Source: a virus
Taxonomy: Duplodnaviria > Heunggongvirae > Uroviricota > Caudoviricetes
IMG/VR virus record: IMGVR_UViG_3300032731_000668
Coordinates: 64,001-128,000 of that record
DNA length: 64,000 bases
Reading direction: 5' to 3' (one strand)
The notes beneath the pieces are model-generated. The model made no database searches, had not been told where the DNA came from, and worked only from the letters and a program-made list of their open reading frames with translations. Made by a program: the position numbers and the translations under genes. Below are positions 1 through 64,000 of the stretch, piece by piece (the first letter of the stretch is position 1; every line of letters starts with the position of its first letter).

Positions 1-599
1 ACGCCGAACAAATCTTGCCCCGTCAAGAAATTATAGAAGATAACCCAGAAATTATAAACTATATAAAAGATCAGTTATTTTCTACAATTATTCGAACCAT
101 AATACGCAAGTATACAAATGAGAATATAATGTGGAAGTTTACATGCAGGCAACATAAAGTATATTCTTCATATGTTATAAGAGCAACAGCAAAACCTATT
201 ATGATTGAAGAACCATTTCTCTCAGCATATAGAGAATTTACTTTGAAAGAAAGAATACAAAGAGCATGGTGTTGTTTTAAACAAAAATCTAATTATAAAA
301 ATTTGTAAATTAAAAAATATAATAAAAAAATTTTATTATGAGTAGATTATGAATAAAAAGGAGACGTTAAATGAATGAGTGGCATTTATACGCAAAAAAG
401 AAACCAATTGAGGCTGGCAGACATCTAATAAAATATAAACAATATTGCAATCAGCCACATATATTTACTGTTTTGATAGATAAAAATGGAGCAAGGTATA
501 GGATCAAGAAGAGCGGATATTGTATGTCAAAGTACGATAAAATGGGTATAGAAAAATGGTTGGCATATTGACATATGCTCTCTGGATTGGAACAGATTT

Positions 600-947
600 A
601 TGAAGATTGAAAATACCTTTATAGCAAATATATATGTTGGACTTCAAGAAAGATACGGAGATATTCTTCATACAATATATGAAGTAGAAATTATATGTCA
701 AGAATATTGTAATAGCAAAGGATATTGTGTGACAGTAACGCCAACCCAATTTGTTTACACGGGAGGCCAAGAAGAAGGGTGTATTGTAGGACTAATTCAA
801 TATCCAAGATTTCCAAAAGAAGAAAATGAAATAAGGGATATAGCAATTCATCTTGCAAAAATATTTATAAAACGTTTAGGTCAACTTAGGGTGTCTGTTG
901 TTTGTAGTGATAAAACGTATTTGGTAGAGGCAGATGAAAGAAAATAA
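600..947 (+). CDS. Hypothetical phage protein
   Basis: ORF track; phage-like composition; no family recognised. Confidence 0.7.
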   Translation: MKIENTFIANIYVGLQERYGDILHTIYEVEIICQEYCNSKGYCVTVTPTQFVYTGGQEEGCIVGLIQYPRFPKEENEIRDIAIHLAKIFIKRLGQLRVSVVCSDKTYLVEADERK

Positions 948-1463
948 TTTATTAAATGATCTTGAATATAGATTTAATAAAGAAAATAAGATAAAGGAGA
1001 AAAATGATAGTTCAAACCAGTAAAAATCAAGCGGTTGAGATTGATCTCAATCTATCTGTTGCAGATTTAACTTTAGCAAATTCTGAGTCTCAGCAAATAA
1101 TTAAATTGGCATTAAGTGAAGCGGTACAAACTTTGTATTCTGATGATAGCGCGGATTGTGGAACTACGCTTTGGCAGATTGTCAACATTTTAGGAGGAGA
1201 AGAAGCCGTCAATATGCTAGAAAAGAATTGCGAAAAAGCATATGAAAAATATTGTACATAAAAATAAGATAAAATAGAAATTTTATTAGGAAATAGAAAA
1301 TGAATCAAGCCGAGATAGTATTAAAGGTTGTCGCTCTTGTCAAAGATTATGAAGACAAGAAAATAGACGAACAAAAATTACTTGCCGAAATTTGGAGATA
1401 TATGAGTTATCAAGGCTACCATGATGTTGATGAATTTTATAAATAGGATGAAATAAGATTTAT

Positions 1464-1868
1464 ATGCAAACAGTCCGTATCATAATAGCAGGCGGTCGCA
1501 AGTTTAGTGATTACGCAATGTTAAAAAGAACTATGGTAAAGTTCATTAAAAAATTACATGATCATATTAATTTTAATGATGTAGAAATTGTTTCGGGAGG
1601 TGCAAGAGGCACCGATCGATTAGGCGAAAGATTTGCAAAAGAACTTGGCCATAGGCTGAAAATTTTTCAAGCTGATTGGGATTTTTATGGGAAAAGTGCA
1701 GGTTATATTAGAAATGATGTTATGCTTAAGTATGCAGAAGAATCAGATCATTCTGTGTTAGTTGCTTTTTGGGATAGTAGATCCAAGGGTACTAAAAATA
1801 TGATTGATATTGCTAAAAAAAGTTTGGATAGTGTTGAAGTTATTTCATATAAAGACTTGACAAAATAA
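1464..1868 (+). CDS. SLOG-superfamily (DUF2493/YspA-like) protein
   Basis: Motifs IIAGGRKFSDY, IVSGGARGTDRLGE, ADWDFYGKSAGYIRN, AFWDSRSKGTKNMI. Confidence 0.85.
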   Translation: MQTVRIIIAGGRKFSDYAMLKRTMVKFIKKLHDHINFNDVEIVSGGARGTDRLGERFAKELGHRLKIFQADWDFYGKSAGYIRNDVMLKYAEESDHSVLVAFWDSRSKGTKNMIDIAKKSLDSVEVISYKDLTK

Positions 1869-1885
1869 AAATATTATGTTATAAT
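1857..1885 (+). promoter_or_regulatory. Sigma70/A promoter TTGACA-N17-TATAAT with TGn extension
   Basis: Exact consensus read from the sequence. Confidence 0.9.
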
Positions 1886-2228
1886 AAACCGATATTAAGG
1901 AGCAAATAAATCAATGAAGAAGATCAAAGAGTACGATGAGGTTGGTCGTGTCAATATCAATTGTGATTGTGGATGCAGTTCTCTTACAATTGAACAATGG
2001 CAGGGAGAAAATGGTCCAGAAGAAATCTTTATTGCGCATAAGATAAGTTCTTTTTATGCGCTACAGCAACCAGGTTGGACAAAATTTAAAGAGGCAATAA
2101 AAATTATATGGTGTATTCTGCGAGGGAAAGAATATTATTTTTATGAAATTGTTTTGACTACAAAAGATCAAATTTCCAAGTTTAAAAAGGCAGTCGCTTT
2201 ATTAGATGAAAATATTTTTGAGTATTAA

Positions 2229-2831
2229 ATGTCAAAATTAAATTGTGGTATTTATAAAATAGAGAATTTGATTGATGGAAAAATGTATATTGGAGGAAGC
2301 GCCAATTTGTATCAAAGAAAACATTCTCATTTTAGCAAACTAAAATATGGTTGTCATGAAAATTCTGTCTTACAAAAAACATATGTTTCAGACGGAAAAG
2401 AAAATTTTAAATTTATTATTTTATTATATTGTGAATGTTTTGAGTTAAAAAGATACGAACAGGCGTTGGTAAACAAACAAAGAAAATCTAAAATGCTATA
2501 CAATGTTCATCTAGACGATGTCAACAGTCCTTCGGGCGTCAAAAAATCAAGAGAAGAAATATTGGGAATGAGCGCAAGAAACAAGGGAAAAAACAATCCT
2601 TTCTATGGGAAAACACACATGGCAAAGACACGAAGAAAAATGTGTAAAAATCATGCAGATGTAAGTGGGAAAAATAATCCAAGAATTACATCAAAAGAAA
2701 TGGTCTTAAAAATTTTAAAACTATTTGACAAAAATATGCCTGTGAAAAATATTGCAGAACAATTGGATATTGGTCAGACCATTGTATATAGAGTAAAAAA
2801 TGGATTTTATGACGATATTTACGATTTATAG
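2229..2831 (+). CDS. GIY-YIG homing endonuclease with NUMOD3-like motifs and C-terminal HTH
   Basis: CGIYKIENL...MYIGGS, RYEQ, NPFYGKTH, C-terminus VKNGFYDDIYDL. Confidence 0.88.
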   Translation: MSKLNCGIYKIENLIDGKMYIGGSANLYQRKHSHFSKLKYGCHENSVLQKTYVSDGKENFKFIILLYCECFELKRYEQALVNKQRKSKMLYNVHLDDVNSPSGVKKSREEILGMSARNKGKNNPFYGKTHMAKTRRKMCKNHADVSGKNNPRITSKEMVLKILKLFDKNMPVKNIAEQLDIGQTIVYRVKNGFYDDIYDL

Positions 2832-3395
2832 CACATAAAAGGAATAATGATAAATAAAAATAATGTATTTGCTTTAGTGCACTTAAATTGGGAAGGGCTT
2901 CAAATTCTTGAGCTTGGCGATAAAAAATTTATTTTAGAGAAATACTTTTGGTGGAAAGAACAACTTGCGCAATATCAAAAAGAAGATTGTGATGATTTAT
3001 GCATTATGAGTTACGGGGATGAAAACACAGTAGAATGTGTTTGTAATAGATTTGATACGTCTGTATCAAAAGTAAAAGGATTGTAAAATGAAAACATTTA
3101 TTCTTATCGAAAAAGTTATGAACGGAACAGTTACAATGGACGTAATAACAATTCTTTTTCAAACAAAAAGTTTTGAAAAAGTTGTTAGCCACATTAAAAA
3201 TAGGCTAGAAAAATTAGAAGAAGTCGAAAACGTAAGTGTTATTTATGAAAATGATAACGACAAAATATTCTCGTATAATATTTGCGACCAAACTTTTCCG
3301 ATAGCTGGACACATAGAAAATAAAGAATCAAAGATTATCAATGTATAGCACAATAAAATGAATCTTTTATTTGATTATAAAAAAGGAGAAAGAAA

Positions 3396-3881
3396 ATGAA
3401 AATTGTTTTTGGTTTATTGGTTGTGGCAATGGTTATGTTTGCTGGATGTGAAAGCCAACAGACGACTGACCAAGGAGTAGTTGTTGACTCAAAATATGAC
3501 TCTAATTTGTACACGGTTACATTAGAAGCCGATGATTTAACAAGTCATGAGAATTTTAATTTATCGGGAAGTATGTCTATGGTAAATGGTTTTGGCACAG
3601 GAAGTGTGAGTGCATGGACTGATGGCAAAGGAATTCTAAGGGGAAGGCTTTTAGATATTTCTCCCGAATTAGTTGGTTTTAGCGTTAGCGATACCATTAT
3701 TGTGAAGACAACCGATTTAAAAGTAAAAATGATAAAAGATGGAGACGTTATAATTTTGAAATGTGTTTCAGATTATGAGCCAGTTATCAGTCAAAATCAA
3801 GACACAACCGTTGCGCAACAATATGAATTGTGGGAATTAGATTATTGCCGACTTGTGAAGATCAAAAAAGCTGCAGAATGA
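3396..3881 (+). CDS. Putative lipoprotein
   Basis: Hydrophobic signal peptide ending in lipobox MFAGC; SD AAGGAG. Confidence 0.7.
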   Translation: MKIVFGLLVVAMVMFAGCESQQTTDQGVVVDSKYDSNLYTVTLEADDLTSHENFNLSGSMSMVNGFGTGSVSAWTDGKGILRGRLLDISPELVGFSVSDTIIVKTTDLKVKMIKDGDVIILKCVSDYEPVISQNQDTTVAQQYELWELDYCRLVKIKKAAE

Positions 3882-3890
3882 AAAATAAAA

Positions 3891-3920
3891 TTTTGGGTGG
3901 CGCATAAGCGCCATCCAAAA
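3891..3920. terminator. Intrinsic terminator-like hairpin
   Basis: ttttgggtggcgc-ataa-gcgccatccaaaa with T/A tracts on both sides. Confidence 0.75.
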
Positions 3921-3949
3921 CCACATAAAATGAAGGTTTTATGAGGTTT
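3917..3949. repeat. Palindrome copy AAAACCACATAAAA-tgaagg-TTTTATGAGGTTT
   Basis: Direct read; follows a terminator hairpin and precedes an SD. Confidence 0.9.
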
Positions 3950-4154
3950 AAAAAAGGAGAAATATGAAAAAATCTAAGTTCAATTTGACAGAAAAAGAAG
4001 TTGATGAATTGCTAACAAGTAGACCTAGCATGTTTAATGCAGGAATGCTTTTAGACCTAAAAAGAATGTACGATTTATTTCATTATGTTTTAAATACGCT
4101 TGAAAAAGAACATGGAATAAAATTAGAGGTTGACGGAATAAATAATTAGCACCC

Positions 4155-4183
4155 TTGACAAAATAACAATTATATGGTATTAT
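4155..4183 (+). promoter_or_regulatory. Sigma70/A promoter driving the RNA unit and the 617-aa gene
   Basis: TTGACA-N17-TATTAT with TG at 4175-4176; predicted start about 4190. Confidence 0.9.
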
Positions 4184-4189
4184 TATGTT

Positions 4190-4246
4190 GGGCAAAAGAA
4201 GTTCCTTTACAAAATTTTCTATTAAAAAATAATTTACTTCTCGCCC
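4190..4246 (+). ncRNA. UUCCUU-bulge hairpin module, copy 1
   Basis: GGGC/GCCC stem, AAA-over-C loop, AGAAG/CUUCU helix, UUCCUU bulge, UA/UA pair. Confidence 0.8.
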
Positions 4247-4250
4247 TCGT

Positions 4251-4362
4251 GGGAAAGTAGCTCAGTGGGAGAGCGTCGGCATTATTACTGTTCGCCGAAA
4301 AGCACAAACAGTTCCTTTACAATTGGAGCCGAGAGTCGTTGGTTCGAATCCAACCTTTCCTA
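4251..4362 (+). ncRNA. tRNA-like RNA with a 47-nt structured insert replacing the anticodon loop
   Basis: Acceptor GGGAAAG/CTTTCCT, D arm GCTC-agtggga-GAGC, anticodon stem TCGGC/GCCGA, T arm GTTGG-TTCGAAT-CCAAC; insert at 4281-4327. Confidence 0.88.
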
Positions 4363-4365
4363 ATA

Positions 4366-4424
4366 AATGGCAAAAGACGTTCCTTTAAAATACAATGCTA
4401 ATGTTTTACGTCTCGCCATTTTTT
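4366..4424 (+). ncRNA. UUCCUU-bulge hairpin module, copy 3, followed by U6 (terminator/attenuator-like)
   Basis: AAUGGC/GCCAUU, AAA-over-C, AGACG/CGUCU (compensatory change versus copy 1), UUCCUU bulge, UAAAA/UUUUA. Confidence 0.8.
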
Positions 4425-4443
4425 ATAAAAAACAGGAGATAAA

Positions 4444-6297
4444 ATGAATAAAGCAACTTTAAGATTGTTCAATGCTATTCAAGTAGAACGAAAAACCCAA
4501 GGTTACGGAAACGCCCACAAGAAGAGGTGTATATCTAATGGCTATATTCTCAGTCATTCTATTGATCCAAAGGAAAATACTCTAGAAGAAATTGAAAACA
4601 TTATCGGTATTTCTGGCGAGAAAGCGAATGCTTCTTTCCATAAGTCATGGAAGATTGTCCGTGATTCTGACATGGAAGTTTTGGTTATCCAACAAATTCT
4701 TCATTATTTTACTACTTATGGATTTGAATCTCTTGGTATTTATAATGAGAATACTGTTTATGTTCCCAATGAAGTTTTAAAAATTCCAAAAATCAAAGAC
4801 GGTATTTCTTTAGTGTTCATTAAGGCAATGACTTCTCAAGAAATCTTAGATGCAATATTGGTCTTGGGCGCAGGCATTGCTTTGGCAAAAACTACATTGA
4901 ACGATATAATGACTGTCGTAGAATCAAATAAATATAACAGTGATTTTGTCGAAAAAATAAACAACCGTGAATTAAAAACACGCCTTTATGAATTTTATGA
5001 TATTGTACCTGCTGAACCTGTAGAATATCTACGATATGTTATTCAGCAAATTACCAACGAGTCTTTGTTGATCAAGAATGATTATCTTATCAGTATGATT
5101 AAAGCATCGGAAGGAAAATTTCTAGATCATCTTCTAAAGAAAGCGCCAAAGGATTTAGCAAGTATTTTCTTTAGATATAAGCCTTTGTTTCTTGCAATGA
5201 AATCGATTAGTAAAAACAAGAATTTCTTTAATCGTTTACGAAAAGACGCGAATAAAATGCATATTCCTATGCCAACCGATTATCTCAACAATATTACTTC
5301 ACAAATTAAAGAAGGCAAACTAGATATAGAGAGGCTAGAACATCGATTGGTAGATGCAAGTATATTTAGGAAGATAAGACTTGCCTATGCTTTGAGCCAT
5401 CGAATTAATAGCGGAAATAGTATTGTGTATAAAGTTCGTAATGGGCGAGGATGGGTTACAGATTTTGAATGGCACAAGAATTTTGGGATGGCGACTGAAT
5501 CTGCGTTTAGTGTTGTTTTGAAATCTATTGCTGAAAATATACGAAAAAACGTAGGCGGAAAAACTTTTTATATTCCTGACAATATTCATTACGCTTTACC
5601 CTCAACGGAAAAACAATTCATTGGAAATTTGCCCTCTAACACCTATGCTACTGTTCCTAATGATATGATTATTGGAGTTCATTGGACAAATACGAATAGA
5701 AGAATCGATTTAGATTTCTCTATGATACAACAATCTGGTAAATTTGGATGGGATGCAGGATATCGTCAGGGAAACGATGTTTTATTTTCTGGTGATTTAG
5801 TAGATGCTCCTAAACCAAATGGCGCATCGGAATTGTTCTATATGTCTGAAGCACAAGAAGAAGCAAAAATTTTGATGTTAAATTATTTCAATTTTAATGC
5901 AGATGATAAAGTAGTATTTAAATTTTTTGTTGCAAATGAGAAGACAAAAAAGTTAGACAAAAATTATATGGTTAGTCCAAATAACATAATTTTATCATGT
6001 AATGTAGAAACAGATCAGAAACAAATGATTTTAGGATTAGTTGTTTCTGTAGACGGGGAAAACCGACTATATTTTTCAAATACCAGTATTGGAAATTCAA
6101 TTACGTCTGGAGCAAATGAAATATCTACAAAAGCTAGAAATTTTATGGTCGCTAGCTGTGTGGGTGCTATAAACTTAGAAATTATTTTGGCTATGGCAGG
6201 TGCAGATATTGTTTCTGAAAAACCAGAAGAAGAGTACATTGACTTATCACCCGAAGCATTGGATAAAACAACTATTATTGATTTGTTCCAAGGATAA
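4444..6297 (+). CDS. 617-aa uncharacterised protein with a possible TerD-like C-terminal domain
   Basis: Long ORF with SD AGGAG; C-terminal GVHW..RIDLDFS..GWD..LFSGDLVDAP..GASE pattern resembles TerD-like domains (pattern recall, not searched). Confidence 0.6.
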   Translation: MNKATLRLFNAIQVERKTQGYGNAHKKRCISNGYILSHSIDPKENTLEEIENIIGISGEKANASFHKSWKIVRDSDMEVLVIQQILHYFTTYGFESLGIYNENTVYVPNEVLKIPKIKDGISLVFIKAMTSQEILDAILVLGAGIALAKTTLNDIMTVVESNKYNSDFVEKINNRELKTRLYEFYDIVPAEPVEYLRYVIQQITNESLLIKNDYLISMIKASEGKFLDHLLKKAPKDLASIFFRYKPLFLAMKSISKNKNFFNRLRKDANKMHIPMPTDYLNNITSQIKEGKLDIERLEHRLVDASIFRKIRLAYALSHRINSGNSIVYKVRNGRGWVTDFEWHKNFGMATESAFSVVLKSIAENIRKNVGGKTFYIPDNIHYALPSTEKQFIGNLPSNTYATVPNDMIIGVHWTNTNRRIDLDFSMIQQSGKFGWDAGYRQGNDVLFSGDLVDAPKPNGASELFYMSEAQEEAKILMLNYFNFNADDKVVFKFFVANEKTKKLDKNYMVSPNNIILSCNVETDQKQMILGLVVSVDGENRLYFSNTSIGNSITSGANEISTKARNFMVASCVGAINLEIILAMAGADIVSEKPEEEYIDLSPEALDKTTIIDLFQG

Positions 6298-6301
6298 TAA
6301 A

Positions 6302-6547
6302 ATGTCTTGGAACTATAGAATAATTAAACAGGACGGTTGCTTTGGCATTCGAGATGTATATTATGACAAACAAGGAAGAATGCAATTAGTGGCTGTAGAA
6401 GATCAACCTCCTCATGGAACAACATTAGAGGCACTTAAAACCGATATGGGATATTTCAAAGAAGCATTTAATAAACCAGTTGTTAATTATGAAGACATTC
6501 CCGAAGATGATGCTGACATGTCTATGTATAATAGGAAGGTGGAATAA
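6302..6547 (+). CDS. Hypothetical phage protein (MSWNYRII...)
   Basis: ATG at 6302 just after the upstream stop; the longer ORF call overlaps the 617-aa gene. Confidence 0.65.
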   Translation: MSWNYRIIKQDGCFGIRDVYYDKQGRMQLVAVEDQPPHGTTLEALKTDMGYFKEAFNKPVVNYEDIPEDDADMSMYNRKVE

Positions 6548-8086
6548 AATTTTGGATTATACTCAATGTTTATTAATTAAATATGGCAATGTCATAACTA
6601 TTGGTAGACATATTAATCCATCTATTTATTTAGATTAGATAGAGTAATTAAAGGAGCTTAACATGAAAGATAGAATACAGAATGAACTTGAGAGTGCAAA
6701 TAAACAAGCCAATCTTTATAGAACCAAATGGCTTATAGCCCACAATACTTTGCACGCTCTTGTTCACGAAGAAAATCAAGAGATACAAAATAAGGATGGA
6801 GCAAAGAAATATTTTACGGAGTATCTGTGTGAATTGGAAAATGCGCCTAAGATTGCATTATTACCAGCTTAGAACATGTAAACAGATACATCGCATTTAT
6901 CTGCTTGTTCAAAGGCAGTACTATTACCACATGAGGAGATAAAAATGAAACCCAAAATCTCAATCGCACAGCAAATACTTTTACAAGCAGTCTTAATCGC
7001 AGTTGGAATATTCTTGGTAGTTAATAGTAGTCTTACAGGGGGTATAATAGGATTTGGCATGATTGGTATAGCGGCATTAGTTCCCATTATTATGCCAATG
7101 AATAAATCCAATTAATGCTCATACAATCTTGATAGAATACCAATACTACCTTTGATGGTCATTGGAATGATGGATGGATAGTTCAAGAAGTCTATAGTTC
7201 TGAAAGCGAGCAATATATTTTAAAGCACGAAAGAGATTGGGCAAAACAAAGAGAGGCAAGCGATATATGAAAAAATTTCCTGATTGGGAAGGCAAAGAGT
7301 ATGGCGGAGATTTTGCATGCGAAGATCCTACCTGTGAAGTTACTTGCGAATGTGGCCATGGATTAAACGAAAAAGGCATATTATGGGTTAGTGACTATGA
7401 GATAGTTCGTTGTCCTGAATGTGGACGTGGATATAAAACGGAGTTTGTTGTTTGGCAATTTGAGAAGGGTGAAACATAATATAATAAAACTATATGTAGT
7501 AACTATGTATCGATATGGAGATAGGCAAAAACATTCTTATATTTTGGGCGTTTGGGATACCGAAGAAGAAGCAAATTTATTTGCAAAAACAGAAGAATCC
7601 TACAGGGGATATCCTAAATATATAGCAGAAATATTACCTGTTGAATTAAATAAAGAACTTTATGGTAATGAAAAAATACAAACCTAATAAAATGAGGATA
7701 TTATGAATATCGCGGAAGTGAATACGATAAGAAAACTAAGTAGACAAGTATCTGAAAGTTCTGATGTGCGTACAATTGTCGCTGCAAGCGAACAATTAAT
7801 TGAGGCTTCGCGCAAAATTAGGGAAAGATACCAAGAAAAAGAAAATAAAAAAAATCTAAATGCACACAAAGCAATTCAAAAAATTAATGAAGTCATTGAT
7901 AATCGGTATATTCTTGGTGACTCAAAGAAATTAGATAAGATTATAGATATAGTTGGAAAATTAAATAAAGAAGAATAAATATATACAATAAAACGAGGAT
8001 TTTATGGGGTATATTTTATATACATATATTAACTCGTATGCGTTAATAACCAGATATTAAAAACACCATAATTGGAGTAAATAAAA

Positions 8087-9331
8087 ATGAATTTAAATAA
8101 AAGCTTCGCCGAAGAATTTGACAAGATTTGTCAAGAAGAAGCAACAATGATGAAAAATATAAAGAGCATAAGGAAATATATCGGAGAACTTCCTCCATTG
8201 ACTAATTTGAACGTATGCAAAAAACTTGAGGACGAACATCTGCGTATGTATGAATACACAACACTATTGGCAAATACTTATATGAAATTATCTCAACTTT
8301 ATCATTATACTAGATTAATAAATGAACAAATTTTAGACGATCAAAACATAATAAAATATTTTATCACCAAAGGAGAAAGTAATTTGAATAAAAAAATAAT
8401 AGTATTTCTTGTTGCATTTATGTTGATTGGTTGTGTTCCTACCACAAAGGTTGAAATAGCGCCAACAGAAATTATTGCAGCCCCGACAATGAAACCAACG
8501 ATAAAACCAACACCGACAATAGAACCAACCTCAATTGTAGACGACAATTATTATGGACAATTGACACCAGAACCTATAACATTAAACATATATGATCATC
8601 CATATTACTGTGATAAATTAGGTGACCCACATAAAGTAAATGGGTATTATTATAATGATCCTGATTGGATACAGTTTTGTAGACGAGAAGAATACTTTTG
8701 GATTCCAGGACTTTTAACATACGAATCTCAATTTATGAGAATGCCTGATTTAGTTATAGGAAAAGTTTATGGATATGAAGCAAATTTGATGGAACATACT
8801 GCTATGTTTCATGAATTGAACATAGACAATGTAAGAGATGGTATAACTCTTCCATTCTGTTCTGAGATTGGAGGTTACGCTTGGGTAAAGCGCCCATATA
8901 ATCCTGACATAGCTGGCACAGGAGAGTGGGAAGGGCCATTCAGAGTAGTTGATTGTGCTGGCGTATTAGACCTATATAATGTTGTTGTCAGGCGCAAAGA
9001 AGTGGCGGAGGTAGGATTTCAAACCGCTGTAGATTGGGGTATGGTGAAAGATCTAAATCAAACGGGTGAATTGACTTGGAATAAATTTTGGGATATGCGA
9101 AGCTGGTATACAGACATAATGGTATCAAAAATTGACCCAAAGTATCTACCCGATGATTTAGAACCGATTGTATTAGCGGATTGGTTTGCGGAAAGAGCAA
9201 CTTTTTATGAGACACAAGAGGAATGGGATAATGCCTATAAACCGCTACCTAAAACATTTGATCAAGTACAAAAGTGGCGATTTGAACCCAACGGTGAATG
9301 GGTGATGTTTGACTTAAACGAGATAGAATAA
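8087..9331 (+). CDS. Apparent in-frame fusion of a ~100-aa ORF and a lipoprotein starting at TTG 8384
   Basis: Internal SD GGAG plus TTG, then signal peptide MNKKIIVFLVAFMLIGC and PT-rich linker. Confidence 0.65.
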   Translation: MNLNKSFAEEFDKICQEEATMMKNIKSIRKYIGELPPLTNLNVCKKLEDEHLRMYEYTTLLANTYMKLSQLYHYTRLINEQILDDQNIIKYFITKGESNLNKKIIVFLVAFMLIGCVPTTKVEIAPTEIIAAPTMKPTIKPTPTIEPTSIVDDNYYGQLTPEPITLNIYDHPYYCDKLGDPHKVNGYYYNDPDWIQFCRREEYFWIPGLLTYESQFMRMPDLVIGKVYGYEANLMEHTAMFHELNIDNVRDGITLPFCSEIGGYAWVKRPYNPDIAGTGEWEGPFRVVDCAGVLDLYNVVVRRKEVAEVGFQTAVDWGMVKDLNQTGELTWNKFWDMRSWYTDIMVSKIDPKYLPDDLEPIVLADWFAERATFYETQEEWDNAYKPLPKTFDQVQKWRFEPNGEWVMFDLNEIE

Positions 9332-9345
9332 AAAAGGAGATAAGA

Positions 9346-9903
9346 GTGAAGAAACTATTGGTTTTTATATTGATGTTATGCATATTAATTGGATGTACCC
9401 CGAATACAGATATTGAAGTTGAAAATACGGCGTCAGAAACAGAATTATCTACGGCAGAATTGCCACGGTTTAAAGGTTTTGAATACCTTGAGGATGGTGG
9501 TTTGGCTATTTATACGCCGCCTTCGGCTGAAATCTTTTTTGTTATTGATGCCAATACGATATGGTTAGAGTCAGATCTTAGTGAACAAACACTTCTTGTG
9601 CACCGAGGAGAAGAAACGATAGATATGTTTTCTATTTCGTCTGGATTGCCGGCAACTCCAACTCCAACAGGATCATATAGGGTTTACAAAATGCAAACAG
9701 AGCATACTATGTGGTTAGATAACGTAGCGTATGATACGCCATGGATGATGTTTTTTCATCATGATTATGCAATTCATTCTGCTAATTGGCACGATAGTTT
9801 TGGCGAACCAATGAGTCTTGGTTGTATCAATATGTTTGTAGACGAAGCACGAGAAATTTATTATCAAGTTGAAATAGGAACACATATATATATTCATGAA
9901 TAA
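9346..9903 (+). CDS. L,D-transpeptidase (YkuD family) lipoprotein
   Basis: Lipobox LIGC; ISSGLPATPTPTGSY; catalytic AIHSANWH...SLGCINM. Confidence 0.88.
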   Translation: MKKLLVFILMLCILIGCTPNTDIEVENTASETELSTAELPRFKGFEYLEDGGLAIYTPPSAEIFFVIDANTIWLESDLSEQTLLVHRGEETIDMFSISSGLPATPTPTGSYRVYKMQTEHTMWLDNVAYDTPWMMFFHHDYAIHSANWHDSFGEPMSLGCINMFVDEAREIYYQVEIGTHIYIHE

Positions 9904-9935
9904 AACCAAATAAATGTATTATTTTATGTGGTTTT
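9902..9935. repeat. Palindrome copy AAAACCAAATAAAT-gtatta-TTTTATGTGGTTTT
   Basis: Direct read; overlaps the stop of the L,D-transpeptidase gene. Confidence 0.9.
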
Positions 9936-10206
9936 AAAAGGATTGCTAAATGGAAAACAAAGTTGTAAAGCTGGAGTTTGAAGAAACAAATCCATCAGAT
10001 ATTCTCGTAGCCCTGATTATTGAAAATGAAGCAGGAGAAGAAAAAGTTATAGGACATGCCACAATTCCTATTGAAAATATCGATATATCTAATAGTGGGT
10101 TTATCAATTTTGAATAAGGAAAAAGGATTGAATTTCACCGGTATACTGTTTTTCACCGAGCGGTGAAAATTTTATTTAGAGTGAAAATAACATAAAAGGA
10201 TAATTT

Positions 10207-10698
10207 ATTATATATACATTACTCGAAAGCGATTACGTAAAAACACCAGAATGGTGTGCTAAAGATATGATCTCTTGGTTTAAGCCATCGGGTCTAGTTC
10301 TTGATCCATGCAGGGGAGAGAATAAAGTTTTTTATAATAATTTATCTAATGCCGATTGGTGCGAAATAGGAGAAGGGAAAGATTTTTTTGAATATGATAA
10401 AAAAGTAGATTGGATTATAGGCAATCCACCATATTCTATATTTAGTCATTGGATTAAATACTCTTATACTATTGCAGAAAATATTGTATATTTATTACCG
10501 ACATTTAAGATATTTAATGCCTTATCATTAATGCGACTATATAGAGATAAAGGTGGCATAAAACATATTAGATTTTATGATACAGGAAAAGCAATCGAAT
10601 GGAGTAGAAGTAGACCTATTGTTGCCTGTTGGTTTCAAAAAAAATATAAAGGCGACACCTCCTACTCCTACTATGGGGAAAATAACATAAAAGGATAA
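10207..10698 (+). CDS. Small N6-adenine DNA methyltransferase-like protein (start uncertain)
   Basis: VLDPCRG motif I and IIGNPPYS motif IV; open frame extends upstream of ATG 10267 through DYVKTPEW to a stop at 10201. Confidence 0.75.
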   Translation: MIYTLLESDYVKTPEWCAKDMISWFKPSGLVLDPCRGENKVFYNNLSNADWCEIGEGKDFFEYDKKVDWIIGNPPYSIFSHWIKYSYTIAENIVYLLPTFKIFNALSLMRLYRDKGGIKHIRFYDTGKAIEWSRSRPIVACWFQKKYKGDTSYSYYGENNIKG

Positions 10699-10721
10699 TT
10701 TTATGTGGTTTTGGAGAAAAT

Positions 10722-11465
10722 TTGGGTAAATTTATAGATTTAACTGGACGAAGGTTTGGCAGATTAATTGTTATTAAGGTAGCAGATAGCAATAAATATG
10801 GAAAATACAAGTGGCTTTGCAAATGTAATTGCGGAAATGAGAAAGTTGTTAGAGGCGGCGATTTGCGTAGCGGAGATACACAATCTTGCGGATGTTTGCA
10901 AAAAGAAGTTCCTCCCTATAATTTTATCGACTTAGCTGGACAAAGTTTTGGAAAACTTGTTGTTATCGAAAGAGCAGAGAATAAAGGTAAAACTGTCCGA
11001 TGGTTGTGTAAATGTGATTGTGGCAATGAAACGATTGTTGCTAGAGGTTCTTTGCGCGGGGGGGATACAAAATCTTGTGGATGTTTACGGCACGAAGGTC
11101 TTCCAGAAGGGGAGGCATCCTTCAATAAACTTTATGGAAGCTATAAACGAAAAGCAGAAGATAGAGGTTATGACTTTAAAATAGATAAAAAATTATTTTC
11201 AAAACTAACTAAGGAAAATTGTTTCTATTGCAACACAAAGCCAGCAACTATTTTAAAAAATAAACACAATAAAGGAAACTATATTTATAACGGAATAGAT
11301 AGAGTCGATAATAAAATAGGATATGAAATAGGAAATATTGTTACTTGTTGTGAAACTTGTAATCGTGCTAAATTAGTGATGTCTAAACAAGAGTTTTTAT
11401 CTTGGGTTGAAAAAGTTTATAATCATTCTATAAAGAATAAAAAGGAGACAAATGATAGAAAATAA
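10722..11465 (+). CDS. HNH-type homing endonuclease with two N-terminal CxCxCG repeats
   Basis: TTG start; IDL.G..FG.L.V..W.C.C.CG..SCGC twice; CFYC..NGIDRVDN..GY..CCETCN..K. Confidence 0.85.
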   Translation: MGKFIDLTGRRFGRLIVIKVADSNKYGKYKWLCKCNCGNEKVVRGGDLRSGDTQSCGCLQKEVPPYNFIDLAGQSFGKLVVIERAENKGKTVRWLCKCDCGNETIVARGSLRGGDTKSCGCLRHEGLPEGEASFNKLYGSYKRKAEDRGYDFKIDKKLFSKLTKENCFYCNTKPATILKNKHNKGNYIYNGIDRVDNKIGYEIGNIVTCCETCNRAKLVMSKQEFLSWVEKVYNHSIKNKKETNDRK

Positions 11466-11835
11466 AGAGCAGTTAGACAAGGCATATAAAAAGGCATTAA
11501 TAGAATCGTTGGGTACAGATAAAGATAGGGTTATGATTGATTTGCGTTTAGATGAGGATATGCACTGCTATGGCGTATTTATTACTACGTGGAATACCGA
11601 TATAAACATTCTTTTTAATACAGCAAATTTTAAAAGAGATTTTAATAATGCACTTAGAGAAGCAACAAAATTAATGGACAATGGAGATTATGAAAAAAAG
11701 GGACATCCAATGTCTTATAATTCTTTTAGTTATGGAATATTTTTAAGTTCTAATTTTGATGATTATATGTCTAAAGAGGATAACCCTCTTGCTATAATCA
11801 GAGACGCTGGCGGAGAAATAGCAGGAGTAGAGTAA
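11452..11835 (+). CDS. Hypothetical protein
   Basis: ORF track; SD AAGGAG. Confidence 0.7.
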   Translation: MIENKEQLDKAYKKALIESLGTDKDRVMIDLRLDEDMHCYGVFITTWNTDINILFNTANFKRDFNNALREATKLMDNGDYEKKGHPMSYNSFSYGIFLSSNFDDYMSKEDNPLAIIRDAGGEIAGVE

Positions 11836-11874
11836 TACAATAAAAGGATAGTTTTATGTGGTTTAGGAGAAAAT

Positions 11875-12624
11875 TTGGGTAAATTTATTGATATAGCTGG
11901 ACAACGGTTTGGAAGATTAACTGTTATTAAAAGAGCAGAAAGACCTGAACATATAAAAAATGGCACTTATTGGTTGTGTAAGTGTGATTGTGGAAATGAG
12001 AAAGTAGTTAGAGGGTCGCACTTGAAAGATGGAACTACACAATCTTGTAGATGTATGTTAGGAGAAAATTGGAGAAACAGAATCATAGATTTAACTGGGA
12101 AAAAGTTTAATAAATTGACAGTTGTTTCTCTTCACGAAAAGAGAAAACAGAAACGAAGTAGTTCAACAAAACTTTATTGGCTTTGTAAATGTGACTGTGG
12201 AAATACAACTATATTATGTGGAGATGAAATTAAAAGCATGAATACAAAATCATGCGGGTGTTCTAGATATATTGGGAAAGGAAGAGCAACCTTAGAAAAC
12301 ACAATCATTGCTGCAACAAAACATGGCGCCAAAGCAAGAAATTTAGACTATGCACTAGAGGATAGTTTAGCTCGATTTATTATAAACCAGTCTTGTTTTT
12401 ATTGCGGGGGTTTAGACTTAAGAATAAACAGAAGTAAAAAATCTAAACCAAAATATCGTATAAACGGTATAGACCGAATAGATTCATCTAAAGGATATGA
12501 GATAGATAATGTTGTTCCTTGTTGCAAAATTTGCAACTATATAAAAATGGATATGGGACTAAAGGAATTTTTAGAACAAATAGAAAAAATTTATAATCAT
12601 TCAATAAAAAATAAGGAGAAATAA
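11875..12624 (+). CDS. HNH-type homing endonuclease, paralog of 10722..11465
   Basis: Same architecture, nearly identical 5' leader and same C-terminus (YNHSIKN). Confidence 0.85.
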   Translation: MGKFIDIAGQRFGRLTVIKRAERPEHIKNGTYWLCKCDCGNEKVVRGSHLKDGTTQSCRCMLGENWRNRIIDLTGKKFNKLTVVSLHEKRKQKRSSSTKLYWLCKCDCGNTTILCGDEIKSMNTKSCGCSRYIGKGRATLENTIIAATKHGAKARNLDYALEDSLARFIINQSCFYCGGLDLRINRSKKSKPKYRINGIDRIDSSKGYEIDNVVPCCKICNYIKMDMGLKEFLEQIEKIYNHSIKNKEK

Positions 12625-12838
12625 TGGGATGGGACGATGATGTAAGCATGGAAGGACAGTATTATGTAGATACAATAATACAACTTTTTATGGATGGTGG
12701 ACTAAGAAGGTTGCCAACTAGAGAGGAAATAATAGAATCTATTGCCAGTGTTGTTCCAGAAGACATTGAGGAATATGTGCTAAATGGTGGGTATGCAAAA
12801 ACGAAATGATAGTTAAAAAGTTTTATAATCATTCAATA

Positions 12839-12871
12839 AAAACCATATAAAAAGATAATTTTATATGGTTT
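12839..12871. repeat. Perfect palindrome copy with 5-nt spacer AAAACCATATAAAA-gataa-TTTTATATGGTTTT
   Basis: Direct read; just upstream of the -35 box at 12877. Confidence 0.9.
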
Positions 12872-12876
12872 TCTAC

Positions 12877-12905
12877 TTGACAAAAATGATTAAGTATGAT
12901 ATAAA
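12877..12905 (+). promoter_or_regulatory. Sigma70/A promoter
   Basis: TTGACA-N17-TATAAA with TG; palindrome immediately upstream. Confidence 0.85.
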
Positions 12906-12936
12906 TATATCAACCCTAAAAGAAAGGATGCCAGTT

Positions 12937-13032
12937 ATGTTGAAAGATATATGGTTCTATATCTATGAAACCGACACTGATAATGTAGATGCAGGTTTTG
13001 ATATGGATCCTCCTTGTGAAGATGGAACATAA
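12937..13032 (+). CDS. 31-aa acidic peptide MLKDIWFYIYETDTDNVDAGFDMDPPCEDGT
   Basis: Manual translation; SD AAAGGA; first ORF after the promoter. Confidence 0.6.
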   Translation: MLKDIWFYIYETDTDNVDAGFDMDPPCEDGT

Positions 13033-13080
13033 AATAAAATAGATTAAGAATAAAAAATATAAAAAGAAAGGAGACTAGAT

Positions 13081-13176
13081 ATGTTGTTAGAAGTACAATT
13101 CGGCCAATATGACGACAAAGCAGATCCTGATGATGACGAATCATCAACATGTTCGGAAGATTTTGACCCTAAATAA
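13081..13176 (+). CDS. 31-aa acidic peptide MLLEVQFGQYDDKADPDDDESSTCSEDFDPK
   Basis: Manual translation; SD AAAGGAG. Confidence 0.65.
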   Translation: MLLEVQFGQYDDKADPDDDESSTCSEDFDPK

Positions 13177-13188
13177 TTAGTTTTGACA

Positions 13189-13227
13189 CCTATAGAGATC
13201 ACAATAATCATTAGTGATCTCTATAGG
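13189..13227. repeat. Perfect 14-bp inverted repeat with 11-nt loop
   Basis: CCTATAGAGATCAC-aataatcatta-GTGATCTCTATAGG. Confidence 0.85.
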
Positions 13228-13244
13228 GTGTATAAGGAAAAATA

Positions 13245-13988
13245 ATGAGAGCAGAAAGTTCTTTTGGAAGACAAAAATATAATCTATTCAGAAATTTAGA
13301 TACTGCAACAATAATGGTAATGAGGGAATCCAATGCTATAATTGCAGGTGGTGCAGTAAGATCTGTTTTTGCTGGCGAACATATATCTGACTATGATCTT
13401 TATTTTGATAGTGAAAAAGACTTGCGAATTATGCAGGAATATTTAGATGAAAATTTTAAAAAAGTTTTTACTTCTCCAAACGCTATATCATATAAAAAAG
13501 ATAAAATATGTATTCAATTAATAATTATGCCAGAACTTATAGGATTAGGTTGTGATAAACTATTAGAAGGATTTGATTTCACAATTTGTATGGGCGCATT
13601 TAGTATGAAGGAAGACAGATTTTATCATAATGAAGATTTCTTAATAGACTTAAGCGAAAAAAGACTTGTGTTTAACATTAAGGCAAAATATCCTATGGCA
13701 TCCATGTATCGTGTTTTAAAATATATAAAGAAGGGCTATAAGATATCTGGTTTAGAGATAGTGAAAATTAGTCTATCAATACATAATTTAAAAATGAACA
13801 GCTATAAAGATCTTCGAAAACAATTAATGGGAATCGATACTCTTTTTCTAAAAGAACTTACAGACAGTCTATTATCAAAAGACAAAGATGATTTAGAGTA
13901 TGATTTTGATGATTTTATGGATATTTTTAATGGTTATTGTTATGATCAAATAAATGTGGCTTGGGGTACACATGACGAAATCATTTAA
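13245..13988 (+). CDS. Nucleotidyltransferase (poly(A) polymerase/CCA head-like)
   Basis: IAGGAVRSVF..ISDYDLYF and FDFTICM motifs. Confidence 0.78.
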   Translation: MRAESSFGRQKYNLFRNLDTATIMVMRESNAIIAGGAVRSVFAGEHISDYDLYFDSEKDLRIMQEYLDENFKKVFTSPNAISYKKDKICIQLIIMPELIGLGCDKLLEGFDFTICMGAFSMKEDRFYHNEDFLIDLSEKRLVFNIKAKYPMASMYRVLKYIKKGYKISGLEIVKISLSIHNLKMNSYKDLRKQLMGIDTLFLKELTDSLLSKDKDDLEYDFDDFMDIFNGYCYDQINVAWGTHDEII

Positions 13989-14895
13989 TCCAGAAAACTA
14001 TAGAATCTTTGAATGTTTGACGGGGAGTATTCTATATGGTACAAACACGCCAGAGTCAGACGAAGATTTTCGCGGAATTTGTCTTCCGCCCATGGAAGTA
14101 CTTTTAGATCCTTTCGTGAATTTCGAACAGAAAAATTCTGGTTTTAAAGAAGAAGATAGAACCATTTATGATCTTGGTAAATTTATGAAATTATGCGCAG
14201 GTGGAAATCCAAATATTTTGGAGCTTTTGTTTTGTCCAGAATCAAATATAGTTTATAAAACTTCCGCATGGGATAGAATAGTCGAAAATAAAAACTTATT
14301 TTTAAGTAAAAAAGTTAAATATACGTTCAGCGGTTATTCATTTTCACAATTGCAAAAAATAAAAAATCATAGGAAATGGTTCATAGATCCACCAAAAGAT
14401 AAACCTCATAGAAAAGATTTTGGTCTTACAGATAAACCAATTGTGTCTGGAATGAATTTAGAAAATTCTTTAAATATGCCAATGGAATTATTTAAGGAAA
14501 AATATGTTGATGAACTAAAAAGAGAAAGAGAATATAGGAACGAAAAAAAGAAATGGGATAATTATGTTTCATGGCGCGACAATAGAAATCCTCAACGAAA
14601 AGAATTAGAAGATAAATATTCCTATGACGCAAAACATGCATCACATCTTGTTCGATTGATGACAGAAGGTAAAGAGTTACTTTTAGATCAGACAATAACA
14701 TTTCCACTTAAAAATGCTGAAGAGATTCGTGCTATAAAAAATGGAAAATATACTTACGAAGAAATTATTGAAATGGCAGAAACATTTGACAAAGAATTCG
14801 AAGTGTGGTATGATTTATCAACGTTGCCAAATAGTCCTGATAAGAAGGGATTGAAAAAATTATATTTGGAAATAGTAGAAGAATATGCAAAATAA
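13972..14895 (+). CDS. Pol-beta-superfamily nucleotidyltransferase (RlaP/YcgL-like phage family)
   Basis: GSILYGTNTPESDEDFRGI, NPNILELLF, YDAKHASHLVRL. Confidence 0.85.
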   Translation: MTKSFNPENYRIFECLTGSILYGTNTPESDEDFRGICLPPMEVLLDPFVNFEQKNSGFKEEDRTIYDLGKFMKLCAGGNPNILELLFCPESNIVYKTSAWDRIVENKNLFLSKKVKYTFSGYSFSQLQKIKNHRKWFIDPPKDKPHRKDFGLTDKPIVSGMNLENSLNMPMELFKEKYVDELKREREYRNEKKKWDNYVSWRDNRNPQRKELEDKYSYDAKHASHLVRLMTEGKELLLDQTITFPLKNAEEIRAIKNGKYTYEEIIEMAETFDKEFEVWYDLSTLPNSPDKKGLKKLYLEIVEEYAK

Positions 14896-15487
14896 AAAAG
14901 AATTAACTGGACAAAGATTTGGCAAATTAATGGTTGTTGGCCCGTCTGAATTACGCAGTAAGAGCGGATCAATTCAATGGGAATGCCAATGTGATTGCGG
15001 GACAAAAAAATTGTATTCGTCTTACCAATTATTAAGACGAAGTGTTGTTTCATGTGGTTGCTGGCGAAAAGAAAGATTAACAACACATGGTAAAAAACAC
15101 ACGAGAATTTACGGTATTTGGGGGAATATGAAAAATCGTTGTTGTAATAAAAATAATCCGCAGTATAAAGATTATGGTGGAAGAAAAATTTATGTATGCG
15201 GAGAATGGCAAAACAGTTTTGAAACTTTTTATGATTGGAGTATGGAAAATGGTTATGCCGATAATTTATGTATTGATAGAATTGATAATAATGATAGCTA
15301 TAGCCCCGATAATTGCAGATGGACAAATAATTATGTGCAGGCAAATAATAAAAGAAATACAGTTTTTGTCACAATAAATGGAGAAACGCATTCATTACAC
15401 GAATGGTGTATAATAAAAAATAAGAATTATGGCACAGTATATAGCAGGCATTGGCGAGGGTGGAGTGATGATAAATTATTTAATTAA
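14885..15487 (+). CDS. HNH-like homing endonuclease
   Basis: CQCDCG..SCGC; MKNRC..YKDYGGRKIYVC.EW; IDRIDN..YSPDNCRW..QANN. Confidence 0.85.
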   Translation: MQNKKELTGQRFGKLMVVGPSELRSKSGSIQWECQCDCGTKKLYSSYQLLRRSVVSCGCWRKERLTTHGKKHTRIYGIWGNMKNRCCNKNNPQYKDYGGRKIYVCGEWQNSFETFYDWSMENGYADNLCIDRIDNNDSYSPDNCRWTNNYVQANNKRNTVFVTINGETHSLHEWCIIKNKNYGTVYSRHWRGWSDDKLFN

Positions 15488-16811
15488 ATTGCATCCAAAT
15501 GTAAAAAAAATATTAAATATTTTATATAAAAATAATTTTAAAGGATATATAGTTGGAGGCGCGATCCGCGACGGCCTATTAAGAAGACGTCCTGCCGATT
15601 ATGATATCTGCACCAATGCCCTTCCTGAAGATGTTATAAGGATGTTCTCTAAATATACTGTTGTACCAACTGGGTTGAAACACGGAACTGTTTCTATAAT
15701 AATTGAAGGATGTACATATGAAGTTAGCACATTTAGATCAGACGGTGATTATTCGGATAATCGTCATCCAGATAGCGTAAACTTTATTGAAGACATAGAG
15801 GAAGATTTGTCACGCAGAGATTTTACCATCAATGCTATGGCGTACAATGAAAAAGAAGGGTTGATAGATCCTTATGGCGGACAGATTGACTTAAAAAATA
15901 AAATAATAAACTGCGTCGGCGATCCAAATCTAAGAATTCAAGAAGACGCTCTTAGAATGTTAAGGGCGATTAGGTTTGCTTCACAACTTGGATTTAAGAT
16001 TGGTGATGTTTGGTTTTCAATAAAAGAAAATAAGAATCTTATTTCTAATGTATCTGCAGAAAGAATTAGAGATGAATTAAATAAAATTTTGTTATCCGAT
16101 AATTCAGAAATGATTGCGAAGTTATATCTTGTAGGACTATTAGATATTATTCTTCCTGAATTATCTGCGTGTTTTGGCGTTGATCAAAAAAATAAAAATC
16201 ATATTTATGATGTGGGTGAACATATAATTAATACAATTAAATATACACCCAACAATTTAATTTTAAGATTGTCTGCAATGTTGCACGATATAGGAAAGCC
16301 CAGAACAATGACTGTTGGACCAGATGGCGTTGGGCATTTTTATAGACATGAAGATGTGTCATGCGATATGGCTAGAGAAATTTTACAAAGACTAAAGTAT
16401 GATAATCATACAATTGAAGAAGTTTGTTTGTTGGTAAGAACTCACATGAATTCTATTCCTGCCACTAAAAGAACCGTCAGAAGATTGCTAAGTCAGATTG
16501 GCAAAGAAAGAATGATGACTTGGTGTGCATTAAAAGATGCAGATGCGAAAGCACGAAAAGAATCTAAGTATCTTTCTATGAAAAGCAAAATAGATCGAGC
16601 CATTGAATTATATAATCAAGTTATAGCCGAAGACGAATGTTTTAGTTTAAAAGATCTTGCCATAAATGGCGATGACTTAAAAAATATTGGCTATGAAGAA
16701 GGCAAAGAAATTGGGAAAGTTTTAAAATCTTGTTTAAAAATGGTTATAGAAGATGCCGAGAAAAATAATAAAGAATATTTATTAGAGTATGTAAACCAGA
16801 TAAAACGCTGA
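15468..16811 (+). CDS. cca: CCA-adding tRNA nucleotidyltransferase with HD domain
   Basis: VGGAIRD..DYDI, DLSRRDFTINAMA, EDALRMLRAIRF, VSAERIRDEL, LHDIGKP. Confidence 0.93.
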   Translation: MINYLIKLHPNVKKILNILYKNNFKGYIVGGAIRDGLLRRRPADYDICTNALPEDVIRMFSKYTVVPTGLKHGTVSIIIEGCTYEVSTFRSDGDYSDNRHPDSVNFIEDIEEDLSRRDFTINAMAYNEKEGLIDPYGGQIDLKNKIINCVGDPNLRIQEDALRMLRAIRFASQLGFKIGDVWFSIKENKNLISNVSAERIRDELNKILLSDNSEMIAKLYLVGLLDIILPELSACFGVDQKNKNHIYDVGEHIINTIKYTPNNLILRLSAMLHDIGKPRTMTVGPDGVGHFYRHEDVSCDMAREILQRLKYDNHTIEEVCLLVRTHMNSIPATKRTVRRLLSQIGKERMMTWCALKDADAKARKESKYLSMKSKIDRAIELYNQVIAEDECFSLKDLAINGDDLKNIGYEEGKEIGKVLKSCLKMVIEDAEKNNKEYLLEYVNQIKR

Positions 16812-16825
16812 TTTTATGTGGTTTT
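16793..16825. repeat. Palindrome copy AAACCAGATAAAA-cgctga-TTTTATGTGGTTTT
   Basis: CCA-enzyme ORF runs through the left arm and stops in the spacer; promoter follows. Confidence 0.9.
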
Positions 16826-16828
16826 TGC

Positions 16829-16857
16829 TTGACAAATAAGGAATAATGTGATACTAT
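16829..16857 (+). promoter_or_regulatory. Sigma70/A promoter of the MTase-nuclease pair
   Basis: TTGACA-N17-TACTAT with TG. Confidence 0.8.
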
Positions 16858-16880
16858 TTATTAACTTAAAAGGAAAATAA

Positions 16881-17822
16881 ATGACAAATAAATCTAAAAA
16901 TAAAAATCTAGGAAAAGCAAGAAACTCTAAAAATAACGAGTTCTATACCCAACTAACCGATATAGAAAAAGAATTAGGCCACTATAAAAAATATTTCAAA
17001 GGCAAAACTGTATTTTGCAATTGTGATGACCCACAAGAAAGCGATTTTTGGAAATATTTTTCACTAAATTTTGAATTTCTTGGATTAAAGAAATTAATTT
17101 CTACTCATTTTGAAAAGGCGCAGCCTTCATATAAATTAGAAATCGTAAGAGACATTAATGATGATGGAAAAATCAATAATCTTGATACAATCAAAACTCC
17201 TCTAAAACAAAACGGAGATTTTAGAAGCCCTGAATGTATTGAAATTTTGAAAGAAGCTGATATTGTAGTTACCAATCCGCCATTCAGTTTATTTAGGGAA
17301 TATGTTGCTCAATTAGTGGAATACGATAAAAATTTTATAATTATAGGGAATCAAAATGCCATAACCTATAAGGAGATTTTCAAACTTATAAAAGAAAATA
17401 AAATATGGCTGGGACATACTTCTCCAAAAAAATTTTTACAGCCCGATGGATCAATTAAAACTTTTGGCAATATTTCATGGTATACAAATCTTGAAACTCA
17501 GAAAAGACATGAAGATTTAATTCTCTATAAAAAATATTATGGTTTTGAAGATGAATATCCCAAGTACGATAATTATGATGCCATCAATTTAGATAAAGTA
17601 AAAAATATACCTATGGATTATGATGGTGCCATGGGTGTTCCAATTACATTTTTGTGTAAATACAATCCTGAGCAGTTTGAAATAATGAGTTCCAACAATA
17701 TAAGGGTGAATGACAAACTACCTTTTAAAGAACATGGGCTTATCAAAGACAAAGACGGCACAATTAATGGTAAGGCTACTTATGTCCGAATCGTAATTAA
17801 AAACCGAAAGGTATCAAAATAA
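16881..17822 (+). CDS. Adenine-specific DNA methyltransferase, EcoRI family
   Basis: NEFYT, CNCDDP..S.F..YF..NF, TNPPFSLFREY, MGVPITFL..YNPEQF. Confidence 0.9.
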   Translation: MTNKSKNKNLGKARNSKNNEFYTQLTDIEKELGHYKKYFKGKTVFCNCDDPQESDFWKYFSLNFEFLGLKKLISTHFEKAQPSYKLEIVRDINDDGKINNLDTIKTPLKQNGDFRSPECIEILKEADIVVTNPPFSLFREYVAQLVEYDKNFIIIGNQNAITYKEIFKLIKENKIWLGHTSPKKFLQPDGSIKTFGNISWYTNLETQKRHEDLILYKKYYGFEDEYPKYDNYDAINLDKVKNIPMDYDGAMGVPITFLCKYNPEQFEIMSSNNIRVNDKLPFKEHGLIKDKDGTINGKATYVRIVIKNRKVSK

Positions 17823-18904
17823 TGGAAATAAACTTAAAAGAAATACCAATCAGAGAAGTTGCTAAAGGTTATTCAAACAATCAAATTGAAGGCGTTTTTG
17901 GCTATGGTGGCAAGCTCAATATTCGACCAAAATATCAACGAGAGTTTGTTTATAAAGATAAACAAAGAGATGCTGTTGTTGAAACAATAAGAGAAGATTT
18001 CCCTTTAAATGTAATGTATTGGGCTAAAAATGAAGACGGAACATTTGGAGTAATGGATGGACAACAACGAACTATAAGCGTTTGTGAATATATAGATGGT
18101 AAATTCGCTCTCAACTATCAATATTTTCATAATCTTGAAAAGAAAGAGCAAGAACAAATTCTTGACTATAAACTTATGGTTTATTTCTGCGAAGGAGAAC
18201 CAAAAGAGAAATTAGAATGGTTCAAAATCATAAATATCGCTGGAGAGAAATTGTTTGATCAAGAATTAAGAAATGCAGTCTATACAGGAACATGGCTATC
18301 TAGCGCGAAACGACATTTTAGTAAACCTAACTGTGCTGCAAAAGATATAGGGAAAGATTATTTAATTGGTTCGGCAATTCGCCAAAGTTATTTAGAAACA
18401 GCGATTGATTGGATAAGCGACGGCAATATTAAAGAATATATGGCAACCAACCAGCATAAACCAAATGCTAACGAATTGTGGCTCTATTTTCAAAGCGTAA
18501 TTAATTGGATAAAGATGGTATTCCCTGAATATCGTAAAGAAATGAAGGGTGTGCCTTATGGCTTCTTATATAATGAATTCAAAGACAATGAATTTGATTC
18601 AAATAAAATAGAAGAAGAAATAAGCAAATTAATGCGAGATGAAGATGTAACAAAAAAGAGTGGTATTTACTCGTATGTTTTAACTCAAAAAGAGAAATAC
18701 CTAAATATTCGTGCTTTTAGTGATAGTCAAAAACGAGAAACATACGAAAGACAAAAAGGAACTTGTATTAAGTGCGGCAAACATTTTGAATTAGATGAAA
18801 TGGAAGCTGATCATATTGATCCTTGGAATAAAGGCGGAAAAACAATTGCAAAAAATTGCCAAATGTTATGTAAAGAAGACAATCGAAGAAAATCTGGAAA
18901 ATAA
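17822..18904 (+). CDS. DUF262 (GmrS-like) plus C-terminal HNH nuclease; likely restriction partner
   Basis: YQREFVY, DGQQRT, F.IIN..G..L; C-terminal CIKC..MEADHI.PW.KGGKT..NCQMLC..DN. Confidence 0.88.
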   Translation: MEINLKEIPIREVAKGYSNNQIEGVFGYGGKLNIRPKYQREFVYKDKQRDAVVETIREDFPLNVMYWAKNEDGTFGVMDGQQRTISVCEYIDGKFALNYQYFHNLEKKEQEQILDYKLMVYFCEGEPKEKLEWFKIINIAGEKLFDQELRNAVYTGTWLSSAKRHFSKPNCAAKDIGKDYLIGSAIRQSYLETAIDWISDGNIKEYMATNQHKPNANELWLYFQSVINWIKMVFPEYRKEMKGVPYGFLYNEFKDNEFDSNKIEEEISKLMRDEDVTKKSGIYSYVLTQKEKYLNIRAFSDSQKRETYERQKGTCIKCGKHFELDEMEADHIDPWNKGGKTIAKNCQMLCKEDNRRKSGK

Positions 18905-19217
18905 AAACCACATAAAATGTTGATTTTATAGGAGATTATAATGGATGAATTATTTGTAGTGCGACTTTATGATGGGTTTGATAACTTGTGGATGGATGTT
19001 TCAGAGCCAGTCAATAAAGTTGAAGCAGAAAAAATTTTGAATGAAAAAACGAAGGATGGAACAAAAAATACTAAATATGCAGACATTGATTATTATTGTA
19101 TTTTTCCCGCCGATACAAAGATGATGTTTTCGGTACCAAGATAATATATAATAAAGTATATATTATGGCATATCTTTGGGCTTAATATAACAAAAGGTAT
19201 ATATTATCGAGAGACAA

Positions 19218-19300
19218 GGATGCGATGCCCGACTGGAAGGGCGTCGGACTGTAACTCCGGTATTCGATTGAGTATGTGAGTTCGAACCTCACCGCATCCA
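19218..19300 (+). tRNA. tRNA-Tyr(GTA), no encoded CCA
   Basis: GGATGCG/CGCATCC, D arm GCCC/GGGC, loop CT-GTA-AC, long variable arm, T arm GTGAG-TTCGAAC-CTCAC. Confidence 0.93.
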
Positions 19301-19301
19301 C

Positions 19302-19330
19302 TTGACAAAAATTAGATTGTGTGGTATAAA
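19302..19330 (+). promoter_or_regulatory. Sigma70/A promoter driving a non-coding tract
   Basis: TTGACA-N17-TATAAA with TG. Confidence 0.85.
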
Positions 19331-19355
19331 TATACAGAACATTAACAAAGCGAAT

Positions 19356-19523
19356 ACTGGTCAAATTTCTTGGTAATTGGCAAATGGGTGAAATAATACA
19401 TCCACAGTCAACCAGTTTAGCAAATGATTGAGGTGTGACCTATTGTAATTGCAAGAATATCGGTTGGGCTTAGAGCGATAAAGGCTTGTCTGGTCTGAAA
19501 ACTACTGAACCGAACCTCAATCA
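19356..19523 (+). ncRNA. Candidate structured ncRNA(s)
   Basis: ACTGGT/ACCAGT enclosing TGGGTG/CATCCA; TGATTGAGGT(19425-34)/ACCTCAATCA(19514-23) stacked on TCGGTT/AACCGA; no plausible ORF. Confidence 0.6.
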
Positions 19524-19528
19524 AACAT

Positions 19529-19635
19529 GGGCAGGCGGTGTGGCAGGGAACACACAAATAAAGTACTTCTGTTACTCGGCAAACAATTTGCTCGGTCTCA
19601 ATACAGACGATCAGGTTCGAATCCTGACCTACCCA
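19529..19635 (+). ncRNA. tRNA-like RNA with enlarged anticodon arm and long variable arm
   Basis: GGGCAGG/CCTACCC, D arm GTGT/ACAC, CAAAT/ATTTG enclosing 26 nt, T arm TCAGG-TTCGAAT-CCTGA. Confidence 0.75.
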
Positions 19636-19655
19636 ATAATAAAAGGAGAAACAGA

Positions 19656-19934
19656 ATGAGTGAAATTGAAACGAGATACGAAATAAATAATAAGTATGGA
19701 ACCATCTGTTTGGATACTGAAGATGATTCTTTTATTAATTATACAGGATGGGCTAAATATGATGCATTTTTAGAAGAATTATTATTGACCGATGAAGTCC
19801 TAGCACTAAAGCTTAAGAATAAATATATAGAAGAACAGAGAGAAATAAATCCATATATGCGAGGATATATTCCAGAAATTGATGAAGAAAATGGAATACG
19901 GGCAAGCTATAAAAGATGGTTGGCTGAACAATAA
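19656..19934 (+). CDS. Hypothetical protein (true start 19656)
   Basis: SD AAAGGAG before ATG 19656. Confidence 0.7.
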   Translation: MSEIETRYEINNKYGTICLDTEDDSFINYTGWAKYDAFLEELLLTDEVLALKLKNKYIEEQREINPYMRGYIPEIDEENGIRASYKRWLAEQ

Positions 19935-20347
19935 GCAAAAACCACATAAAACAATTATTTTATTGTATTTGAGAGATTGCTTAAAAGGAGATGAGATGAG
20001 CACACTACTATGTTTATTAGGAATTCATAAATGGGAATATTATTATACCGATCTGTTTATGCCAACCGATAAGTATTGTGTGAGGTGTTTAAAAACACAA
20101 CACATAAGAGATTCTACAAATTTAGAAAGACAGATTTGTAAGGATCGTATATCATGATTGACAAATCAAAACAAATATATTCATGGCATTGTTTCGATGA
20201 TATAGATGTAAATTGTTCTTGTGGAAAGGCTACGCACGCCGGTGATTATGATGATGAATCGGATTCATATCAATTTCAATGTGAAAATTGTGGTCAGCGT
20301 TGGGTTGTAATTGTTCAAGTTATTCCAGTCAAAGAAAATGATTAATT

Positions 20348-20728
20348 ATGCTTCCTGATCTTACAACATTATTACCAAAAACAATTTCGGATCAAGAACT
20401 TTTAAAGTTATTTTTTACTTATCCTAGTACGATAGTTCCTAATTCAGGATCTATTATTTTTATACATGTTGCCGAAGGATATGATATTAATAAGGAAGTT
20501 CAAAAGACAGAAAAAGAATTGGCAAGCATTGAGAAAAGATTGTTTAAATTATCAAATACGCTTAGCCAAAATAGTTTTTATAGCAATGCACCTGACGATG
20601 TTATAAATAAATTATGTTGGAAATTAATGGAATTAGAAAATGGTTATGATACAACAAATAGGAAATTGAATTATTTAAATTTAGCAATAATGAAATTTGG
20701 GAACAAAGTAAAATATGAAAACAATTAA
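20348..20728 (+). CDS. Stand-alone valyl-tRNA synthetase C-terminal coiled-coil (tRNA-binding arm)-like protein
   Basis: IHVAEGYDINKEVQKTEKEL..IEKRLFKLSNTLSQNSFYSNAPDDVINK matches the ValRS C-terminal pattern (L.N..F...AP..V). Confidence 0.7.
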   Translation: MLPDLTTLLPKTISDQELLKLFFTYPSTIVPNSGSIIFIHVAEGYDINKEVQKTEKELASIEKRLFKLSNTLSQNSFYSNAPDDVINKLCWKLMELENGYDTTNRKLNYLNLAIMKFGNKVKYENN

Positions 20729-21178
20729 GTTTATATATGATCTCAAACAAGAGGTACAAATAAAAAATCTTAATATAAAAGGTATTGTTGTTGGATATTA
20801 TTGTGGAGATACTGGCGTTCAATATCAGGTTGCATACTTTTTAAATGGAGATAGAACCGTAACTTATTTATATCCAGAAGAAATATGTAAACTTAATGGG
20901 GAAGAAAAAGCAGGATTTTTGAAATGAAAGATATTATGATAAGAAAGATGAATAAAGAAGAAGATTTAAGACCTATCGGGACTATATTTGATATTGACAT
21001 ACCTCCCAATATTTGTTCGACAAGAATGAACAACGGGACTGTTATAACATATAAAGTTGTCGATCATATTGTCGTTTATCCTTACGGCGAATATGGCCCA
21101 GCGAAATGGGTTGAAGAAATAAAAACAATAGAGATTGTTGAAACACAATAAAATTGCTATTTTATGAGGCTTTAAAAA

Positions 21179-21895
21179 ATGAAAAATAATTTAGAAGGAA
21201 AGATTTTTGGTAGTTTGTTGGTAATTAGAAAGACTGATATACCGCCAAATTATAAAGCTAAAAGAAATTCATTTTGGTTGTGCAAATGTCAAAAGTGTGG
21301 AGAAGAAAAAATTAGGACAGGTAATAAATTAAGAAATATAAAAACATGTTCTTGTGAATATAAAGGTCTAAATTCAAAATATAAAAAATTTAATAAATAC
21401 GATTTGTCAGGAAAATATGGAGTTGGATATACTCATGACAATCTTCGGTTTTACTTCGATTTAGAAGACTATGATAAAATAAAAAATTACTCTTGGACTT
21501 TATCTGGCAACGGCTATCATCTCTTTACAAATGACTATATTACTCGTAAAAGAATAATGTTGCATCGTTTAGTTTATGGTTTAACAAACGGCCAGATAGG
21601 ATTTATAAATAAAAATTGTTTAGATGTAAGAAAGGCAAATCTAAGAATCGGAAAACATAAGGAACATCTTAGAAATAGCAAAATATATAAAAACAATAAA
21701 AGCGGAATTATCGGTGTTCATTGGTGCAATAGAGACGAGAAATGGATTGCCCAAATTATGGTCGATTATAAATCTATATATCTTGGTGGCTATGAAAATT
21801 TTGAAGAAGCGGTAAAAATCAGGCTTGAGGGAGAAAAAAAATATTTTGGCAAATTTGCACCTCAGCGACATCTATATAAAAAATATGGAATATAA
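21179..21895 (+). CDS. HNH/AP2-domain homing endonuclease
   Basis: FYFDLEDYDKIK..W; MLHRLV; LDVRKANLR; NKSGIIGVHW..W.AQI..IYLG.Y..FEEA...R. Confidence 0.87.
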   Translation: MKNNLEGKIFGSLLVIRKTDIPPNYKAKRNSFWLCKCQKCGEEKIRTGNKLRNIKTCSCEYKGLNSKYKKFNKYDLSGKYGVGYTHDNLRFYFDLEDYDKIKNYSWTLSGNGYHLFTNDYITRKRIMLHRLVYGLTNGQIGFINKNCLDVRKANLRIGKHKEHLRNSKIYKNNKSGIIGVHWCNRDEKWIAQIMVDYKSIYLGGYENFEEAVKIRLEGEKKYFGKFAPQRHLYKKYGI

Positions 21896-21926
21896 TAAAA
21901 TCCGCCTTTTATTATAGGAGAAAATA

Positions 21927-22274
21927 ATGAAAATGTCAAAAGAAGAAATTTTAAAAATGCCTGCAGGCAGAGAGATGGATGCATTGGTGGCTGAACATAT
22001 ATTTAAAACACCATTTCAAAAACCTGGTCATGGCCCATGTTGTACTTGTCAAACTTGTGGTTGGAGTTTTGACGACTGTCAATGTGGTTATAGTGAAAGT
22101 CGCGATATGGCATGGGAAATACTAGAAAAATTTGCATATTATGAACTTAAAAAACTATTTTTAAGATATAATGTTTATATTGAAAATAATGATAATATTA
22201 GAAGTGGACATTCGCAAGAAAATACGGCACCTCTTGCTATCTGCAAAGCGGCGCTACTTGCACAAATACAATAA
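21927..22274 (+). CDS. Phage ABA-sandwich-like domain protein
   Basis: MPAGREMDALVAE..YS...AW.I.EK..APLAICKAALLA. Confidence 0.7.
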   Translation: MKMSKEEILKMPAGREMDALVAEHIFKTPFQKPGHGPCCTCQTCGWSFDDCQCGYSESRDMAWEILEKFAYYELKKLFLRYNVYIENNDNIRSGHSQENTAPLAICKAALLAQIQ

Positions 22275-22305
22275 AATCCACATTTTATCGTAAAGGGAGA
22301 AGCAA

Positions 22306-22989
22306 ATGAAGTCTCACAAATATGGGGTTTACAAAATATTAAACTTATCTGACCGAAAAAGATATTACGGTGGCGGAATTTTAAAGGCACGAAAGCTATA
22401 TCATTTTAATCTATTGAGAATTAATAAACATGATAACTCTAATCTTCAAAAAGCATATAATTTAAGCGAAGAAGAAAACTTTAAATTTATTGTTCTATTA
22501 TATTGTGAGCCTTTTGAATTAACTCGCTATGAGCAATTTTTCGTAGATAAATATAAAAAATCTAAATTACTATATAATATTTGTATAGATAATGTTGAAA
22601 ATAAATCTGGTGTTAAAACATCCCAAAAAACAAAAGAAAAAATATCTAAAACATCGAAGGGCAGAATCTTTTCTCCTGAGACTAGAAAAAAGATTTCAGA
22701 AGCGGTAAAAGGTAAAAACAGTCCTATGTATGGAAGGTTTGGAAAGAATCATCCTAGGTATGGAAAACCTCATACTTTAGAGACGATTAAAAAATTATCG
22801 GGCATAAATCATTATAATATCACAAAGAAGAATGTCATATTGGATATAGCCAAAATGTTAAAAGAAGGCTGTTCCGTAAAAAATATTACAACCACATTAA
22901 ATGTTGGCAGAAAGGTTGTCTATGGCGTTAAGAATGGATTTTATAATAATATATATGATTTAAAAAATACCGACTATTTAAAAAAATAA
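22306..22989 (+). CDS. GIY-YIG homing endonuclease
   Basis: GVYKILN..YYGGG, RYEQ, NUMOD3-like repeats, VKNGFYNNIYDL. Confidence 0.85.
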   Translation: MKSHKYGVYKILNLSDRKRYYGGGILKARKLYHFNLLRINKHDNSNLQKAYNLSEEENFKFIVLLYCEPFELTRYEQFFVDKYKKSKLLYNICIDNVENKSGVKTSQKTKEKISKTSKGRIFSPETRKKISEAVKGKNSPMYGRFGKNHPRYGKPHTLETIKKLSGINHYNITKKNVILDIAKMLKEGCSVKNITTTLNVGRKVVYGVKNGFYNNIYDLKNTDYLKK

Positions 22990-23393
22990 AAATAATATTG
23001 TAATGACAGAAAAATCAAGAGCATTGTTAGAAAAAATATTAAAGGAGTTAAATGAAAAAAGTATTTGAGGTTTCAATAAGTTTTACAATTGATCTTATAA
23101 AAAATAAGTTATTTCACACAAAAACATTTAGTTGGGATTTTGATATTCCTCTCAAACATTATTTATATACCAATGATGAAAAATCTGCTAAACGAATCTT
23201 AGAACTTAATGAACTATGGAGAGACGATCATCTAGTTCGTTTACTACAAACCGAATATGATTTTGAAGGAATGGAGTATACAATTTTGAACAAAAAATCT
23301 AGCGCTGACGAAATAAAAGGAGCAAGTTTATTACATCTAATGGGGCAAATGCGAGCAGAAGATTTCTTTGAATATTGTTCTAATTTTATGCCC

Positions 23394-23422
23394 TTGACAA
23401 ATACGGAAAAGTAAGGTATGAT
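23394..23422 (+). promoter_or_regulatory. Sigma70/A promoter of rtcB
   Basis: TTGACA-N17-TATGAT. Confidence 0.8.
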
Positions 23423-23449
23423 ATATAGAGAAGATTTTATGGAGAAATA

Positions 23450-25516
23450 ATGAAAGTAATATCGTCAGAAAGAATGCCAATTAAAATGTGGCTTGAAAAT
23501 ATTGAGGATGGCGCATTGTCACAAGCAAAAGACATTGCCAATTTGCCATTTGTTTTTAAGCACATTGCTATCATGCCCGATAGTCATCAGGGCTATGGAA
23601 TGCCTATTGGTGGCGTAATGGCTACAAAAGGCGTAATCGTACCTAATGCCGTTGGGGTTGATATTGGCTGTCTTGATAAAAATACAGAGTTTCTTACGCA
23701 AAGTGGCTGGCAAAAAATTAGTGATTATCAAAAGGGCGACAATATTTTACAATACAATAAAGAGACAAATATAGCTTCTTACGTAAGTCCTATCGCATAT
23801 ATTGTAAAACCTTGTGATACGTTTTTTCATTTTAAGAATAGCAAGGGTTTAGATCAGATGGTAAGCGAAGAACACAAAATGTTGATTTGGAAGGGATATA
23901 AGACAAGAGGTTATAATTTAGAAGATATTGGTCCAATAGAATTATCTAGTAAAGGAAAATCTCTTTCCAAAGGATTTTATGGTTTTAAAGCGTCTTTTAA
24001 TTTGGCTAATGGATTTGGTGTTGATATGACGAACGATGAAATAAGACTAGATATAATGATAACCGCAGATGGATGTATAAAACATTCAAAAGAAAATACC
24101 CATCAGATTTATTTGCACTTTAAAAAAGTTCGAAAAATAAAAAGAGCAAAAGAATTATTGACAAGAAACAATATTTTTTATAAAGAAACCGCAGGCAAAG
24201 ATGGATCAACACACATGTATTTTTTTGTTGATAAAAAATATTCAAAAAATTTGTCAAAATATTGGTTGGCAAATAGAAGCCAACTAAAAGTCATATCTGA
24301 AGAATGTCTGTTGTGGGACGGACATGTTGGATATCGTCCTTATTTTTCATCCACCGACAAAGAAAGTGCTGATTTAATTCAGTTTGCATTTTCTTCTGTT
24401 GATATAAGAGCAGGTATATGTACGGTAAATTCAAAAAATCCTGCTCATAAAACTATATATTTTGTTACTCCGACAAGAAACAATATAGTTGGAATAAATG
24501 TTGCTCCAACCATAGTAAAGTCTAAAGATAAAAAAAAGTATTGCTTTACTGTTCCAAGCGGTTATTTTGTTGCAAGACGGAATGGAAAGATTTTTATAAC
24601 AGGAAATTGTGGTATGATGGCAGTAAGAACAAGTCTAACCGATATTTCGACCGATCGAATAAAACAAATTATGGGCGAAATACGCAAAGTTATTCCAGTT
24701 GGTTTTAAACATAATAAAACCGCTCAGTCTTGGGAAGGATTTAGTCGTGCGCCCGATATTTCCATAATTCAAAACCAATTAACCTCCGCAAGAAAGCAAT
24801 TAGGCACACTCGGCTCGGGCAACCATTTTGTAGAAATACAAAAAGGTGATGACGGACACATATGGATAATGCTTCACTCCGGTAGCCGAAATTTTGGTCT
24901 AAAGGTAGCCTCTGAATATCATAAAAAAGCTAAGTTTCTATGTGAAAAATGGTATTCTAGTGTTCCAAAGGATCTTGCCTTTCTTCCAATAGAAAGCCCT
25001 GAAGGAAAAGAATATTACGAAGCCATGAACTATGCTTTAGAATTTGCACAAGCAAGCAGAGATTTGATCATGGAAAAAATTCTTGACAATATTGAAACAA
25101 ATGTATTGGAGACAGTCAATATCCATCATAATTTTGCAGCGTTCGAACACCATTTTGGTAAAGATGTTTTGGTCCACCGGAAAGGCGCAACAAGAGCCTA
25201 TAAAGGCGAGATAGGCATTATTCCTGGCTCAATGGGAACAAGTAGTTACATTGTTGAAGGACTAGGAAATCCCGACAGTTTTATGTCCTGTTCTCATGGT
25301 GCAGGTAGGCGTATGGGGCGCGGTCAAGCAAAAAGAACATTGTCCCTAGTAGAAGAACAAGAGAAAATGGAAGGCGTTGTTCACGGCTTGCGGACGTCCG
25401 ATGATTTAGATGAAGCACCAGGCGCATACAAAGATATTGATGTAGTCATGGAAGATCAAAAAGACCTTGTAAAAATATTGGTAAAACTAACTCCATTAGC
25501 AAGTATAAAAGGATAA
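23450..25516 (+). CDS. rtcB: RtcB RNA ligase, intein-containing
   Basis: MPDSHQGYGMPIGG, VGVDIG|CG, LGTLGSGNHFVE, LHSGSR, HHNF, HRKGAT, HGAGR, DEAPGAYK. Confidence 0.95.
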   Translation: MKVISSERMPIKMWLENIEDGALSQAKDIANLPFVFKHIAIMPDSHQGYGMPIGGVMATKGVIVPNAVGVDIGCLDKNTEFLTQSGWQKISDYQKGDNILQYNKETNIASYVSPIAYIVKPCDTFFHFKNSKGLDQMVSEEHKMLIWKGYKTRGYNLEDIGPIELSSKGKSLSKGFYGFKASFNLANGFGVDMTNDEIRLDIMITADGCIKHSKENTHQIYLHFKKVRKIKRAKELLTRNNIFYKETAGKDGSTHMYFFVDKKYSKNLSKYWLANRSQLKVISEECLLWDGHVGYRPYFSSTDKESADLIQFAFSSVDIRAGICTVNSKNPAHKTIYFVTPTRNNIVGINVAPTIVKSKDKKKYCFTVPSGYFVARRNGKIFITGNCGMMAVRTSLTDISTDRIKQIMGEIRKVIPVGFKHNKTAQSWEGFSRAPDISIIQNQLTSARKQLGTLGSGNHFVEIQKGDDGHIWIMLHSGSRNFGLKVASEYHKKAKFLCEKWYSSVPKDLAFLPIESPEGKEYYEAMNYALEFAQASRDLIMEKILDNIETNVLETVNIHHNFAAFEHHFGKDVLVHRKGATRAYKGEIGIIPGSMGTSSYIVEGLGNPDSFMSCSHGAGRRMGRGQAKRTLSLVEEQEKMEGVVHGLRTSDDLDEAPGAYKDIDVVMEDQKDLVKILVKLTPLASIKG
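23669..24607 (+). mobile_element. Intein (313 aa) in RtcB with LAGLIDADG-like region
   Basis: Begins CLDKNTEFLT after VDIG, ends ..FITGN before CG; YCFTVPSG block F. Confidence 0.92.
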
Positions 25517-25517
25517 A

Positions 25518-25985
25518 ATGAATAATACTTGGTTTACATCAGATCAACATTTTGGACACAAGAATATTATCAAGCTCTGTGGACGTCCATTTTCTTCTGT
25601 TGAAGAAATGGATTCCTTCATTATATCTTATTGGAATGATTGCATATCCAACAAAGATACAATCTATGTGCTCGGTGATTTTGCATGGAAGAATCCAAAA
25701 CCTTATATTGAACGATTGAGAGGAAATAAAATATTTATTATTGGTGGACATGATAAGAAACTAAAAGGCGATAATTTGGTGGAAGTTAAAATAAATGATG
25801 TATGGTTTGTCCTATGTCATTACCCTTTATATAGCTGGAATAAGGAACACTATGGCTCAATTCATCTACACGGACATATACATAATAATCATATAGAGCC
25901 AAAACGTAATAGAATAAATGTTAGCGTTGATGTCTGGGGTTTCGCACCAGTACCTTTTGAACAAATAATGGCAATTAAAGGATAA
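25518..25985 (+). CDS. Calcineurin-like metallophosphoesterase
   Basis: FTSDQHFGH, YVLGDF, GGHD, LCHYP, HLHGHIH. Confidence 0.9.
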   Translation: MNNTWFTSDQHFGHKNIIKLCGRPFSSVEEMDSFIISYWNDCISNKDTIYVLGDFAWKNPKPYIERLRGNKIFIIGGHDKKLKGDNLVEVKINDVWFVLCHYPLYSWNKEHYGSIHLHGHIHNNHIEPKRNRINVSVDVWGFAPVPFEQIMAIKG

Positions 25986-25991
25986 TTAAAA

Positions 25992-26351
25992 ATGTCAAAT
26001 CTCATAGTTGAAATATGCAAAATTGAATCTATCGAAAAGCATCCCAATGCCGATAGGCTCTCTATAATAAAAGTAAAAGACTGGCATTGTATTGTCGGAT
26101 TAGATAACAGGGAAATAAATATTAGAGAAGCATCAAATGAAGAAAATATAAAGAATAGAAAATCTAAAAATTCAAATAACACATCTGGTTATCGCAATGT
26201 TAGTCTAATCGATGGGTTCTATCGAATTCAGATTCAAATTGATGGGAAAAATCATAGATTTTCAGAAAAATTTGATGACGTGGATAAAGCGGGATTATTC
26301 GCAAAGAAAATGAGAGAAAAATATTATGGCGAATTCTCTGGTGAAAATTAA
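25992..26351 (+). pseudogene. Chimeric relic: RNA-ligase N-terminus fused to HNH/AP2 C-terminus
   Basis: IEKHPNADRLSIIKVKDWHCIVGLDN then REINIR..NNTSGYRNV..MREKYYGEF, homologous to the tail of 27689..28234. Confidence 0.75.
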
Positions 26352-27688
26352 TATAATAATACCGTTTTTATGCGGAGGAATATAAAAATGAAAGATGAAT
26401 ATAGAAAAAAAGATAAATATAGAAAACTTAGTAATTATCTACAAAAAAGATTTGATAAAATATCTAATGGAAAAGTAAATAGGTTCAAGTTTTATCAATT
26501 AGTATTCTTAGATATGATTCTTGATAAAATTGAAGGGAATAAATAGTGAAAGAATATACAGAAACAACTGAATATTGGACAGTAGAAAGTAAATATATCG
26601 ATCCCGTAGAGCCTTTTTATTGGGGCACAACTGGCGACATTTATAATAAAGAAATCGCCAATTCCACTTATAATGAATTAAAAAGTAAATATGCAATTAC
26701 TCGACTGATTCATCATATAACAAACAGCAAAATTATAAGAGAACATATTAATGAATAAATATTACTATCACATGATTATTGAATTAATATTATATTATGG
26801 AATTGGATTACAACCACATGATGTAATAGATAAATACATTGAAGAATACATGAAGGAAATGAATTTAGATGGCAAATCCCTTGTAAAAGAAAAGAATAGA
26901 TTGCAGAAGGAAATAAAATGAAACAAAATATGAAAAAAGACAGAGAGTTAGACAGAATAGATAAATCAATCTTAATGGTGTTATATAAGAATGACCCTAT
27001 AGGAATGACGAAAGAGGAAATTACAGAATCAATTGATGCAGAAGGCTTATTGTTTATGTCAGATGAAGCGTTTGAGAAATATCGTACAGATTTAATTGCT
27101 TGGAAAAAAGCATAGACATAACTATACCAAATAAAACTGTTAGTTTATGTGGTTTAGAAAAGAGAGAATATGAAGCAAATTGATCCAGTTTTAAATTTAG
27201 GATGTAATATATGGAAGACAGAGAAATGTTTTTGTTGCGGTGGAGAGTATGAAAACCCATGTTGGTATATTTTTGAAGATATAGGAAACAAAACATTCCA
27301 AGTTCCTATTTGCAATAAATGCTCTAATGAAAGAGATAAAAACTTTTCTGGATTAAAAGAAACAGCCATATAATAAAAACACTATTTTGTCATAAGGAGA
27401 AAGATGGGAACTTTTGATAGTTATGGAGATAAAGGAATACAAATAAAAGCAGGAGAATGCATGATGTGCCATTATGAAGTAGGTGATGTTTGCGATTTAA
27501 AAGACGGCATTTATTTAGGCTACAATGGGGCAATAGTTGTTCTTGATGGAAAATTTATCGCTGAATTTCCTCATATTTTTACAAAATATGGAAGCATAAT
27601 AGATAACCATGACATTATAGATCAATATAATCCAGTTGTTCAGGTTATGAATGATTTAAATAAAAAAGAATAAAAGTACTATTTTGCC

Positions 27689-28234
27689 ATGAAAAATAAA
27701 TATATAATCAAAAATAATATTGTAAAAATATTCTTGCCTCGTCGAAATAATAAGGCAAGTATAGAAACATTAATTGACACAGAAGATTTTGATAAAGTCA
27801 ACAAGTACACCGGAACTTTTGTTTCTGGATATAACAGGCAAAAGGAAGAGGTCTATGCCCAGATATGTCTATATTTAGGAATGATTGATGGAAGTCCTAA
27901 ATATAAAGTTTTAAGGCTACATAGAATTATAATGGATTGTAATAATCGTAGTCTTCATGTAGATCATAAGAATAGAGATTCTTTAGACAATAGAAAATCA
28001 AATTTACGTATTGTTAGCAATGCAGACAATTTAAAAAACAGAGAATCAAAAAATTCAAACAATAAAACGGGTTATCGCAATGTTTGTTTTTATAAGGGGT
28101 TATATCTTGTTCAACTACAAGTTGGCGGAAAAAATAAGTTGCTTGGAAGATTTAAGAATGTGAATAAAGCAAATATATTTGCTAAAGAAATGCGTAAAAA
28201 ATATTACAAAGAATTTAAAGGAAAAACAACATAG
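27689..28234 (+). CDS. HNH/AP2-domain homing endonuclease
   Basis: LHRIIM..VDHKNRDSLDNRKSNLR; NNKTGYRNV; flanked by palindromes on both sides. Confidence 0.9.
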   Translation: MKNKYIIKNNIVKIFLPRRNNKASIETLIDTEDFDKVNKYTGTFVSGYNRQKEEVYAQICLYLGMIDGSPKYKVLRLHRIIMDCNNRSLHVDHKNRDSLDNRKSNLRIVSNADNLKNRESKNSNNKTGYRNVCFYKGLYLVQLQVGGKNKLLGRFKNVNKANIFAKEMRKKYYKEFKGKTT

Positions 28235-28455
28235 AATCATCACTTTATTATAAAAGGAGCGATATGATAAAACAAGCGACGGTATATTTTAAAAATGGGC
28301 TTAAAGATTGGGTTGATCCTTATGAAAATTATTATATAGAAAAAAATAAAATATTTATAGAATCTTTTTATACATACGATGTTGAAGTCAATGAAATACA
28401 AGAATCGGGCGATGGAGAAATTATATGGGAGAATAAAAAATAATAAATTTTATCC

Positions 28456-28484
28456 TTGACAAAAATAAAATTGTGTGATATGAT
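28456..28484 (+). promoter_or_regulatory. Sigma70/A promoter
   Basis: TTGACA-N17-TATGAT with TG. Confidence 0.85.
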
Positions 28485-28510
28485 ATATAGTTGATAGAAC
28501 GAGGAGACAA

Positions 28511-28870
28511 ATGAATAAATCAGAGTTAGCTACAAAAATGATAGAGTGGGAATCAAAGAAAAAAGAAGTTGACCAACTAGAAGCGGAGATTAAACAAGCG
28601 GTTATGCTGTTAGAAGAGTCTTTTAATGTTGGAGATATTAGCGCAGGGTTTAGGGCAGGAAATAGAAAGTTTGACTATGAATCGGCTGGATCACAAGCTA
28701 CACCCGAAATTATAAAATCGAATACGGTACAAACAACTAGCACTAATTGGAAAAAGGTTTGTTCTGATGCCAATATTGAAAATATTCCTTTTACGACAGG
28801 AAACCCTTCTATAACATTGAAAATCAAAAAATCTAAAAAAACAGCTAACGAAGAATCGTTGCCATTCTAA
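28511..28870 (+). CDS. Hypothetical phage protein
   Basis: SD GAGGAG; ORF track. Confidence 0.75.
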   Translation: MNKSELATKMIEWESKKKEVDQLEAEIKQAVMLLEESFNVGDISAGFRAGNRKFDYESAGSQATPEIIKSNTVQTTSTNWKKVCSDANIENIPFTTGNPSITLKIKKSKKTANEESLPF

Positions 28871-29086
28871 AAGGAGAACAAATTGAAATTTACTAGTAAT
28901 TGGATTAAGAGTGCTTATTGGAAAATGATTGACGATAAGAAAATATATTTTGTCGGTCGAGATAAAATAGGGGTTGAATATGAACTTGTAAGTGCATTGG
29001 TTATGAGCGGATTAACAAGTAGCAGTAATGCGCGTAAACTTATAGCAAAAATAAAAGAGGGGGAAGACGAAAATAATTAATTAGTC

Positions 29087-29115
29087 TTGACAAAAATAAA
29101 ATTGTATGGTATAAT
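29087..29115 (+). promoter_or_regulatory. Sigma70/A promoter
   Basis: TTGACA-N17-TATAAT with TG. Confidence 0.88.
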
Positions 29116-29151
29116 CTAAATTAGAATTCAGAAGGAAAAGGAAAAGGAAAA

Positions 29152-29916
29152 ATGGAAAAAGGCTTTGTACATTATAAACGTCCTACTCTTATACCAGAAC
29201 TATACAACTATGTTTGGTATAACGCAATGATAGGAAAATCAAATGTTTTAAATGAAAGTGACTATAATTCACTTCCGGTTTGGAAGCGTGGATTAATTCA
29301 TACCCCGTCTTTAAAAGAAGGGGCAACAATTCAAGAAAATGGTTCATTCTTTAAAGAACTGCTTGATCAACTTACCGTCTCAGCAGTAAATCAAGGAGCA
29401 CCTGTTTTAATTGATATGTTTGCAGGCGATGTTGCTTATAGGATTAACGGACAACTAGGACTGGTTTTTGAATATGTGGGGTATATAAAAGATCATTGGG
29501 TTGGACTAACAAAAAAACCGCTATTGCGTCTAAACCAAGGACAATGGGATGCTTATTGCAACGACAACCTAAAGTTAACACAAGGGTTATTAGATGTAGT
29601 GGATGTCCTTGTTGTAGCTCCAAACTCACCCCGTCCTCCTGTTTGGCTACATCTTTCAAATGTGACGTGGCTTGAGTATTATTTAGGAATAGTCGCTCAC
29701 GACGAAAGTGGTCTGTGGAATGAGTCTCCATTAAACCCAGATGTCCCACCTGACGACCCACCAACGAACGACGACCCACCAACGAACGACGACCCACCAA
29801 CGAACGACGACTCACCAACAGTCGTTAGTATGGTTTTTCCAACAAGAACAACTATCAAAGGAAAAGTAGGTTGGAAAAATGTGAACCTTGAAGTAGAAAA
29901 TTTCTTCGATGAATAG
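29152..29916 (+). CDS. Hypothetical protein, possibly a degenerate GH25-fold protein with a DDPPTN linker
   Basis: Manual motif similarity to the endolysin at 51567..52460; catalytic acids not conserved. Confidence 0.45.
   Translation: MEKGFVHYKRPTLIPELYNYVWYNAMIGKSNVLNESDYNSLPVWKRGLIHTPSLKEGATIQENGSFFKELLDQLTVSAVNQGAPVLIDMFAGDVAYRINGQLGLVFEYVGYIKDHWVGLTKKPLLRLNQGQWDAYCNDNLKLTQGLLDVVDVLVVAPNSPRPPVWLHLSNVTWLEYYLGIVAHDESGLWNESPLNPDVPPDDPPTNDDPPTNDDPPTNDDSPTVVSMVFPTRTTIKGKVGWKNVNLEVENFFDE
29752..29820 (+). repeat. 18-bp coding tandem repeat (GACGACCCACCAACGAAC) x3 plus a partial copy
   Basis: Direct read; encodes DDPPTN. Confidence 0.95.
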
Positions 29917-29961
29917 AAAACATTAAAATCGATTATTGACTGTTCGTTATTCTCCTCCTTA

Positions 29962-30022
29962 TTGTCGTGTCCGTAAAAGTCGGATGATTACACCACAAAA
30001 TGTGCAAATCAGATCACGACAA
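29962..30022. ncRNA. Three-way-junction-like structured element
   Basis: TTGTCGTG/CACGACAA closing TCCG/CGGA and TGATT/AATCA+CAC/GTG stems. Confidence 0.55.
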
Positions 30023-30061
30023 ATAGAAAGAAATAAAAATCAAATAAAATGCAGATTTTAT

Positions 30062-30133
30062 TGGCGGTTCTTCTAAATGGAAAGAAATCGGGCTTTGATC
30101 CCGACAATAGTGGTTCAAATCCACTACTGCCAT
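30062..30133 (+). tRNA. tRNA-Gln(TTG), no encoded CCA
   Basis: U1-A72 acceptor TGGCGGT/ACTGCCA, loop CT-TTG-AT, T arm AGTGG-TTCAAAT-CCACT. Confidence 0.9.
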
Positions 30134-30134
30134 T

Positions 30135-30206
30135 ACAGATATGGTGCCAACAGTAACATAGGTGTTTACCAAACATCGGGTATGGATTCAAATTCCATTA
30201 TCCGCT
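30135..30206 (+). pseudogene. Decayed tRNA-Gly-like gene, anticodon ACC
   Basis: Acceptor ACAGATA/TATCCGC (two mismatches versus GCGGATA), loop TT-ACC-AA, T arm ATGGA-TTCAAAT-TCCAT, U73. Confidence 0.65.
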
Positions 30207-30225
30207 TTAGAATAAACTTTTACAT

Positions 30226-30298
30226 TGGAGTGTCGCATAACTGGCAATGCACGAAGCTGTTAACTTCGAAGATGATGGTTCAAATCCGTCCGCTCCAG
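30226..30298 (+). tRNA. tRNA-Asn(GTT), no encoded CCA
   Basis: TGGAGTG/CGCTCCA, D arm GCAT/ATGC, loop CT-GTT-AA, G73. Confidence 0.92.
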
Positions 30299-30384
30299 CT
30301 AAGTCTAGGTATGGCGCAACCGCAATTTGCTTCCGACTAGATTATCTCAAAATAAACATACAAAATATGAGATAAAATTAGGTA

Positions 30385-30413
30385 TTGACAAATATAAAAT
30401 AGTATGATATAAT
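30385..30413 (+). promoter_or_regulatory. Sigma70/A promoter of the replication block; palindrome immediately downstream
   Basis: TTGACA-N17-TATAAT with TG. Confidence 0.88.
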
Positions 30414-30464
30414 AGTGAAACACAATAAAATCGTTATTTTATTATAATATGAAAGGAAAAATAT

Positions 30465-31049
30465 ATGAAAAAAATAGAACATTTCAAAAAAGAACTTGAA
30501 TATATAAAAGATCCAAAAATTAAAGAGTTTGCTGAAAAAGCCATTGAAAGTCTGCCAAATTATTTTTTTGAAATACCCTCTTCGAGTTCTGGGCGTTATC
30601 ACCCCCAATATGCACTCAATAAAAGTGGGCTGATTCGCCATACGCGTGCATGTGTCATGTTTGCTATAGAATGTTTTAGGCTTGAATGGTACAATATGTT
30701 TACAGAAGATGATAAAGATTTAATTATTACAAGTTTATTGTTGCATGATGGATTTAAAAATGGAACCAATGGCTCAATATATACCGTAAAAAAACATCCA
30801 GTTATTGCATCTCAAAACATAAAACAAAATAATACTTTAAATGGAATTATATCGGAAGAGTATCGCAATACGATTTGTGACAATATATTAATTCATATGG
30901 GTGGATGGCGTTTTAGCAAAGGCGGTAAAGAAATAATGCCAATGCCCAAAACAAGAATGCAAAGACTAGTTCATTTTATTGATTATGTATGCAGTAGAAA
31001 AATGTTTGAGGTAAATTTTGATGTAAAAATAGAAAGAGAGGAGAAATAA
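30465..31049 (+). CDS. HD-domain phosphohydrolase
   Basis: SSGRYHP..GLIRHT; LLLHDGFK; HMG. Confidence 0.8.
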   Translation: MKKIEHFKKELEYIKDPKIKEFAEKAIESLPNYFFEIPSSSSGRYHPQYALNKSGLIRHTRACVMFAIECFRLEWYNMFTEDDKDLIITSLLLHDGFKNGTNGSIYTVKKHPVIASQNIKQNNTLNGIISEEYRNTICDNILIHMGGWRFSKGGKEIMPMPKTRMQRLVHFIDYVCSRKMFEVNFDVKIEREEK

Positions 31050-31129
31050 TGTTATGCAAAGAAACGGGTGATTATTCTGATGGTTTGACTAAAAAGAAAT
31101 AAATATAATAAATAAAGGAGATACGCAAA

Positions 31130-32110
31130 ATGGTTATGGAACTAAAACGAGCGCAACGTAAAAGCGCAAAACTAAAACTGGGGATAAGTAGCCCCTCCGG
31201 TGGCGGGAAAACTCTGGGCTCATTATTAATTGCTTATGGATTAATGAAAGAATCTCATCCAAAACTGTCTGACGAAGAAATATGGGCCAAAATTGCCATT
31301 ATAGATAGCGAAAATGGTTCCGGTGAACTATATGTTGGGGCAGAAGTCAAAAATCTTGTTATCGGTGAATATGCTGCCATTACGCTAACATCCCCGTTTA
31401 CTGCCGAAAAATATGTTCAAGCTATGGAAGTTTGCGAAGAAAACAACATGGAAGTCGCTATTATTGATAGCACAACACATCTTTGGAGTGGAACGGGTGG
31501 CTTGCTAGAGCAACAAGGAAATATTACGAAACGAACAGGAAATAGTTGGTCTGCATGGCGAGATATAACCCCTATGCACAACAAATTTATTGAGAAAATG
31601 CTTCAATGCAATATGCATGTTATTGCCACAATGAGATCTAAGACAAAATTCGTTCAGGAAAAAGGTTCTGACGGACGAACAATTGTTCGCAAAATTGGAT
31701 TAAATCCAATTCAGAAAGACGGGATGGAATTTGAGTTCACCACCTTCTTCGAAATAGACGCAGAACATAATGCATTTGGTTCAAAAGATAGAACAAATAC
31801 GTTTGATCAAGAATATTTTGTGATCACGCCCGATACTGGTAAGAAACTAATGAAATGGTTAAAGGGCGGAACAAGCAAAAAAACTAAAGTAATTGGTGTT
31901 GCTAAAGCAGATCCAAAAGAAGCATTAGCCGATATGCAAGGAGATGTCGTAGCTCTTTGTCAAGAATTAGGTGGAAGTAAAAATGAAGACCTAATGACTG
32001 TATTGAAGAAATACGAAAAGAATGGAAATCCAAACAAAATTAAAGATATTAAAAAGTTGAAAGAACTTCAAACAAAATTAAACGATATGAAAGAGGCCAA
32101 GAATGCTTAA
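31130..32110 (+). CDS. Sak4-like AAA ATPase (ssDNA-annealing recombinase)
   Basis: SPSGGGKT, IIDSENGSGELY, IIDSTTH.W, HVIATMRSK, EFEFT; followed by SSB. Confidence 0.82.
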   Translation: MVMELKRAQRKSAKLKLGISSPSGGGKTLGSLLIAYGLMKESHPKLSDEEIWAKIAIIDSENGSGELYVGAEVKNLVIGEYAAITLTSPFTAEKYVQAMEVCEENNMEVAIIDSTTHLWSGTGGLLEQQGNITKRTGNSWSAWRDITPMHNKFIEKMLQCNMHVIATMRSKTKFVQEKGSDGRTIVRKIGLNPIQKDGMEFEFTTFFEIDAEHNAFGSKDRTNTFDQEYFVITPDTGKKLMKWLKGGTSKKTKVIGVAKADPKEALADMQGDVVALCQELGGSKNEDLMTVLKKYEKNGNPNKIKDIKKLKELQTKLNDMKEAKNA

Positions 32111-32486
32111 CTTTAGTAATACACAAAGAGTAAAAATTTGGAAGATTGACAAAAAAAATAATTATGCAGAAGTACGTATGGGTAGCTCCCGAAAAGAAAA
32201 AGATTCAAAAGAATATAAAAACTCTACGTGGTCTTTCACAAGATTCGTTGGAACCGCATTTAAAAAGATCGATGAACTATCGGTAGATGACACCATTGTT
32301 TTAAAAGGTGCGGGCATTAAGTTAGAACCTTATACAGACAATGAAGGTAATGTAAAATATCCAAAATTTCCACAACTTGTAGTATTCAACTGGGAACCGT
32401 TTGCATATGAAGATAGTGGACAAACTTCGAGTGGAACCAAACCTCCTACCGTAGTAAGTTCTGACGATGAAGAACTTCCCTTCTAG
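32103..32486 (+). CDS. Single-stranded DNA-binding protein
   Basis: OB-fold-like sequence with acidic tail SSDDEELPF. Confidence 0.8.
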   Translation: MLNFSNTQRVKIWKIDKKNNYAEVRMGSSRKEKDSKEYKNSTWSFTRFVGTAFKKIDELSVDDTIVLKGAGIKLEPYTDNEGNVKYPKFPQLVVFNWEPFAYEDSGQTSSGTKPPTVVSSDDEELPF

Positions 32487-32512
32487 GTAGAATATTTGCA
32501 AGACAACAAGAT

Positions 32513-32546
32513 AAAGGGTTGGGCATAATCTCAACCCTTTTATTTT
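32513..32546 (+). terminator. Intrinsic terminator
   Basis: AAAGGGTTGGG-cataat-CTCAACCCTTT followed by T-rich tract. Confidence 0.75.
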
Positions 32547-32567
32547 ATAAAACTGAATGGAGAATAA

Positions 32568-34487
32568 ATGCTTGTAGATAAGCAATTGATTATTGATGCA
32601 AAAGAGAAAATAGGAGCAAAAGTGGCTCTTACCATAGCTAAAGATTTAGAATTAAAAGAATTCGATGAAATAAACTTAAAGTCATTATGCCCTTTTCATG
32701 ATGAAGATACTCCATCCTTTATTTGGAATCAACATTTAAATAATTTTCATTGTTTTGGTTGTCAAAAGAATTATGATATTATTGAACACTACATGTCTTT
32801 TTATAAAATAACATTTCTAGATGCCGCACAAAAACTTTTTGAAGAAACAGATACAGAATATGCTTTCGGCGAAAAAGGTGTTCAGAAATATAAAAATTAC
32901 AAGTATCCATTCTATGATAAAAATGATAATCGGAAAGACGTTGAAGATTATTTAAAAATAAGAAGAATATCAAAAGAAACATTAGATTATTGTGATGTTC
33001 AGCAAGATAATAATCACAATATTGTTTTTAATTTTTGTGATAGTAATGATGTACTTACATTAGTTAAATATCGTCCCGCAAAAAAAATTGAGCATGGCGA
33101 AACAAAGTCATGGTGTCAACCAGAATCTAGCACCAAACCAATATTGTTCAATATGAATAGAATAGATGTAACTAAACCGCTCTTAATTAACGAAGGGGAA
33201 ATTGATTGTCTTGCATCAATAGAATCGGGTTATACAAACTCCGTATCTATTCCCCTAGGGGCAGGAAATACAGGATGGATTGAAGAAAATTTTGAGTGGC
33301 TTGAACAGTTTGACAAAATAATTATATGGTCAGATAATGATGTCTCTGGAATGAAGATGCGCAAAGAAGTTTGTTCAAGATTAGGAATGTGGAGAACTTT
33401 TTATGTAGATTTACCACAGACACTTAAGAATGAAGACGGGAAAGATATTAGGGTAAAAGACACTAATGAAGTTTTATTCTTTTTTGGAAAAGGAAAAGTT
33501 ATAGATCTTATTGAAAATGCCCAAGATTTTCCGATCGATGGGGTTATCAACTTAGCAAGAGTGGAGCCTTTTGATTTAGAGGCTGCCCCTGGTCTTTACA
33601 CGGGATTAAAAAATGTCGATAATATTATATATAAATTTCTTTTCGGCAGTGTTTTAATGGTAACTGGAAGAACAGGGTCGGGCAAAAGTGCTCTTATTAG
33701 TCAACTATTTATTTGCGAACCATTGAATCAAGGACATGATGTTTTTATATATTCAGGTGAATTGGGTAAAGATCTTGTTCAGTCGTGGTTAGAACTTTCA
33801 ATGGCTGGTCCAGAAAAAATTAAGATGAGAGATAGAGATATTCACGTTGTTGACGGTCGGGCAATAGAAGAGATGCATAATTGGTACGACGAAAGAGTTT
33901 GGCTATATGAAAAAAATAGCAATAGTTCTGAAGACATTCTTGAAAGAGCCGTTGCATCTATTCGCAAGTACGGTGTAAAAGTAATACTGTTAGACAACTT
34001 GATGTCTATTGATATTGATGCAGATAGTCAAAGCTTAAACCAAAAGCAAAAAGAATTTCTCAACAAATTGAACCAATTGGCTCTATTATATAACGTGTTG
34101 GTAGTTTTAGTTGCTCATCCAAAAAAATTTCAAAGTGGAACTGATTTGTCAATTGACGATATATCTGGCGCAAGCGAAATGCCAAATACTGCACAATATG
34201 TGATGGCAGTAAAACGTTATTGGAAAAAAGATAAGGATGGCATAAAAAAACAAAACGGAAGAGGATATGTTGTCCAGCCCACCGAGTATGACGGAGAAAT
34301 TACGATTAAGAAAAATAGATACACCGGACGAGTTGGAAAGGTTGACCTATTTTTTGACTATCCTAGTTACAGGTTTTATAATACTCCAAAAGAACTTTGG
34401 AAACGATATAAATGGAATAAGGATAAAAGTCCTTTGCCCACACATGACCCAAATAAACATTCAATAATGCCTGAAGAAATGGAGTAA
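32568..34487 (+). CDS. Fused primase-helicase (Zn-finger, TOPRIM, DnaB-like)
   Basis: CPFHDEDTPSF..CFGC; INEGEIDCLA; DND..G; TGRTGSGKS; LLDNLM; LVAHP; KNRYTG. Confidence 0.92.
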   Translation: MLVDKQLIIDAKEKIGAKVALTIAKDLELKEFDEINLKSLCPFHDEDTPSFIWNQHLNNFHCFGCQKNYDIIEHYMSFYKITFLDAAQKLFEETDTEYAFGEKGVQKYKNYKYPFYDKNDNRKDVEDYLKIRRISKETLDYCDVQQDNNHNIVFNFCDSNDVLTLVKYRPAKKIEHGETKSWCQPESSTKPILFNMNRIDVTKPLLINEGEIDCLASIESGYTNSVSIPLGAGNTGWIEENFEWLEQFDKIIIWSDNDVSGMKMRKEVCSRLGMWRTFYVDLPQTLKNEDGKDIRVKDTNEVLFFFGKGKVIDLIENAQDFPIDGVINLARVEPFDLEAAPGLYTGLKNVDNIIYKFLFGSVLMVTGRTGSGKSALISQLFICEPLNQGHDVFIYSGELGKDLVQSWLELSMAGPEKIKMRDRDIHVVDGRAIEEMHNWYDERVWLYEKNSNSSEDILERAVASIRKYGVKVILLDNLMSIDIDADSQSLNQKQKEFLNKLNQLALLYNVLVVLVAHPKKFQSGTDLSIDDISGASEMPNTAQYVMAVKRYWKKDKDGIKKQNGRGYVVQPTEYDGEITIKKNRYTGRVGKVDLFFDYPSYRFYNTPKELWKRYKWNKDKSPLPTHDPNKHSIMPEEME

Positions 34488-34488
34488 A

Positions 34489-35460
34489 ATGAAAAAATAT
34501 AATAGTGGTATTTACAAAATACAAAACCTTCTTGACAGAAAAATATATTTTGGCGGCGGAATTTTAAAAGCAAGAGAATATTATAATTTTTATGGATTAA
34601 AAAGAAATATTCATCATAATTCCAACCTTCAAAAAGCATATAATAAAGATGGAAAAGAAAACTTTGAATTTATTACGCTTTTATATTGTGAACCAGATGA
34701 ACTTATTAGGTATGAACAATTTTTTGTTGATAAATATAGACGTTCTGGATTATTATACAATATTTATTTAGACGATGTTAGCCGTGGTTTAGGAACTAAA
34801 AGACCTTATAAAGTAAGACAGCGAATGTCAATAGCAAAAAATGGAAAATACAACGGAGTAAAAAATCCATTTTATGGCATGAAACATACGGATGAAACTA
34901 AAGCACGAATATCCGAAGCAACCAGAGGGATAAACAGCGGCAACATCATTAAGAAAAAAGTCATATTAAAAATACGCAAAATGCTTATTGAAGGTCTTCT
35001 TCAGAAAGATATTATGATAAAACTCAATATTAGTAGAGGAACAATTTATCGAACAAAAATAGGGTTTTATGATAAGATATATAATTTACCCAAGAAACAA
35101 TATACGCCAAAAGCACCTGTTGTTGAAAAAAACGATATATTAAAAGTCCGCGATATGCTTGCCTCAGGAATGTTCCAAAAAGACGTTGCGCAAAAAATCA
35201 ACAGAAGCGAGTCTACAATACGTAAAATTAAAAATGGTGATTATGATAAAAAGTATGGTTTGACGAAAATAAAGTGGATCAACACAACCCGTTTTATAAA
35301 AAAAGAGATTGTGTTATGTATAATAAAAAAACTTAATCTTGGAATAACCCAAAAAAATATCGCAAAGCAACTAAATATTAGTCAATCCACCATAAGCAAA
35401 GTTAAAAGGGGATTTTATAATAATACTTATAATTTAGAGGACATTAATGACAAACAATAA
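34489..35460 (+). CDS. GIY-YIG homing endonuclease with three C-terminal HTH modules
   Basis: SGIYKIQN..IYFGGG; RYEQ; three K..V/IL.I...L..G..QK.I units. Confidence 0.85.
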   Translation: MKKYNSGIYKIQNLLDRKIYFGGGILKAREYYNFYGLKRNIHHNSNLQKAYNKDGKENFEFITLLYCEPDELIRYEQFFVDKYRRSGLLYNIYLDDVSRGLGTKRPYKVRQRMSIAKNGKYNGVKNPFYGMKHTDETKARISEATRGINSGNIIKKKVILKIRKMLIEGLLQKDIMIKLNISRGTIYRTKIGFYDKIYNLPKKQYTPKAPVVEKNDILKVRDMLASGMFQKDVAQKINRSESTIRKIKNGDYDKKYGLTKIKWINTTRFIKKEIVLCIIKKLNLGITQKNIAKQLNISQSTISKVKRGFYNNTYNLEDINDKQ

Positions 35461-36229
35461 TTATGATTTTATATTAAAAAATAGGCGATGGTCATTTTCA
35501 AGTGTCAACAGCTTTAAAACATGTCCGATGGGTTTCAAACTCACTTACATTAACGATGAAGAAAGAGAGGGGAATATTTTCGCGGATTTCGGTTTACTTA
35601 TTCACTTTGTTCTCGAATCATTTTTTCTAAATGAATTAGAAGTATGGGATCTTCTTCAATATTATGTTGATAATTTTGATGAATTCTTAAAGTCAATCCC
35701 GCCCGCATTTCCTAAAAATATGTTAGATATTTATTATCAAGCAGGATTAAAATATTTTGAAAATTTTGGTTTTGATAAATCTTTGTACGAAGTTATTTCT
35801 GTAGAAGAAACAATTGACTCAAGTTACCACGATTTCGAACTAGTCACAAAACCTGATCTTATACTCAAAGAATTATCTACTAGCGAATATCACTTGATTG
35901 ATTTTAAAACCGCAAGACTTAAAAAAAGTTCTAAGGATAAAGAAAAACAATTAAGCACATATATGAATCAATTTAATCTATATAGCTACTTTTTTGAGCA
36001 AGAAAAAGGAATTCATATTGATAAAATAATTATTTGGTTTATTAGAGATGGGATTGAAGTTGTCAAAGAAGTAATTTCTTCCGATGTTCAAGAAACACTA
36101 TTATGGTTTGAAAATACTGTTAATCAGGCTATCAAAGAAGAAGAGTGGATAGCGAAAGATAATGGCTACTTTTGTAAGGAAATTTGTTCGATGCGAAATT
36201 TCTGTCCTGCAAGGGCTAATTTTGCATAA
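35447..36229 (+). CDS. PD-(D/E)XK (RecB/Cas4-like) exonuclease
   Basis: WSFSSV..F.TCP; G.LIH; KPDL; LIDFKT; Q..LY; FC..ICSMR.FC. Confidence 0.88.
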   Translation: MTNNNYDFILKNRRWSFSSVNSFKTCPMGFKLTYINDEEREGNIFADFGLLIHFVLESFFLNELEVWDLLQYYVDNFDEFLKSIPPAFPKNMLDIYYQAGLKYFENFGFDKSLYEVISVEETIDSSYHDFELVTKPDLILKELSTSEYHLIDFKTARLKKSSKDKEKQLSTYMNQFNLYSYFFEQEKGIHIDKIIIWFIRDGIEVVKEVISSDVQETLLWFENTVNQAIKEEEWIAKDNGYFCKEICSMRNFCPARANFA

Positions 36230-36243
36230 CACAAGCAAAAATG

Positions 36244-36269
36244 ACCTCTTAGAATCATCTCTAAGAGGT
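36244..36269. terminator. Hairpin, probable terminator
   Basis: ACCTCTTAGA-atcatc-TCTAAGAGGT. Confidence 0.65.
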
Positions 36270-36307
36270 TTAAATAAATATAGGCATATATTCATATCAA
36301 TAAAACC

Positions 36308-36336
36308 TTGACAGAATATTGATATTATGGTATATT
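36308..36336 (+). promoter_or_regulatory. Sigma70/A promoter of dnaE
   Basis: TTGACA-N17-TATATT with TG. Confidence 0.8.
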
Positions 36337-36359
36337 TATAAAATAGGAAGAATATAAAA

Positions 36360-39300
36360 ATGAATTATGTAAATTACCATCGACATTCCTATTATAGCAA
36401 TATAATCATATCGGATTCGACTGTCTCGCCAGAAGACTATGCAAAACGCGCAATAGAACTTAATCAAACAGTCCTATCTTCATGTGAACATGGCTCACCA
36501 GGAAGATACATTGAGTCATATGAATTGGCTAAACAACATAATCTCAAATTCTTATTTGCTACAGAAGCATATTTCGTCAAAGATAGAACTGAAAAAGATA
36601 GAACAAATGCACACATAGTTCTTTTGGCTAAAAATGAATTCGGTAGAAAGGCAATCAATCGAGTTCTTTCAGAGTCTAACTTGACTGGATTTTATTATAG
36701 ACCAAGAATAGACATGGAATTACTTTTATCTTTACCTTCGGATGATGTATGGATCACCACAGCTTGTTTGGCGGGACTCTGGCAATACGAAGATTATGAA
36801 GAATTGATTTTGAAAATATCAAAACATTTTGGAAAAAATTTCTTTTTAGAAGTTCAATACCATCATACTGAAAGTCAAGTAGAATTAAATAAAAAAATTA
36901 TTAATTTATCTAATAAACATAATATAAGTATCATATTCGGAACAGACTCTCATTATATTTATCCTGATCAAGCACAAGAAAGAGATGATTATCTTTTATC
37001 AAAACATATTGAATATGAGGATGAAGATGGATGGTTCTTAGATTATCCACCTTGTGATACGGCAATAAAAAGATTTCAAAAACAGGGAGTGCTTAATAAG
37101 TACCAAATTGAAGAAGCAATTAATAATACAAATATATTTAATGAAGTTGAAGTTTATGATTCCATAATTTTTAACACTGATATGAAGCTTCCTTCGCTCT
37201 ATCCTCATTTAATCCAAGAAGATAAAAATAAGATGTTGTCCGATTTAGTTTGGCTTAAGTGGGATGAAGAAAAAGATAAAATAGTTCAAAGCGATTGGAT
37301 GATGTATAAATCCGAAATTGAAAAAGAATTGTCCATTATTCTTGAAACAGGTATGGCGGACTATTTCTTATTAGATTATGAAATAATAAAAAAAGGTAAA
37401 GAAATGGGTGGGCATTTAACTCTTACGGGAAGAGGGAGTGGACCAAGTTTTTATATATCTAAACTCCTTGACTTTACAACAATCGATCGCATATCTTCAA
37501 AAGTAAAATTATTCCCTGAAAGATTTATTACCAAAGAACGTATTTTAGAAACAGGGAGTTTACCTGATATTGATTTCAATATCGGCAATCCCGAAATTTT
37601 TATACAGGCTCAAACCGAAATCATGGGTGAAGATCATTCATATCCTATGTTAGTCTATGGGACAATTCGCCCCAAATCAGCATGGAAATTATATGCCAGA
37701 GCAGTAAATATTGATTTTGAAACCGCCAATCAAGTGTCTGAAAAAATTGGCGAATATGAAAAAGCGCTTATTTATTCAGAAGAAGATGAAAAAGAAGATG
37801 TAGATATTTTTGATTATATAGATCGTCAATATAGAAACTCATATCAAGAAAGTACAAAATATTTAGGTGTTGTCGCGCAAGCAGGTGTTCATCCTTGTGC
37901 TCATCTCATATTTAATCAGAACATAAAAGAAGAAATAGGTTTAATTAGAATCAAAAATAATATATGTTGTTTGATGGATGGCGACTGGTCTGAAAGATAT
38001 AGTTTTCTTAAAAATGATTTACTCAAAGTAAATGTTGTAGAATTAATTCACCGAGTTTATAAACGCATTAAGGTAGAACCCCACCCATTGCCCGAACTTA
38101 TAGAAATATGTAAAGACAATAAAAAGGTATGGAATGTTTATGCAAGTGCTTGGACGATGGGGATCAATCAAGTGGAACCAACAACAACAGCCGGACGAGT
38201 AGCAAAGTACAAGCCAACAAATATCTCAGAAGTTTCGGCTTTTGTCGCTGCAATTAGACCTGGATTTAAAAGTAATTATAAACAATTCGAGTCAAGAGAA
38301 CAATTTTCATATGGCATTCCTTCGCTAGACTCTATAATTCAAACAAAAGAATTTCCTCAAAGTTATTTGCTTTATCAAGAAAACGCTATGCAAGTACTTG
38401 GTTATGCAGGAATTCCAATGCATGAAACATACGACATTATAAAAAATATTGCTAAAAAGCGTTATGAAAAAATTCGTAAATATAAAGATATTTTCTTATC
38501 TGGAATGACTGAAAAAATTATTGTTTTAGAAAATAAGACAAGAAAAGAAGCAGACAAAATTGCCCATATGACTTGGCAAATTGTTGACGATAGTTCGCGG
38601 TATAGTTTTAATAGTTCTCATGCGTATAGTGTTGCGGGAGATTCTTTATATGGGGCATATTTAAAGTCACATTATCCTGTTGAATTCTATGAAGTATTAT
38701 TGAATATACTTGAAGAGTCTGGAGATAAAAACAGGTTGTCAAAAACTATTGCCGAGGCAGAAAGAGCATACGGAATAAAATTTCCTCGTCTTAAGTTTGG
38801 ACAGGATAATAGACATATCAAAGGTGATTCCAAAACAAAAGAAATTACACCTAGTTTAAAAACCATTAAAGGATTTGGAAGTAAAATTGGTGAAAACTTA
38901 TATTTGTTAGGACAAAGTAATTATAATTCATTTTTAGATTTTCTTATAGATGCAGAAGAAAAAGGTTATAAGAGCAAGAAATATGAATCTCTAATAAAAA
39001 TTAATTATTTTGATATGTTTGGTGGAAACCTAAAACTTTTAAAAATATTTGATGAATTTACTTCCGGTAAAAGCAGGTATTCTCGAAAACATACAGATAA
39101 AACAAAAGAAAAAAGAATTATTGGTTTACGGGAATTTAGTGATAAAGCAAAAGATGAAAAACTTCCTATTATAGAGCAAATAATATCTGATCAAGAAATA
39201 TTGGGATATGTTAATACAATATATCCTAATATTGATAAAAGATATATAATTGTACAATCTCTTAGTCTGAAATTCGCCCCGCGTGCTTCTGTGTACTGCC

Positions 39301-39539
39301 TATCCAACGGACGAGTAGTAAGCTTAAAAATATATAGAAAAACATATGATAATAATATATTTTTGGGCGGTGACATCCTATACTGTCGAAACTTTGAGAA
39401 AAAAAATCCCGTCAAATTTGTCAATGGAGAATATGTTGATGACATGAATGGCAAAATGCAGTATTGGTTAACTGACTATGATGTTATTCAGCCAGAAGCC
39501 TTTGATAAATTGAAAAGGAACTATGATAAAAAGAATTGA
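36360..39539 (+). CDS. dnaE: DNA polymerase III alpha subunit (phage DnaE)
   Basis: PHP YHRHSYYS..CEHG; GRGSG; PDIDF; GVHPCA; KNDLL; LYQE; YSFN.SHA.S. Confidence 0.93.
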   Translation: MNYVNYHRHSYYSNIIISDSTVSPEDYAKRAIELNQTVLSSCEHGSPGRYIESYELAKQHNLKFLFATEAYFVKDRTEKDRTNAHIVLLAKNEFGRKAINRVLSESNLTGFYYRPRIDMELLLSLPSDDVWITTACLAGLWQYEDYEELILKISKHFGKNFFLEVQYHHTESQVELNKKIINLSNKHNISIIFGTDSHYIYPDQAQERDDYLLSKHIEYEDEDGWFLDYPPCDTAIKRFQKQGVLNKYQIEEAINNTNIFNEVEVYDSIIFNTDMKLPSLYPHLIQEDKNKMLSDLVWLKWDEEKDKIVQSDWMMYKSEIEKELSIILETGMADYFLLDYEIIKKGKEMGGHLTLTGRGSGPSFYISKLLDFTTIDRISSKVKLFPERFITKERILETGSLPDIDFNIGNPEIFIQAQTEIMGEDHSYPMLVYGTIRPKSAWKLYARAVNIDFETANQVSEKIGEYEKALIYSEEDEKEDVDIFDYIDRQYRNSYQESTKYLGVVAQAGVHPCAHLIFNQNIKEEIGLIRIKNNICCLMDGDWSERYSFLKNDLLKVNVVELIHRVYKRIKVEPHPLPELIEICKDNKKVWNVYASAWTMGINQVEPTTTAGRVAKYKPTNISEVSAFVAAIRPGFKSNYKQFESREQFSYGIPSLDSIIQTKEFPQSYLLYQENAMQVLGYAGIPMHETYDIIKNIAKKRYEKIRKYKDIFLSGMTEKIIVLENKTRKEADKIAHMTWQIVDDSSRYSFNSSHAYSVAGDSLYGAYLKSHYPVEFYEVLLNILEESGDKNRLSKTIAEAERAYGIKFPRLKFGQDNRHIKGDSKTKEITPSLKTIKGFGSKIGENLYLLGQSNYNSFLDFLIDAEEKGYKSKKYESLIKINYFDMFGGNLKLLKIFDEFTSGKSRYSRKHTDKTKEKRIIGLREFSDKAKDEKLPIIEQIISDQEILGYVNTIYPNIDKRYIIVQSLSLKFAPRASVYCLSNGRVVSLKIYRKTYDNNIFLGGDILYCRNFEKKNPVKFVNGEYVDDMNGKMQYWLTDYDVIQPEAFDKLKRNYDKKN

Positions 39540-40605
39540 TTTGGGTGGAAGAAGGTTTGGAAAATTATTGGTAATTGACTATAGTGGAAATCGTTATTGG
39601 AATTGTTTGTGCGACTGCGGGAATTATAAAACTATAAGACATGACCATCTGTTGAACGGAGATACAAGAAGTTGTGGATGCTTGAGACATAAAGATTTGG
39701 CGAGAACCAAATTCAATAAGCTTTTAGTTATTTCGCGATCAGACAAACCTAAAAATGTAACAAATAGAAGTTTTTATTGGCGATGTTTATGTGATTGTGG
39801 AAACTATACTATAGCATCCACTAATGCATTGAAACGCGGACGAGTAAAATCTTGCGGTTGTTTAAAACATAAAGACAGATATATTGACATAACAGGACAA
39901 AGATTCTCGAGATTATTAGTAATAAAAAAGTTTGACAAAACTGATGGCAATGTAATTCGGTGGTTGTGTCAATGTGATTGTGGAAAAACAAAAATAATAT
40001 CGGGGCAAAGTTTAAAAAGTGGATTGACAAAAAGTTGTGGATGCTTATCTATAGAAAAAACCACTAAAAGAAATCAATTACGAAAAGGACATAATAAATA
40101 CGACCTTGCCGGGACATATGGTATTGGTTATGACAGTAAAGGCAAAATATTTTATTTTGATTTAGACGATTATGATAAAATTAAGAATTATCGATGGTAT
40201 GTTACAAAAAAAGGATATGTTGCAAGCAGTTATCTTCCGTCTGGTAGTAAAAAAGACGGAAAGATATCAATTGCTATGCATAGAATAATTACAAACTGTA
40301 TTGACAAAAAATTAGTTCCAGATCATATAAATCACATTAATTATGACAATCGAAAAAGTAATTTAAGAGTTGTTACTTATTCTCAAAACAATCAAAATAA
40401 AATTATTTATAAAAAAAATACTTCTTCTGGACGTATGGGAGTTTGTTGGCAAAAAAGTATAAACAAATGGTATTCATACATTAATATCAATAAAAGAAGG
40501 ATCAATTTAGGGTATTATGAAAAATTAGACGACGCTATAAAAGCAAGAGAATTAGGCGAGATTGAGTACTTCAAAAAATATAGGTGTGGACAACCTAACC
40601 CTTGA
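39523..40605 (+). CDS. HNH/AP2 homing endonuclease with three CxCDCG repeats
   Basis: Three C.CDCG..SCGC repeats; MHRII..PDHINH..DNRKSNLR; AP2 tail. Confidence 0.9.
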   Translation: MIKRIDLGGRRFGKLLVIDYSGNRYWNCLCDCGNYKTIRHDHLLNGDTRSCGCLRHKDLARTKFNKLLVISRSDKPKNVTNRSFYWRCLCDCGNYTIASTNALKRGRVKSCGCLKHKDRYIDITGQRFSRLLVIKKFDKTDGNVIRWLCQCDCGKTKIISGQSLKSGLTKSCGCLSIEKTTKRNQLRKGHNKYDLAGTYGIGYDSKGKIFYFDLDDYDKIKNYRWYVTKKGYVASSYLPSGSKKDGKISIAMHRIITNCIDKKLVPDHINHINYDNRKSNLRVVTYSQNNQNKIIYKKNTSSGRMGVCWQKSINKWYSYININKRRINLGYYEKLDDAIKARELGEIEYFKKYRCGQPNP

Positions 40606-40630
40606 CAAAATGTAAGATGTATGGTATTAT
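40602..40630 (+). promoter_or_regulatory. Sigma70/A promoter; palindrome immediately downstream
   Basis: TTGACA-N17-TATTAT with TG. Confidence 0.88.
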
Positions 40631-40685
40631 AATAGAAACAAAACAACATAAAACAGTAATTTTATCATGTTTAAGGAGAAAATAA

Positions 40686-40997
40686 ATGACTAAACTATTA
40701 GCGTGTAGGTGTGGTGGAGAACCATTTTATTCGTTGCGTCATGTAGATGGTTATGGAGATTCAGAACAGGTTACTTGTAGTATGTGTGGCATTACGACTG
40801 GTGGCATGTATGCGGAGGGTGTAGCTGTAAAAGTATGGAACGAGCGCGCACCAGACCCACGACTTCTAAAGGCGATTGAGGAGATAGAAGAAGCAACGGA
40901 GAAACAAATAGAATTATATGGGCAAGAATATTTTACTGGGAAAGCAGATTCAGTAACGATTTTAAATAAGCATATTCCGAAGGTGAAAGATGAATAG
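40686..40997 (+). CDS. Lar-like (restriction alleviation) Zn-finger protein
   Basis: CRCGGEP..V.CSMCG.TTG..AVKVWNER. Confidence 0.65.
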   Translation: MTKLLACRCGGEPFYSLRHVDGYGDSEQVTCSMCGITTGGMYAEGVAVKVWNERAPDPRLLKAIEEIEEATEKQIELYGQEYFTGKADSVTILNKHIPKVKDE

Positions 40998-41077
40998 AAC
41001 TGCTATAATTGGTGCTAACGTAATTATGGAAGTCCAATCGGGGCATTTAGCAAAACAGGAAGGTATTGGGTATAGAA

Positions 41078-44000
41078 ATGAAAATTAGTGAATTACTTAA
41101 AATTTTAAGGGCAAAGAAAAAAGCGTATGGAGATCTTGAAATCAGAGTTTATGATCCTGATTGGCGGGCATATTATAATATTGATGTAAAATATATTGAA
41201 AAAACAAATGATGAAGGCGATGATTTTCTTTGTTTAAATACCCCTTCAAATTAATATAATAAAAGGCAAAACAAATGATTGCAGATAAGCGATTGAATAA
41301 AATTAGAAAACTAGTTAACATTATCTATACGGCAAGAAGTGTAATAGAAATAACTGTTGCCGCAAATGAACTTGTTAAACTATCCAAGGAGATAAGGCAT
41401 GAAAAACGCATTAGATTATATTCTGGCGGATAATGTTAATATGGCTTTTCTTTGGAATGAAAAACAGATGGTTGTTATAAATGCAGCAAGAAAAGAATTA
41501 AAAACCCTTCGCCGACAGAATAAAGATTTTATTGATGATGCAAAGGCGTTGACAAATTCTATTGCGTCCTTAAAGGATTTTGTAAATCTAAGTGGGCTTA
41601 CATTCAAGAAAAAAGATGGTTCAGGTATTGGTAGTGGAGAAGCGTTGGTGTTCGGACAGTTTATAACTAATATAGATGAGGCAATAGAACAACACAACGC
41701 CCTCATGCAGAAATATAATAAAACCACATAAAATAGTTCTTTTATGTGGTTTAATAAAAAAGGAAAAATGAAACAATTAATGTTATTAGAAGTTCGTGGA
41801 AGAACCAAGCCGTGGGATTTTATTGTCGAAGGCGATAGTGACTATCTGGAAGAATGGAGAGAAGACGGTCTTGATATCAATCCGCTAGTCAATGTAATTC
41901 CTGAATGGGTAGTAGACATAGGACTTTTACGACCATGGTGTTTTTTTCAAGATCTATTAAATAGTAAATGGGCTGGAAGAATTTTGATAGGTTGCATTAT
42001 TGTTGGAATTATAATATCGGTTGTATAATAAAATCGGTATGATAAAATGATTCTTTTATGCGGTTCAAGAAAACATAAGGAAAAGTAAAATGAAAATTAA
42101 AAATAGACAAGGCGTGTGGATCAATACTAGAACTGATTGGGGATATGAAACCAATGCAGATTTTGTGCTTGCATTATTGGAGCATGGGGAAATGACAAGG
42201 GATGTTTTATCTGAAATTTTGAATCTAGATAGTTTACCAGACGACTTGAATAAAAAAATTCGAAAAGTTTTGGACAGAAATAATTTTTAGAGATCTCACA
42301 ATAAAAGGAGAAAAATGAGCAAAATTGAAGAACTGCGTAAGATTACAGAAGAAGTAAGGGAGAAAAAAAATGCAGATTGGGAATCTATTCGTGTAAAGTT
42401 TTTTAATGGAAAGTTGTTCGAAAGAATACTGTCTGATTTTGAAGAAGAGGCATTACTGGTGGCTCAAAAGGGTGAGCATATTGCTTTTATCAGGATGGAT
42501 ACATATTTTCCTCGTGGCGTTATTCCGGACAATGGTGAAAGTCTGCTTGACTATGCTATGACAAGGACTGGCTATTTTTATTCGTCCGATAAAACAAACG
42601 ATGGTGGGCGTACATTGGGATTTTCGTGGTAATATTGAAACAACATAAAATGATGTTTTTATGTGGTTTAGAGGAAAAATGAGAAAACAAGAGCTGTTAG
42701 ACGAAGCATATAAGAAAGAAACAAGAGAGACATTTTCTACGAAAAAAGATAGACGAAATCTTTGGCTAAAACATGGTGTCGTACATGGCGATCTTCTTGT
42801 TGTACAGAGGATTTACTATTGGTTACGTTGGAAACTTACAGGACAGAAACTAAATTTATGGAAAATGACACCACACTATGTTGTGTTGAATAAAGATTTT
42901 TTAAAGGATATGTGGTTTGAAGATATAAAGGAGATTTAAAATGAAATGGATTTCAAAGCGCCCTATTTATGATGACAGTAGATATATAAAAAAATTTTTA
43001 CTCTTCCCCATAAAAGTAAAAAGAGAAGTATGTTGGTTAGAAACAGCATATATTTTCCAAGTATGGAATCATGGATGGAAAAATAAATTTTTTATTACAG
43101 AGGAATATTACAATGATTTTGACCAAAAAAGGAAAGACAAATAAAATGCATCTTTTATGTGGAAAAAGGAAAAAAATAAATGAAAACAATTGACATGAAT
43201 TGGAGAGGGTATTCATTCTCTGCCAACGACGACAAGGATAGATCAACGCATGACAAAATACTTATTAGAGTAGATAAATATACTTATGCTGAATTTACAA
43301 GAGATGCTATATTAGAGTTGATAAGGGAACTGGCTGAATACATTGAAGATGACGATGCCGCTGAAAATGACATATTACAAACTCAACGGACTAAATTAGA
43401 ATTAGGGGCAACGGCGGCAGAATTTGTGGTAGGACCAATCGCAGAAGAATTGGCGTTGTGTATGAGATATTTCGAGAAGAATATCCCGACAGAAGAAACA
43501 GAATTCCCTCCAATTAAAAACTTCTTTCTACATCCATTAATAGAGGACATAGAAAATGATATAATGGCTCATGCGATTGAATATCCTGACCACGGTTTTA
43601 AAATAAAAGTTGAATGGATTCCTTCAGCTAAGAAGAAAACAAAATGATAAAAATATATTCAGGAGCATTATCAAGATACTTTGAAAAATTTACATTAAAT
43701 AAAGACGACCCATTTTACATATTTTTTCCTTGTAAAAAAACATGGCGTGGAATAGAGGTAATTCCAACAGAATGTAGCAAATGGGCAAATGAGATTGGTT
43801 CTTATAGAATGATATTTGATGAAAACAATCTCAAATATAATTCTTTTGCGATTACGAAGGAAGGTATTGAAATACAAATTTCTAAAAACAGATTAATAGA
43901 AAGCCAAGAACAATTAGTCAACGAAATAAGCCAAGGATTTTTGGTGCCTTTAAAAACCAAATAAAATACATATTTTATGTGAAAAGGAATATAAAAATGG

Positions 44001-45080
44001 AATATGAAATAGTAATGGAAGAACGGATGACTTTAAACAGTGCAGAAATCGATGCATTTATGTCGCTTGTAGGCGAAACGACTAGAAAGCAAAAAATGGG
44101 TTTTAGAGTCTCTGAATCAGACTCTAATTTATTGGATGAAGTTTATTTTGAGGTGTGTGATTTGCGCAGACAGAATAACATAGAAACCACATAGAATGAT
44201 AAGAAAAATATATCTAAGATTGCTTTTATGGGGTTTTAGAATCGGCGCATTTTTTCATTGGGAGTTTGCAGAAGACCAGTGCGAGGATTTAGAACTTGCT
44301 CTTAACGATGAGTTTATTGCTGGTATGAGAAAAATAATTAAAGCTGTAGAATCTACGGATTTTGATATTGGTAAGGTAAAAAAGGTTGATAAGTTATAGT
44401 AAAAAACCACATAAAATGAGGGTTTTATCATAAAAGGAAAAAATATGGCGGCAATAGCATACGATAATAATGGAAATATAAGGATACCAAAAAAAGAAAA
44501 TAAAAAGGAGAAAATAATGAGTGCACTAAGTGATTATGTGAACGTAAAAAATTACAAAATAGAAATAGATGGCAATACTATGGGAGATTCAATTTTGAGC
44601 GGAGAAGTAAGTATTGGATTTGATTGGGCAGAAGAAAATAAAAAAGTTTTTACCAAGGAGATATTAAAAAGCATGAAAAACAATAATGAATTTACTTTTA
44701 TGAACAGGATAGGAGAGTTTGCAACATATATTCAAAATGAAACAAATTACGAAAATCTAGTACCAAAAAGAGTTATCTATAATGGGCGCACCACTATTTG
44801 CAAATGGAAAGATGGTACAAAAACAGTTGTCAAAGCAACTAAAGATGATAATCCAACACATGAGCACGGCGTAGCCATGGCAGTTATTCGAAAACTATTT
44901 CCAAGCCGACAAGAATTTCTTAGGTTGGTGGATAGTGGATATGATGTGATTGAAGAGACAAAGAAAAGAGAGATAGAAAAAGCAGAACGAAAAGAAATTG
45001 CGAGACTTGAAAAAATAAGAATAAAAGATGAAAAAGAACGTGCAAAAGCAAAACTTGGCGAGTTTATCGTAAAGGAATAA
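41078..45080 (+). other. Array of about 12 small hypothetical ORFs separated by palindromes
   Basis: ORF track plus palindromes at 41728, 42042, 42645, 43141, 43961, 44411. Confidence 0.8.
41720..41752. repeat. Near-perfect palindrome copy AAAACCACATAAAA-tagttc-TTTTATGTGGTTT
   Basis: Upstream ORF stop TAA (41729-41731) lies in the left arm. Confidence 0.92.
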
Positions 45081-45253
45081 GTAATGGACAAAATCAATGT
45101 ACTTGCAAAAAACATTATAGCTATGCTCATGGATTACGATGAGTCGCTTGCTGATTTTTTTATTGAATTAGATGAAATCGATAAAAAAGAACTCATGAGT
45201 GATTTAGAAGATATAATTTATATTGCCACAGAAAAATATTGGGCATAGATAGA

Positions 45254-46090
45254 ATGAAACATGGAGTTTACAAAATTGAAAATATTTGTGATAAATCATT
45301 ATATATTGGATCGGGGAATCTAAAGGAAAGATTTTATCATAACTTCAATGATCTAAAAAGAAATGCCCACTATAATTCCAATTTTCAAGAATCGTACAAT
45401 TTATACGGCAAAGAAAATTTTGAATTTATTGTTCTTTTGTATTGTGAATCATTTGAGTTGATTCGTTATGAACAATTTCTTGTAGATAAATATAAAAATT
45501 CTGGCTTATTATATAATGTTTGTATTTATGATGTTCAAAACAGAAAAAAAGTTAAAGCAACCCAAAAAACGCGTGCAAAAATGTGTAAAAGCCATCCCGA
45601 TATGAGAGGTAAAAACAATCCTATGTGGGGGAAGAAGGGAAAAAATAGCCCTCTTTATAGAAGGTATAACGGTAAAAGCAATCCTTTTTATGGCAAAACA
45701 CATACTTCAGAGACAATTGAAAAGATGTCAGGAGAAAATAATCATGGCATTATAAAAGAAACAATAGTAAGGCAGGTAATAGATCTGTTGGAAAAGAAAG
45801 TATTACAAAAGGATATTGTTAAAAAAACTGGTATTAGTTTATCTACTATAGCAAAAGTAAAACAAGGATTTTATAATGATATATATAATCTTCCAACGAA
45901 AAAATATATTCGCGGAAATACTAAAGATAAAGAAATAGTTTTAGAAATTTTACAACTATTGAATAAAGGAATGATACAGTCTGATATTGCCAAAAAATTA
46001 AACGTTGGAATAGGAACAGTTTATAAAGTAAAAAGTGGTGGATACAATAAGACTTATAATTTAGAAAATAATGAAAAAAATAATAAATGA
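45254..46090 (+). CDS. GIY-YIG homing endonuclease with two HTH modules
   Basis: GVYKIEN..LYIGSG.LKER; RYEQ; NPMWGK; two C-terminal units. Confidence 0.87.
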   Translation: MKHGVYKIENICDKSLYIGSGNLKERFYHNFNDLKRNAHYNSNFQESYNLYGKENFEFIVLLYCESFELIRYEQFLVDKYKNSGLLYNVCIYDVQNRKKVKATQKTRAKMCKSHPDMRGKNNPMWGKKGKNSPLYRRYNGKSNPFYGKTHTSETIEKMSGENNHGIIKETIVRQVIDLLEKKVLQKDIVKKTGISLSTIAKVKQGFYNDIYNLPTKKYIRGNTKDKEIVLEILQLLNKGMIQSDIAKKLNVGIGTVYKVKSGGYNKTYNLENNEKNNK

Positions 46091-46617
46091 AAACAATAAT
46101 TCTCGACGTAGACGATGTTATTTTGGATCTTGTTCCTAACTGGTTAAGACTTTATAATAAAGATTTTAATGATAATTTAACAACAGAACAAGTTACTGAA
46201 TGGAATATTACAAAGTTTATAAAACCAGAGGCAAAACAATCTATTTATAAATATGTTCACGGTGGTGAAGTTTTTCGAACTGCTCAACCAATTAAAGGCG
46301 CCATAAAATCAATTCTCCAAATTATATCTTGGCAAAACAATAGAATTGTTTATGTAACGGCTGGCGATCCTATGGATGCTAAATACAATTGGTTATGTAA
46401 ACATAAAATACTGTTTCGTCGAGAAGATTTTGTGACGGCGTTTGATAAAAGTTTAATAAGAGGATTTTCAATTTTGGATGATAAATATGAAAATGTTGTT
46501 GGGTTTAAAGGAAAACAATATCTTTTTGATCGTCCGTGGAATAGACATTATAATGCCCCCAATAGAATATATGATTGGAAAGAGTATATGACACAACTAA
46601 GAAAGGATTTAGAATGA
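46087..46617 (+). CDS. 5'(3')-deoxyribonucleotidase (NT5C, HAD)
   Basis: ILDVDDVILD; YVTA; KYNWL; ILDDKYEN; LFDRPWN. Confidence 0.9.
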   Translation: MKTIILDVDDVILDLVPNWLRLYNKDFNDNLTTEQVTEWNITKFIKPEAKQSIYKYVHGGEVFRTAQPIKGAIKSILQIISWQNNRIVYVTAGDPMDAKYNWLCKHKILFRREDFVTAFDKSLIRGFSILDDKYENVVGFKGKQYLFDRPWNRHYNAPNRIYDWKEYMTQLRKDLE

Positions 46618-47288
46618 CCGAAATGCGAAATGATTTAACAGGACAAAAGTTTGGCAGATGGAAAGTAATTAAATTCAGTCATATGGACAAAAGACAAGGA
46701 GCTCACTGGTTATGTGAATGCACCAACGACGGAAACAGAAGAGTTGTAAGTGCTGGTTCTTTAAGAAGCGGAAATTCAAAGAGTTGCGGATGTTTAAGTT
46801 CAGAAATAACAGCTAATAGGAATAAAAGAAATGCAAAATGGCAGGGTGATTCTACTACTAATCCAAAACTATATAATGCGTGGAATCATATGAAACAAAG
46901 ATGCGAAAAAGATTATGTTCATAGCAAAAAATATTATAAAGACAGGGGAATTAAAGTTTGTAATGAATGGCAAAATTATAATATTTTTAAAAAATGGTCA
47001 TTGAAAAATGGTTTTGGGAAGGATTTATCTCTAGACAGAATTGATAATGACGGAAATTACGAACCTACAAATTGTCGATGGGTTGACGCACAAACACAAG
47101 CAAACAACACACGCACAAATCACCGAGTTGTTATAAACAATGTTTCAAAAACTTTAATGGAGTGGGAAAGATTTAGTGGGATTAAACGAGAAACTATTGC
47201 TTACAGAGTAAAAGCAGGATGGAAAGACCAAGACTTATTAAATCCGCCTAAAATTCAAGCGAAAGAACAAGGTTATGGAAAAAATTAA
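46614..47288 (+). CDS. HNH-like homing endonuclease
   Basis: SCGC; MKQRC; RGIKVCNEW; LDRIDNDGNYEPTNCRW..QANN. Confidence 0.87.
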   Translation: MTEMRNDLTGQKFGRWKVIKFSHMDKRQGAHWLCECTNDGNRRVVSAGSLRSGNSKSCGCLSSEITANRNKRNAKWQGDSTTNPKLYNAWNHMKQRCEKDYVHSKKYYKDRGIKVCNEWQNYNIFKKWSLKNGFGKDLSLDRIDNDGNYEPTNCRWVDAQTQANNTRTNHRVVINNVSKTLMEWERFSGIKRETIAYRVKAGWKDQDLLNPPKIQAKEQGYGKN

Positions 47289-47835
47289 AGTTATATTATT
47301 GTCGGGCAAGGCGGAATCAGGTAAAACATCTGTCGCAAAAATACTAAAAAAGAAATTAGAACAAGAAAATAAAAAAGTGTTGTTGATCAATTTTGCCGAT
47401 TATCTTAAATTTGTTTCGCAAAAATATCTTGGATGGAATGGGATAAAAGACAAGAAAGGGAGAGGCATACTCCAATTTGTAGGTACGGATTTAGCGAGAA
47501 AAAAACAACCAGATTTTTGGGCAGATACAGTTGCAAGATTAGTTTTTGTATTGAATGATAATTTTGATTATTTTATTGCCGACGATGCAAGGTTTATTGA
47601 AGAGATGGAATGTTTTAAAGATCAAGATGTATTTTCAACAACAATAAAAATTGTCCGATTAAATTATGAAAATTCATTGACCGAAAAACAGAAACAGCAT
47701 TTATCAGAAACCTCATTAGATAATTTCTTATTTGATTATATTATTAAATCTGAAAGTGGATTGGATTATCTAGAAAAAGAAGTCGATAAATTTTTAATAC
47801 AATATAACAACAATAATAACAATAGAGAAAGATAA
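47275..47835 (+). CDS. Deoxynucleoside monophosphate kinase-like P-loop protein
   Basis: SGKAESGKT; FADYLK; LQFVGTD.AR; DARF..E; HLSETSLD. Confidence 0.8.
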   Translation: MEKIKVILLSGKAESGKTSVAKILKKKLEQENKKVLLINFADYLKFVSQKYLGWNGIKDKKGRGILQFVGTDLARKKQPDFWADTVARLVFVLNDNFDYFIADDARFIEEMECFKDQDVFSTTIKIVRLNYENSLTEKQKQHLSETSLDNFLFDYIIKSESGLDYLEKEVDKFLIQYNNNNNNRER

Positions 47836-47842
47836 CAACAAT

Positions 47843-50791
47843 ATGAAATTTCCAATGACACAAAGTTTTCGATTAACACAAAGTTTTTTGGACAAGTATA
47901 AAAAAATAAAACCTAACTTTGGTTTTAATGGTCTTGGGGAATTCGTCTTCATGAGAACATATAGTCGAATAACAGAAACAGGCAAAAATGAAACATGGCA
48001 ACAGACCGTACAGAGAGTGGTTGAGGGAATTTATTCTATTCAAAGACAACATATTGAAGATTATAATCTAGGGTGGAATCAGACAAAATCTCAAAAATCT
48101 GCTCAAGAAATGTATGATAGAATTTTTAATTTTAAAATGCTTCCCTCTGGTCGTTCGCTCTGGGCAATGGGAACAAACATTATTAAAGAAAGAGGGCTGG
48201 CAGAAGCGCTATATTCATGTTGTTTCTTGACAACTGAAAATATCAATGAAAATCCTAGTAAACCATTCGCTAACGCAATGGATTTTCTTATGTGCGGAAT
48301 TGGAATTGGAGCTGACCTAAAAGGGGCGAACAAAATTGTTGTAAAACAACCACATGAAAAAACACATGAATTTATTGTTCCAGATAGCAGAGAAGGGTGG
48401 GTAGAATCAATAGAGTTGTTGATCGATTCTTTTTTTGTCGGAAAAAACTATGTTTTTGACTATAGTTTAATTCGTAAGGCTGGCGAACCAATTAGAACAT
48501 TTGGAGGAATTTCAGCAGGAAGCAAGCCATTAAGAGAACTGCACAAATCTATTTCGAAATTTCTTACAAAAAATATCGGTAAACCTATTACATCAAAAAT
48601 TATTGCAGACATTTTTAACGTTATTGGTAAAGCAGTAGTTTCTGGAAACATTAGAAGATCTGCCGAAATTCTTATTGGTAGTTACGAAGATAAAGAGTTT
48701 ATGGATTTAAAAAATTATAAAATTAATCCCGATAGACGATCTTATGGATGGTCAAGCAACAATTCAATCTATGCGGATATTGGAATGGATTATTCAGATA
48801 GTTCTAGTAGAACTATAAAAACTGGTGAACCAGGTTATATTTGGATAGAAAATGCCCGTAAATACTCACGTATAAGGGCGACTGAAGCAAATTATAAAGA
48901 CAAGAGGGCATCTGGATTAAATCCTTGTTTTGCCTATAGTTCAAGACTCCTAACCTCTGATGGATATAAAAAAATTGGTGACCTTGAAGGAAAATCTATT
49001 CAAATTTATGATAAAAATGGAGAAAAAGTAAAAGCCGAAATTATTAGCAGTGGCAATAAAGAAGTCATTGAACTAAAACTTTCTAATCGTCAAACCATTC
49101 AATGTACACCGAACCATATGTTCATGACACTCGAAGGCAAAAAAACTATGGCAAAGGATTTGAAAAATCAAAAGATTATGCCATATATTAGATCGAAAAC
49201 ATTAGATGATAAATTTATCTTATTGGGATTTATTCAGGGAGACGGAAATTTAACTCGTCTAAATTCCAAGACACATAAGGGTCTGGAAATAAACGTTGGA
49301 TTAAAAGATAAAGAAATTATTTTTCTGGCTGATAAATTAGGACTAAAATACACTCGCCCCCAAGAGGGAAGGACAATCTACGTTCAAGGATGGAATACCT
49401 ATCTCTTAAGTCTTGATTTTGATGCATCTACTTTGCCAAATAGAGAATTTCCTTCGTCATATAATAACTTTACAAAAAAAGAGAAGGCTTCGTTCTTGAA
49501 TGGTTGTTTTACCGCAAACGGATGTATTAATAACAAAGGAAGAATTACTTACAAAGCAACCAGCAACATTTTTATTAGCAAACTAAAAGAAACTTTAAAA
49601 AGAGATTTTGGCATTGATTCTTATATCACAACCAATAAACCCAAAATGACTAAATTTAAAAATGGAACATATCTTTGTAAAGAAAGCTATGATTTAAATA
49701 TTGCAAAATTTGAGCACAAACTACAGTTTTTCAACGAGATTGGGTTTTACCACAAATATAAAACAAATATACTGAAAAAACATTTATTGAAAAAGTGTCC
49801 TTACGTTAGAAGCATCAGACCTATTGGGGTTCAACCAGTTTATGATTTTTCAATGGAAAAAACACATTGGGGTGTAGTCAATGGATTTATTGCCCATAAC
49901 TGCGGAGAAATTACATTAGAGTCGGGAGAATTATGCAACCTTGTTGAAACTTTTCCAGACCACCATGAATCTTTAGATGACTATAAAATAACATTGAAAT
50001 ATGCCTACCTATATGCAAAATCGATTACGTTACTAAATACGCATTGGTCAGAAACTAACAGAGTAATGTTACGCAATAGAAGGATAGGGCTTTCAATGTC
50101 AGGGATTGCTCAGTTTGTTTCCTCAAGAGGATTGAACGAATTAAAGTTGTGGATGAAAGAGGGTTATGATACTGCAAAATATTACGACAAAATATATAGC
50201 GATTGGCTTGCTATTCCTGAGTCTATAAAAATAACAACCATAAAGCCGTCTGGAACAATCTCTCTTTTAGCGGGTGCAACCCCAGGCATTCATTTCCCAG
50301 AATCACAATATTATATAAGGCGAGTTAGGATCGCAAATAATTCCTCATTTATAAATGTACTCAAAAGGGCTGGACATAAAATAGAAAAGGTGATAGGACA
50401 AGAGGATACAACTAGTGTTGTTGAATTTCCTGTGTTTGTAGGAAAAAACATAAGATCCATCAACGATGTGTCTATGTGGGAACAATTGGGTCTCGCATCT
50501 TTCGTACAAAGAAACTGGTCTGATAATAGCGTCAGTGTTACAATTACATTTGGTAAGAAAGAAGAAAAAGATATTGCCAATGCTTTAAATATCTATCAGT
50601 TTCAATTAAAGGCTGTGTCTTTTTTACCAAAACTTAACAAAAATATTTATCCCCAAATGCCTTATGAAGCCATTACAGAAGAAGAATATAATACAATGGC
50701 TAAGAAATTAAAGCCTTTAAGATTCTCAAAAATGGAATCTACAAGAGCAATAGGCGAAAAATATTGCACTAATGATACATGTGAACTTTAA
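47843..50791 (+). CDS. nrdJ: Class II (B12-dependent) ribonucleotide reductase, intein-containing
   Basis: RTYSR, PSGRSLW, GNIRRSA, GLNP|CGEI.LES.ELCNL, RRIGL, TTIKPSGT; no NrdB partner nearby. Confidence 0.92.
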   Translation: MKFPMTQSFRLTQSFLDKYKKIKPNFGFNGLGEFVFMRTYSRITETGKNETWQQTVQRVVEGIYSIQRQHIEDYNLGWNQTKSQKSAQEMYDRIFNFKMLPSGRSLWAMGTNIIKERGLAEALYSCCFLTTENINENPSKPFANAMDFLMCGIGIGADLKGANKIVVKQPHEKTHEFIVPDSREGWVESIELLIDSFFVGKNYVFDYSLIRKAGEPIRTFGGISAGSKPLRELHKSISKFLTKNIGKPITSKIIADIFNVIGKAVVSGNIRRSAEILIGSYEDKEFMDLKNYKINPDRRSYGWSSNNSIYADIGMDYSDSSSRTIKTGEPGYIWIENARKYSRIRATEANYKDKRASGLNPCFAYSSRLLTSDGYKKIGDLEGKSIQIYDKNGEKVKAEIISSGNKEVIELKLSNRQTIQCTPNHMFMTLEGKKTMAKDLKNQKIMPYIRSKTLDDKFILLGFIQGDGNLTRLNSKTHKGLEINVGLKDKEIIFLADKLGLKYTRPQEGRTIYVQGWNTYLLSLDFDASTLPNREFPSSYNNFTKKEKASFLNGCFTANGCINNKGRITYKATSNIFISKLKETLKRDFGIDSYITTNKPKMTKFKNGTYLCKESYDLNIAKFEHKLQFFNEIGFYHKYKTNILKKHLLKKCPYVRSIRPIGVQPVYDFSMEKTHWGVVNGFIAHNCGEITLESGELCNLVETFPDHHESLDDYKITLKYAYLYAKSITLLNTHWSETNRVMLRNRRIGLSMSGIAQFVSSRGLNELKLWMKEGYDTAKYYDKIYSDWLAIPESIKITTIKPSGTISLLAGATPGIHFPESQYYIRRVRIANNSSFINVLKRAGHKIEKVIGQEDTTSVVEFPVFVGKNIRSINDVSMWEQLGLASFVQRNWSDNSVSVTITFGKKEEKDIANALNIYQFQLKAVSFLPKLNKNIYPQMPYEAITEEEYNTMAKKLKPLRFSKMESTRAIGEKYCTNDTCEL
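48926..49900 (+). mobile_element. Intein (325 aa) in NrdJ with LAGLIDADG endonuclease
   Basis: CFAYSSRLLT after NP; ends FIAHN before CGE; LLGFIQGDG and FLNGCFTANG blocks. Confidence 0.93.
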
Positions 50792-50819
50792 TAAACAATA
50801 AAATTAAGGAATCAATACA

Positions 50820-51173
50820 ATGAAACTAAACGAATATGTAAAATGGACAGGAAATACTTGCGCTAAATTAGAATCAAAATTTATGGACGACATTCATATG
50901 ATATTTGGAATGTCTACAGAAATAGGGGAATTGCAAGATGTATATAAAAAACATATTGCATACAAAAAAAATATTGACTGGATAAATGTTGAAGAAGAAA
51001 TAGGTGATATTATGTTTTATCTTGCTTCTTTTTGTCGTATAAATAATTTTGATCTAGAAGAAATACTTGAAACAAATGTTAAAAAATTAGAATCAAGATA
51101 CCCAGATAAATTTACGGAATATCATGCTTTAAACAGAGATCTTTCGAAAGAAAGAGAAATATTAGAAAAATAA
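50820..51173 (+). CDS. MazG-like NTP pyrophosphohydrolase
   Basis: GMSTEIGELQD..KK; EEEIGDIMFY; N.KKL..RYP. Confidence 0.87.
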   Translation: MKLNEYVKWTGNTCAKLESKFMDDIHMIFGMSTEIGELQDVYKKHIAYKKNIDWINVEEEIGDIMFYLASFCRINNFDLEEILETNVKKLESRYPDKFTEYHALNRDLSKEREILEK

Positions 51174-51186
51174 AAAATCGTAAAAA

Positions 51187-51206
51187 AAAGCCCCCGAAGG
51201 GGCTTT
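51187..51206. terminator. Bidirectional terminator between the convergent arms
   Basis: AAAGCCCC-cgaa-GGGGCTTT. Confidence 0.88.
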
Positions 51207-51224
51207 ATAATTTGTTTTTAAATT

Positions 51225-51566
51225 TTATCCAAGAAATACATTCGCCAATAATCCTAAACCAGTTAAAACATTCATAATGATGGCAATTTTTACTTCTTTA
51301 GCAATATCTTTGCGTTCAAGGTGTTCATCCCACATTGTATCATTTTGAGATTTTATTCCTTTTTTACCATTTCCATTGATATCGGTATCAAGTTCATTGA
51401 CTCTTTTAAAGTCAATTTTTCTATAAGCATGAATTTCGCGCATTTCTGATTTTATTTCATTCATGGCCTTTATTAGGTTTAAGTTAGTTTCATTTAATGT
51501 TTTTGTGAACTTAGAATCTTGTTCGTGTATTGCCTTCATTAGCTGGGTGTTAGTTATTCCTGCCAT
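51225..51566 (-). CDS. Small coiled-coil protein with C-terminal TM helix (lysis-associated, holin/XhlA-like)
   Basis: Directly downstream of the endolysin; IAIIMNVLTGLGLLANVFLG. Confidence 0.5.
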   Translation of the reverse strand: MAGITNTQLMKAIHEQDSKFTKTLNETNLNLIKAMNEIKSEMREIHAYRKIDFKRVNELDTDINGNGKKGIKSQNDTMWDEHLERKDIAKEVKIAIIMNVLTGLGLLANVFLG

Positions 51567-52460
51567 TTATATTCTCTCCTTTATGTATTTGGTGTTGGCA
51601 GATACATATACAATTCTTTCAGGAATTTTTATTGGCTGCCAGGTGATCCCACTGGCCTTTTCATATTTTGTTTCTCCTGCCTTTTCATAAATTTCGCCAT
51701 CACGAGTAATAACTGAATGTGTTCGTGATTCAAATATCGGTTCTGAACGTCCCCATAATTGATTTACTAATATTTCAACGCGAGTTTTTTCGATTGGGTC
51801 TGGGGGAGTTGGAATAGTATTTTCATCGCCTATATAATCAAATAATTCTTGATTGGTGCCATTAAATCTGTTTAAGTCAAGGTTCTTTCCAGCAGATCCG
51901 TATTTTAATCCATCGCCATTTTCTGTAAATTGCCAGAATGTATAAGGAACATTATTATTTATCCACACAGAAGGCATAGATGGTTTTGATGCAAGTGTGT
52001 AGTTAGCAACCCATAAATCATATTTTAATGCCCAAGTTTGATTGACACTATTGACTAAACCATTCCAATATCCTTGAGAAGTATAAATGATTATCTTTGT
52101 TTCTGGTAATAATCGTTCTATCTCTTTTATAAATGCTTGTAATTCTGAGAATGTAGGTTTACCATAATTTGCTGTGTTTTCAAAATCAACAACTATCGGA
52201 AGTTCGCCAATATCGTGTTTTACTCTATCGACAAAAACTTTTGCGGTTTTAACTTGGTTGAATCCATGTATGACCCAGCCATACGCACCCCTTGCTATAC
52301 CGGCTTTTTTTGCTTCAATCCAGTTTCGTTCAAATTGTTTGTCGTGCGTGTAACCAAATACGGCTCTCATAAAAGCGTATATTACATTTTCTGATTTAGC
52401 TTTGTCCCAATTAAATATTCCATTGTGGTGAGATACATCTATTCCACTCGTTCCATTCAT
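51567..52460 (-). CDS. GH25 muramidase endolysin
   Basis: GIDVSHHNG, RGAYGW, PIVVDFE, IIIYTS..YW, LWVANY, TFWQF, DLNRFNG. Confidence 0.92.
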   Translation of the reverse strand: MNGTSGIDVSHHNGIFNWDKAKSENVIYAFMRAVFGYTHDKQFERNWIEAKKAGIARGAYGWVIHGFNQVKTAKVFVDRVKHDIGELPIVVDFENTANYGKPTFSELQAFIKEIERLLPETKIIIYTSQGYWNGLVNSVNQTWALKYDLWVANYTLASKPSMPSVWINNNVPYTFWQFTENGDGLKYGSAGKNLDLNRFNGTNQELFDYIGDENTIPTPPDPIEKTRVEILVNQLWGRSEPIFESRTHSVITRDGEIYEKAGETKYEKASGITWQPIKIPERIVYVSANTKYIKERI

Positions 52461-52572
52461 TGATTACCTCCTATTTATTTTTATATTTTCCCTAGTTATG
52501 CAAAACACATAGATAGGAGTCGTTATTCATTTAAAACCACATAAAACAAACATTTTATTGGGTTCTTAATAT

Positions 52573-54267
52573 CTATGTGGCAAGAGCAATTGCCATCACT
52601 TGACTATATTCAACAGTTGCGGTATCCGTACTATAGGCATAAGCCTGCATTTTTACAACAACGTCTCCCGCACTACAATCCCTTATAGCAAACGCCGTAC
52701 CACTACTGAATAAAATAGTGTTTAGAATTTGCGGGGGGGCACTGCCGTCTATGTTTACACCTATAAATGCGTTCCAGCCACCGCTTGACTTGAAACCACC
52801 AGAAGCTATCCCTATTACTACACCGGCCTTAGCCAAGGTCAGTGTAACTGTTGCGGATGTCACATCTTGCCATGACGCCGTAGCAGATGAAGTAAAATTA
52901 GTTCCAGTTGCTCGCGCCCAATCTAAAACAATTGAACTGCCACCAGTTCCACTTACGGCAGACATAATATGTCCCAAAGCATCGACTTCTATGTTAGCAT
53001 TAGTAAAAGAGCCAGCAGTAACCGCACTAACATTATGTTTTACAGTAGACCCAGTTGTATCTGACATTACACCAGAACCTTCTATAGTTGCAAGGCCGCT
53101 AACAAAACTACCCTCCGTTATACGACCATATACGTCTACTTCAACTTGATTATAGCTTCCTGACGCTATTCCTGTTTCACTTAAACCCAATGATCCCGAA
53201 ACCACAGAAAGCATGCTTCCTGAATTGATAAATGACCCAGAAATATTGGTCTCGGAAGACACAATTATTCCTGAATCTATGGCGCTTCCGTCGCTATATC
53301 GAAGTAAATTGTTTTCCGTTCCCAAAGAATCAACATAAGAACCTGAAATTCTACTGCCAGAAGATACAACTACTCCCGAATCCGTTGCGCTTCCATTGAC
53401 GTGTCGAAGCAAGTTATTCTCACTACCTAAAGATGCGATATATGAACCTGAAATTCTACTTCCCGAAGAAACAATTACGCCTGAATCTACGGCGCTTCCG
53501 CTAAAGTGTCTCAATAAATTGTCGTCCGTTCCTTGAGTGGCAACATAAGAACCCGAAATTCTACTTCCAGACGATACAACTATTCCCGAATCTATTGCGC
53601 TTCCACCAAAATGTCTCAACAAATTGTCATCACTTCCTTGGGCATCAATATAAGAAGCGGATATTTTATTATTTGCTAAAAATTCAACATAAGAACCTGA
53701 AATTCTACTGCCAGAAGATACAGAAACACCAGAATCTATAAGAACTTTACAGCCACTAACCATACTTAAGTTGTTTGCGGTTCCCAAAATACTTACTTGA
53801 TCTGCAACTGTCGCACCAATTAAAGTAAATGACGTTCCATTATATTTGAAAAAATACTCTCTGTTTTTTTTTAGATCGCCTGCTTCTAATACTACTAAAT
53901 CCCCATTATCATCTATTTTGTTAAGTGCTTTAGATGCCAATGCATTGATGCGAAGGTTTACTTCTCCGTCATTCTCAACATCCAGTCGTAAAGATAATAC
54001 TTGATTTGTTTCATATGCCGAAATAGTAGAAACAGTTGCTCCATAATTATTTGAGCTAGCATATGAACCCGTAGTATTATAAATCGGCTGCTCCGCCATT
54101 AAATCTACAATAGAACCGTTTGCTAAATACGCAAAATCATCTATAAGTTGCATATTTGAACTAGAAACAGAACCAGCTATATCTGTACGAAAATCCAAGA
54201 ATAAAGCAGATGCATCTGTGACATTACTATATGTTATTAAATCCAAAAAAGATGTTGTGCCTGTCAT
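52573..54267 (-). CDS. Tail fibre-like protein with 35-aa Ser/Gly repeats
   Basis: Late-operon position; about 4 copies of NLLR..GSA.DSG..VSSGSRISGSY. Confidence 0.75.
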   Translation of the reverse strand: MTGTTSFLDLITYSNVTDASALFLDFRTDIAGSVSSSNMQLIDDFAYLANGSIVDLMAEQPIYNTTGSYASSNNYGATVSTISAYETNQVLSLRLDVENDGEVNLRINALASKALNKIDDNGDLVVLEAGDLKKNREYFFKYNGTSFTLIGATVADQVSILGTANNLSMVSGCKVLIDSGVSVSSGSRISGSYVEFLANNKISASYIDAQGSDDNLLRHFGGSAIDSGIVVSSGSRISGSYVATQGTDDNLLRHFSGSAVDSGVIVSSGSRISGSYIASLGSENNLLRHVNGSATDSGVVVSSGSRISGSYVDSLGTENNLLRYSDGSAIDSGIIVSSETNISGSFINSGSMLSVVSGSLGLSETGIASGSYNQVEVDVYGRITEGSFVSGLATIEGSGVMSDTTGSTVKHNVSAVTAGSFTNANIEVDALGHIMSAVSGTGGSSIVLDWARATGTNFTSSATASWQDVTSATVTLTLAKAGVVIGIASGGFKSSGGWNAFIGVNIDGSAPPQILNTILFSSGTAFAIRDCSAGDVVVKMQAYAYSTDTATVEYSQVMAIALAT

Positions 54268-54301
54268 ATTTTATTTTCCTTTTTTATATAATTTCTTAAT
54301 A

Positions 54302-54868
54302 TCATGATGCAGTATAATCTAAGGCAGTCAACGTTTGTCCATCCATTTCCCATAGTTCATCTGGATCATAGACCCATAAAGGATAGAACGTGCCTGTGCT
54401 CATAATAATATCAATAATAGCGATTTTTGGAACCGCAATAGTGACATTACCTAAACTCCATTCCATTATTGCGGTTGCTACAATCTTGATTCTTTTTAAG
54501 GTAATTTCTATTGGGAGACCTAAAGTTTGTTGCATTATAGCACTAATCAAAATTCTTTTAAGTTTAATTTCTGAAACAAATTTTTGTGTTAATGAAGACA
54601 GGGCAGTTATAAATATTCTTTTTAATTTTATCGTTGACGTTAATGCAATTGAACACGTCATTGTAAAAACAACTGTAATACCCTGAACTATTCTTGCTAA
54701 CCAAGAAGTTAATGTTGACGCACCATCTATAATAATATCAAATAAATTCCATTTGCTTATAGTAGATGAAAAACTATGGCTATCGGATAAATCGGACGGT
54801 GTTCCCGTGGTAAGATCAAAAGTTCGTTCTTCTACAATATTTATATCGAAATCATGTTCATTAGCCAT
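54302..54868 (-). CDS. Hypothetical virion protein
   Basis: Late-operon ORF. Confidence 0.6.
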   Translation of the reverse strand: MANEHDFDINIVEERTFDLTTGTPSDLSDSHSFSSTISKWNLFDIIIDGASTLTSWLARIVQGITVVFTMTCSIALTSTIKLKRIFITALSSLTQKFVSEIKLKRILISAIMQQTLGLPIEITLKRIKIVATAIMEWSLGNVTIAVPKIAIIDIIMSTGTFYPLWVYDPDELWEMDGQTLTALDYTAS

Positions 54869-54878
54869 ATTGTCACAC

Positions 54879-55286
54879 CTATACGTTTGTCATAGAAAAA
54901 GTCATTGCGGATGCCGCAAAGACAACGGTTGTTGCTGTTTGAACAGTTTTAGATGCAGGCAATGCTTCAAAAAAATAGATGTTTCCGCCTGAAAGAGCAT
55001 CGGCTAGAAATACATAGGTGATGGTTCCCCAAGCATCAGTACTTTCGGTAAAAGATATGTTTATATCATTTGTCAATTCGCCCGAAGCGGCGGTTGTAAA
55101 AGTAGTTTTATTGTTTGTAATGGCCACCCTTGCATATGAGCCTCCTGATGGCTCTGTTTCGCCTGTTCCATCGATAAGTACAGTTGTTGTGGATAAACCC
55201 ACATAATAAGTACCTGGTGGTGTATTTGCCGTAGCCCCCAAATTATTGTCAAGAATTTTATTGGCAGAAATATAACAAACAGACAT
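54879..55286 (-). CDS. Conserved phage tail(-fibre)-associated protein
   Basis: EPSGGSYARVAI..F..A..N...I.F..ST..WGTITY..L.DA..GGN pattern. Confidence 0.7.
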   Translation of the reverse strand: MSVCYISANKILDNNLGATANTPPGTYYVGLSTTTVLIDGTGETEPSGGSYARVAITNNKTTFTTAASGELTNDINISFTESTDAWGTITYVFLADALSGGNIYFFEALPASKTVQTATTVVFAASAMTFSMTNV

Positions 55287-55318
55287 AACAACCTCCTAAA
55301 AATTTATAGTTAATATAA

Positions 55319-55681
55319 TTAAACAGTAGCATTTCTACCCGTAATTAAAACAATACCTTGTGATGGTCTATATTCTTTTCCAGCAATATCAACCACGACA
55401 GGTTGCATAGTGTATTTTCCACTTAATGTTTGAGTGCTAGAACCAGTTAAAGTGGCAGTAAAAGTATTTGATGTAGCCAACGCAACACTTCCAGTAATAG
55501 TCATTGCAGCATAATTGTTTTGCCCATAAGGACTAAATACGACTGTACAAGTCGCGGTGGTTAAATCAACTTCAGATCCCGTAGAATCAACTACCGTGAA
55601 ACTCAATGATTGTTCGTTGCCCCCAATAAACGAAAAAGAGTCAAGATCATTTATCACTAAAGTTGAAAAATTATCTGCCAT
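55319..55681 (-). CDS. Baseplate upper (BppU N-terminal-like) protein
   Basis: Position; L.FTV.D..G..VDLT pattern. Confidence 0.5.
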   Translation of the reverse strand: MADNFSTLVINDLDSFSFIGGNEQSLSFTVVDSTGSEVDLTTATCTVVFSPYGQNNYAAMTITGSVALATSNTFTATLTGSSTQTLSGKYTMQPVVVDIAGKEYRPSQGIVLITGRNATV

Positions 55682-55939
55682 TTTATTCTTTCTCCTTTTC
55701 CTTGTTTATTGGAAGATTGCTTATTTTTACTTTATCATCTGTCTCTTTCATGCTTTCTCGAAATTTCTGCAAGAGGGAGGCTATATTAGTTATAGTAATA
55801 TGGTTTTGTAATCCTTTAACTTCTATCTGATTCAATAATTCAAAAGCTTGTTCTAAATAACTTATTGATTCATTTTCTATTTTATACATTTTCTCTCCGT
55901 TTTTTTATTTTTATCTAGTTTAAATAGTATATAATTTTA

Positions 55940-58594
55940 TTATGTATAGTTTGTTAATATTCCATTTGTAAAGGTTAAAACCCTTGTTCCATAAGGTGTT
56001 TCAACACTATAACCGATAGATTTTCCAAGATATCCATTGGTATAAAGCGAACCTTGTAGTCTTACATTAGACGGATAAATTATAATATTCGGAGAACCAC
56101 CTGCATACAAAGCCAGAGAGTTATTGCCCTTTATCCACGGATTACCAAGCACGGTCGTTCCCATAGAAGCTCCAGCCCAGGCAATAGTACTACCATAAAT
56201 AGTTCCTGCGGTAACTTTATTCGCACTTATATCGGCGATTTGGCTATTTACTACTTGCCCGTTTAGATTAGCCGCATAGATATTACCAGAAAAAGTACCA
56301 CTTGCAGCACTAATATCGCCTGAAAAAGTTCCTGTAGCTGCACTCAACGAACCCGCAAAAGTTCCAGTCGCTGCACTTAATGCGCCAGAAAAAGTTCCTG
56401 TAGCACCACTTAATTGTCCTTTAAAAATTACATTCCCAGCGCTATCTGCATAAAATTTATCTACCCAAGATGCATCCACCAATGATTGAACCTTAATTCC
56501 ATTTGTTGGGTCTAATAATATTTTTGTATTGCCATTTGTGGTTGTTAACGTCATAGTTGCATTAGTTAATGTTGCTCCTGAACCATCTACTGAAAACGTA
56601 CTGTCTTCGTTAGTGATGAGAAGGTCATTAGATGCAATCATATTTCCGACGATTACATTTGCAACCAGACCCCATGCAGAACCAGTTACAGTTGAAATTT
56701 GCCCTAATGCTAAACTTGAAGTATCCCAATTATCTTGAGTAAAGGCAATTATGCCATTATTCATCCATATTTGTTTAGGATCATAGGTTCCACCATCTAA
56801 CATTTGTCTGACACGAATTCCGTTAGAATCTATTAGTACGTTTTGAGAACTGCCACTAACAACATTATTAGTAGCAGTATCTAAAGCAGAATCAATAAAC
56901 GTACTAACATCATCTTTATAATTCGTATTCCAACTACCCCATTGTTCTGAATTAAAAGATGTATTTATAGAAGAACTAACTGTTTGTTCAAATAAATCTG
57001 AAAATTGAAATGAACTATCATCTAATCTTAAACGATTACTAAATATTAATGAAAAATCTGATGGATCTTCATAATTAATATCCATTCCTAATAATACAGG
57101 ATAAATATATGTACCTGTATCTAATTCTAATGTAATGATTGCACCTAAAGATAACTGATCGATGAAAGTCTGAAATTCTGAAAGCATAGTAAAGTTTACG
57201 GCATTAACTTGGAACTCATATCTAGGCTGCGAAACTTTTGCTAATACTTCTAATGCTTGATCATATAATTCCTGTGCTTCTGCTTGAATTTCTGCATTAG
57301 TCATTAAATCTGTTTGGATGAAATTATCATTTTGATACGTACTACCAAAAGTGAAGTTAGATAATTCTGTTAATTGACTGCCACTAAAATTACTATCAAA
57401 ACTACAAAGTGTATTTATTGATTCAAGACTGGTCGTTGTAGTAGTTATTGAGCCACTAGTTGTTGTGATTAATGCTTCTTGTACGGTTATTTCTGCTTCT
57501 TTGGCTACTATCAAAACATTTATTGCCGTTAGACTCAATCCTTGTTGAATTTGGGCGCTTTTTACTGCTTCTAACGCAGATAATTCGCCTTGTAAATCGG
57601 TTAAATCTGATTCTTCTGTGATTAATGTTTCATTATAATCAAGTAAATCTGTTAATAAATTTGCATAACCTGTTTGATTATTATCAACTACTATCTCCCA
57701 ATTTTCAATATCTGTTAATAATGATTGTGTCATCCATGCAGTACTTTTGAAATAAGAGAAATCGTACAAAACATCATTTCCCAAAGGATTAACTTGGTTG
57801 ATACTTAAATCGCCACCGCCATAAACGTTAAGAGCAGTTACTAATTCATCTGAAATTTCTGTAATATTAACTTCTTCCAACAGGTTGTCGAAACTCATGT
57901 AAATATCGGTCGAAGAAGTTGCGCCAGAAACGGTATAAGCATTGATTTCTTGTGTAAGGTAATTAAAGTCGAAAACCGCCTGAAACGCTTCAGATGCATC
58001 GTTTACAAGAAAGGCATATATGGTAGAATCCGAAATATCAAAATTTCTATATAGGGTCATTAATTCAGCATCCACTGTGCCAATCGACCATCCAGGGAGA
58101 TACGTCAGGATTGTGTTAAGAAGTGTATCTTCCGGCGAGATTAAATCGTAGAATTGATATGTGCCTGAAAAATTTGAAAGCTTCTTAAAGGTTAACTGTA
58201 CTTCTAATGATTGAGCAACAACTGTCTTTAAATTTGTGATTCCATCATTAAATTCATCAACTTCCGTGATCATAAAATAACCTATGTCTGGAAGAAAAAT
58301 AATACGCTTAGTGACCAAATAATCGTAATACTCACAATCTGTTGAAACAACATCTGCTACTTGGAAAGCAGTCGTTTGGAAGGCATTTTCTTGAAATCCC
58401 AAAATTTCGCCAGTAATTGGCGAAACAAAAGTTTTAGACGGAGCGGTAAAAGATATTTCTGATAAGGCATTATAACGAGGGCAATATTTTTTGTCGAAGA
58501 TACTGCCGAGCGCATAAAGTTGTTCTTTGTTCGGGTTACAGAGAACAAATGTAGGTGTTTCCGCGATTCCGTGAAAATCGAAATTTACGATCAT
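55940..58594 (-). CDS. Minor tail / tail-tip protein (phage tail endopeptidase-like with coiled coil)
   Basis: 884 aa downstream of Dit; TALNVYGG, coiled coil, GAW.LVA..IVG. Confidence 0.75.
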   Translation of the reverse strand: MIVNFDFHGIAETPTFVLCNPNKEQLYALGSIFDKKYCPRYNALSEISFTAPSKTFVSPITGEILGFQENAFQTTAFQVADVVSTDCEYYDYLVTKRIIFLPDIGYFMITEVDEFNDGITNLKTVVAQSLEVQLTFKKLSNFSGTYQFYDLISPEDTLLNTILTYLPGWSIGTVDAELMTLYRNFDISDSTIYAFLVNDASEAFQAVFDFNYLTQEINAYTVSGATSSTDIYMSFDNLLEEVNITEISDELVTALNVYGGGDLSINQVNPLGNDVLYDFSYFKSTAWMTQSLLTDIENWEIVVDNNQTGYANLLTDLLDYNETLITEESDLTDLQGELSALEAVKSAQIQQGLSLTAINVLIVAKEAEITVQEALITTTSGSITTTTTSLESINTLCSFDSNFSGSQLTELSNFTFGSTYQNDNFIQTDLMTNAEIQAEAQELYDQALEVLAKVSQPRYEFQVNAVNFTMLSEFQTFIDQLSLGAIITLELDTGTYIYPVLLGMDINYEDPSDFSLIFSNRLRLDDSSFQFSDLFEQTVSSSINTSFNSEQWGSWNTNYKDDVSTFIDSALDTATNNVVSGSSQNVLIDSNGIRVRQMLDGGTYDPKQIWMNNGIIAFTQDNWDTSSLALGQISTVTGSAWGLVANVIVGNMIASNDLLITNEDSTFSVDGSGATLTNATMTLTTTNGNTKILLDPTNGIKVQSLVDASWVDKFYADSAGNVIFKGQLSGATGTFSGALSAATGTFAGSLSAATGTFSGDISAASGTFSGNIYAANLNGQVVNSQIADISANKVTAGTIYGSTIAWAGASMGTTVLGNPWIKGNNSLALYAGGSPNIIIYPSNVRLQGSLYTNGYLGKSIGYSVETPYGTRVLTFTNGILTNYT

Positions 58595-58622
58595 TTATCC
58601 TCCTTATTATTATATTGTATTT

Positions 58623-59525
58623 CTATAAATCATAAATATCGTTATAAAATCCATTTTTTATTCTATAAACAGTTGACATACTAATATCTATTTCTTTCAA
58701 TATTTTTACTACGGGTATGCCATTATTTAATAGTTCTAAAATCTCTAAGACTATTTCTTCTTTAAAAATTTTGTAATTATTTTTACCACTATTTGCTTCA
58801 GATATTTTCTTTTTTGTTTCTTCGGAGTGAACTTTTCCAAGCATTCCTACATGATTTTCAGATATCTTTCTTTTTGTTTCCTCAGAATGTTTTTGCCCTT
58901 TTTTGGCTTTGCGCATTTTTTCTTTAGTTTCTTCAGAATGATGTTTTCCAAAATTAGGACTATCTTTTCCTCGTTTTCCCCACATAGGCGCATCTTCTCC
59001 AGAAAGACGTGCACTATTTTTAGATATTTTTCCTTTTGTTTTTTCAGAAAGATGTTTTCCCCACATATGATTTTTTTTACCAACATATTTTCCTTTGAGG
59101 GTATTAGATATCTTCTTTATGGTTTCATCAGAATGATGTTTGCCAAAATTGGGATGGTCTTTGCCAGAAAGACGTACATGATTTTCAGACATTAATTTTT
59201 TTGTTTCTAATGAACGTTTTATTCCTTTATTGCTATCTACACAATCTCGAATATTGTAGGATAGTCCATGTGTTTTGTCTATATCGCAAAATAACTGTTC
59301 ATATTTAGTTAATTCTTTTTGCCTACAATAAATTAGAATTTCAAATACAAAAAATTCTTTTCCGTATTTGTTATAAGAATTTTGTAAATGCGAATTTTTA
59401 TGTTTATTGTTTTTTAATTTACTCCAATGCTGCCCAGGTCTCTCTTTTAAATGTATACTCTGCCCAGCATAACAAACATTCGTTACAATATTCCTTATCT
59501 GATAAATCCCACAATTTAGATCCAT
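58623..59525 (-). CDS. GIY-YIG homing endonuclease with multiple NUMOD3 motifs
   Basis: [15 protein letters not shown]; repeated GKHHSEET(K); [12 protein letters not shown]. Confidence 0.9.
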
Positions 59526-59554
59526 TTCTATTCCTCCAAGTACTCCATAAATTT

Positions 59555-59620
59555 AAAAAACGGGAAATAGTGGAGTTCTACTTATCGGCTGGTCTATAAG
59601 TCCCAACCTATCCCGTTTTT
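59555..59620 (-). ncRNA. Three-way-junction RNA leader, copy 1
   Basis: Minus strand AAAAACGGGA-UA-GGUUGG..CCAGCC-GAUA-AGUAG.AACUCCA.CUAUU-UCCCGUUUUU. Confidence 0.8.
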
Positions 59621-59659
59621 ACTGTATTAAAAACCACATAAAATACGAATTTTATTATG

Positions 59660-59908
59660 TTATTTTACCTTTAACTGTTTCTCAACTTCTTTAGCAATCT
59701 TCTCGCCCAATGTTTCCACTGGCTCAACAGGTGTTGGTTCTATTGATATCTCATAGTCCAATGGTGTTTTCTGTTTTTTGTTCCACTCAAGAAATTTACG
59801 AAAGTCCCTGTTTAGTGGTTCAAACGGAATAGACATATTACCTTTTTGAATTGACACTGGTTCGCCTGTAAAATCATAGTTTATTTTATACATGTTATAG
59901 CTCCGCAT
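59660..59908 (-). CDS. Small tail-fibre-associated protein
   Basis: SIPFEP.NRDF..FLEW pattern; follows the fibre gene. Confidence 0.6.
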   Translation of the reverse strand: MRSYNMYKINYDFTGEPVSIQKGNMSIPFEPLNRDFRKFLEWNKKQKTPLDYEISIEPTPVEPVETLGEKIAKEVEKQLKVK

Positions 59909-61907
59909 CTAAGTTTACCTGTCCATTCGGGGTCCACATGCAAGGTCTCTGGTTAGCTGCGACTGCCTGTGTTGTTAGGTCTATATATCCTCCTTCAGAA
60001 TCTGCATTCAAAGTTGCAACTGTAACATTGCGAAATTGTATTCCTGGGTCAACAACAGCATTTGCTCCTACAATCAATGTGCCAGTAGGTGTTATTCTCA
60101 TAGATACTGGGAAAGGTCCAGAAACAGTTGCGCTTGTAGTACTGGTCGCCCACCATGAACCAAACCATTTCGGGAGAAATTGAAAATATCTTAGACATAA
60201 ATCCTTTTCTGCCCCAATCGGTCTCGCCACAAAATCGGTACACGTTGCTCCTAATTCTAATTTCACCCATTGAATTTGCAGTATGTCGTTAGCCGCAGCA
60301 TCAGCGTCATCAACCCAAATAAATACACCAACGTTCTTTGTAGCCGCTGTATCAACCGCAATATTTTCAATCGTAAATGTTTGATATGCGGCAGTTAGCA
60401 AATTGTCAGTAGCCACGTTTTCATAAGTCCAGTTAGCAACTAATGTTGGTACAGTTCCTTCTGCTTCCCATGCAGAAACCACATCGCTTGTAACCGTGTC
60501 AGCCGCCCCGTCCCATGAAATAACCGCAGCCCTTACGTTCCTAATTGCAGCCCCGGTAGTCTTTGCCCTGAATGATAGTGAAACAACCTGGTCTATTTGC
60601 GGACTGTCTTTGGTTTCAAGTATCTGTATAAAACCGAATTTCTTATTAGCCGTTGCTACAAGTGCCTGTATAGCAAACGGGTTTTCATCACTCGTTACTG
60701 CTAATTGCGAAACATCAACAATATCGTTACCATCTGACAATAATACCCACCTATCAAGCAAATAGGTATCATCACTATTTAATGGAACAGTTGCTGCTGT
60801 GAACGCAGTTCCTCTTTGTGCTACTGCGAAACCAGGGTTGATTAGGGAGTTTTGATTTATAATTCTACTATCAATTTTGCTTCCACTAAGAACGTGTCCA
60901 TAGGTGTCTACAATCACCGATGCGTAAGAACCTGCCGTGACAGCCGAGACATTATGTTTAGCAACAGAGCCAGAGGTATCGGAAAGTATTGCTGAGCCAG
61001 CAATAGTTGTTGCTCCCGCTACAACTTGACTCCCGCTAAGAACGTGTCCATAAGTATCCACGATCACCGAGCTATATGAACCTGCGGTGATTGCAGAGAC
61101 ATCATGTTTGACAACGGAGCCTGCTGTAGTTGTCATAATTGCAGAACCAGCGATCTCGATTAGCATCAAAGAACCAGCAGTCTCTATCGCTACGATTGAA
61201 CCACTGTTCCAAACCACCTGTTCTTTTAGCAAAGAGCCAGCGGTCTCTATTGCTACAATTGACCCACTATTCCAAACAACTTGGTCATTTAACAAAGAGC
61301 CAGCGGTCTCAATTTCGACAATCGAACCTTGGATGTAGCCTATTAGACTTGAATTGGCTGAAATAGACCCGCTATTCCAGTCTATGAGAGTATCTTGCGC
61401 CACATCATAGGATGCAACTTCGCTTCCACTAAGGACGTGCCCGTAAATATCGACAATTACCGAAGCATAAGAACCTGCTGTTACAGCCGAGACATCATGT
61501 TTAACTACGGAACCAGTTGTTGTTGTCATGATCGCAGAACCGGCGATAGATGATAAATCTCCCGTCCCCGTTGTACTTCCATCTATAACATGTCCGTAGG
61601 CGTCAACAATAACTGCACTATAAGAACCCGCTGTGATTGCCGAGACATCGTGTTTGACAACTGAACCAGTGGTTGTTGTCATGATTGCCGAGCCAGCGAT
61701 TGGGTTTGCAATAAAGGTATCTATCTGGGCATGAGTATTTGTGCCTATGCTAGTTAGGTTTGTATGATCTACTGCACTACCGCTATCTGAATCAGTATGG
61801 TCGTGTATATTGGTTCCTACATGTGCGGCATTCCAATCAGAAGGACGAACATTAGCAGGATTTGCGGTATCAGCAACGCCAGACACTTTCGAGTGTTTTG
61901 TACTCAT
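59895..61907 (-). CDS. Tail fibre / receptor-binding protein with internal repeats
   Basis: 4 copies of IAGSA..GSVVKHDVSA.TAGSY..VIVD.YGHV..GS; C-terminal LINPGFAVAQRG..DRW domain. Confidence 0.8.
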   Translation of the reverse strand: MSTKHSKVSGVADTANPANVRPSDWNAAHVGTNIHDHTDSDSGSAVDHTNLTSIGTNTHAQIDTFIANPIAGSAIMTTTTGSVVKHDVSAITAGSYSAVIVDAYGHVIDGSTTGTGDLSSIAGSAIMTTTTGSVVKHDVSAVTAGSYASVIVDIYGHVLSGSEVASYDVAQDTLIDWNSGSISANSSLIGYIQGSIVEIETAGSLLNDQVVWNSGSIVAIETAGSLLKEQVVWNSGSIVAIETAGSLMLIEIAGSAIMTTTAGSVVKHDVSAITAGSYSSVIVDTYGHVLSGSQVVAGATTIAGSAILSDTSGSVAKHNVSAVTAGSYASVIVDTYGHVLSGSKIDSRIINQNSLINPGFAVAQRGTAFTAATVPLNSDDTYLLDRWVLLSDGNDIVDVSQLAVTSDENPFAIQALVATANKKFGFIQILETKDSPQIDQVVSLSFRAKTTGAAIRNVRAAVISWDGAADTVTSDVVSAWEAEGTVPTLVANWTYENVATDNLLTAAYQTFTIENIAVDTAATKNVGVFIWVDDADAAANDILQIQWVKLELGATCTDFVARPIGAEKDLCLRYFQFLPKWFGSWWATSTTSATVSGPFPVSMRITPTGTLIVGANAVVDPGIQFRNVTVATLNADSEGGYIDLTTQAVAANQRPCMWTPNGQVNLDAEL

Positions 61908-61963
61908 ACTTAGTCCTCCTTATCGTTATATTTAAAATTAATTTATAAATGCATTTGTTCTTA

Positions 61964-62761
61964 CTATCCGCCAACAGCTCTTGCAAAACTATAAGTAAAT
62001 TCAACAAAAGATATTGCACTTGTTATATGTAATGAATTTAAACCAGGTAAAAATCTTAACCAATTTTTATTGAAATATGAAAGACGATAAAGACCAGTTG
62101 TTGAAGAAATTATTTGAAGGCTATTATCTACAGTAATACCTTCATCTGCACTTAGTCCTGTAAAAATAAATTCTCTACCATCATCAGTTGTATTTGTAAA
62201 TGTAAAATCTGCGCCCAGAGAATTGAGTGTAAATTCAATTGTTGGATAGAGATAATTGTTGTTGTCACTATCATTATAAAATGTAAAATCGAAGTCTTGT
62301 ACTGCATCAGGCGAAAAATCATAAGAAAAAGATTGATCTTCTGTATGACCCCACGGAGCGTCACAAACTGCCCTTAAATCCATCCCTACGGGTTTATTAC
62401 CAACATAAATAGTCTCAGAACCAGTGAATATTACATTGAAATATATGCCCTGCATATCGTCTTGACATATGATTAATTTTTTATAACCAGATTTACCAAG
62501 AAGCCATTTAGACATATTCCGTATATCTATAGACGATACAAAATTGTTGTAGCCTATTTTAAAAGTGAATTCTAGCGGGATGCTCTGACTGTTCCCAAAA
62601 TGATAGGGGACAGTTCGACGATATGGCCACTTTTGATTAATTGTTGTTGCGTTACCCGAAGAAGACCTACTTGTCCCGGAGGTACGCTCAAAATTAATTA
62701 TTTGTACGCTGTAATTTTCTGAGGGAATTCCTCCGTAAATGAAGTTCGCGCCAAAAAACAT
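61964..62761 (-). CDS. Distal tail protein (Dit-like)
   Basis: Follows the tape measure; WLLGK.GYKKL; F.CDAPW; WLRFLPG.N.L. Confidence 0.8.
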   Translation of the reverse strand: MFFGANFIYGGIPSENYSVQIINFERTSGTSRSSSGNATTINQKWPYRRTVPYHFGNSQSIPLEFTFKIGYNNFVSSIDIRNMSKWLLGKSGYKKLIICQDDMQGIYFNVIFTGSETIYVGNKPVGMDLRAVCDAPWGHTEDQSFSYDFSPDAVQDFDFTFYNDSDNNNYLYPTIEFTLNSLGADFTFTNTTDDGREFIFTGLSADEGITVDNSLQIISSTTGLYRLSYFNKNWLRFLPGLNSLHITSAISFVEFTYSFARAVGG

Positions 62762-63520
62762 TTAGTCCTCCTTTGATAAATCATAAATATCATCATATTC
62801 ATGATTTTTTACTCTATAAACCGTACGAACACTAACATTAAGAGTTTTTGATATATTTATTGCCGAAATATTTTTGTCAAGCATACACAAAATATCTATA
62901 ACTATTTCTTTTTTTATAGATTTAGACCGACGCATTTTTAAAATAGATTCTGCTGTATGTTGTCTATTATAAAAAGGAGCATCTTTTCCCCTAACGCCCC
63001 ACATAGGATTATTTTTACCTTTGAGATCTCTAGTCTTCCAATTTCTTTTTGGTAAATTATCATAAATATTATCATATCCGCCCTTTTTAATCTTGCCAAT
63101 AGTATTCTTGCAAATACCCGTTTTCTTAGAAATCTCTTTCTGTGACATTTCTTTTGGCATTTTCAGTATTTTTAATACCATCTCTTCTTTTATAAGTTTA
63201 GGTTGACTTTTACATATTTTTGTTCTAGAAATCGATGGGTGATGATACCCGTAAGTACCTTCTCCTCCGCAACAAATATTATACCCAATTTTACGATCTG
63301 TTGAACTATATTTTTTTATCCAATATATTTCTCTCTCACATAAATAATCATGGTCAGTTATTCCATCTTCTAATGTTTCTCTAGTAAAATTTTTTTTACC
63401 ATATTTTTTAATAGCTTTTTTTAAATTTTTTCCTGAACCCAAATAAGATTTTTGATTCCCACAATACTTTCCTATATAAATCATTCCATTGATTTTATTT
63501 GTTGTCTTATAAATAATCAT
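62762..63520 (-). CDS. GIY-YIG homing endonuclease
   Basis: MIIYKTTNKING.IYIGK; Y.GSG; REIYWI; GYNI..GGEG; two HTH units. Confidence 0.9.
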   Translation of the reverse strand: MIIYKTTNKINGMIYIGKYCGNQKSYLGSGKNLKKAIKKYGKKNFTRETLEDGITDHDYLCEREIYWIKKYSSTDRKIGYNICCGGEGTYGYHHPSISRTKICKSQPKLIKEEMVLKILKMPKEMSQKEISKKTGICKNTIGKIKKGGYDNIYDNLPKRNWKTRDLKGKNNPMWGVRGKDAPFYNRQHTAESILKMRRSKSIKKEIVIDILCMLDKNISAINISKTLNVSVRTVYRVKNHEYDDIYDLSKED

Positions 63521-63547
63521 CTATTCCTCCATATCTCCATAAACTTT

Positions 63548-63611
63548 AAAAATGGGAAATAGTGGAGTTCTACTTATCAGTTTAAGAGCGACCTAAACCT
63601 ATCCCATTTTT
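63548..63611 (-). ncRNA. Three-way-junction RNA leader, copy 2
   Basis: Minus strand AAAAAUGGGA-UA-GGUUUAG..UUAAACU-GAUA-AGUAG.AACUCCA.CUAUU-UCCCAUUUUU. Confidence 0.8.
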
Positions 63612-63665
63612 ATCATACTTAATATTCTTTTTAAAACCACATAAAACTATAATTTTATTTGGTTT

Positions 63666-63998
63666 CTAAAGAGAAAAATCTTTAGCATTACGCGAGACTC
63701 CTCTTTTTGTAATTGCTTGATATACTGCCTTGGTTATGTTTTCTTTTAATTCTGGCATAACATTTTTATCAACATTGCCTTCTATTGTTATACTTACAGG
63801 AACATTTGTTTCGCCAGATTTATTTGCAAGAGACAAAAGACCTGGTAACGTATTTCTAATAAAATTATAAGCTTGATTTTCTGTAACTATAACTTCTTCT
63901 TTCAATACATTTGCAAGAACTTCATTTTCTTTCGTTGATGAAGTTGTCGACAAGTCTCTTCCAACAATACCGCCATCATGATATTTGGGAAGTTCGCT
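63666..63998 (-). CDS. Tape measure protein, C-terminal end (5' partial)
   Basis: Open to the window edge: ..LPKYHDGGIVG..NEVLA..; lies upstream of Dit. Confidence 0.75.
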   Translation of the reverse strand, partial: SELPKYHDGGIVGRDLSTTSSTKENEVLANVLKEEVIVTENQAYNFIRNTLPGLLSLANKSGETNVPVSITIEGNVDKNVMPELKENITKAVYQAITKRGVSRNAKDFSL

Positions 63999-64000
63999 GT

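Follow-up and report, generated by a model that had tools for sequence, protein, structure and literature searches.

The 64,000-nt window analyzed here is part of the 168,212-bp genome of an uncultured phage, and a single short palindrome recurs at its gene junctions, among them those next to homing endonuclease genes, a tRNA cluster and the late structural genes. As proposed in a preliminary description of this DNA, we scanned the whole genome with an iterated weight matrix, classing matches of at least 14 bits as strong copies and using five Markov-simulated genomes as background. This search uncovered 54 strong copies genome-wide and 0 across the five simulated genomes; the window holds 27 strong and 5 weak copies, close to the “about 31” palindromes originally counted. 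Consensus matches with at most three mismatches number 9 to 14 in the window, against 0 in 100 dinucleotide shuffles. The reported placement at gene junctions is equally clear, and the motif is not equally common inside ORFs: 61 of 65 weight-matrix matches lie between genes or overlap a gene end only, while intergenic DNA makes up 8.5% of the genome. The median gap from the end of the palindrome to the start codon is 15 nt.

The leftmost strong copy in the window (1261..1294; 27.5 bits, spacer TAGAAA; no strand is assigned to any copy) abuts the upstream stop codon and lies 6 nt before the next start. Further copies follow at 3345..3378 (25.8 bits, spacer TGAATC), 3917..3950 (39.8 bits, spacer TGAAGG, fold -11.0 kcal/mol; a GC hairpin lies ahead of it), 7980..8013 (28.3 bits, spacer CGAGGA) and 9902..9935 (31.6 bits, spacer GTATTA). 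Two paralogous HNH-type homing endonuclease genes are each preceded by a copy, at 10679..10712 (35.2 bits, spacer GGATAA) and 11832..11865 (29.2 bits, spacer GGATAG). The arms at 12839..12872 (28.8 bits) are fully paired, with a fold of -12.2 kcal/mol, and are followed by a sigma-A-type promoter; a promoter also follows 16792..16825 (37.1 bits), whose spacer, CGCTGA, is identical in relatives L044 and L056. Two ORFs stop within a spacer, as originally noted: one at 10698, in GGATAA, and the CCA-adding enzyme gene at 16811, in CGCTGA. The left arm is perfect at 18904..18937 (30.6 bits), where a ribosome-binding site takes the place of the right arm, at 19938..19971 (33.8 bits) and at 44403..44436 (31.3 bits). 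Seven ORF stops fall in the left arm, again as described, with TAA at motif positions 10-12: 21151 (copy 21140..21173; 31.8 bits, spacer TTGCTA, the same in relative L096), 22274 (22263..22296; 21.3 bits, homing endonuclease gene next), 27673 (weak copy 27662..27695; 11.0 bits), 28234 (28223..28256; 20.7 bits, two core mismatches), 41731 (41720..41753; 38.2 bits, perfect 13-bp arms), 43144 (43133..43166; 26.9 bits) and 43964 (43953..43986; 32.4 bits). Additional copies are located at 27123..27156 (26.9 bits), 42637..42670 (35.1 bits) and 40640..40673 (34.5 bits), the last with a sigma-A promoter (40602-40630) just upstream. The copy at 30036..30069 (25.1 bits) abuts tRNA-Gln (30062-30133), the first gene of a tRNA cluster at which no other promoter is visible, and that at 30417..30450 (27.9 bits) begins 3 nt past the -10 of a consensus sigma-A promoter (30385-30413). 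A doubtful copy with an imperfect left core (44204..44237; 14.9 bits) lies within a called ORF. Besides 27662..27695, weak copies are found at 311..344 (8.3 bits), 7679..7712 (8.2 bits), 21887..21920 (9.8 bits) and 42034..42067 (9.6 bits). The late structural arm has its previously listed copies at 52533..52566 (33.1 bits; a tail gene stops 7 nt ahead of it and a minus-strand endolysin gene follows after 73 nt), 59630..59663 (33.3 bits; ~105 nt upstream of a minus-strand GIY-YIG homing endonuclease gene, 58623-59525) and 63633..63666 (34.0 bits; at the stop of a 1272-aa tail gene). These late-arm copies come directly after stop codons and have U tracts; in relatives that do not carry the GIY-YIG gene, the copy corresponding to 63633..63666 directly precedes the tail gene.

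The invariant part of the palindrome is ATAAAA-N6-TTTTAT, shared by all 54 copies in the genome and by all 220 unique copies from relatives. Its six-base spacer, claimed from the outset, is exact: there are 55 exact cores with N6 and 0 to 3 at each of the other spacings from N2 to N11, for 1.4 expected, with no excess at N5 or N7. The 14-bp arms first described stand as to this core, but at full length they are an imperfect, lineage-specific extension; the outer CCAC/GTGG arms are conserved in part only, and the two arms are negatively correlated. Base frequencies of the arms are mirror images, and the dyad runs on into the spacer: once copies are oriented by transcription, 64% have T at position 15 and 61% have A at position 20. 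Perfect arms are equally frequent on either side. Single-mismatch core variants, read in the direction of transcription, show strand symmetry (A>G 25, T>C 26), and both halves tolerate the ATGAAA variant. The palindrome is a dyad with no orientation bias, lacking the asymmetry and single orientation to transcription of stoperators, and its geometry (inverted arms, exact N6 spacer, mirror symmetry) is tyrosine-recombinase-like.

The core, again with a spacer of exactly six bases, is also strongly enriched in SPbeta (13 copies), Tsamsa (20), Geobacillus E3 (17) and Perkons (9), where 0.1 to 0.8 are expected; five further large Firmicute phages that were searched have none. In each of these four phages and in a clade of uncultured aquatic phages no other palindrome is as over-represented, so that one 18-bp dyad is common to phages whose proteins are barely alignable. 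Flanks of the core differ between lineages, as expected if a phage protein co-evolves with the site, and the outer stem is missing from the copies in relatives. In SPbeta, Tsamsa, E3 and Perkons the palindrome lies 0 to 25 nt upstream of a ribosome-binding site; half of the Tsamsa copies come after a GC-rich terminator hairpin, directly before the ribosome-binding site, and several read TGnTAAAAT. Some SPbeta copies occupy untranscribed or divergent gaps, and one carries a stem-loop annotation. The palindrome goes unmentioned in the Tsamsa paper, in the MrpR/SPbeta paper (PMC10516654) and in a full-text literature search. SPbeta is a genetic model, which makes the binder and its role directly testable.

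Most copies are incapable of folding into a stable RNA hairpin. Predicted folds reach -8 kcal/mol or better in 7 of 54 copies and are weaker than -3 kcal/mol in 25, and the mean (-4.2 kcal/mol) is the same for sense and antisense strands across the 54. The conserved portion is the A-T top of the would-be stem rather than its G-C base, C-A mismatches are commoner than U-G in the arms, and among Rfam models run against the window only tRNAs reached the gathering score, with no family matching the palindrome. Covariation is absent from the outer arms, whose paired positions occur at or below random expectation (z to -5), and this fits selection on total binding energy, not on a helix. The weak folds, negatively correlated arms and strand-symmetric variants therefore identify a two-fold site at the DNA level, not a terminator. 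Position relative to promoters points the same way. A sigma-A promoter adjoins 8 of the 54 copies, and none overlaps a -35 to -10 core; six lie directly upstream of the -35, with folds of ~-8 kcal/mol and thus above-average stability, and two just after the promoter. This variable relation (upstream, downstream, or with no promoter), together with the copy before the tRNA cluster, is more readily explained by a DNA site than by a translation element or terminator. The palindrome is an intergenic dyad element that acts at the DNA level and is conserved across the SPbeta supergroup.

The best-fitting reading, which we adopt tentatively, is that this real, non-random arm-spacer-arm element may be a gene-proximal operator for a putative dimeric regulator controlling the gene just downstream, in line with the distributed operator role suggested earlier. 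A two-fold symmetric, sequence-specific protein would bind the palindrome as double-stranded DNA through ATRAAA half-sites exactly six bases apart, extended outward in this lineage to ~14 bp. The bound protein would sit beside a sigma-A promoter, or in the gap that separates the stop codon of one gene from the ribosome-binding site of the next, and could control expression of whatever gene or transcription unit lies downstream by serving as a distributed operator or roadblock. The putative binder would be a regulator, probably phage-encoded. Almost no small proteins common to motif-bearing phages were detectable, Cro/CI-type HTH matches fell inside homing endonucleases only, and HU-family genes are found in phages with and without the palindrome. 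An MrpR-type recombinase-fold repressor, the binder first suggested, is disfavored, since the SPbeta palindrome is separate from the MrpR-bound element and the study genome has no detectable MrpR homologue (BLASTP of a 305-aa recombinase against YopR, E 0.29).

Some features weigh against an operator. Spacers are conserved site by site and beyond the synonymous rate, which a simple operator model does not predict: of ~42 positions compared in 7 orthologous groups 2 differ, with third codon positions ~67% identical. At palindrome junctions, 85% of comparisons show broken synteny versus 56 to 68% elsewhere (p 0.001 to 0.01), and the 12-bp center-to-center distance, with half-sites abutting the spacer, is also typical of tyrosine-recombinase sites. 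These observations would suit recombination hinges, in which each palindrome is the core site for a phage or host (Xer) tyrosine recombinase and exchange occurs only between same-spacer sites of co-infecting relatives, swapping modules at junctions. We regard such hinges as unlikely, even though the arm-spacer-arm shape places invariant bases against the spacer, 40 copy pairs with homology on one side only nevertheless keep their spacer, and the genome's 54 spacers all differ from one another; with ~2 identical spacers expected, the last difference is not significant. Also in favor of hinges, the palindrome is absent from a Lactococcus phage, and Lactococcus uses XerS rather than XerC/D. The preliminary description saw no recombinase in the window, which is accurate, but the genome does encode two tyrosine recombinases outside it (54174-55091 and 131525-132544) with the catalytic residues R, (K), H-x-x-R, H/W and Y intact; the second, of YomM type, is also present in a phage without the palindrome. 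Against hinges, and against the integron-like cassette system proposed before, at least 10 gene indels between the study phage and its relatives have no palindrome at either end, insertions beside a palindrome (upstream of it in relatives) leave a single copy with no site duplication, and one deletion ran through a 5 to 6-bp direct repeat instead. Breakpoint enrichment, the check proposed for the cassette idea, is divided: synteny breaks are commoner at palindromes, but most indels are unflanked and the ends of homology to the study genome show no enrichment, 16 of 73 junction cases falling at palindromes, about the share of junctions that bear one. Between SPbeta and SPbetaL4, shared sequence begins exactly at the upstream edge of the palindrome at yotJ and at mtbP; in two 2-kb SPbeta windows, the majority of breakpoints are at junctions with no palindrome, and those at palindromes coincide with the outer edge rather than the spacer. 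If the palindromes were hinges nonetheless, they would allow site-directed module exchange among co-infecting SPbeta-supergroup phages precisely at junctions, with no need of flanking homology. What these alignments do establish is that the palindrome usually moves with the downstream gene, to which it functionally belongs.

Such co-movement would equally be expected of a promoter-type element, in which the left half and first spacer base (TAAAAT) would act as a -10-like sequence for host RNA polymerase, possibly phage-modified, and every small gene would have its own start signal. This is also improbable, and we rank it below recombination. In its favor, palindrome and consensus sigma-A promoter interchange between phages at three orthologous genes (in relative L104, the orthologue of the gene at 41720..41753 has a sigma-A promoter in place of the palindrome), the Tsamsa copies between terminator hairpin and ribosome-binding site include the TGnTAAAAT forms, and the tRNA cluster has no other visible promoter. 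Yet 36% of copies lack the final T that a -10 element requires, there is no -35 element, the TG extension is absent in the study lineage, and a sigma-70 region 2 search found no sigma factor. Nor would a promoter explain the lack of orientation bias, the invariant inverted second half, or copies directly up- and downstream of good sigma-A promoters.

Less probable again is an RNA-level leader element, whether a weak A-U hairpin or a protein-bound RNA, tuning translation, processing or stability. The short distances to start codons here and to ribosome-binding sites in the four other phages agree with it, but roughly half of the copies have negligible folds, the missing covariation, mismatch pattern, strand symmetry and Rfam result all speak for DNA, a six-pair A-U helix would be expected to melt at Geobacillus growth temperature, and copies stand before tRNA genes and in the untranscribed or divergent gaps of SPbeta. 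Intrinsic terminators or attenuators punctuating early operons are very improbable: the relatively stable copies upstream of -35 elements, the late-arm U tracts and the SPbeta stem-loop annotation would agree, but few copies reach -8 kcal/mol, the G-C base is not what is conserved, two copies follow promoters, and the copies of relatives lack an outer stem entirely.

The operator reading can be set beside several known systems. Xer dif, plasmid pdif and other tyrosine-recombinase cores have inverted arms, a 6-bp center and conserved A/T bases beside it, all features of the palindrome as well; like the palindrome, dif/pdif-type sites can be many per replicon at module borders, often with one arm weaker. 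Unlike them, the palindrome has no linked recombinase, most indels are unflanked and insertions bring no duplication; its sequence is also not known to match Bacillus dif. PeSLs of T4-like phages combine a consensus promoter with a stable G-C stem-loop terminator and recombine by homology (PMC2839356, PMC4122927). Like PeSLs, the palindrome is a conserved intergenic repeat that flanks small, variable accessory early genes and marks module borders, in some copies combined with a sigma-A promoter; it differs in the rarity of adjacent promoters (8/54) and stable folds (7/54), and what is conserved in it is an A-T dyad of 18 bp. In cluster A mycobacteriophages, stoperators, sites of the L5 gp71-type immunity repressor, are asymmetric, 13 bp long, bound by a monomer and orientation-dependent, and have been proposed to halt or block transcription past promoter-bound operators (PMC9283540). 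They too comprise dozens of copies of one short site in short gaps between genes, whereas the palindrome is two-fold symmetric with no orientation bias, and is not known to be tied to lysogeny. The SPbeta repeated element SPBRE, to which MrpR/YopR binds (PMC10516654), reads ..ACAAAnAATATGTATA.. when derived from ten published MrpR targets and overlaps a sigma-A promoter. The palindrome differs in sequence, coexists with SPBRE in SPbeta, where its 13 copies lie mostly away from MrpR peaks, and does not share the early-promoter overlap. Both are repeated intergenic elements of the early arm in the same phage supergroup, SPBRE with a regulatory role; if the palindrome is an operator, it would provide a second genome-wide control layer beside MrpR/SPBRE.

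The palindromes are real and lie at gene junctions, as the preliminary description had claimed. An iterated weight matrix recovers 54 copies of at least 14 bits in the whole phage genome, whereas five Markov-simulated genomes yield no copy; within the window, the consensus is matched 9 to 14 times with up to three mismatches, versus 0 in 100 shuffles, and the copies amount to 27 strong and 5 weak. The genome-wide scan also shows that the motif is not equally frequent inside open reading frames, since 61 of the 65 matches of at least 8 bits are intergenic or touch only a gene end, in a genome with 8.5% intergenic DNA. All of the gene ends named in the earlier description were correct on checking. 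The invariant part is ATAAAA-N6-TTTTAT, with 55 perfect cores at a spacing of six and 0 to 3 at each other spacing (1.4 expected). The source is an IMG/VR virus record of 168,212 bp, estimated to be complete, of which the window covers bases 64001-128000. Its genes point rightward to ~115.2 kb (small early genes, a 20-kb glycan operon, and replication and nucleotide-metabolism genes) and leftward beyond (endolysin, tail, head, and a YonO-like RNA polymerase). The palindromes cluster in the early arm, the late arm holds only three strong copies, and both the glycan operon and the replication core are free of palindromes.

Scanning metagenomes yielded 120 motif-bearing contigs, 57 of which have 67 to 92% nucleotide identity to the phage genome; the contigs add 241 further copies in total. 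Scans of IMG/VR turned up no second record rich in copies of the long form, in which CCAC/GTGG outer arms extend the core, and representative bacterial genomes scanned for lysogens or hosts gave single matches only, at chance level. Presence of the palindrome is labile, several orthologous genes having a site in one phage and none in another. Where orthologous sites exist their spacers are preserved (e.g. TATAGA, CGCTGA, CAAGAA, TTGCTA, GAAAGA, TGATAG), with differences at about 2 of 42 positions in seven orthologous groups; identity at third codon positions is roughly 67%, a comparison dominated by two groups and serving as a rough neutral rate only. No two of the 54 genomic copies have identical spacers, where only about two such pairs are expected, and spacer sharing between neighboring sites is not significant (p = 0.075), except in one duplicated endonuclease cluster. 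The palindrome is not described in the literature searched. The reading that fits best is a gene-proximal operator of a putative dimeric regulator, probably phage-encoded, which would bind the palindrome close to the gene; this reading is favored because of the dyad at the DNA level, the invariant halves, their fixed spacing, the lineage-specific flanks, and the linkage to the downstream gene.

It is also possible that the palindromes act in recombination as hinges, i.e. tyrosine-recombinase core sites, each with its own six-base spacer, that promote module swapping at gene junctions. Such a role is suggested by the site-by-site conservation of spacers and by the enrichment of broken synteny at palindrome junctions (85% of comparisons versus 56 to 68% elsewhere, controlled junction-by-junction, p 0.001 to 0.01), and is further favored by 40 copy pairs that are homologous on one side only, with the spacer mostly retained. 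However, at least ten gene indels have no palindrome at either end, gene insertions next to a palindrome made no second copy, and homology to the phage genome ends at palindromes in 16 of 73 junction cases, approximately the share of junctions carrying one. On the expectation that gene gains and losses would break at the sites, the results diverge: synteny breaks are enriched there, homology ends are not, and most indels lack flanking copies. The unflanked indels and single-copy insertions leave the integron-like cassette system originally proposed without support. One deletion made use of a short direct repeat. In the comparison of SPbeta with SPbetaL4, homology sets in precisely at the palindrome's upstream edge at both yotJ and mtbP, with the spacer kept; other breakpoints in those 2-kb windows fall at palindrome-less junctions. 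The search for a tyrosine-recombinase gene, with a check of catalytic residues, found two in the genome, both outside the window. The first, of 305 aa, is XerA/XerC-like, retains all catalytic residues and has its own sigma-A promoter; the second, of 339 aa, lies in the tail module (131525-132544 of the whole genome, window-equivalent 67525-68544) and is an orthologue of SPbeta YomM, conserved in Tsamsa, E3, Perkons, and the Lactococcus phage PMBT69, the last of which is without the motif.

With respect to gene context, 57 of the 203 oriented copies supply the stop codon of the upstream gene with the TAA of their left half. The distance from the right end to the next start codon has a median of 15 nt, and no orientation preference was found. 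The genome has ~25 sigma-A promoters near consensus. Six copies directly precede a -35 element, two start 3 to 6 nt past a -10 element, and the remaining copies have no promoter close by. In three orthologous cases, a sigma-A promoter stands in place of the palindrome. A promoter for YonO is ruled out, as the published YonO start region does not contain the palindrome. The near-consensus promoters (TTGACAAAA..TATGnTATAAT) occupy intergenic gaps in both arms, in the window at 1857-1885, 4155-4183, 16829-16857, 28456-28484, 29087-29115, 30385-30413, 36308-36336, and 40602-40630, with others elsewhere in the genome; five are in the late arm, and late genes may therefore also be driven from host-type promoters. 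One palindrome copy adjoins a tRNA cluster. Separately, window 4251-4362 (112 nt) is scored as a tRNA by Rfam but not called by ARAGORN, and this tRNA may be interrupted or atypical.

An RNA hairpin or terminator is rejected in view of folding energies, absent covariation, and strand symmetry. Pairing of the outer arms is not above chance in the 54 genomic copies and is significantly below chance in 220 unique copies of relatives (z down to -5), a negative correlation of the halves that fits selection on total affinity. Folding energies of -8 kcal/mol or better are reached by just 7 of the 54 copies, and 25 copies stay weaker than -3, with antisense equal to sense; C-A mismatches are commoner than U-G. 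Oriented by transcription, 124 single-mismatch cores show 25 A>G and 26 T>C changes; the ATGAAA variant is equally frequent in both core halves, the base compositions of the arms mirror each other, and the symmetry extends into the spacer. No Rfam family is matched by the palindrome. The pairing, folding, variant, and symmetry evidence points to a DNA-level site with two-fold symmetry.

Carriage by homing endonucleases is ruled out, as the same tail-gene junction still has its palindrome in relatives without the GIY-YIG genes. The phage has homing-endonuclease-like genes of the GIY-YIG/NUMOD3/HTH kind (roughly ten) and of the HNH-AP2 kind (at least six), including GIY-YIG genes in the tail operon (window 58623-59525 and 62762-63520, minus strand) and others at 34489-35460, 45239-46090, and elsewhere. 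Each of the two tail-operon genes follows a palindrome at ~100 nt, and both are missing in two related contigs (L024, L043); at window 59555-59620 and 63548-63611 (minus strand), between these late-arm palindromes and the genes, lies a common sequence of ~65 nt (..GGGATAGGTT..) that apparently belongs to the endonuclease unit. LAGLIDADG inteins are present in RtcB and in a B12-type ribonucleotide reductase (window 23450-25516 and 47843-50791); the reductase intein is missing from contig L066, and the entire RtcB gene from L110. Homology to L031, L097, and L104 ends at one point ~30 nt before the DNA polymerase stop codon (window 39509-39539), where an HNH-AP2 endonuclease gene of the phage begins, and L097 has a 1-kb insertion within its DNA polymerase III alpha gene (4073-5120), possibly an intein or intron.

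The nearest cultured phages are Geobacillus virus E3, Tsamsa-like Bacillus siphoviruses, and Psychrobacillus phage Perkons (38 to 41% identity in DNA polymerase III alpha). The exact core is strongly enriched in Tsamsa (20), E3 (17), SPbeta (13), and Perkons (9), and is at chance level in PMBT69, SPO1, 0305phi8-36, SP-10, Bastille, and a faecal phage. It ranks first among palindromic word pairs in every motif-bearing genome, and in the cultured ones it likewise lies just upstream of ribosome-binding sites, with Tsamsa copies often directly behind a terminator hairpin; the CCAC/GTGG outer arms are not common to these cultured relatives. In Perkons (MT325768), two symmetric versions of the half-site coexist, ATAAAA at 9 sites and ATGAAA at 8, which could reflect relaxed specificity or two paralogous binders. 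Shared-protein profiling singled out DNA ligase as the sole protein matching motif presence and absence; polymerase, tail genes, and the YomM recombinase were also found, but occur in motif-less PMBT69 as well. HU genes, profiled as a YonN-like candidate binder, are present in 11 of 11 phages and are therefore not discriminating. YonO is a single-chain RNA polymerase; a 907-aa protein encoded outside the window (161135-163858 of the genome) is 28% identical to SPbeta YonO over 429 residues, and its gene adjoins an HU-family gene (158987-159292), mirroring the SPbeta yonN-yonO pair. The proposed link to MrpR is not supported and an MrpR operator is ruled out: neither tyrosine recombinase of the genome is an MrpR homologue, and the SPbeta repeated element (SPBRE), as derived from the ten published MrpR targets, reads ..ACAAAnAATATGTATA.. 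and sits inside a promoter, so the palindrome is a different element.

What the first reader, a model, noticed from the sequence alone, without database searches (positions are those of the whole stretch)
4155..6297. tRNA chimera carrying a circularly permuted protein-binding-like module, flanked by two more copies, upstream of an unknown 617-aa protein (Y-RNA/Ro-like RNP candidate)
Seen: one consensus promoter (4155-4183) drives hairpin 1 (4190-4246), a complete tRNA body (4251-4362), hairpin 3 with U6 (4366-4424) and then the 617-aa ORF. Hairpins 1 and 3 share a GC stem, an AAA-over-C 3x1 loop, a 5-bp helix, a UUCCUU bulge and a UA/UA pair, with a compensatory change (AGAAG/CUUCU versus AGACG/CGUCU). 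The 47-nt insert in the tRNA anticodon loop rebuilds the same module with its strands swapped: UA-CUGUU-C-GC-loop-GC-ACA-AACAG-UUCCUU-UA. Established: bacterial Y RNAs (YrlA) join a tRNA-like domain to a bulged helix bound by Ro60/Rsr and often lie near rtcB; this phage has RtcB and a CCA enzyme. Inference: the 617-aa protein binds the UUCCUU module, autoregulates through the flanking hairpins/attenuator, and uses the tRNA mimic as a tether or decoy, e.g. against anticodon nucleases.
Basis: partly seen in the sequence, partly recalled or inferred. Interest (0 to 1): 0.92.

Follow-up and report, generated by a model that had tools for sequence, protein, structure and literature searches.

The report
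tRNA-borne RNA handle with TerD-like protein
A large aquatic phage carries three copies of one small folded RNA "handle", two as hairpins and one turned inside out in the anticodon arm of a tRNA-shaped RNA, in front of an uncharacterised 617-residue protein; this RNA-plus-protein pair recurs across many bacterial phyla and phages and looks like an undescribed RNA-protein particle tied to tRNA handling.

Summary
Window 4251-4362 is a full tRNA fold (Rfam 56.6 bits) with a 47-nt anticodon loop. That loop holds a circular permutation of the module seen in hairpins 4189-4247 and 4367-4419.

The module is a GC stem, an A-N-A over C internal loop, a 6-bp helix and a UCCU...U edge. It is conserved with heavy covariation. 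It lies upstream of homologues of the 617-aa protein in 45 of 46 loci from at least nine phyla and from viral contigs.

Whole-genome scans find the module only in genomes that encode the protein. In jumbo phages, extra copies sit in tRNA arrays far from the gene.

The protein is a helical-repeat domain plus a TerD-like beta sandwich. It has no Pfam, PHROG, NCBIfam, PADLOC or PDB sequence match. It is not detectably TROVE/Ro60, and the RNA is not YrlA.

RtcB, CCA-adding enzyme and RlaP genes recur nearby.

Best reading: a new RNA-protein particle built on the plan of Ro60 with Y RNA from unrelated parts. The copy next to the ribosome-binding site probably also acts as an autoregulatory operator. 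Binding and function are inferred, not shown.

Earlier notes of this scan describe the same pair on other DNA. No publication was found.

The parts
4155..4183 (+). Sigma-70-type promoter-like site (TTGACA, 17-nt spacer, TG, TATTAT). The predicted start lies at the base of hairpin 1.
   Evidence: 11 of 12 matches with TG, the best site in 3800-6700. It is a consensus match only. Similar -10 boxes sit 7-20 nt before the first hairpin in L016, L032 and L045 (sequences printed).
4189..4247 (+). Handle RNA copy 1, hairpin form. GGGC/GCCC stem, AAA over C internal loop, AGAAG-U/A-CUUCU helix, UCCU...U edge and a 28-nt AT-rich loop.
   Evidence: Model R1 scores 59.2 bits, E 2.5e-14. The MFE fold equals the module; z -2.96.
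4251..4362 (+). tRNA-shaped RNA. It has a 7-bp acceptor stem, D arm, T arm, 5-bp anticodon stem, discriminator A and no encoded CCA. Its anticodon loop is 47 nt.
   Evidence: Rfam tRNA 56.6 bits. Not called by ARAGORN. In 22 homologous chimeras all arms covary, and so does the 15:48 tertiary pair (GC 12, AU 9, other 1).
4286..4316 (+). Handle RNA copy 2, circularly permuted: UA-CUGUU-C-GC-(CGAAAA cap)-GC-ACA-AACAG-UUCCU. The tRNA body joins at the side that is the variable loop in the hairpin form.
   Evidence: RNAalifold on 22 chimeras predicts this helix and the GC stem on its own. Pair counts show helix 5 at 97% paired with 4 covarying pairs, and this helix was not used to select the sequences.
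4367..4419 (+). Handle RNA copy 3, hairpin form (AUGGC/GCCAU, AAA over C, AGACG-U/A-CGUCU). It ends 25 nt before the start codon.
   Evidence: Model R1 scores 52.9 bits. Fold z -2.69. Constant spacing to the start codon across loci is shown.
4419..4424 (+). U6 tract directly after hairpin 3. Possible weak or regulated terminator.
   Evidence: A T run of 4 or more follows 8 of 25 last hairpins against 1 of 33 other hairpins. The terminator scan does not call it, because the loop is too long.
4434..4439 (+). Shine-Dalgarno AGGAGA, 4 nt before the ATG.
   Evidence: Read directly from the sequence.
4444..6297 (+). 617-aa protein. N-terminal helical-repeat region (about residues 1-375) plus a C-terminal TerD-like beta sandwich. 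Presumed handle-binding partner.
   Evidence: ORF. More than 1,380 homologues at 40-87% identity. No Pfam, PHROG, NCBIfam, PADLOC or PDB sequence hit. TerD structures match with probability 0.93-0.98. AFDB 'TerD family' clusters match at E down to 7e-15. Atlas TM 0.72 to the MXAN_6230/SCO0854 RING family.

Best explanation
The locus encodes a self-contained RNA-protein particle.

One transcript starts at hairpin 1. It carries three copies of a roughly 30-nt 'handle': a GC stem, an A-N-A over C internal loop, a purine/pyrimidine 6-bp helix and a single-stranded UCCU...U edge.

The 617-aa helical + TerD-like protein recognises this handle. This step is inferred, at about 0.8. The handle tolerates any payload on its loop side. 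It therefore works as a plain hairpin, and also turned inside out as the tip of a tRNA anticodon arm.

The tRNA body folds as a true L-shape. RNase P, 3' processing and CCA addition most likely cut it out of the leader (inferred, about 0.65). That would yield a stable tRNA-scaffolded handle RNA, free hairpin 1, and an mRNA that begins with hairpin 3.

The RBS-proximal copy lies about 25 nt before the start codon. Bound protein there probably lowers translation, and here the U6 tract may add termination. That would be feedback control (about 0.45).

The particle's job is most likely in tRNA or RNA damage control during phage-host conflict. The tRNA body would serve as a docking surface for tRNA-handling enzymes such as the CCA-adding enzyme, RtcB and RlaP, much as Y RNAs tether partners to Ro60 (about 0.4).

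The overall confidence of 0.6 refers to the core claim: a protein-bound, trans-acting handle RNA that here is carried on a processed tRNA scaffold.
For: Handle-gene linkage:
- 84 model hits in 48 loci, all on the gene's strand and nearly all within 300 nt upstream.
- 45 of 46 loci holding the gene's 5' end carry a hairpin or chimera upstream.

Base pairing:
- 98% of cells pair, with 141 double-change cells, reached by 0 of 500 shuffles.
- A selection blind to pairing gave 42 of 82 perfect helices against 7.4 in shuffles, with 22 distinct helix sequences.

Chimera:
- RNAalifold finds the cloverleaf arms plus the module helix.
- The Levitt pair 15:48 switches between G:C and A:U in 21 of 22 sequences.
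- CCA is encoded after the discriminator in 9 of 25 chimeras, mostly in gammaproteobacteria.

Genome-wide exclusivity:
- Only 2 hairpin hits in the 168-kb phage.
- Hits only at the locus in 5 cellular genomes.
- In 121 genomes of one order, 1 has both module and protein and 120 have neither.

Unbiased pattern scan of viral contigs:
- 110 matches have a perfect helix. 75 have the gene just downstream and 5 have it nearby.
- 0 of 24 non-pairing control matches have the gene.

Action in trans:
- Orphan handles lie inside phage tRNA arrays on the tRNA strand.
- Both complete jumbo-phage records tested encode the protein elsewhere.

Repair context:
- RtcB lies within 6 kb in L001, L010 and L028.
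- A CCA-adding enzyme and RlaP lie 2-6 kb downstream in L038 and in the near-identical pair L043/L044.
- RlaP, CCA-adding enzyme and RtcB lie 9-21 kb downstream in this window.

Operator: the last hairpin ends 19-37 nt before the ATG in 23 of 25 loci.
Against: - No binding, expression or processing data.
- The protein has no recognised RNA-binding or catalytic domain. Its N-domain matches only generic helical repeats.
- RNA-repair genes lie within 6 kb in only about 5 distinct loci of 48. Cellular loci such as L049, L050 and L055 show unrelated neighbours.
- Gammaproteobacterial loci lack an RBS-proximal hairpin, so the operator role cannot be general.
- Hairpins also precede other genes: DUF4419 in L016, a zf_Tbcl protein in L001 and a 75-aa ORF in L034. 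This fits a regulatory site as well as it fits an RNA gene.
- Relatedness of the loci inflates the shuffle statistics.
Confidence: 0.6

Rival explanations
1. The elements are only a cis-acting leader. The hairpins are operator or attenuator sites through which the protein, or another factor, controls its own synthesis. The tRNA is a processing and stability device (tRNA punctuation). The protein's real job has nothing to do with these RNAs.
For: The last hairpin sits at a fixed distance from the start codon, and U tracts are enriched after it. All copies are on the gene's strand. Hairpins also stand in front of neighbouring genes in L001, L016 and L034.
Against: Handles lie inside phage tRNA arrays far from the gene in genomes that encode the protein elsewhere. 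Gammaproteobacterial loci have only chimeric tRNAs and no RBS-proximal hairpin. There are up to four copies per locus, and a handle is kept inside a fully tRNA-shaped, CCA-ended RNA. L026 has its only copy after the gene.
Confidence: 0.17
2. It is a type III toxin-antitoxin-like or abortive-infection or anti-defence pair. The RNAs hold a harmful or effector protein inactive until a trigger, such as RNA damage or infection, releases it.
For: Tandem structured RNAs lie directly upstream of the protein gene on one transcript, sometimes with a U tract between them. The distribution is sporadic and looks horizontally spread (1 of 121 genomes of one order). The pair is frequent in phages.
Against: There is no PADLOC hit and no nuclease or toxin fold. 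The copies are not near-identical repeats; they are individually maintained with different helices. The protein is 617 aa, and sequences from different phyla are 46-60% identical to the phage protein. It is also carried by large lytic-type phages next to tRNA and repair genes.
Confidence: 0.08
3. The tRNA-shaped RNA is a decoy or bait for tRNA-targeting nucleases or modifying enzymes, held by the protein.
For: The tRNA body is intact and conserved, and the tRNA-repair genes suggest pressure from tRNA-damaging enzymes. Other loci hang different tRNA-like pieces on the handle.
Against: The anticodon loop, the target of the known anticodon nucleases (established knowledge), is absent here. The linkers that replace it vary in length and sequence. 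Many loci have handles with no tRNA part at all.
Confidence: 0.08
4. It is a real decoding tRNA with an intron that is spliced out.
For: The cloverleaf is complete and the tRNA score is high. CCA ends are encoded in some lineages.
Against: The insert is the same conserved module as the flanking hairpins. No 7-nt loop or anticodon is conserved on either side, and the linkers vary. It is far shorter than a group I intron, and no Rfam intron family matched. L007 and L050 carry two modules in one arm.
Confidence: 0.02

Closest known systems
Ro60 (Rsr, TROVE domain) with bacterial and phage Y RNAs, especially YrlA (Chen et al. 2014, PMC4201824)
   Same: A large helical-repeat protein with a metal-binding-type C-terminal domain is encoded next to its own small RNAs. 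Each RNA has a protein-binding bulged helix plus a variable or tRNA-like part. M. smegmatis YrlA is cut by RNase P and receives CCA. The pair is linked to rtcB and occurs in phages.
   Different: No TROVE signal by sequence in 22 members. The structural match to Ro60 is weak (1yvp: Z 6.5, 169 residues, rmsd 8.9). The C-terminal domain is TerD-like, not vWA. The RNA lacks a conserved GNCGAAN0-1G motif and gets no Rfam hit other than tRNA. Its topology is reversed: the acceptor end is open and the handle sits at the anticodon tip, whereas YrlA has a closed acceptor stem and its ends in the Ro-binding stem.
Engineered 'tRNA scaffold' for expressing recombinant RNAs (Ponchon and Dardel 2007; from my own knowledge, not checked here)
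   Same: An RNA of interest replaces the anticodon loop of a tRNA. The cell then folds, processes and stabilises the chimera like a tRNA.
   Different: This one is natural, conserved across phyla and partnered with a specific protein. Processing and stability have not been measured.
Phage operator hairpins for translational repressors (MS2 coat protein hairpin; T4 RegA) and ribosomal-protein autoregulatory leaders (established knowledge)
   Same: A small bulged hairpin at a fixed short distance from the start codon, presumably bound by the protein whose gene follows.
   Different: The ribosome-binding site is not inside the hairpin. There are several copies, some far from any gene or built into tRNAs.
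Type III toxin-antitoxin systems (ToxIN, CptIN, TenpIN)
   Same: Tandem structured RNAs lie upstream of the protein gene on one transcript, and protein and RNA are expected to form a complex.
   Different: The copies are not identical repeats. The protein is large, has no endoribonuclease fold and gives no PADLOC hit.
TerD-family proteins and the MXAN_6230/SCO0854 RING + TerD family (NCBIfam NF041916)
   Same: The C-terminal beta sandwich resembles solved TerD structures. The whole-length predicted fold resembles the RING family (TM 0.72 by query).
   Different: The sequence is far below the family cut-offs (16.4 bits against 600). There is no RING domain. No RNA partner is described for these families in anything I found.

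Membership tests
tRNA (Rfam RF00005) | Cloverleaf with acceptor, D and T arms and the conserved elbow nucleotides | tested here: met
   56.6 bits against a gathering score of 29. The arms and the 15:48 pair covary in 22 homologues.
tRNA (Rfam RF00005) | 7-nt anticodon loop that presents an anticodon | tested here: not met
   The loop is 47 nt (4281-4327). ARAGORN gives no call. No conserved anticodon-like triplet appears in alignment A3.
YrlA / bacterial Y RNA | Match to the Rfam covariance model | tested here: not met
   In 3900-4700 at E up to 10, and in the whole window at gathering score, tRNA is the only relevant match; the other four hits at E up to 10 score far below their gathering scores.
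YrlA / bacterial Y RNA | Conserved GNCGAAN0-1G Ro-binding motif near the 5' end (PMC4201824) | tested here: not met
   The motif does not occur in 4185-4430. The nearest string, GCCGAAAAG in the cap loop, does not fit and is not conserved in A3.
YrlA / bacterial Y RNA | RNA ends in the protein-binding stem, with the tRNA-like acceptor stem closed by a loop | tested here: not met
   Here the 7-bp acceptor stem is open and the handle caps the anticodon arm.
YrlA / bacterial Y RNA | Encoded next to a TROVE (rsr) gene | tested here: not met
   The neighbour has no TROVE hit. No TROVE gene was found in the 168-kb genome.
Ro60 / TROVE (PF05731) | Sequence match to the TROVE domain | tested here: not met
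   None of the 22 members matches at E up to 1.
Ro60 / TROVE (PF05731) | Ring of HEAT-like repeats | tested here: inconclusive
   1yvp_A gives Z 6.5 with 169 aligned residues at rmsd 8.9. This is the longest alignment in the list but below the level that is meaningful for helical repeats. Foldseek against PDB and Swiss-Prot models lists no Ro60.
Ro60 / TROVE (PF05731) | C-terminal vWA domain with a MIDAS site | tested here: not met
   The C-terminal domain matches TerD beta sandwiches instead (2kxt, 2qng, 3ibz).
TerD (PF02342) | Sequence match to the Pfam model | tested here: not met
   No hit in 22 members.
TerD (PF02342) | TerD beta-sandwich fold | tested here: met
   Foldseek probability 0.93-0.98 to TerD structures, TM by target 0.42-0.46. 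AFDB 'TerD family protein' clusters match at E 7e-15 to 1e-10.
TerD (PF02342) | Acidic calcium-binding motifs | tested here: inconclusive
   Invariant D422, D424, D451 and E463 lie in the sandwich. Their geometry was not examined.
Type III toxin-antitoxin (ToxIN-like) | Array of near-identical RNA repeats | tested here: not met
   Copies within one locus differ in helix sequence and loop length.
Type III toxin-antitoxin (ToxIN-like) | Small endoribonuclease toxin | tested here: not met
   The protein is 617 aa, with no nuclease fold among the matches and no PADLOC hit.
MXAN_6230/SCO0854 RING family (NF041916) | Score above the curated cut-off, and a RING domain | tested here: not met
   16.4 bits against a cut-off of 600. 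No RING domain by Pfam. Only the overall predicted fold is alike (TM 0.72).

The most novel reading that the evidence does not exclude
This is a second, independently evolved Ro60/Y-RNA-type particle. A roughly 30-nt RNA handle can be circularly permuted, so phages and bacteria can hang different payloads on one helical + TerD protein. Payloads seen include plain loops, whole tRNAs, or a tRNA body grafted by its anticodon arm, which would be a natural 'tRNA scaffold'. The particle would recruit or gate tRNA-repair enzymes (CCA-adding enzyme, RtcB, RlaP) when tRNAs are attacked during infection.
Probability: 0.4. Interest if true: 0.9.

Novelty: categorically new. Interest (0 to 1): 0.85.

Why it matters
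If the protein binds the handle, this is a widespread RNA-protein particle that no catalogue searched here lists. The protein family has more than 1,400 clusters at 50% identity. It spans at least nine bacterial phyla and many large phages.

It would be a second solution to the Ro60/Y-RNA plan. It gives a direct way to test how cells and phages watch over tRNA integrity.

The permutable handle is also a natural precedent for tRNA-scaffolded RNAs. As a compact RNA tag with a cognate protein, it could be useful as a tool.

It also explains a class of 'odd tRNAs' with enlarged anticodon arms that tRNA finders miss or miscall.

Tried and rejected
- **Phage DNA similarity:** blastn of 4100-6400 against 50,697 phage records gave no match.
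- **Protein catalogues:** Pfam, PHROGs, NCBIfam, PADLOC and PDB sequences gave nothing meaningful for the protein.
- **N-domain fold:** only generic helical repeats by Foldseek. The Ro60 match in the VIA-align search is too weak to use.
- **TROVE:** absent from the phage genome. One borderline hit in five cellular genomes. This says little, because Ro60 is rare anyway.
- **UCC:GGA pairing:** the window's MFE fold pairs UCC of UUCCU with a downstream GGA in the chimera. The pairing is not conserved in A3, so I rejected it.
- **Hairpin loops as guides:** only AT-rich chance matches of 13 nt or less elsewhere in the 168-kb genome. Rejected.
- **Conserved protein neighbour:** clustering of 1,243 flanking ORFs found none shared by more than 3 loci.
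- **Literature:** The 2026 preprint on bacterial tRNA mimics treats skipping-rope, DUF2693-FD and salivarius-1 RNAs, not this one. Burroughs and Aravind 2016 on RNA repair systems is not held, so I could not check whether it mentions the protein.
- **Complex prediction:** not used, because the claimed partner is RNA.
Full report
**What is in the window**

A promoter-like site stands at 4155-4183: TTGACA, a 17-nt spacer, TG and TATTAT, 11 of 12 matches. It would start a transcript at the foot of hairpin 1.

Three RNA elements follow within 235 nt.

- Hairpin 1 lies at 4189-4247.
- A tRNA-shaped RNA lies at 4251-4362. Rfam scores it 56.6 bits as tRNA with about 43 extra bases in the anticodon loop. 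ARAGORN does not call it.
- Hairpin 3 lies at 4367-4419 and runs into a U6 tract.

Then come AGGAGA (4434-4439) and the 617-codon ORF at 4444-6297.

Both hairpins read GGC / AAA / 5 bp / UUCCU ... UA / 5 bp / C / GCC. The 47-nt anticodon loop holds the same elements in swapped order: UA, CUGUU, C, GC, a 6-nt cap, GC, ACA, AACAG, UUCCU (4286-4316).

The three 5-bp helices differ in sequence, yet each pairs. No further copy exists in the window or in the whole 168,212-bp virus record.

**The protein**

The protein has no hit in Pfam, PHROGs, NCBIfam, PADLOC or PDB sequences.

It nevertheless has more than 1,380 relatives in one database and 1,406 cluster representatives in another. The genome-collection loci come from Cyanobacteria, Desulfobacterota, Chloroflexota, Gamma- and Alphaproteobacteria, Planctomycetota, Verrucomicrobiota/Lentisphaerota, Bacteroidota/Ignavibacteriota and Spirochaetota. 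Their products are 46-60% identical to the phage protein. Many viral contigs also carry the gene.

The AlphaFold model has two parts. The N-terminal region of about 375 residues is helical repeats (pLDDT 85 when folded alone). The C-terminal part is a beta sandwich that matches solved TerD structures (2kxt, 2qng, 3ibz; probability 0.93-0.98) and AFDB 'TerD family' clusters.

The ESM Atlas model resembles the MXAN_6230/SCO0854 RING + TerD family over its whole length (TM 0.72).

The N-domain finds only generic helical repeats. Ro60 (1yvp) appears at Z 6.5 with 169 aligned residues and rmsd 8.9. That is too weak for a helical-repeat protein. None of 22 family members matches Pfam TROVE or TerD by sequence.

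**The RNA module is conserved**

I fetched 48 loci encoding relatives. Nearly every upstream region shows the same module.

An alignment of 54 hairpin copies has these invariant features:

- the G of the outer stem;
- A-N-A opposite a single C;
- UUCCU and UA.

Eleven base pairs are 98% paired, with 141 cells changed on both sides. Zero of 500 shuffles reach this.

Those copies were picked by a rule that required pairing. I therefore repeated the selection using only the unpaired letters. That gave 42 of 82 perfect 5-bp complements against 7.4 expected, with 22 different helix sequences.

The invariant closing pair is the first U of UUCCU with the A of UA. The 5' strand of the helix is almost always purine-rich.

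A covariance model (R1) found 84 copies in the 48 loci. All are on the gene's strand, and nearly all lie within 300 nt upstream. Counting chimeras too, 45 of 46 loci holding the gene's 5' end have a module upstream. The exception, L026, has one 12 nt after the stop codon.

**The chimeric tRNA is conserved**

Twenty-two distinct chimeras align well. RNAalifold, given no hints, predicts the acceptor, D and T stems, the module helix and its GC stem.

Counting my full structure gives 97% pairing, with 19 of 30 pairs changed on both sides.

The tertiary Levitt pair 15:48 switches between G:C (12 sequences) and A:U (9), with one exception. These sequences were selected on the acceptor and T stems only. 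The module helix, anticodon stem and 15:48 results are therefore independent. The RNA should fold as a real L-shaped tRNA.

Nine of 25 chimeras encode CCA right after the discriminator, mainly in gammaproteobacteria. That points to tRNA-type end maturation.

No anticodon is conserved, and the linkers on both sides of the module vary in length. Some loci carry two modules in one anticodon arm (L007, L050). Others have two or three chimeras in tandem (L010, L014, L021). One viral locus has a handle whose loop holds a whole 73-nt tRNA plus CCA (L035 5625-5744).

The handle is thus the constant part. Whatever sits on its loop side is free to vary. That explains why a circular permutation is tolerated.

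**Specificity of the link**

- Model R1 hits only the locus in five cellular genomes of 4-12.5 Mb.
- In 121 genomes of one order, exactly one has the module, and the same one has the protein.
- A pattern that ignores pairing pulled 148 matches from viral contigs. Of the 110 with a perfect helix, 75 have the gene directly downstream, 5 have it nearby and 9 lack room to tell. None of the 24 poorly pairing control matches has the gene.
- The 21 'orphans' are mostly real handles inside phage tRNA gene arrays, on the tRNA strand. Two are chance matches inside a repetitive coding region (L075, L116).
- I tested four records that hold orphan handles. The two complete ones (424 kb and 416 kb) both encode a family protein elsewhere. 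The other two are 5-9% fragments and cannot be judged.

Handles far from the gene cannot be its leader. This favours an RNA that acts in trans with the protein.

**Context**

There is no universal neighbour gene. RNA-repair genes do recur, however.

- RtcB lies within 6 kb in L001, L010 and L028.
- A CCA-adding enzyme and RlaP lie 2-6 kb downstream in L038 and in L043/L044, a near-identical pair.
- In this window, RlaP (13954-14895), a CCA-adding enzyme with HD domain (15429-16811) and RtcB (23450-25516) follow within 21 kb.

**How it most likely works**

Comparative evidence shows a conserved, permutable RNA handle. It co-occurs with one protein family at both locus and genome level, and here it is also built into a genuine tRNA fold.

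The following steps are inferred.

- The protein binds the handle.
- RNase P, 3' processing and CCA addition release a stable tRNA-scaffolded handle RNA. The same cuts free hairpin 1 and an mRNA headed by hairpin 3.
- The RBS-proximal copy acts as an operator. The last hairpin ends 19-37 nt (median 25) before the start codon in 23 of 25 loci.
- A U run of 4 or more follows 8 of 25 last hairpins against 1 of 33 others. Termination control may therefore add to this here, but it is not general.

The biological role is the weakest step. The tRNA arrays, the tRNA payloads and the repair genes point to tRNA or RNA damage control, with the tRNA body as a docking surface. The decoy idea fits this RNA poorly, because it lacks the anticodon loop.

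**Comparison with known systems**

The plan matches Ro60 with Y RNAs, especially YrlA (PMC4201824). Every membership test that gave a clear result failed, and the fold comparison with the Ro60 ring was inconclusive:

- there is no TROVE domain;
- the C-terminal domain is TerD-like rather than vWA;
- there is no YrlA model hit and no conserved GNCGAA motif;
- the RNA topology is opposite.

It is also not a type III toxin-antitoxin pair, and not a decoding tRNA with an intron.

I found no publication on it. One relevant review, Burroughs and Aravind 2016, is not held.

Earlier AI notes of this scan describe the same RNA-protein pair on other DNA and reach a similar reading. I treated them as leads only. 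The specific additions here are:

- the permuted handle in a true tRNA;
- the 15:48 covariation;
- the lineage pattern of encoded CCA;
- the genome-wide co-occurrence tests;
- the orphan handles in tRNA arrays of genomes that hold the gene elsewhere.

**Limits**

The loci are related to one another, which inflates shuffle-based statistics. Function is a reasoned guess.

Noticed in passing
window 23450-25516: The RtcB RNA ligase ORF is 688 aa. The RtcB match covers only residues 368-688, and there is a weak LAGLIDADG_3 hit at 203-278. It looks like an intein or homing-endonuclease insertion in RtcB.
   Followed up: no
window 13954-16811: RlaP-family nucleotidyltransferase (13954-14895) and a CCA-adding enzyme with HD domain (15429-16811). 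The same pair lies 2-6 kb downstream of the homologous gene in viral loci L038, L043 and L044.
   Followed up: partly
It holds no handle module. Its nature is open.
   Followed up: partly
window 30135-30206 and 19219-19298: Rfam calls a weak tRNA at 30135-30206 (33.4 bits) that ARAGORN misses. tRNA-Tyr at 19218-19301 scores only 32.5 bits.
   Followed up: no
window 2229-2831 and 22306-22989: A GIY-YIG + NUMOD3 + HTH homing-endonuclease-type gene and a second NUMOD3 protein. A relative of the first lies upstream of the homologous locus in L033 and L046.
   Followed up: no
L035:5625-5744: A handle whose loop contains a complete 73-nt tRNA-like gene followed by CCA. tRNA processing would split the handle into two base-paired halves. 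The inner tRNA seems to have a 6-nt anticodon loop.
   Followed up: partly
L007:5752-5925 and L050:9736-9900: Chimeric tRNAs with two handle modules in series in one anticodon arm. L007 also has an extra T-arm-like hairpin between them.
   Followed up: no
L016:1523-1640, L001:4793-4841, L034:4456-4602: Extra handle hairpins stand in front of other genes of the locus: a DUF4419 protein, a 147-aa zf_Tbcl treble-clef protein next to RtcB, and a 75-aa ORF. In L016 both hairpin pairs follow near-identical GCTATAAT boxes.
   Followed up: partly
L067, L097, L098, L111, L117, L127, L141, L142, L162: Handle hairpins are interspersed among 5-25 tRNA genes in phage tRNA arrays, on the same strand. Some loops hold small hairpins, one with a D-arm-like sequence (AGCUCGUAGAGCA).
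   Followed up: partly
L003:1-335 and L031:1-343: In two cyanobacterial loci the sequence just upstream of the gene reads like the end of an IS element's TnpB-type gene. The tRNA chimera is missing, and in L031 the gene itself is truncated at residue 28.
   Followed up: no
L001:7981-9633: A 550-aa HEAT-repeat protein lies directly downstream of the homologous gene in the Desulfobacterales locus that also holds RtcB.
   Followed up: no

Follow-up and report, generated by a model that had tools for sequence, protein, structure and literature searches.

The palindromes of the form ATAAAA-N6-TTTTAT, which are distributed over the genome of an SPβ/Tsamsa-like phage, are exchange points, a reading to which we assign a probability of about 0.9. 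Sequence identity between relatives breaks at the sites, the 6-nt spacer is retained when the genes on either side are replaced, and the spacers form an ordered series of addresses in which neighbors resemble each other in excess of expectation. This neighbor likeness is real but modest, and it is secondary to the role of the sites as fixed crossover points with individual spacer addresses. Judged from the sequences, a tyrosine recombinase that depends on spacer matching probably acts at these sites.

The phage record (168,212 bp, 32% GC) was detected in freshwater and viral metagenomes. The window, that is, the whole analyzed stretch of 64,000 nucleotides, corresponds to positions 64001 to 128000 of this record. 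Perfect copies of the motif occur 55 times genome-wide at a spacing of 6 nt, compared with 0–3 times at spacings of 3–5 and 7–10 nt, and the inverted arms around a fixed 6-bp center have the geometry of Xer/dif-type core sites. The array that includes the four sites considered below covers nearly the entire window:

1269..63658, no strand: palindrome array (perfect cores: 26 within the window, 55 genome-wide)

Nearly all sites are located at gene junctions, and 50 of the 216 junctions of the plus arm (about a quarter) carry one. The genome contains about 58 palindromes, each with its own spacer (58 of 58 differ), and spacer pairs agreeing in at least 5 of 6 positions are depleted (22 vs. 33 expected, p = 0.03). 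Most sites lie between a stop codon and a ribosome-binding site and not next to promoters, several adjoin a −35 box, and TTGACA was found near 10 of the 58. Many ORFs use the TAA of a left arm as their stop codon (60 sites).

About 400 sites were compared for their role in exchange. Where the sites of a pair had just the upstream gene in common, the spacer was kept (at least 5 of 6 positions) in 8 of 13 groups, and where they had just the downstream gene in common, in 12 of 18; in about 40% of the one-sided groups, the spacer was not kept; unrelated site pairs had identical spacers (6/6) in 0.2%. A break fixed on one side would keep the spacer in one direction only, and retention in both directions therefore points to crossing at matched spacers. 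In contig pairs of at least 95% identity, eight comparisons lost their identity at a shared site of identical spacer or shortly beyond it, a number biased toward breakpoints near sites because the metagenome loci were retrieved by motif. In four of these cases, identity ended within 2–4 nt of the left arm; being sequence comparisons, they do not place the exact cut positions. The other breaks in near-identical contigs fell at ordinary junctions of ribosome-binding site and start codon or at a site present in just one of the two contigs. A module of 220 nt extending from site to site was 100% identical in three contigs with different neighbors, and accessory genes were swapped between sites with distinct centers, as in modules of the pdif/xrs type. 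The spacers of other contigs equaled one of this genome in 58 of 186 cases (9.5 expected), and 25 of 31 consecutive matches were in the same order. Orthologous spacers are often identical between phages that are 70–85% alike, with a borderline excess of spacer conservation above that of the shared flank (11 of 29 vs. 6.9, p = 0.06). A scan of genome contigs yielded single matches only, in eight contigs.

The array is also present in other phages, with 34 TAAAA-N6-TTTTA sites in SPβ, 30 in phi3T, and 23 in Tsamsa. SPβ and phi3T have about 18 spacers in common, in the same order and in their right halves, some of them with both flanks changed. Ends of the alignment between the two phages lie near sites in 10 of 49 cases (about 3% expected), and shared blocks are as short as approximately 16–20 bp with both flanks different (spacers TGCATA, TATTCC, TTCAAT, and GTTTTA). 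An insert in SPβ is flanked by the unlike spacers TTGAAG and AGACTG.

The slot and its borders (9346–12905 of the window) comprise the following elements:

9346..9903, + strand: YkuD (L,D-transpeptidase) gene, the conserved anchor to the left of the slot (Pfam YkuD, E = 1.7e-18)
9910..9927, no strand: outer left site, spacer GTATTA, left arm with one mismatch; spacer kept in relatives
9950..10117, + strand: 55-aa ORF, cargo, not at this place in L260, L258, and L131
10150..10175, no strand: 8-bp inverted repeat, then an orphan right arm (TTTTAT, 10170–10175); probable remnant of another site, from its sequence
10183..10206, + strand: first copy of the 24-bp repeat with site A (9 nt of left flank, left arm, GGATAA, TTT)
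10207..10698, + strand: small DNA methyltransferase (MTase; PHROG 799, E = 2e-21; 316 homologues)
10678..10704, + strand: second repeat copy and complete site B (core 10687–10704, spacer GGATAA)
10722..11465, + strand: HNH-type endonuclease 1, 247 aa, with CxCG repeats (PHROG 374, E = 3.5e-46)
11452..11835, + strand: 127-aa ORF, cargo, of no known family in family searches
11840..11857, no strand: site C, spacer GGATAG; 125 nt from here on are 82% identical to the sequence that begins at site B
11875..12624, + strand: HNH-type endonuclease 2, 249 aa, paralogue of endonuclease 1 (PHROG 374, E = 3.4e-40)
12624..12809, + strand: 61-aa ORF, cargo
12815..12846, + strand: remnant of the 3′ end of an HNH gene adjoining site D
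12839..12872, no strand: site D, outer right site, spacer AGATAA, perfect 14-bp arms (core 12847–12864)
12877..12905, + strand: sigma-70-like promoter directly 3′ of site D (TTGACA 30 nt from the core start)

The two outer spacers are constant among relatives, the outer parts of the arms vary, and the cargo in between is unrelated among the window, L131, L258, and L260. YkuD homologues (60%–69%) precede the slot in L258, L260, and L263/L264, and in L131 according to a DNA match. GTATTA follows the YkuD gene in L131, L258/259, L260/261, and L262, with differing downstream genes, and also heads L135. AGATAA is found in L131, L258, L260, and L264, each time behind a different gene, and is followed by one of two sequences. 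The window carries six ORFs and three extra GGATAx sites between these two spacers. In L260, the slot is occupied by a 50-aa ORF, and AGATAA is followed by the promoter and a homologue of the window gene at 13245; in L258, an 80-aa ORF lies between the spacers and another gene follows; in L131, a truncated HNH gene precedes AGATAA, and the promoter is again retained. A different HNH gene is found before AGATAA in L264. L135 harbors other cargo after GTATTA, then GGATGA and an HNH gene, so that a GGATxx address exists in a relative too. Relatives with fewer sites, for which the earlier note had called, are found in the reduced alleles of L260, L258, and L131; the assembled contigs of four runs, which drop rare forms, contained no empty allele and no site-to-site deletion, joint, or circle between 3000 and 22900 of the window.

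The 24-bp repeat occurs exactly twice (10183–10206 and 10678–10701), in agreement with the earlier note; the 168-kb genome has only about ten repeats of 24 nt or longer. A contig from a second study, whose run possibly yielded this DNA, covers 8920–11756 without differences, so that the repeat is not an obvious assembly artefact. The repeat had been regarded as a footprint of integration, but it extends 9 bp beyond the arm into the left flank, which clean reciprocal integration does not duplicate. The match between sites B and C, interpreted in the same way, is due to the paralogous HNH genes, which share a homologous leader of 125 nt. The spacers GGATAA, GGATAA, and GGATAG were read correctly; the fourth, given as GATAA, is the 6-nt AGATAA of site D (12847), which had been mis-parsed. 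Among the other sites quoted, those at 27373 and 27670 are degenerate. The upstream site at 9910 (GTATTA, 4/6 to site B) had been missed.

Site A has its core from 10192 on, and its right arm is one T short. The homology of the MTase begins at about 10207, where homologues have a start codon and the window copy has ATT; its first ATG is at 10267. The gene runs through the left arm of site B and stops inside the spacer. Homologues in L246, L249, and L268 have a site at either end and stop on the left-arm TAA, and their flanking spacers match in only 3/6, 2/6, and 3/6 positions, respectively; the homologues in L084–L086 and L247 have no bounding sites. From this arrangement, we infer that the MTase may have arrived via a capture that duplicated a resident site and was stabilized by the lost T of site A. 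A similar case is provided by L207 and L245, which are 98%–100% identical as far as a left arm. Beyond it, L207 continues with TGATGT, and L245 with TAATGT (right arm broken), a gene, TGATAT, a second gene, and TGATGT, that is, with two extra sites matching in 5/6 positions to the left of the resident TGATGT. The window has the same form, with the crippled site A, then B and C, and AGATAA on the right. In L206, TCCACA takes the place of the series TCCGCC, gene, TCCACA of the window; L232 contains one neighboring pair with 6/6 identity. The proposed insertion of cassettes holds to the extent that the sites are recombination junctions and that L245 has extra sites compared with L207, but the dominant pattern is that cargo is exchanged between two fixed spacers that differ from each other.

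The similarity of neighboring spacers stated in the earlier note was confirmed. All six quoted pairs were recomputed as 4/6, and among perfect sites, 15 adjacent pairs agreed in at least 4/6 positions (6.25 expected by permutation, p = 0.001); 13 remained without sites B and C (6.0 expected, p = 0.004). Outside the window alone, the likeness was not significant (6 vs. 4.1 expected). Counted over this genome, 14 of 45 neighbor pairs reached 4/6 (5.1 expected). The excess was replicated in 25 other contigs, which were dereplicated against this genome and in which spacers were shuffled inside each contig (19 of 87 pairs vs. 10.7, p = 0.002). A pooled cross-contig permutation was set aside in favor of this within-contig shuffling, since the flanks looked enriched too and the test was confounded. 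The flanks in the 25 contigs were not clearly enriched (left 6-mer mean p = 0.05, others not significant); in this genome, the right flanks of neighbors are alike (positions 7–12, p = 0.001). Duplication of whole sites as a general rule was rejected because flank likeness does not follow spacer likeness. A matching of half-sites (3 bp of the spacer) was also considered; identity of the first three positions is in excess, and so is that of the middle and alternate triplets. The excess sits at 4/6, with almost none at 6/6, and amounts to approximately one neighbor pair in ten to five. The likeness is not general to the array, because SPβ and phi3T possess the array without it. A later drift of initially identical spacers fits poorly with the frequent identity of orthologous spacers and with an excess located at 4/6.

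Two candidate recombinases and a putative recombination protein are relevant to the mechanism:

131525..132544 of the genome, − strand: candidate tyrosine recombinase outside the window, catalytic residues intact
54174..55091 of the genome, + strand: candidate tyrosine recombinase outside the window, catalytic residues intact
31130..32110 of the window, + strand: AAA_24 (Sak4-like) protein (PF13479 over the cut-off, E = 2.8e-14)

The YomM-like recombinase of 339 aa contains R171, K204, H279, R282, W305, and Y314. The late arm comprises RuvC, the tyrosine recombinase, and a 1272-aa gene, which is read as the tape-measure gene; homologues of the recombinase directly precede this gene in Bacillus phage Tsamsa and Lactococcus phage 949. 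SPβ yomM is 29% identical to the phage recombinase over 171 aa. Among six complete viral records, the recombinase was matched in the three richest in sites, two of these matches being weak (26%–28%), and was unmatched in the three without enrichment. The recombinase and the sites also occur together in SPβ, phi3T, and Tsamsa. In Lactococcus phage 949, the recombinase gene occupies the same position, but there is no array (7 sites vs. 3 in the control). The 339-aa enzyme scored below every Xer family cut-off and had no PDB match, and the two recombinases reached 86.5 and 19.2 bits with the integron integrase model TIGR02249 (cut-off 265). The 305-aa recombinase was rejected as the cognate enzyme; viral contigs contain no near relative of it, and neither SPβ nor phi3T has a match, so that it is probably accessory. 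We give the YomM-like enzyme upstream of the putative tape-measure gene about even odds of being the cognate recombinase. RecA, ERF, and RecT were searched for in the phage and not found.

In the proposed mechanism, each palindrome would be a dif-like core on which one and the same tyrosine recombinase acts, most likely the YomM-like enzyme. The arms would bind the enzyme, and the 6-bp center would be the overlap, which has to match fully or nearly. As the centers differ within a genome, intragenomic recombination would be blocked; co-infecting relatives would cross at equivalent sites, and two crossovers would swap the intervening gene block. A new site would occasionally originate from DNA capture at a resident site with a fully or nearly matching spacer, the resident remaining on one side. 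The additional copy would persist if it is different or crippled, as may apply to site A and the left site of L245, and this would lead to neighbor likeness. The enzyme, its chemistry, the co-infection, and the birth and locking of sites are inferred parts of this mechanism. It is conceivable, at slightly less than an even chance, that SPβ/Tsamsa-like phages in general run a self-encoded, site-specific, genome-wide exchange in which modules are swapped in order, with one core recombinase and dozens of mutually incompatible addresses, new ones being obtained by capture at near-matching pseudo-sites as suggested for the MTase and L245.

The chief rival to the tyrosine recombinase is Sak4-like homologous recombination. 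The sites would then be kept for regulation or DNA organization and serve as passive homology linkers for a Sak4/RecA-type system, like the PeSLs of T4 (PMC2839356), with the spacer lengthening the match. The Sak4-like gene in the window, the encoded RuvC, the 24-bp repeat and several breakpoints that include flank beyond the core, and the right-flank likeness of neighbors in this genome would all be compatible with such linkers. We nevertheless consider them rather unlikely, because the short blocks shared by SPβ and phi3T have different flanks on both sides, the unit contains no promoter, and the fixed dif-like geometry and the co-occurrence with a recombinase are left unexplained. Less probable still is an integron-like process, in which every cargo gene is a cassette circle that integrates at one site with exact duplication of the spacer, followed by drift. 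The replicated neighbor excess, the identical spacers of sites A and B, the 6/6 pair of L232, the two 5/6 sites of L245, the site-bounded MTase homologues, and the stop codons on the left arm are in line with cassettes. However, the excess is small and mostly 4/6, cargo is swapped between two different spacers, the MTase homologues lie between dissimilar ones, as does the insert in SPβ, neighbor likeness is absent from SPβ and phi3T, and the four runs contained no circles in their assembled contigs.

The palindromes might also be pure operators of a dimeric repressor, possibly with an integrase fold (MrpR/SroF-like), their likeness being due to local duplication. Integrase-fold repressors are known in SPβ-like phages (PMC10516654, 10.1101/2025.11.27.690993), and the perfect dyads and the sites adjoining a −35 box are reminiscent of operators. 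Most sites, however, are remote from promoters, both recombinases retain their catalytic residues, and only one of the seven MrpR-bound promoter regions placed in SPβ contains a perfect site (aimR). Breakpoints at the sites and two-sided spacer retention are not predicted by operators, which largely refutes this very improbable explanation. By far the least probable function is that of RNA stem-loops for processing or translational control. The arms could pair over 6–14 bp around a 6-nt loop near ribosome-binding sites, and some spacers supply the Shine–Dalgarno sequence, but when the two outer arms of a site are paired with each other, the match (3.32 of 8 positions) is not better than after shuffling of the partners (3.27, p = 0.26), and this lack of covariation excludes an RNA stem.

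The mosaicism of phage genomes is usually attributed to illegitimate or relaxed homologous recombination. Built-in linkers between modules are an old idea, reportedly from Botstein's modular theory, for which we know of few concrete cases to date. In the array described here, linkers between modules are visible, individually addressed, and ordered, and the slot adds how spacer addresses may be born and locked. A literature search that included the SPβ papers and covered subscription papers thinly retrieved no description of the array. Because the array is present in the model phages SPβ and phi3T, the enzyme and its rules are testable in Bacillus subtilis. Dozens of naturally occurring, mutually incompatible sites served by one recombinase would also be useful in genome engineering.

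Several known systems resemble the array in part. The PeSLs of T4-type phages (PMC2839356, PMC4122927) likewise recur between genes and mark where genes are inserted, deleted, or replaced between related phages, but they consist of a promoter and a stem-loop with crossovers in variable zones, whereas the phage sites are dyads of 18–30 bp with a position-specific center and no built-in promoter, TTGACA being near a minority only. Integrons (IntI, attC) share single-gene, mostly promoterless units between sites, with stop codons often inside the site. The array differs from them by its double-stranded dyads and order-specific addresses and has neither a long folded attC nor an attI or single insertion point; no IntI-family integrase exceeded the cut-off, and the arms within a site do not covary. 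MrpR/SroF and the SPBRE of SPβ (PMC10516654) belong to the same phage group and combine an integrase fold with dispersed intergenic sites. MrpR has lost its catalytic function and binds to approximately ten boxes at promoters, whereas both enzymes of this phage are intact in their catalytic residues and the 34 dyads of SPβ are mostly located elsewhere than in the MrpR regions. XerH/difH (PMC5241119, PMC5357621) is similar in its 11-bp arms ending in AAAA and its asymmetric 6-bp center, which is touched only at the backbone. The inner five bases are read, GAAAA in difH compared with TAAAA in the phage, and the 339-aa recombinase is of similar size; difH, unlike the array, occurs once, in the chromosome next to xerH, and serves dimer resolution. 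The pdif/xrs and dif modules of Acinetobacter Rep_3 plasmids, which use XerC/XerD (PMC11705084, PMC6449649), likewise have several dif-like sites with a variable 6-bp center flanking accessory genes. Unlike flanking centers prevent excision there and exchange between replicons occurs at related centers; the xrs pairs are not excised and recombine between plasmids only with closely related centers (PMC11705084). Their core ATAA-N6-TTAT is read by the host XerCD, whereas the phage core TAAAA-N6-TTTTA has symmetric arms, which suggests one enzyme, probably phage-encoded, and 20–60 sites are present per genome in conserved order on a phage replicon. With these symmetric, non-XerCD arms, the array works like the pdif/xrs modules, yet is not a member of them.

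The gene at window 600-947 has a homologue in contig L135 that occupies the GTATTA slot, the cargo position which follows the YkuD gene; in the phage genome the gene is located elsewhere. This difference in placement indicates that cargo is able to move between slots. In L232, the neighbouring perfect sites at 1001 and 1423 both carry the spacer TAGTTC and enclose a unit of 404 nt, which is a candidate for an excisable cassette. Pairs of sites lying 22 to 43 bp apart and enclosing no gene were found at L258 152/181, L268 378/421, and G001 75525/75547, and the spacers within each of these pairs are dissimilar.

Among the sites of the phage genome, T at the first and A at the sixth spacer position are anticorrelated (p=0.0004; both in 18 sites, T only in 18, A only in 21, and neither in 1). 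The anticorrelation was seen again in the sites of other contigs and may set the order of cleavage. In nearly all sites of the phage genome, one or both of the arms are 7 bp long.

Some sites (window 7687; genome 55261 and 133016) coincide with a translation start, a GGAG-type spacer providing the Shine-Dalgarno sequence and TTTTAT followed by G yielding the ATG. The small MTase gene has ATT at the position of its homologues' start codon (window 10207-10267); translation may begin at a rare start codon, the spacer serving as Shine-Dalgarno sequence, or the gene may be truncated. Its A-run at window 10637 is one A shorter in L248 (run X6; a single contig, depth 4), which shifts the C-terminus and may be an error.

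A further repeat was identified within the window:

Window 13189-13227: inverted repeat 5' of the gene at 13245, its 14-bp arms matching perfectly around an 11-nt loop.

Short tandem repeats make up both genome ends, with a 17-nt unit at the start and a unit of approximately 29 nt at the end, and these ends may be true termini or ends of the assembly.

Tyrosine recombinases are encoded at two loci:

Genome 131525-133017 (L002): RuvC gene immediately 5' of the tyrosine recombinase gene (131525-132544, minus strand).
Genome 54174-55091 (L001): a 305-aa tyrosine recombinase, the second of the genome and likewise intact.

RuvC could resolve junctions that mismatched spacers stall; the start of its gene falls within a palindrome site. 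The 305-aa recombinase, which has its own promoter, matched best to an archaeal XerA model, under the cut-off. Its homologue is absent from SPβ, and a 72% homologue is present in L181. In Lactococcus phage 949 (L286, L304-L309), the 6-bp-spaced dyad is not enriched, and the recombinase sits before the tape-measure gene.
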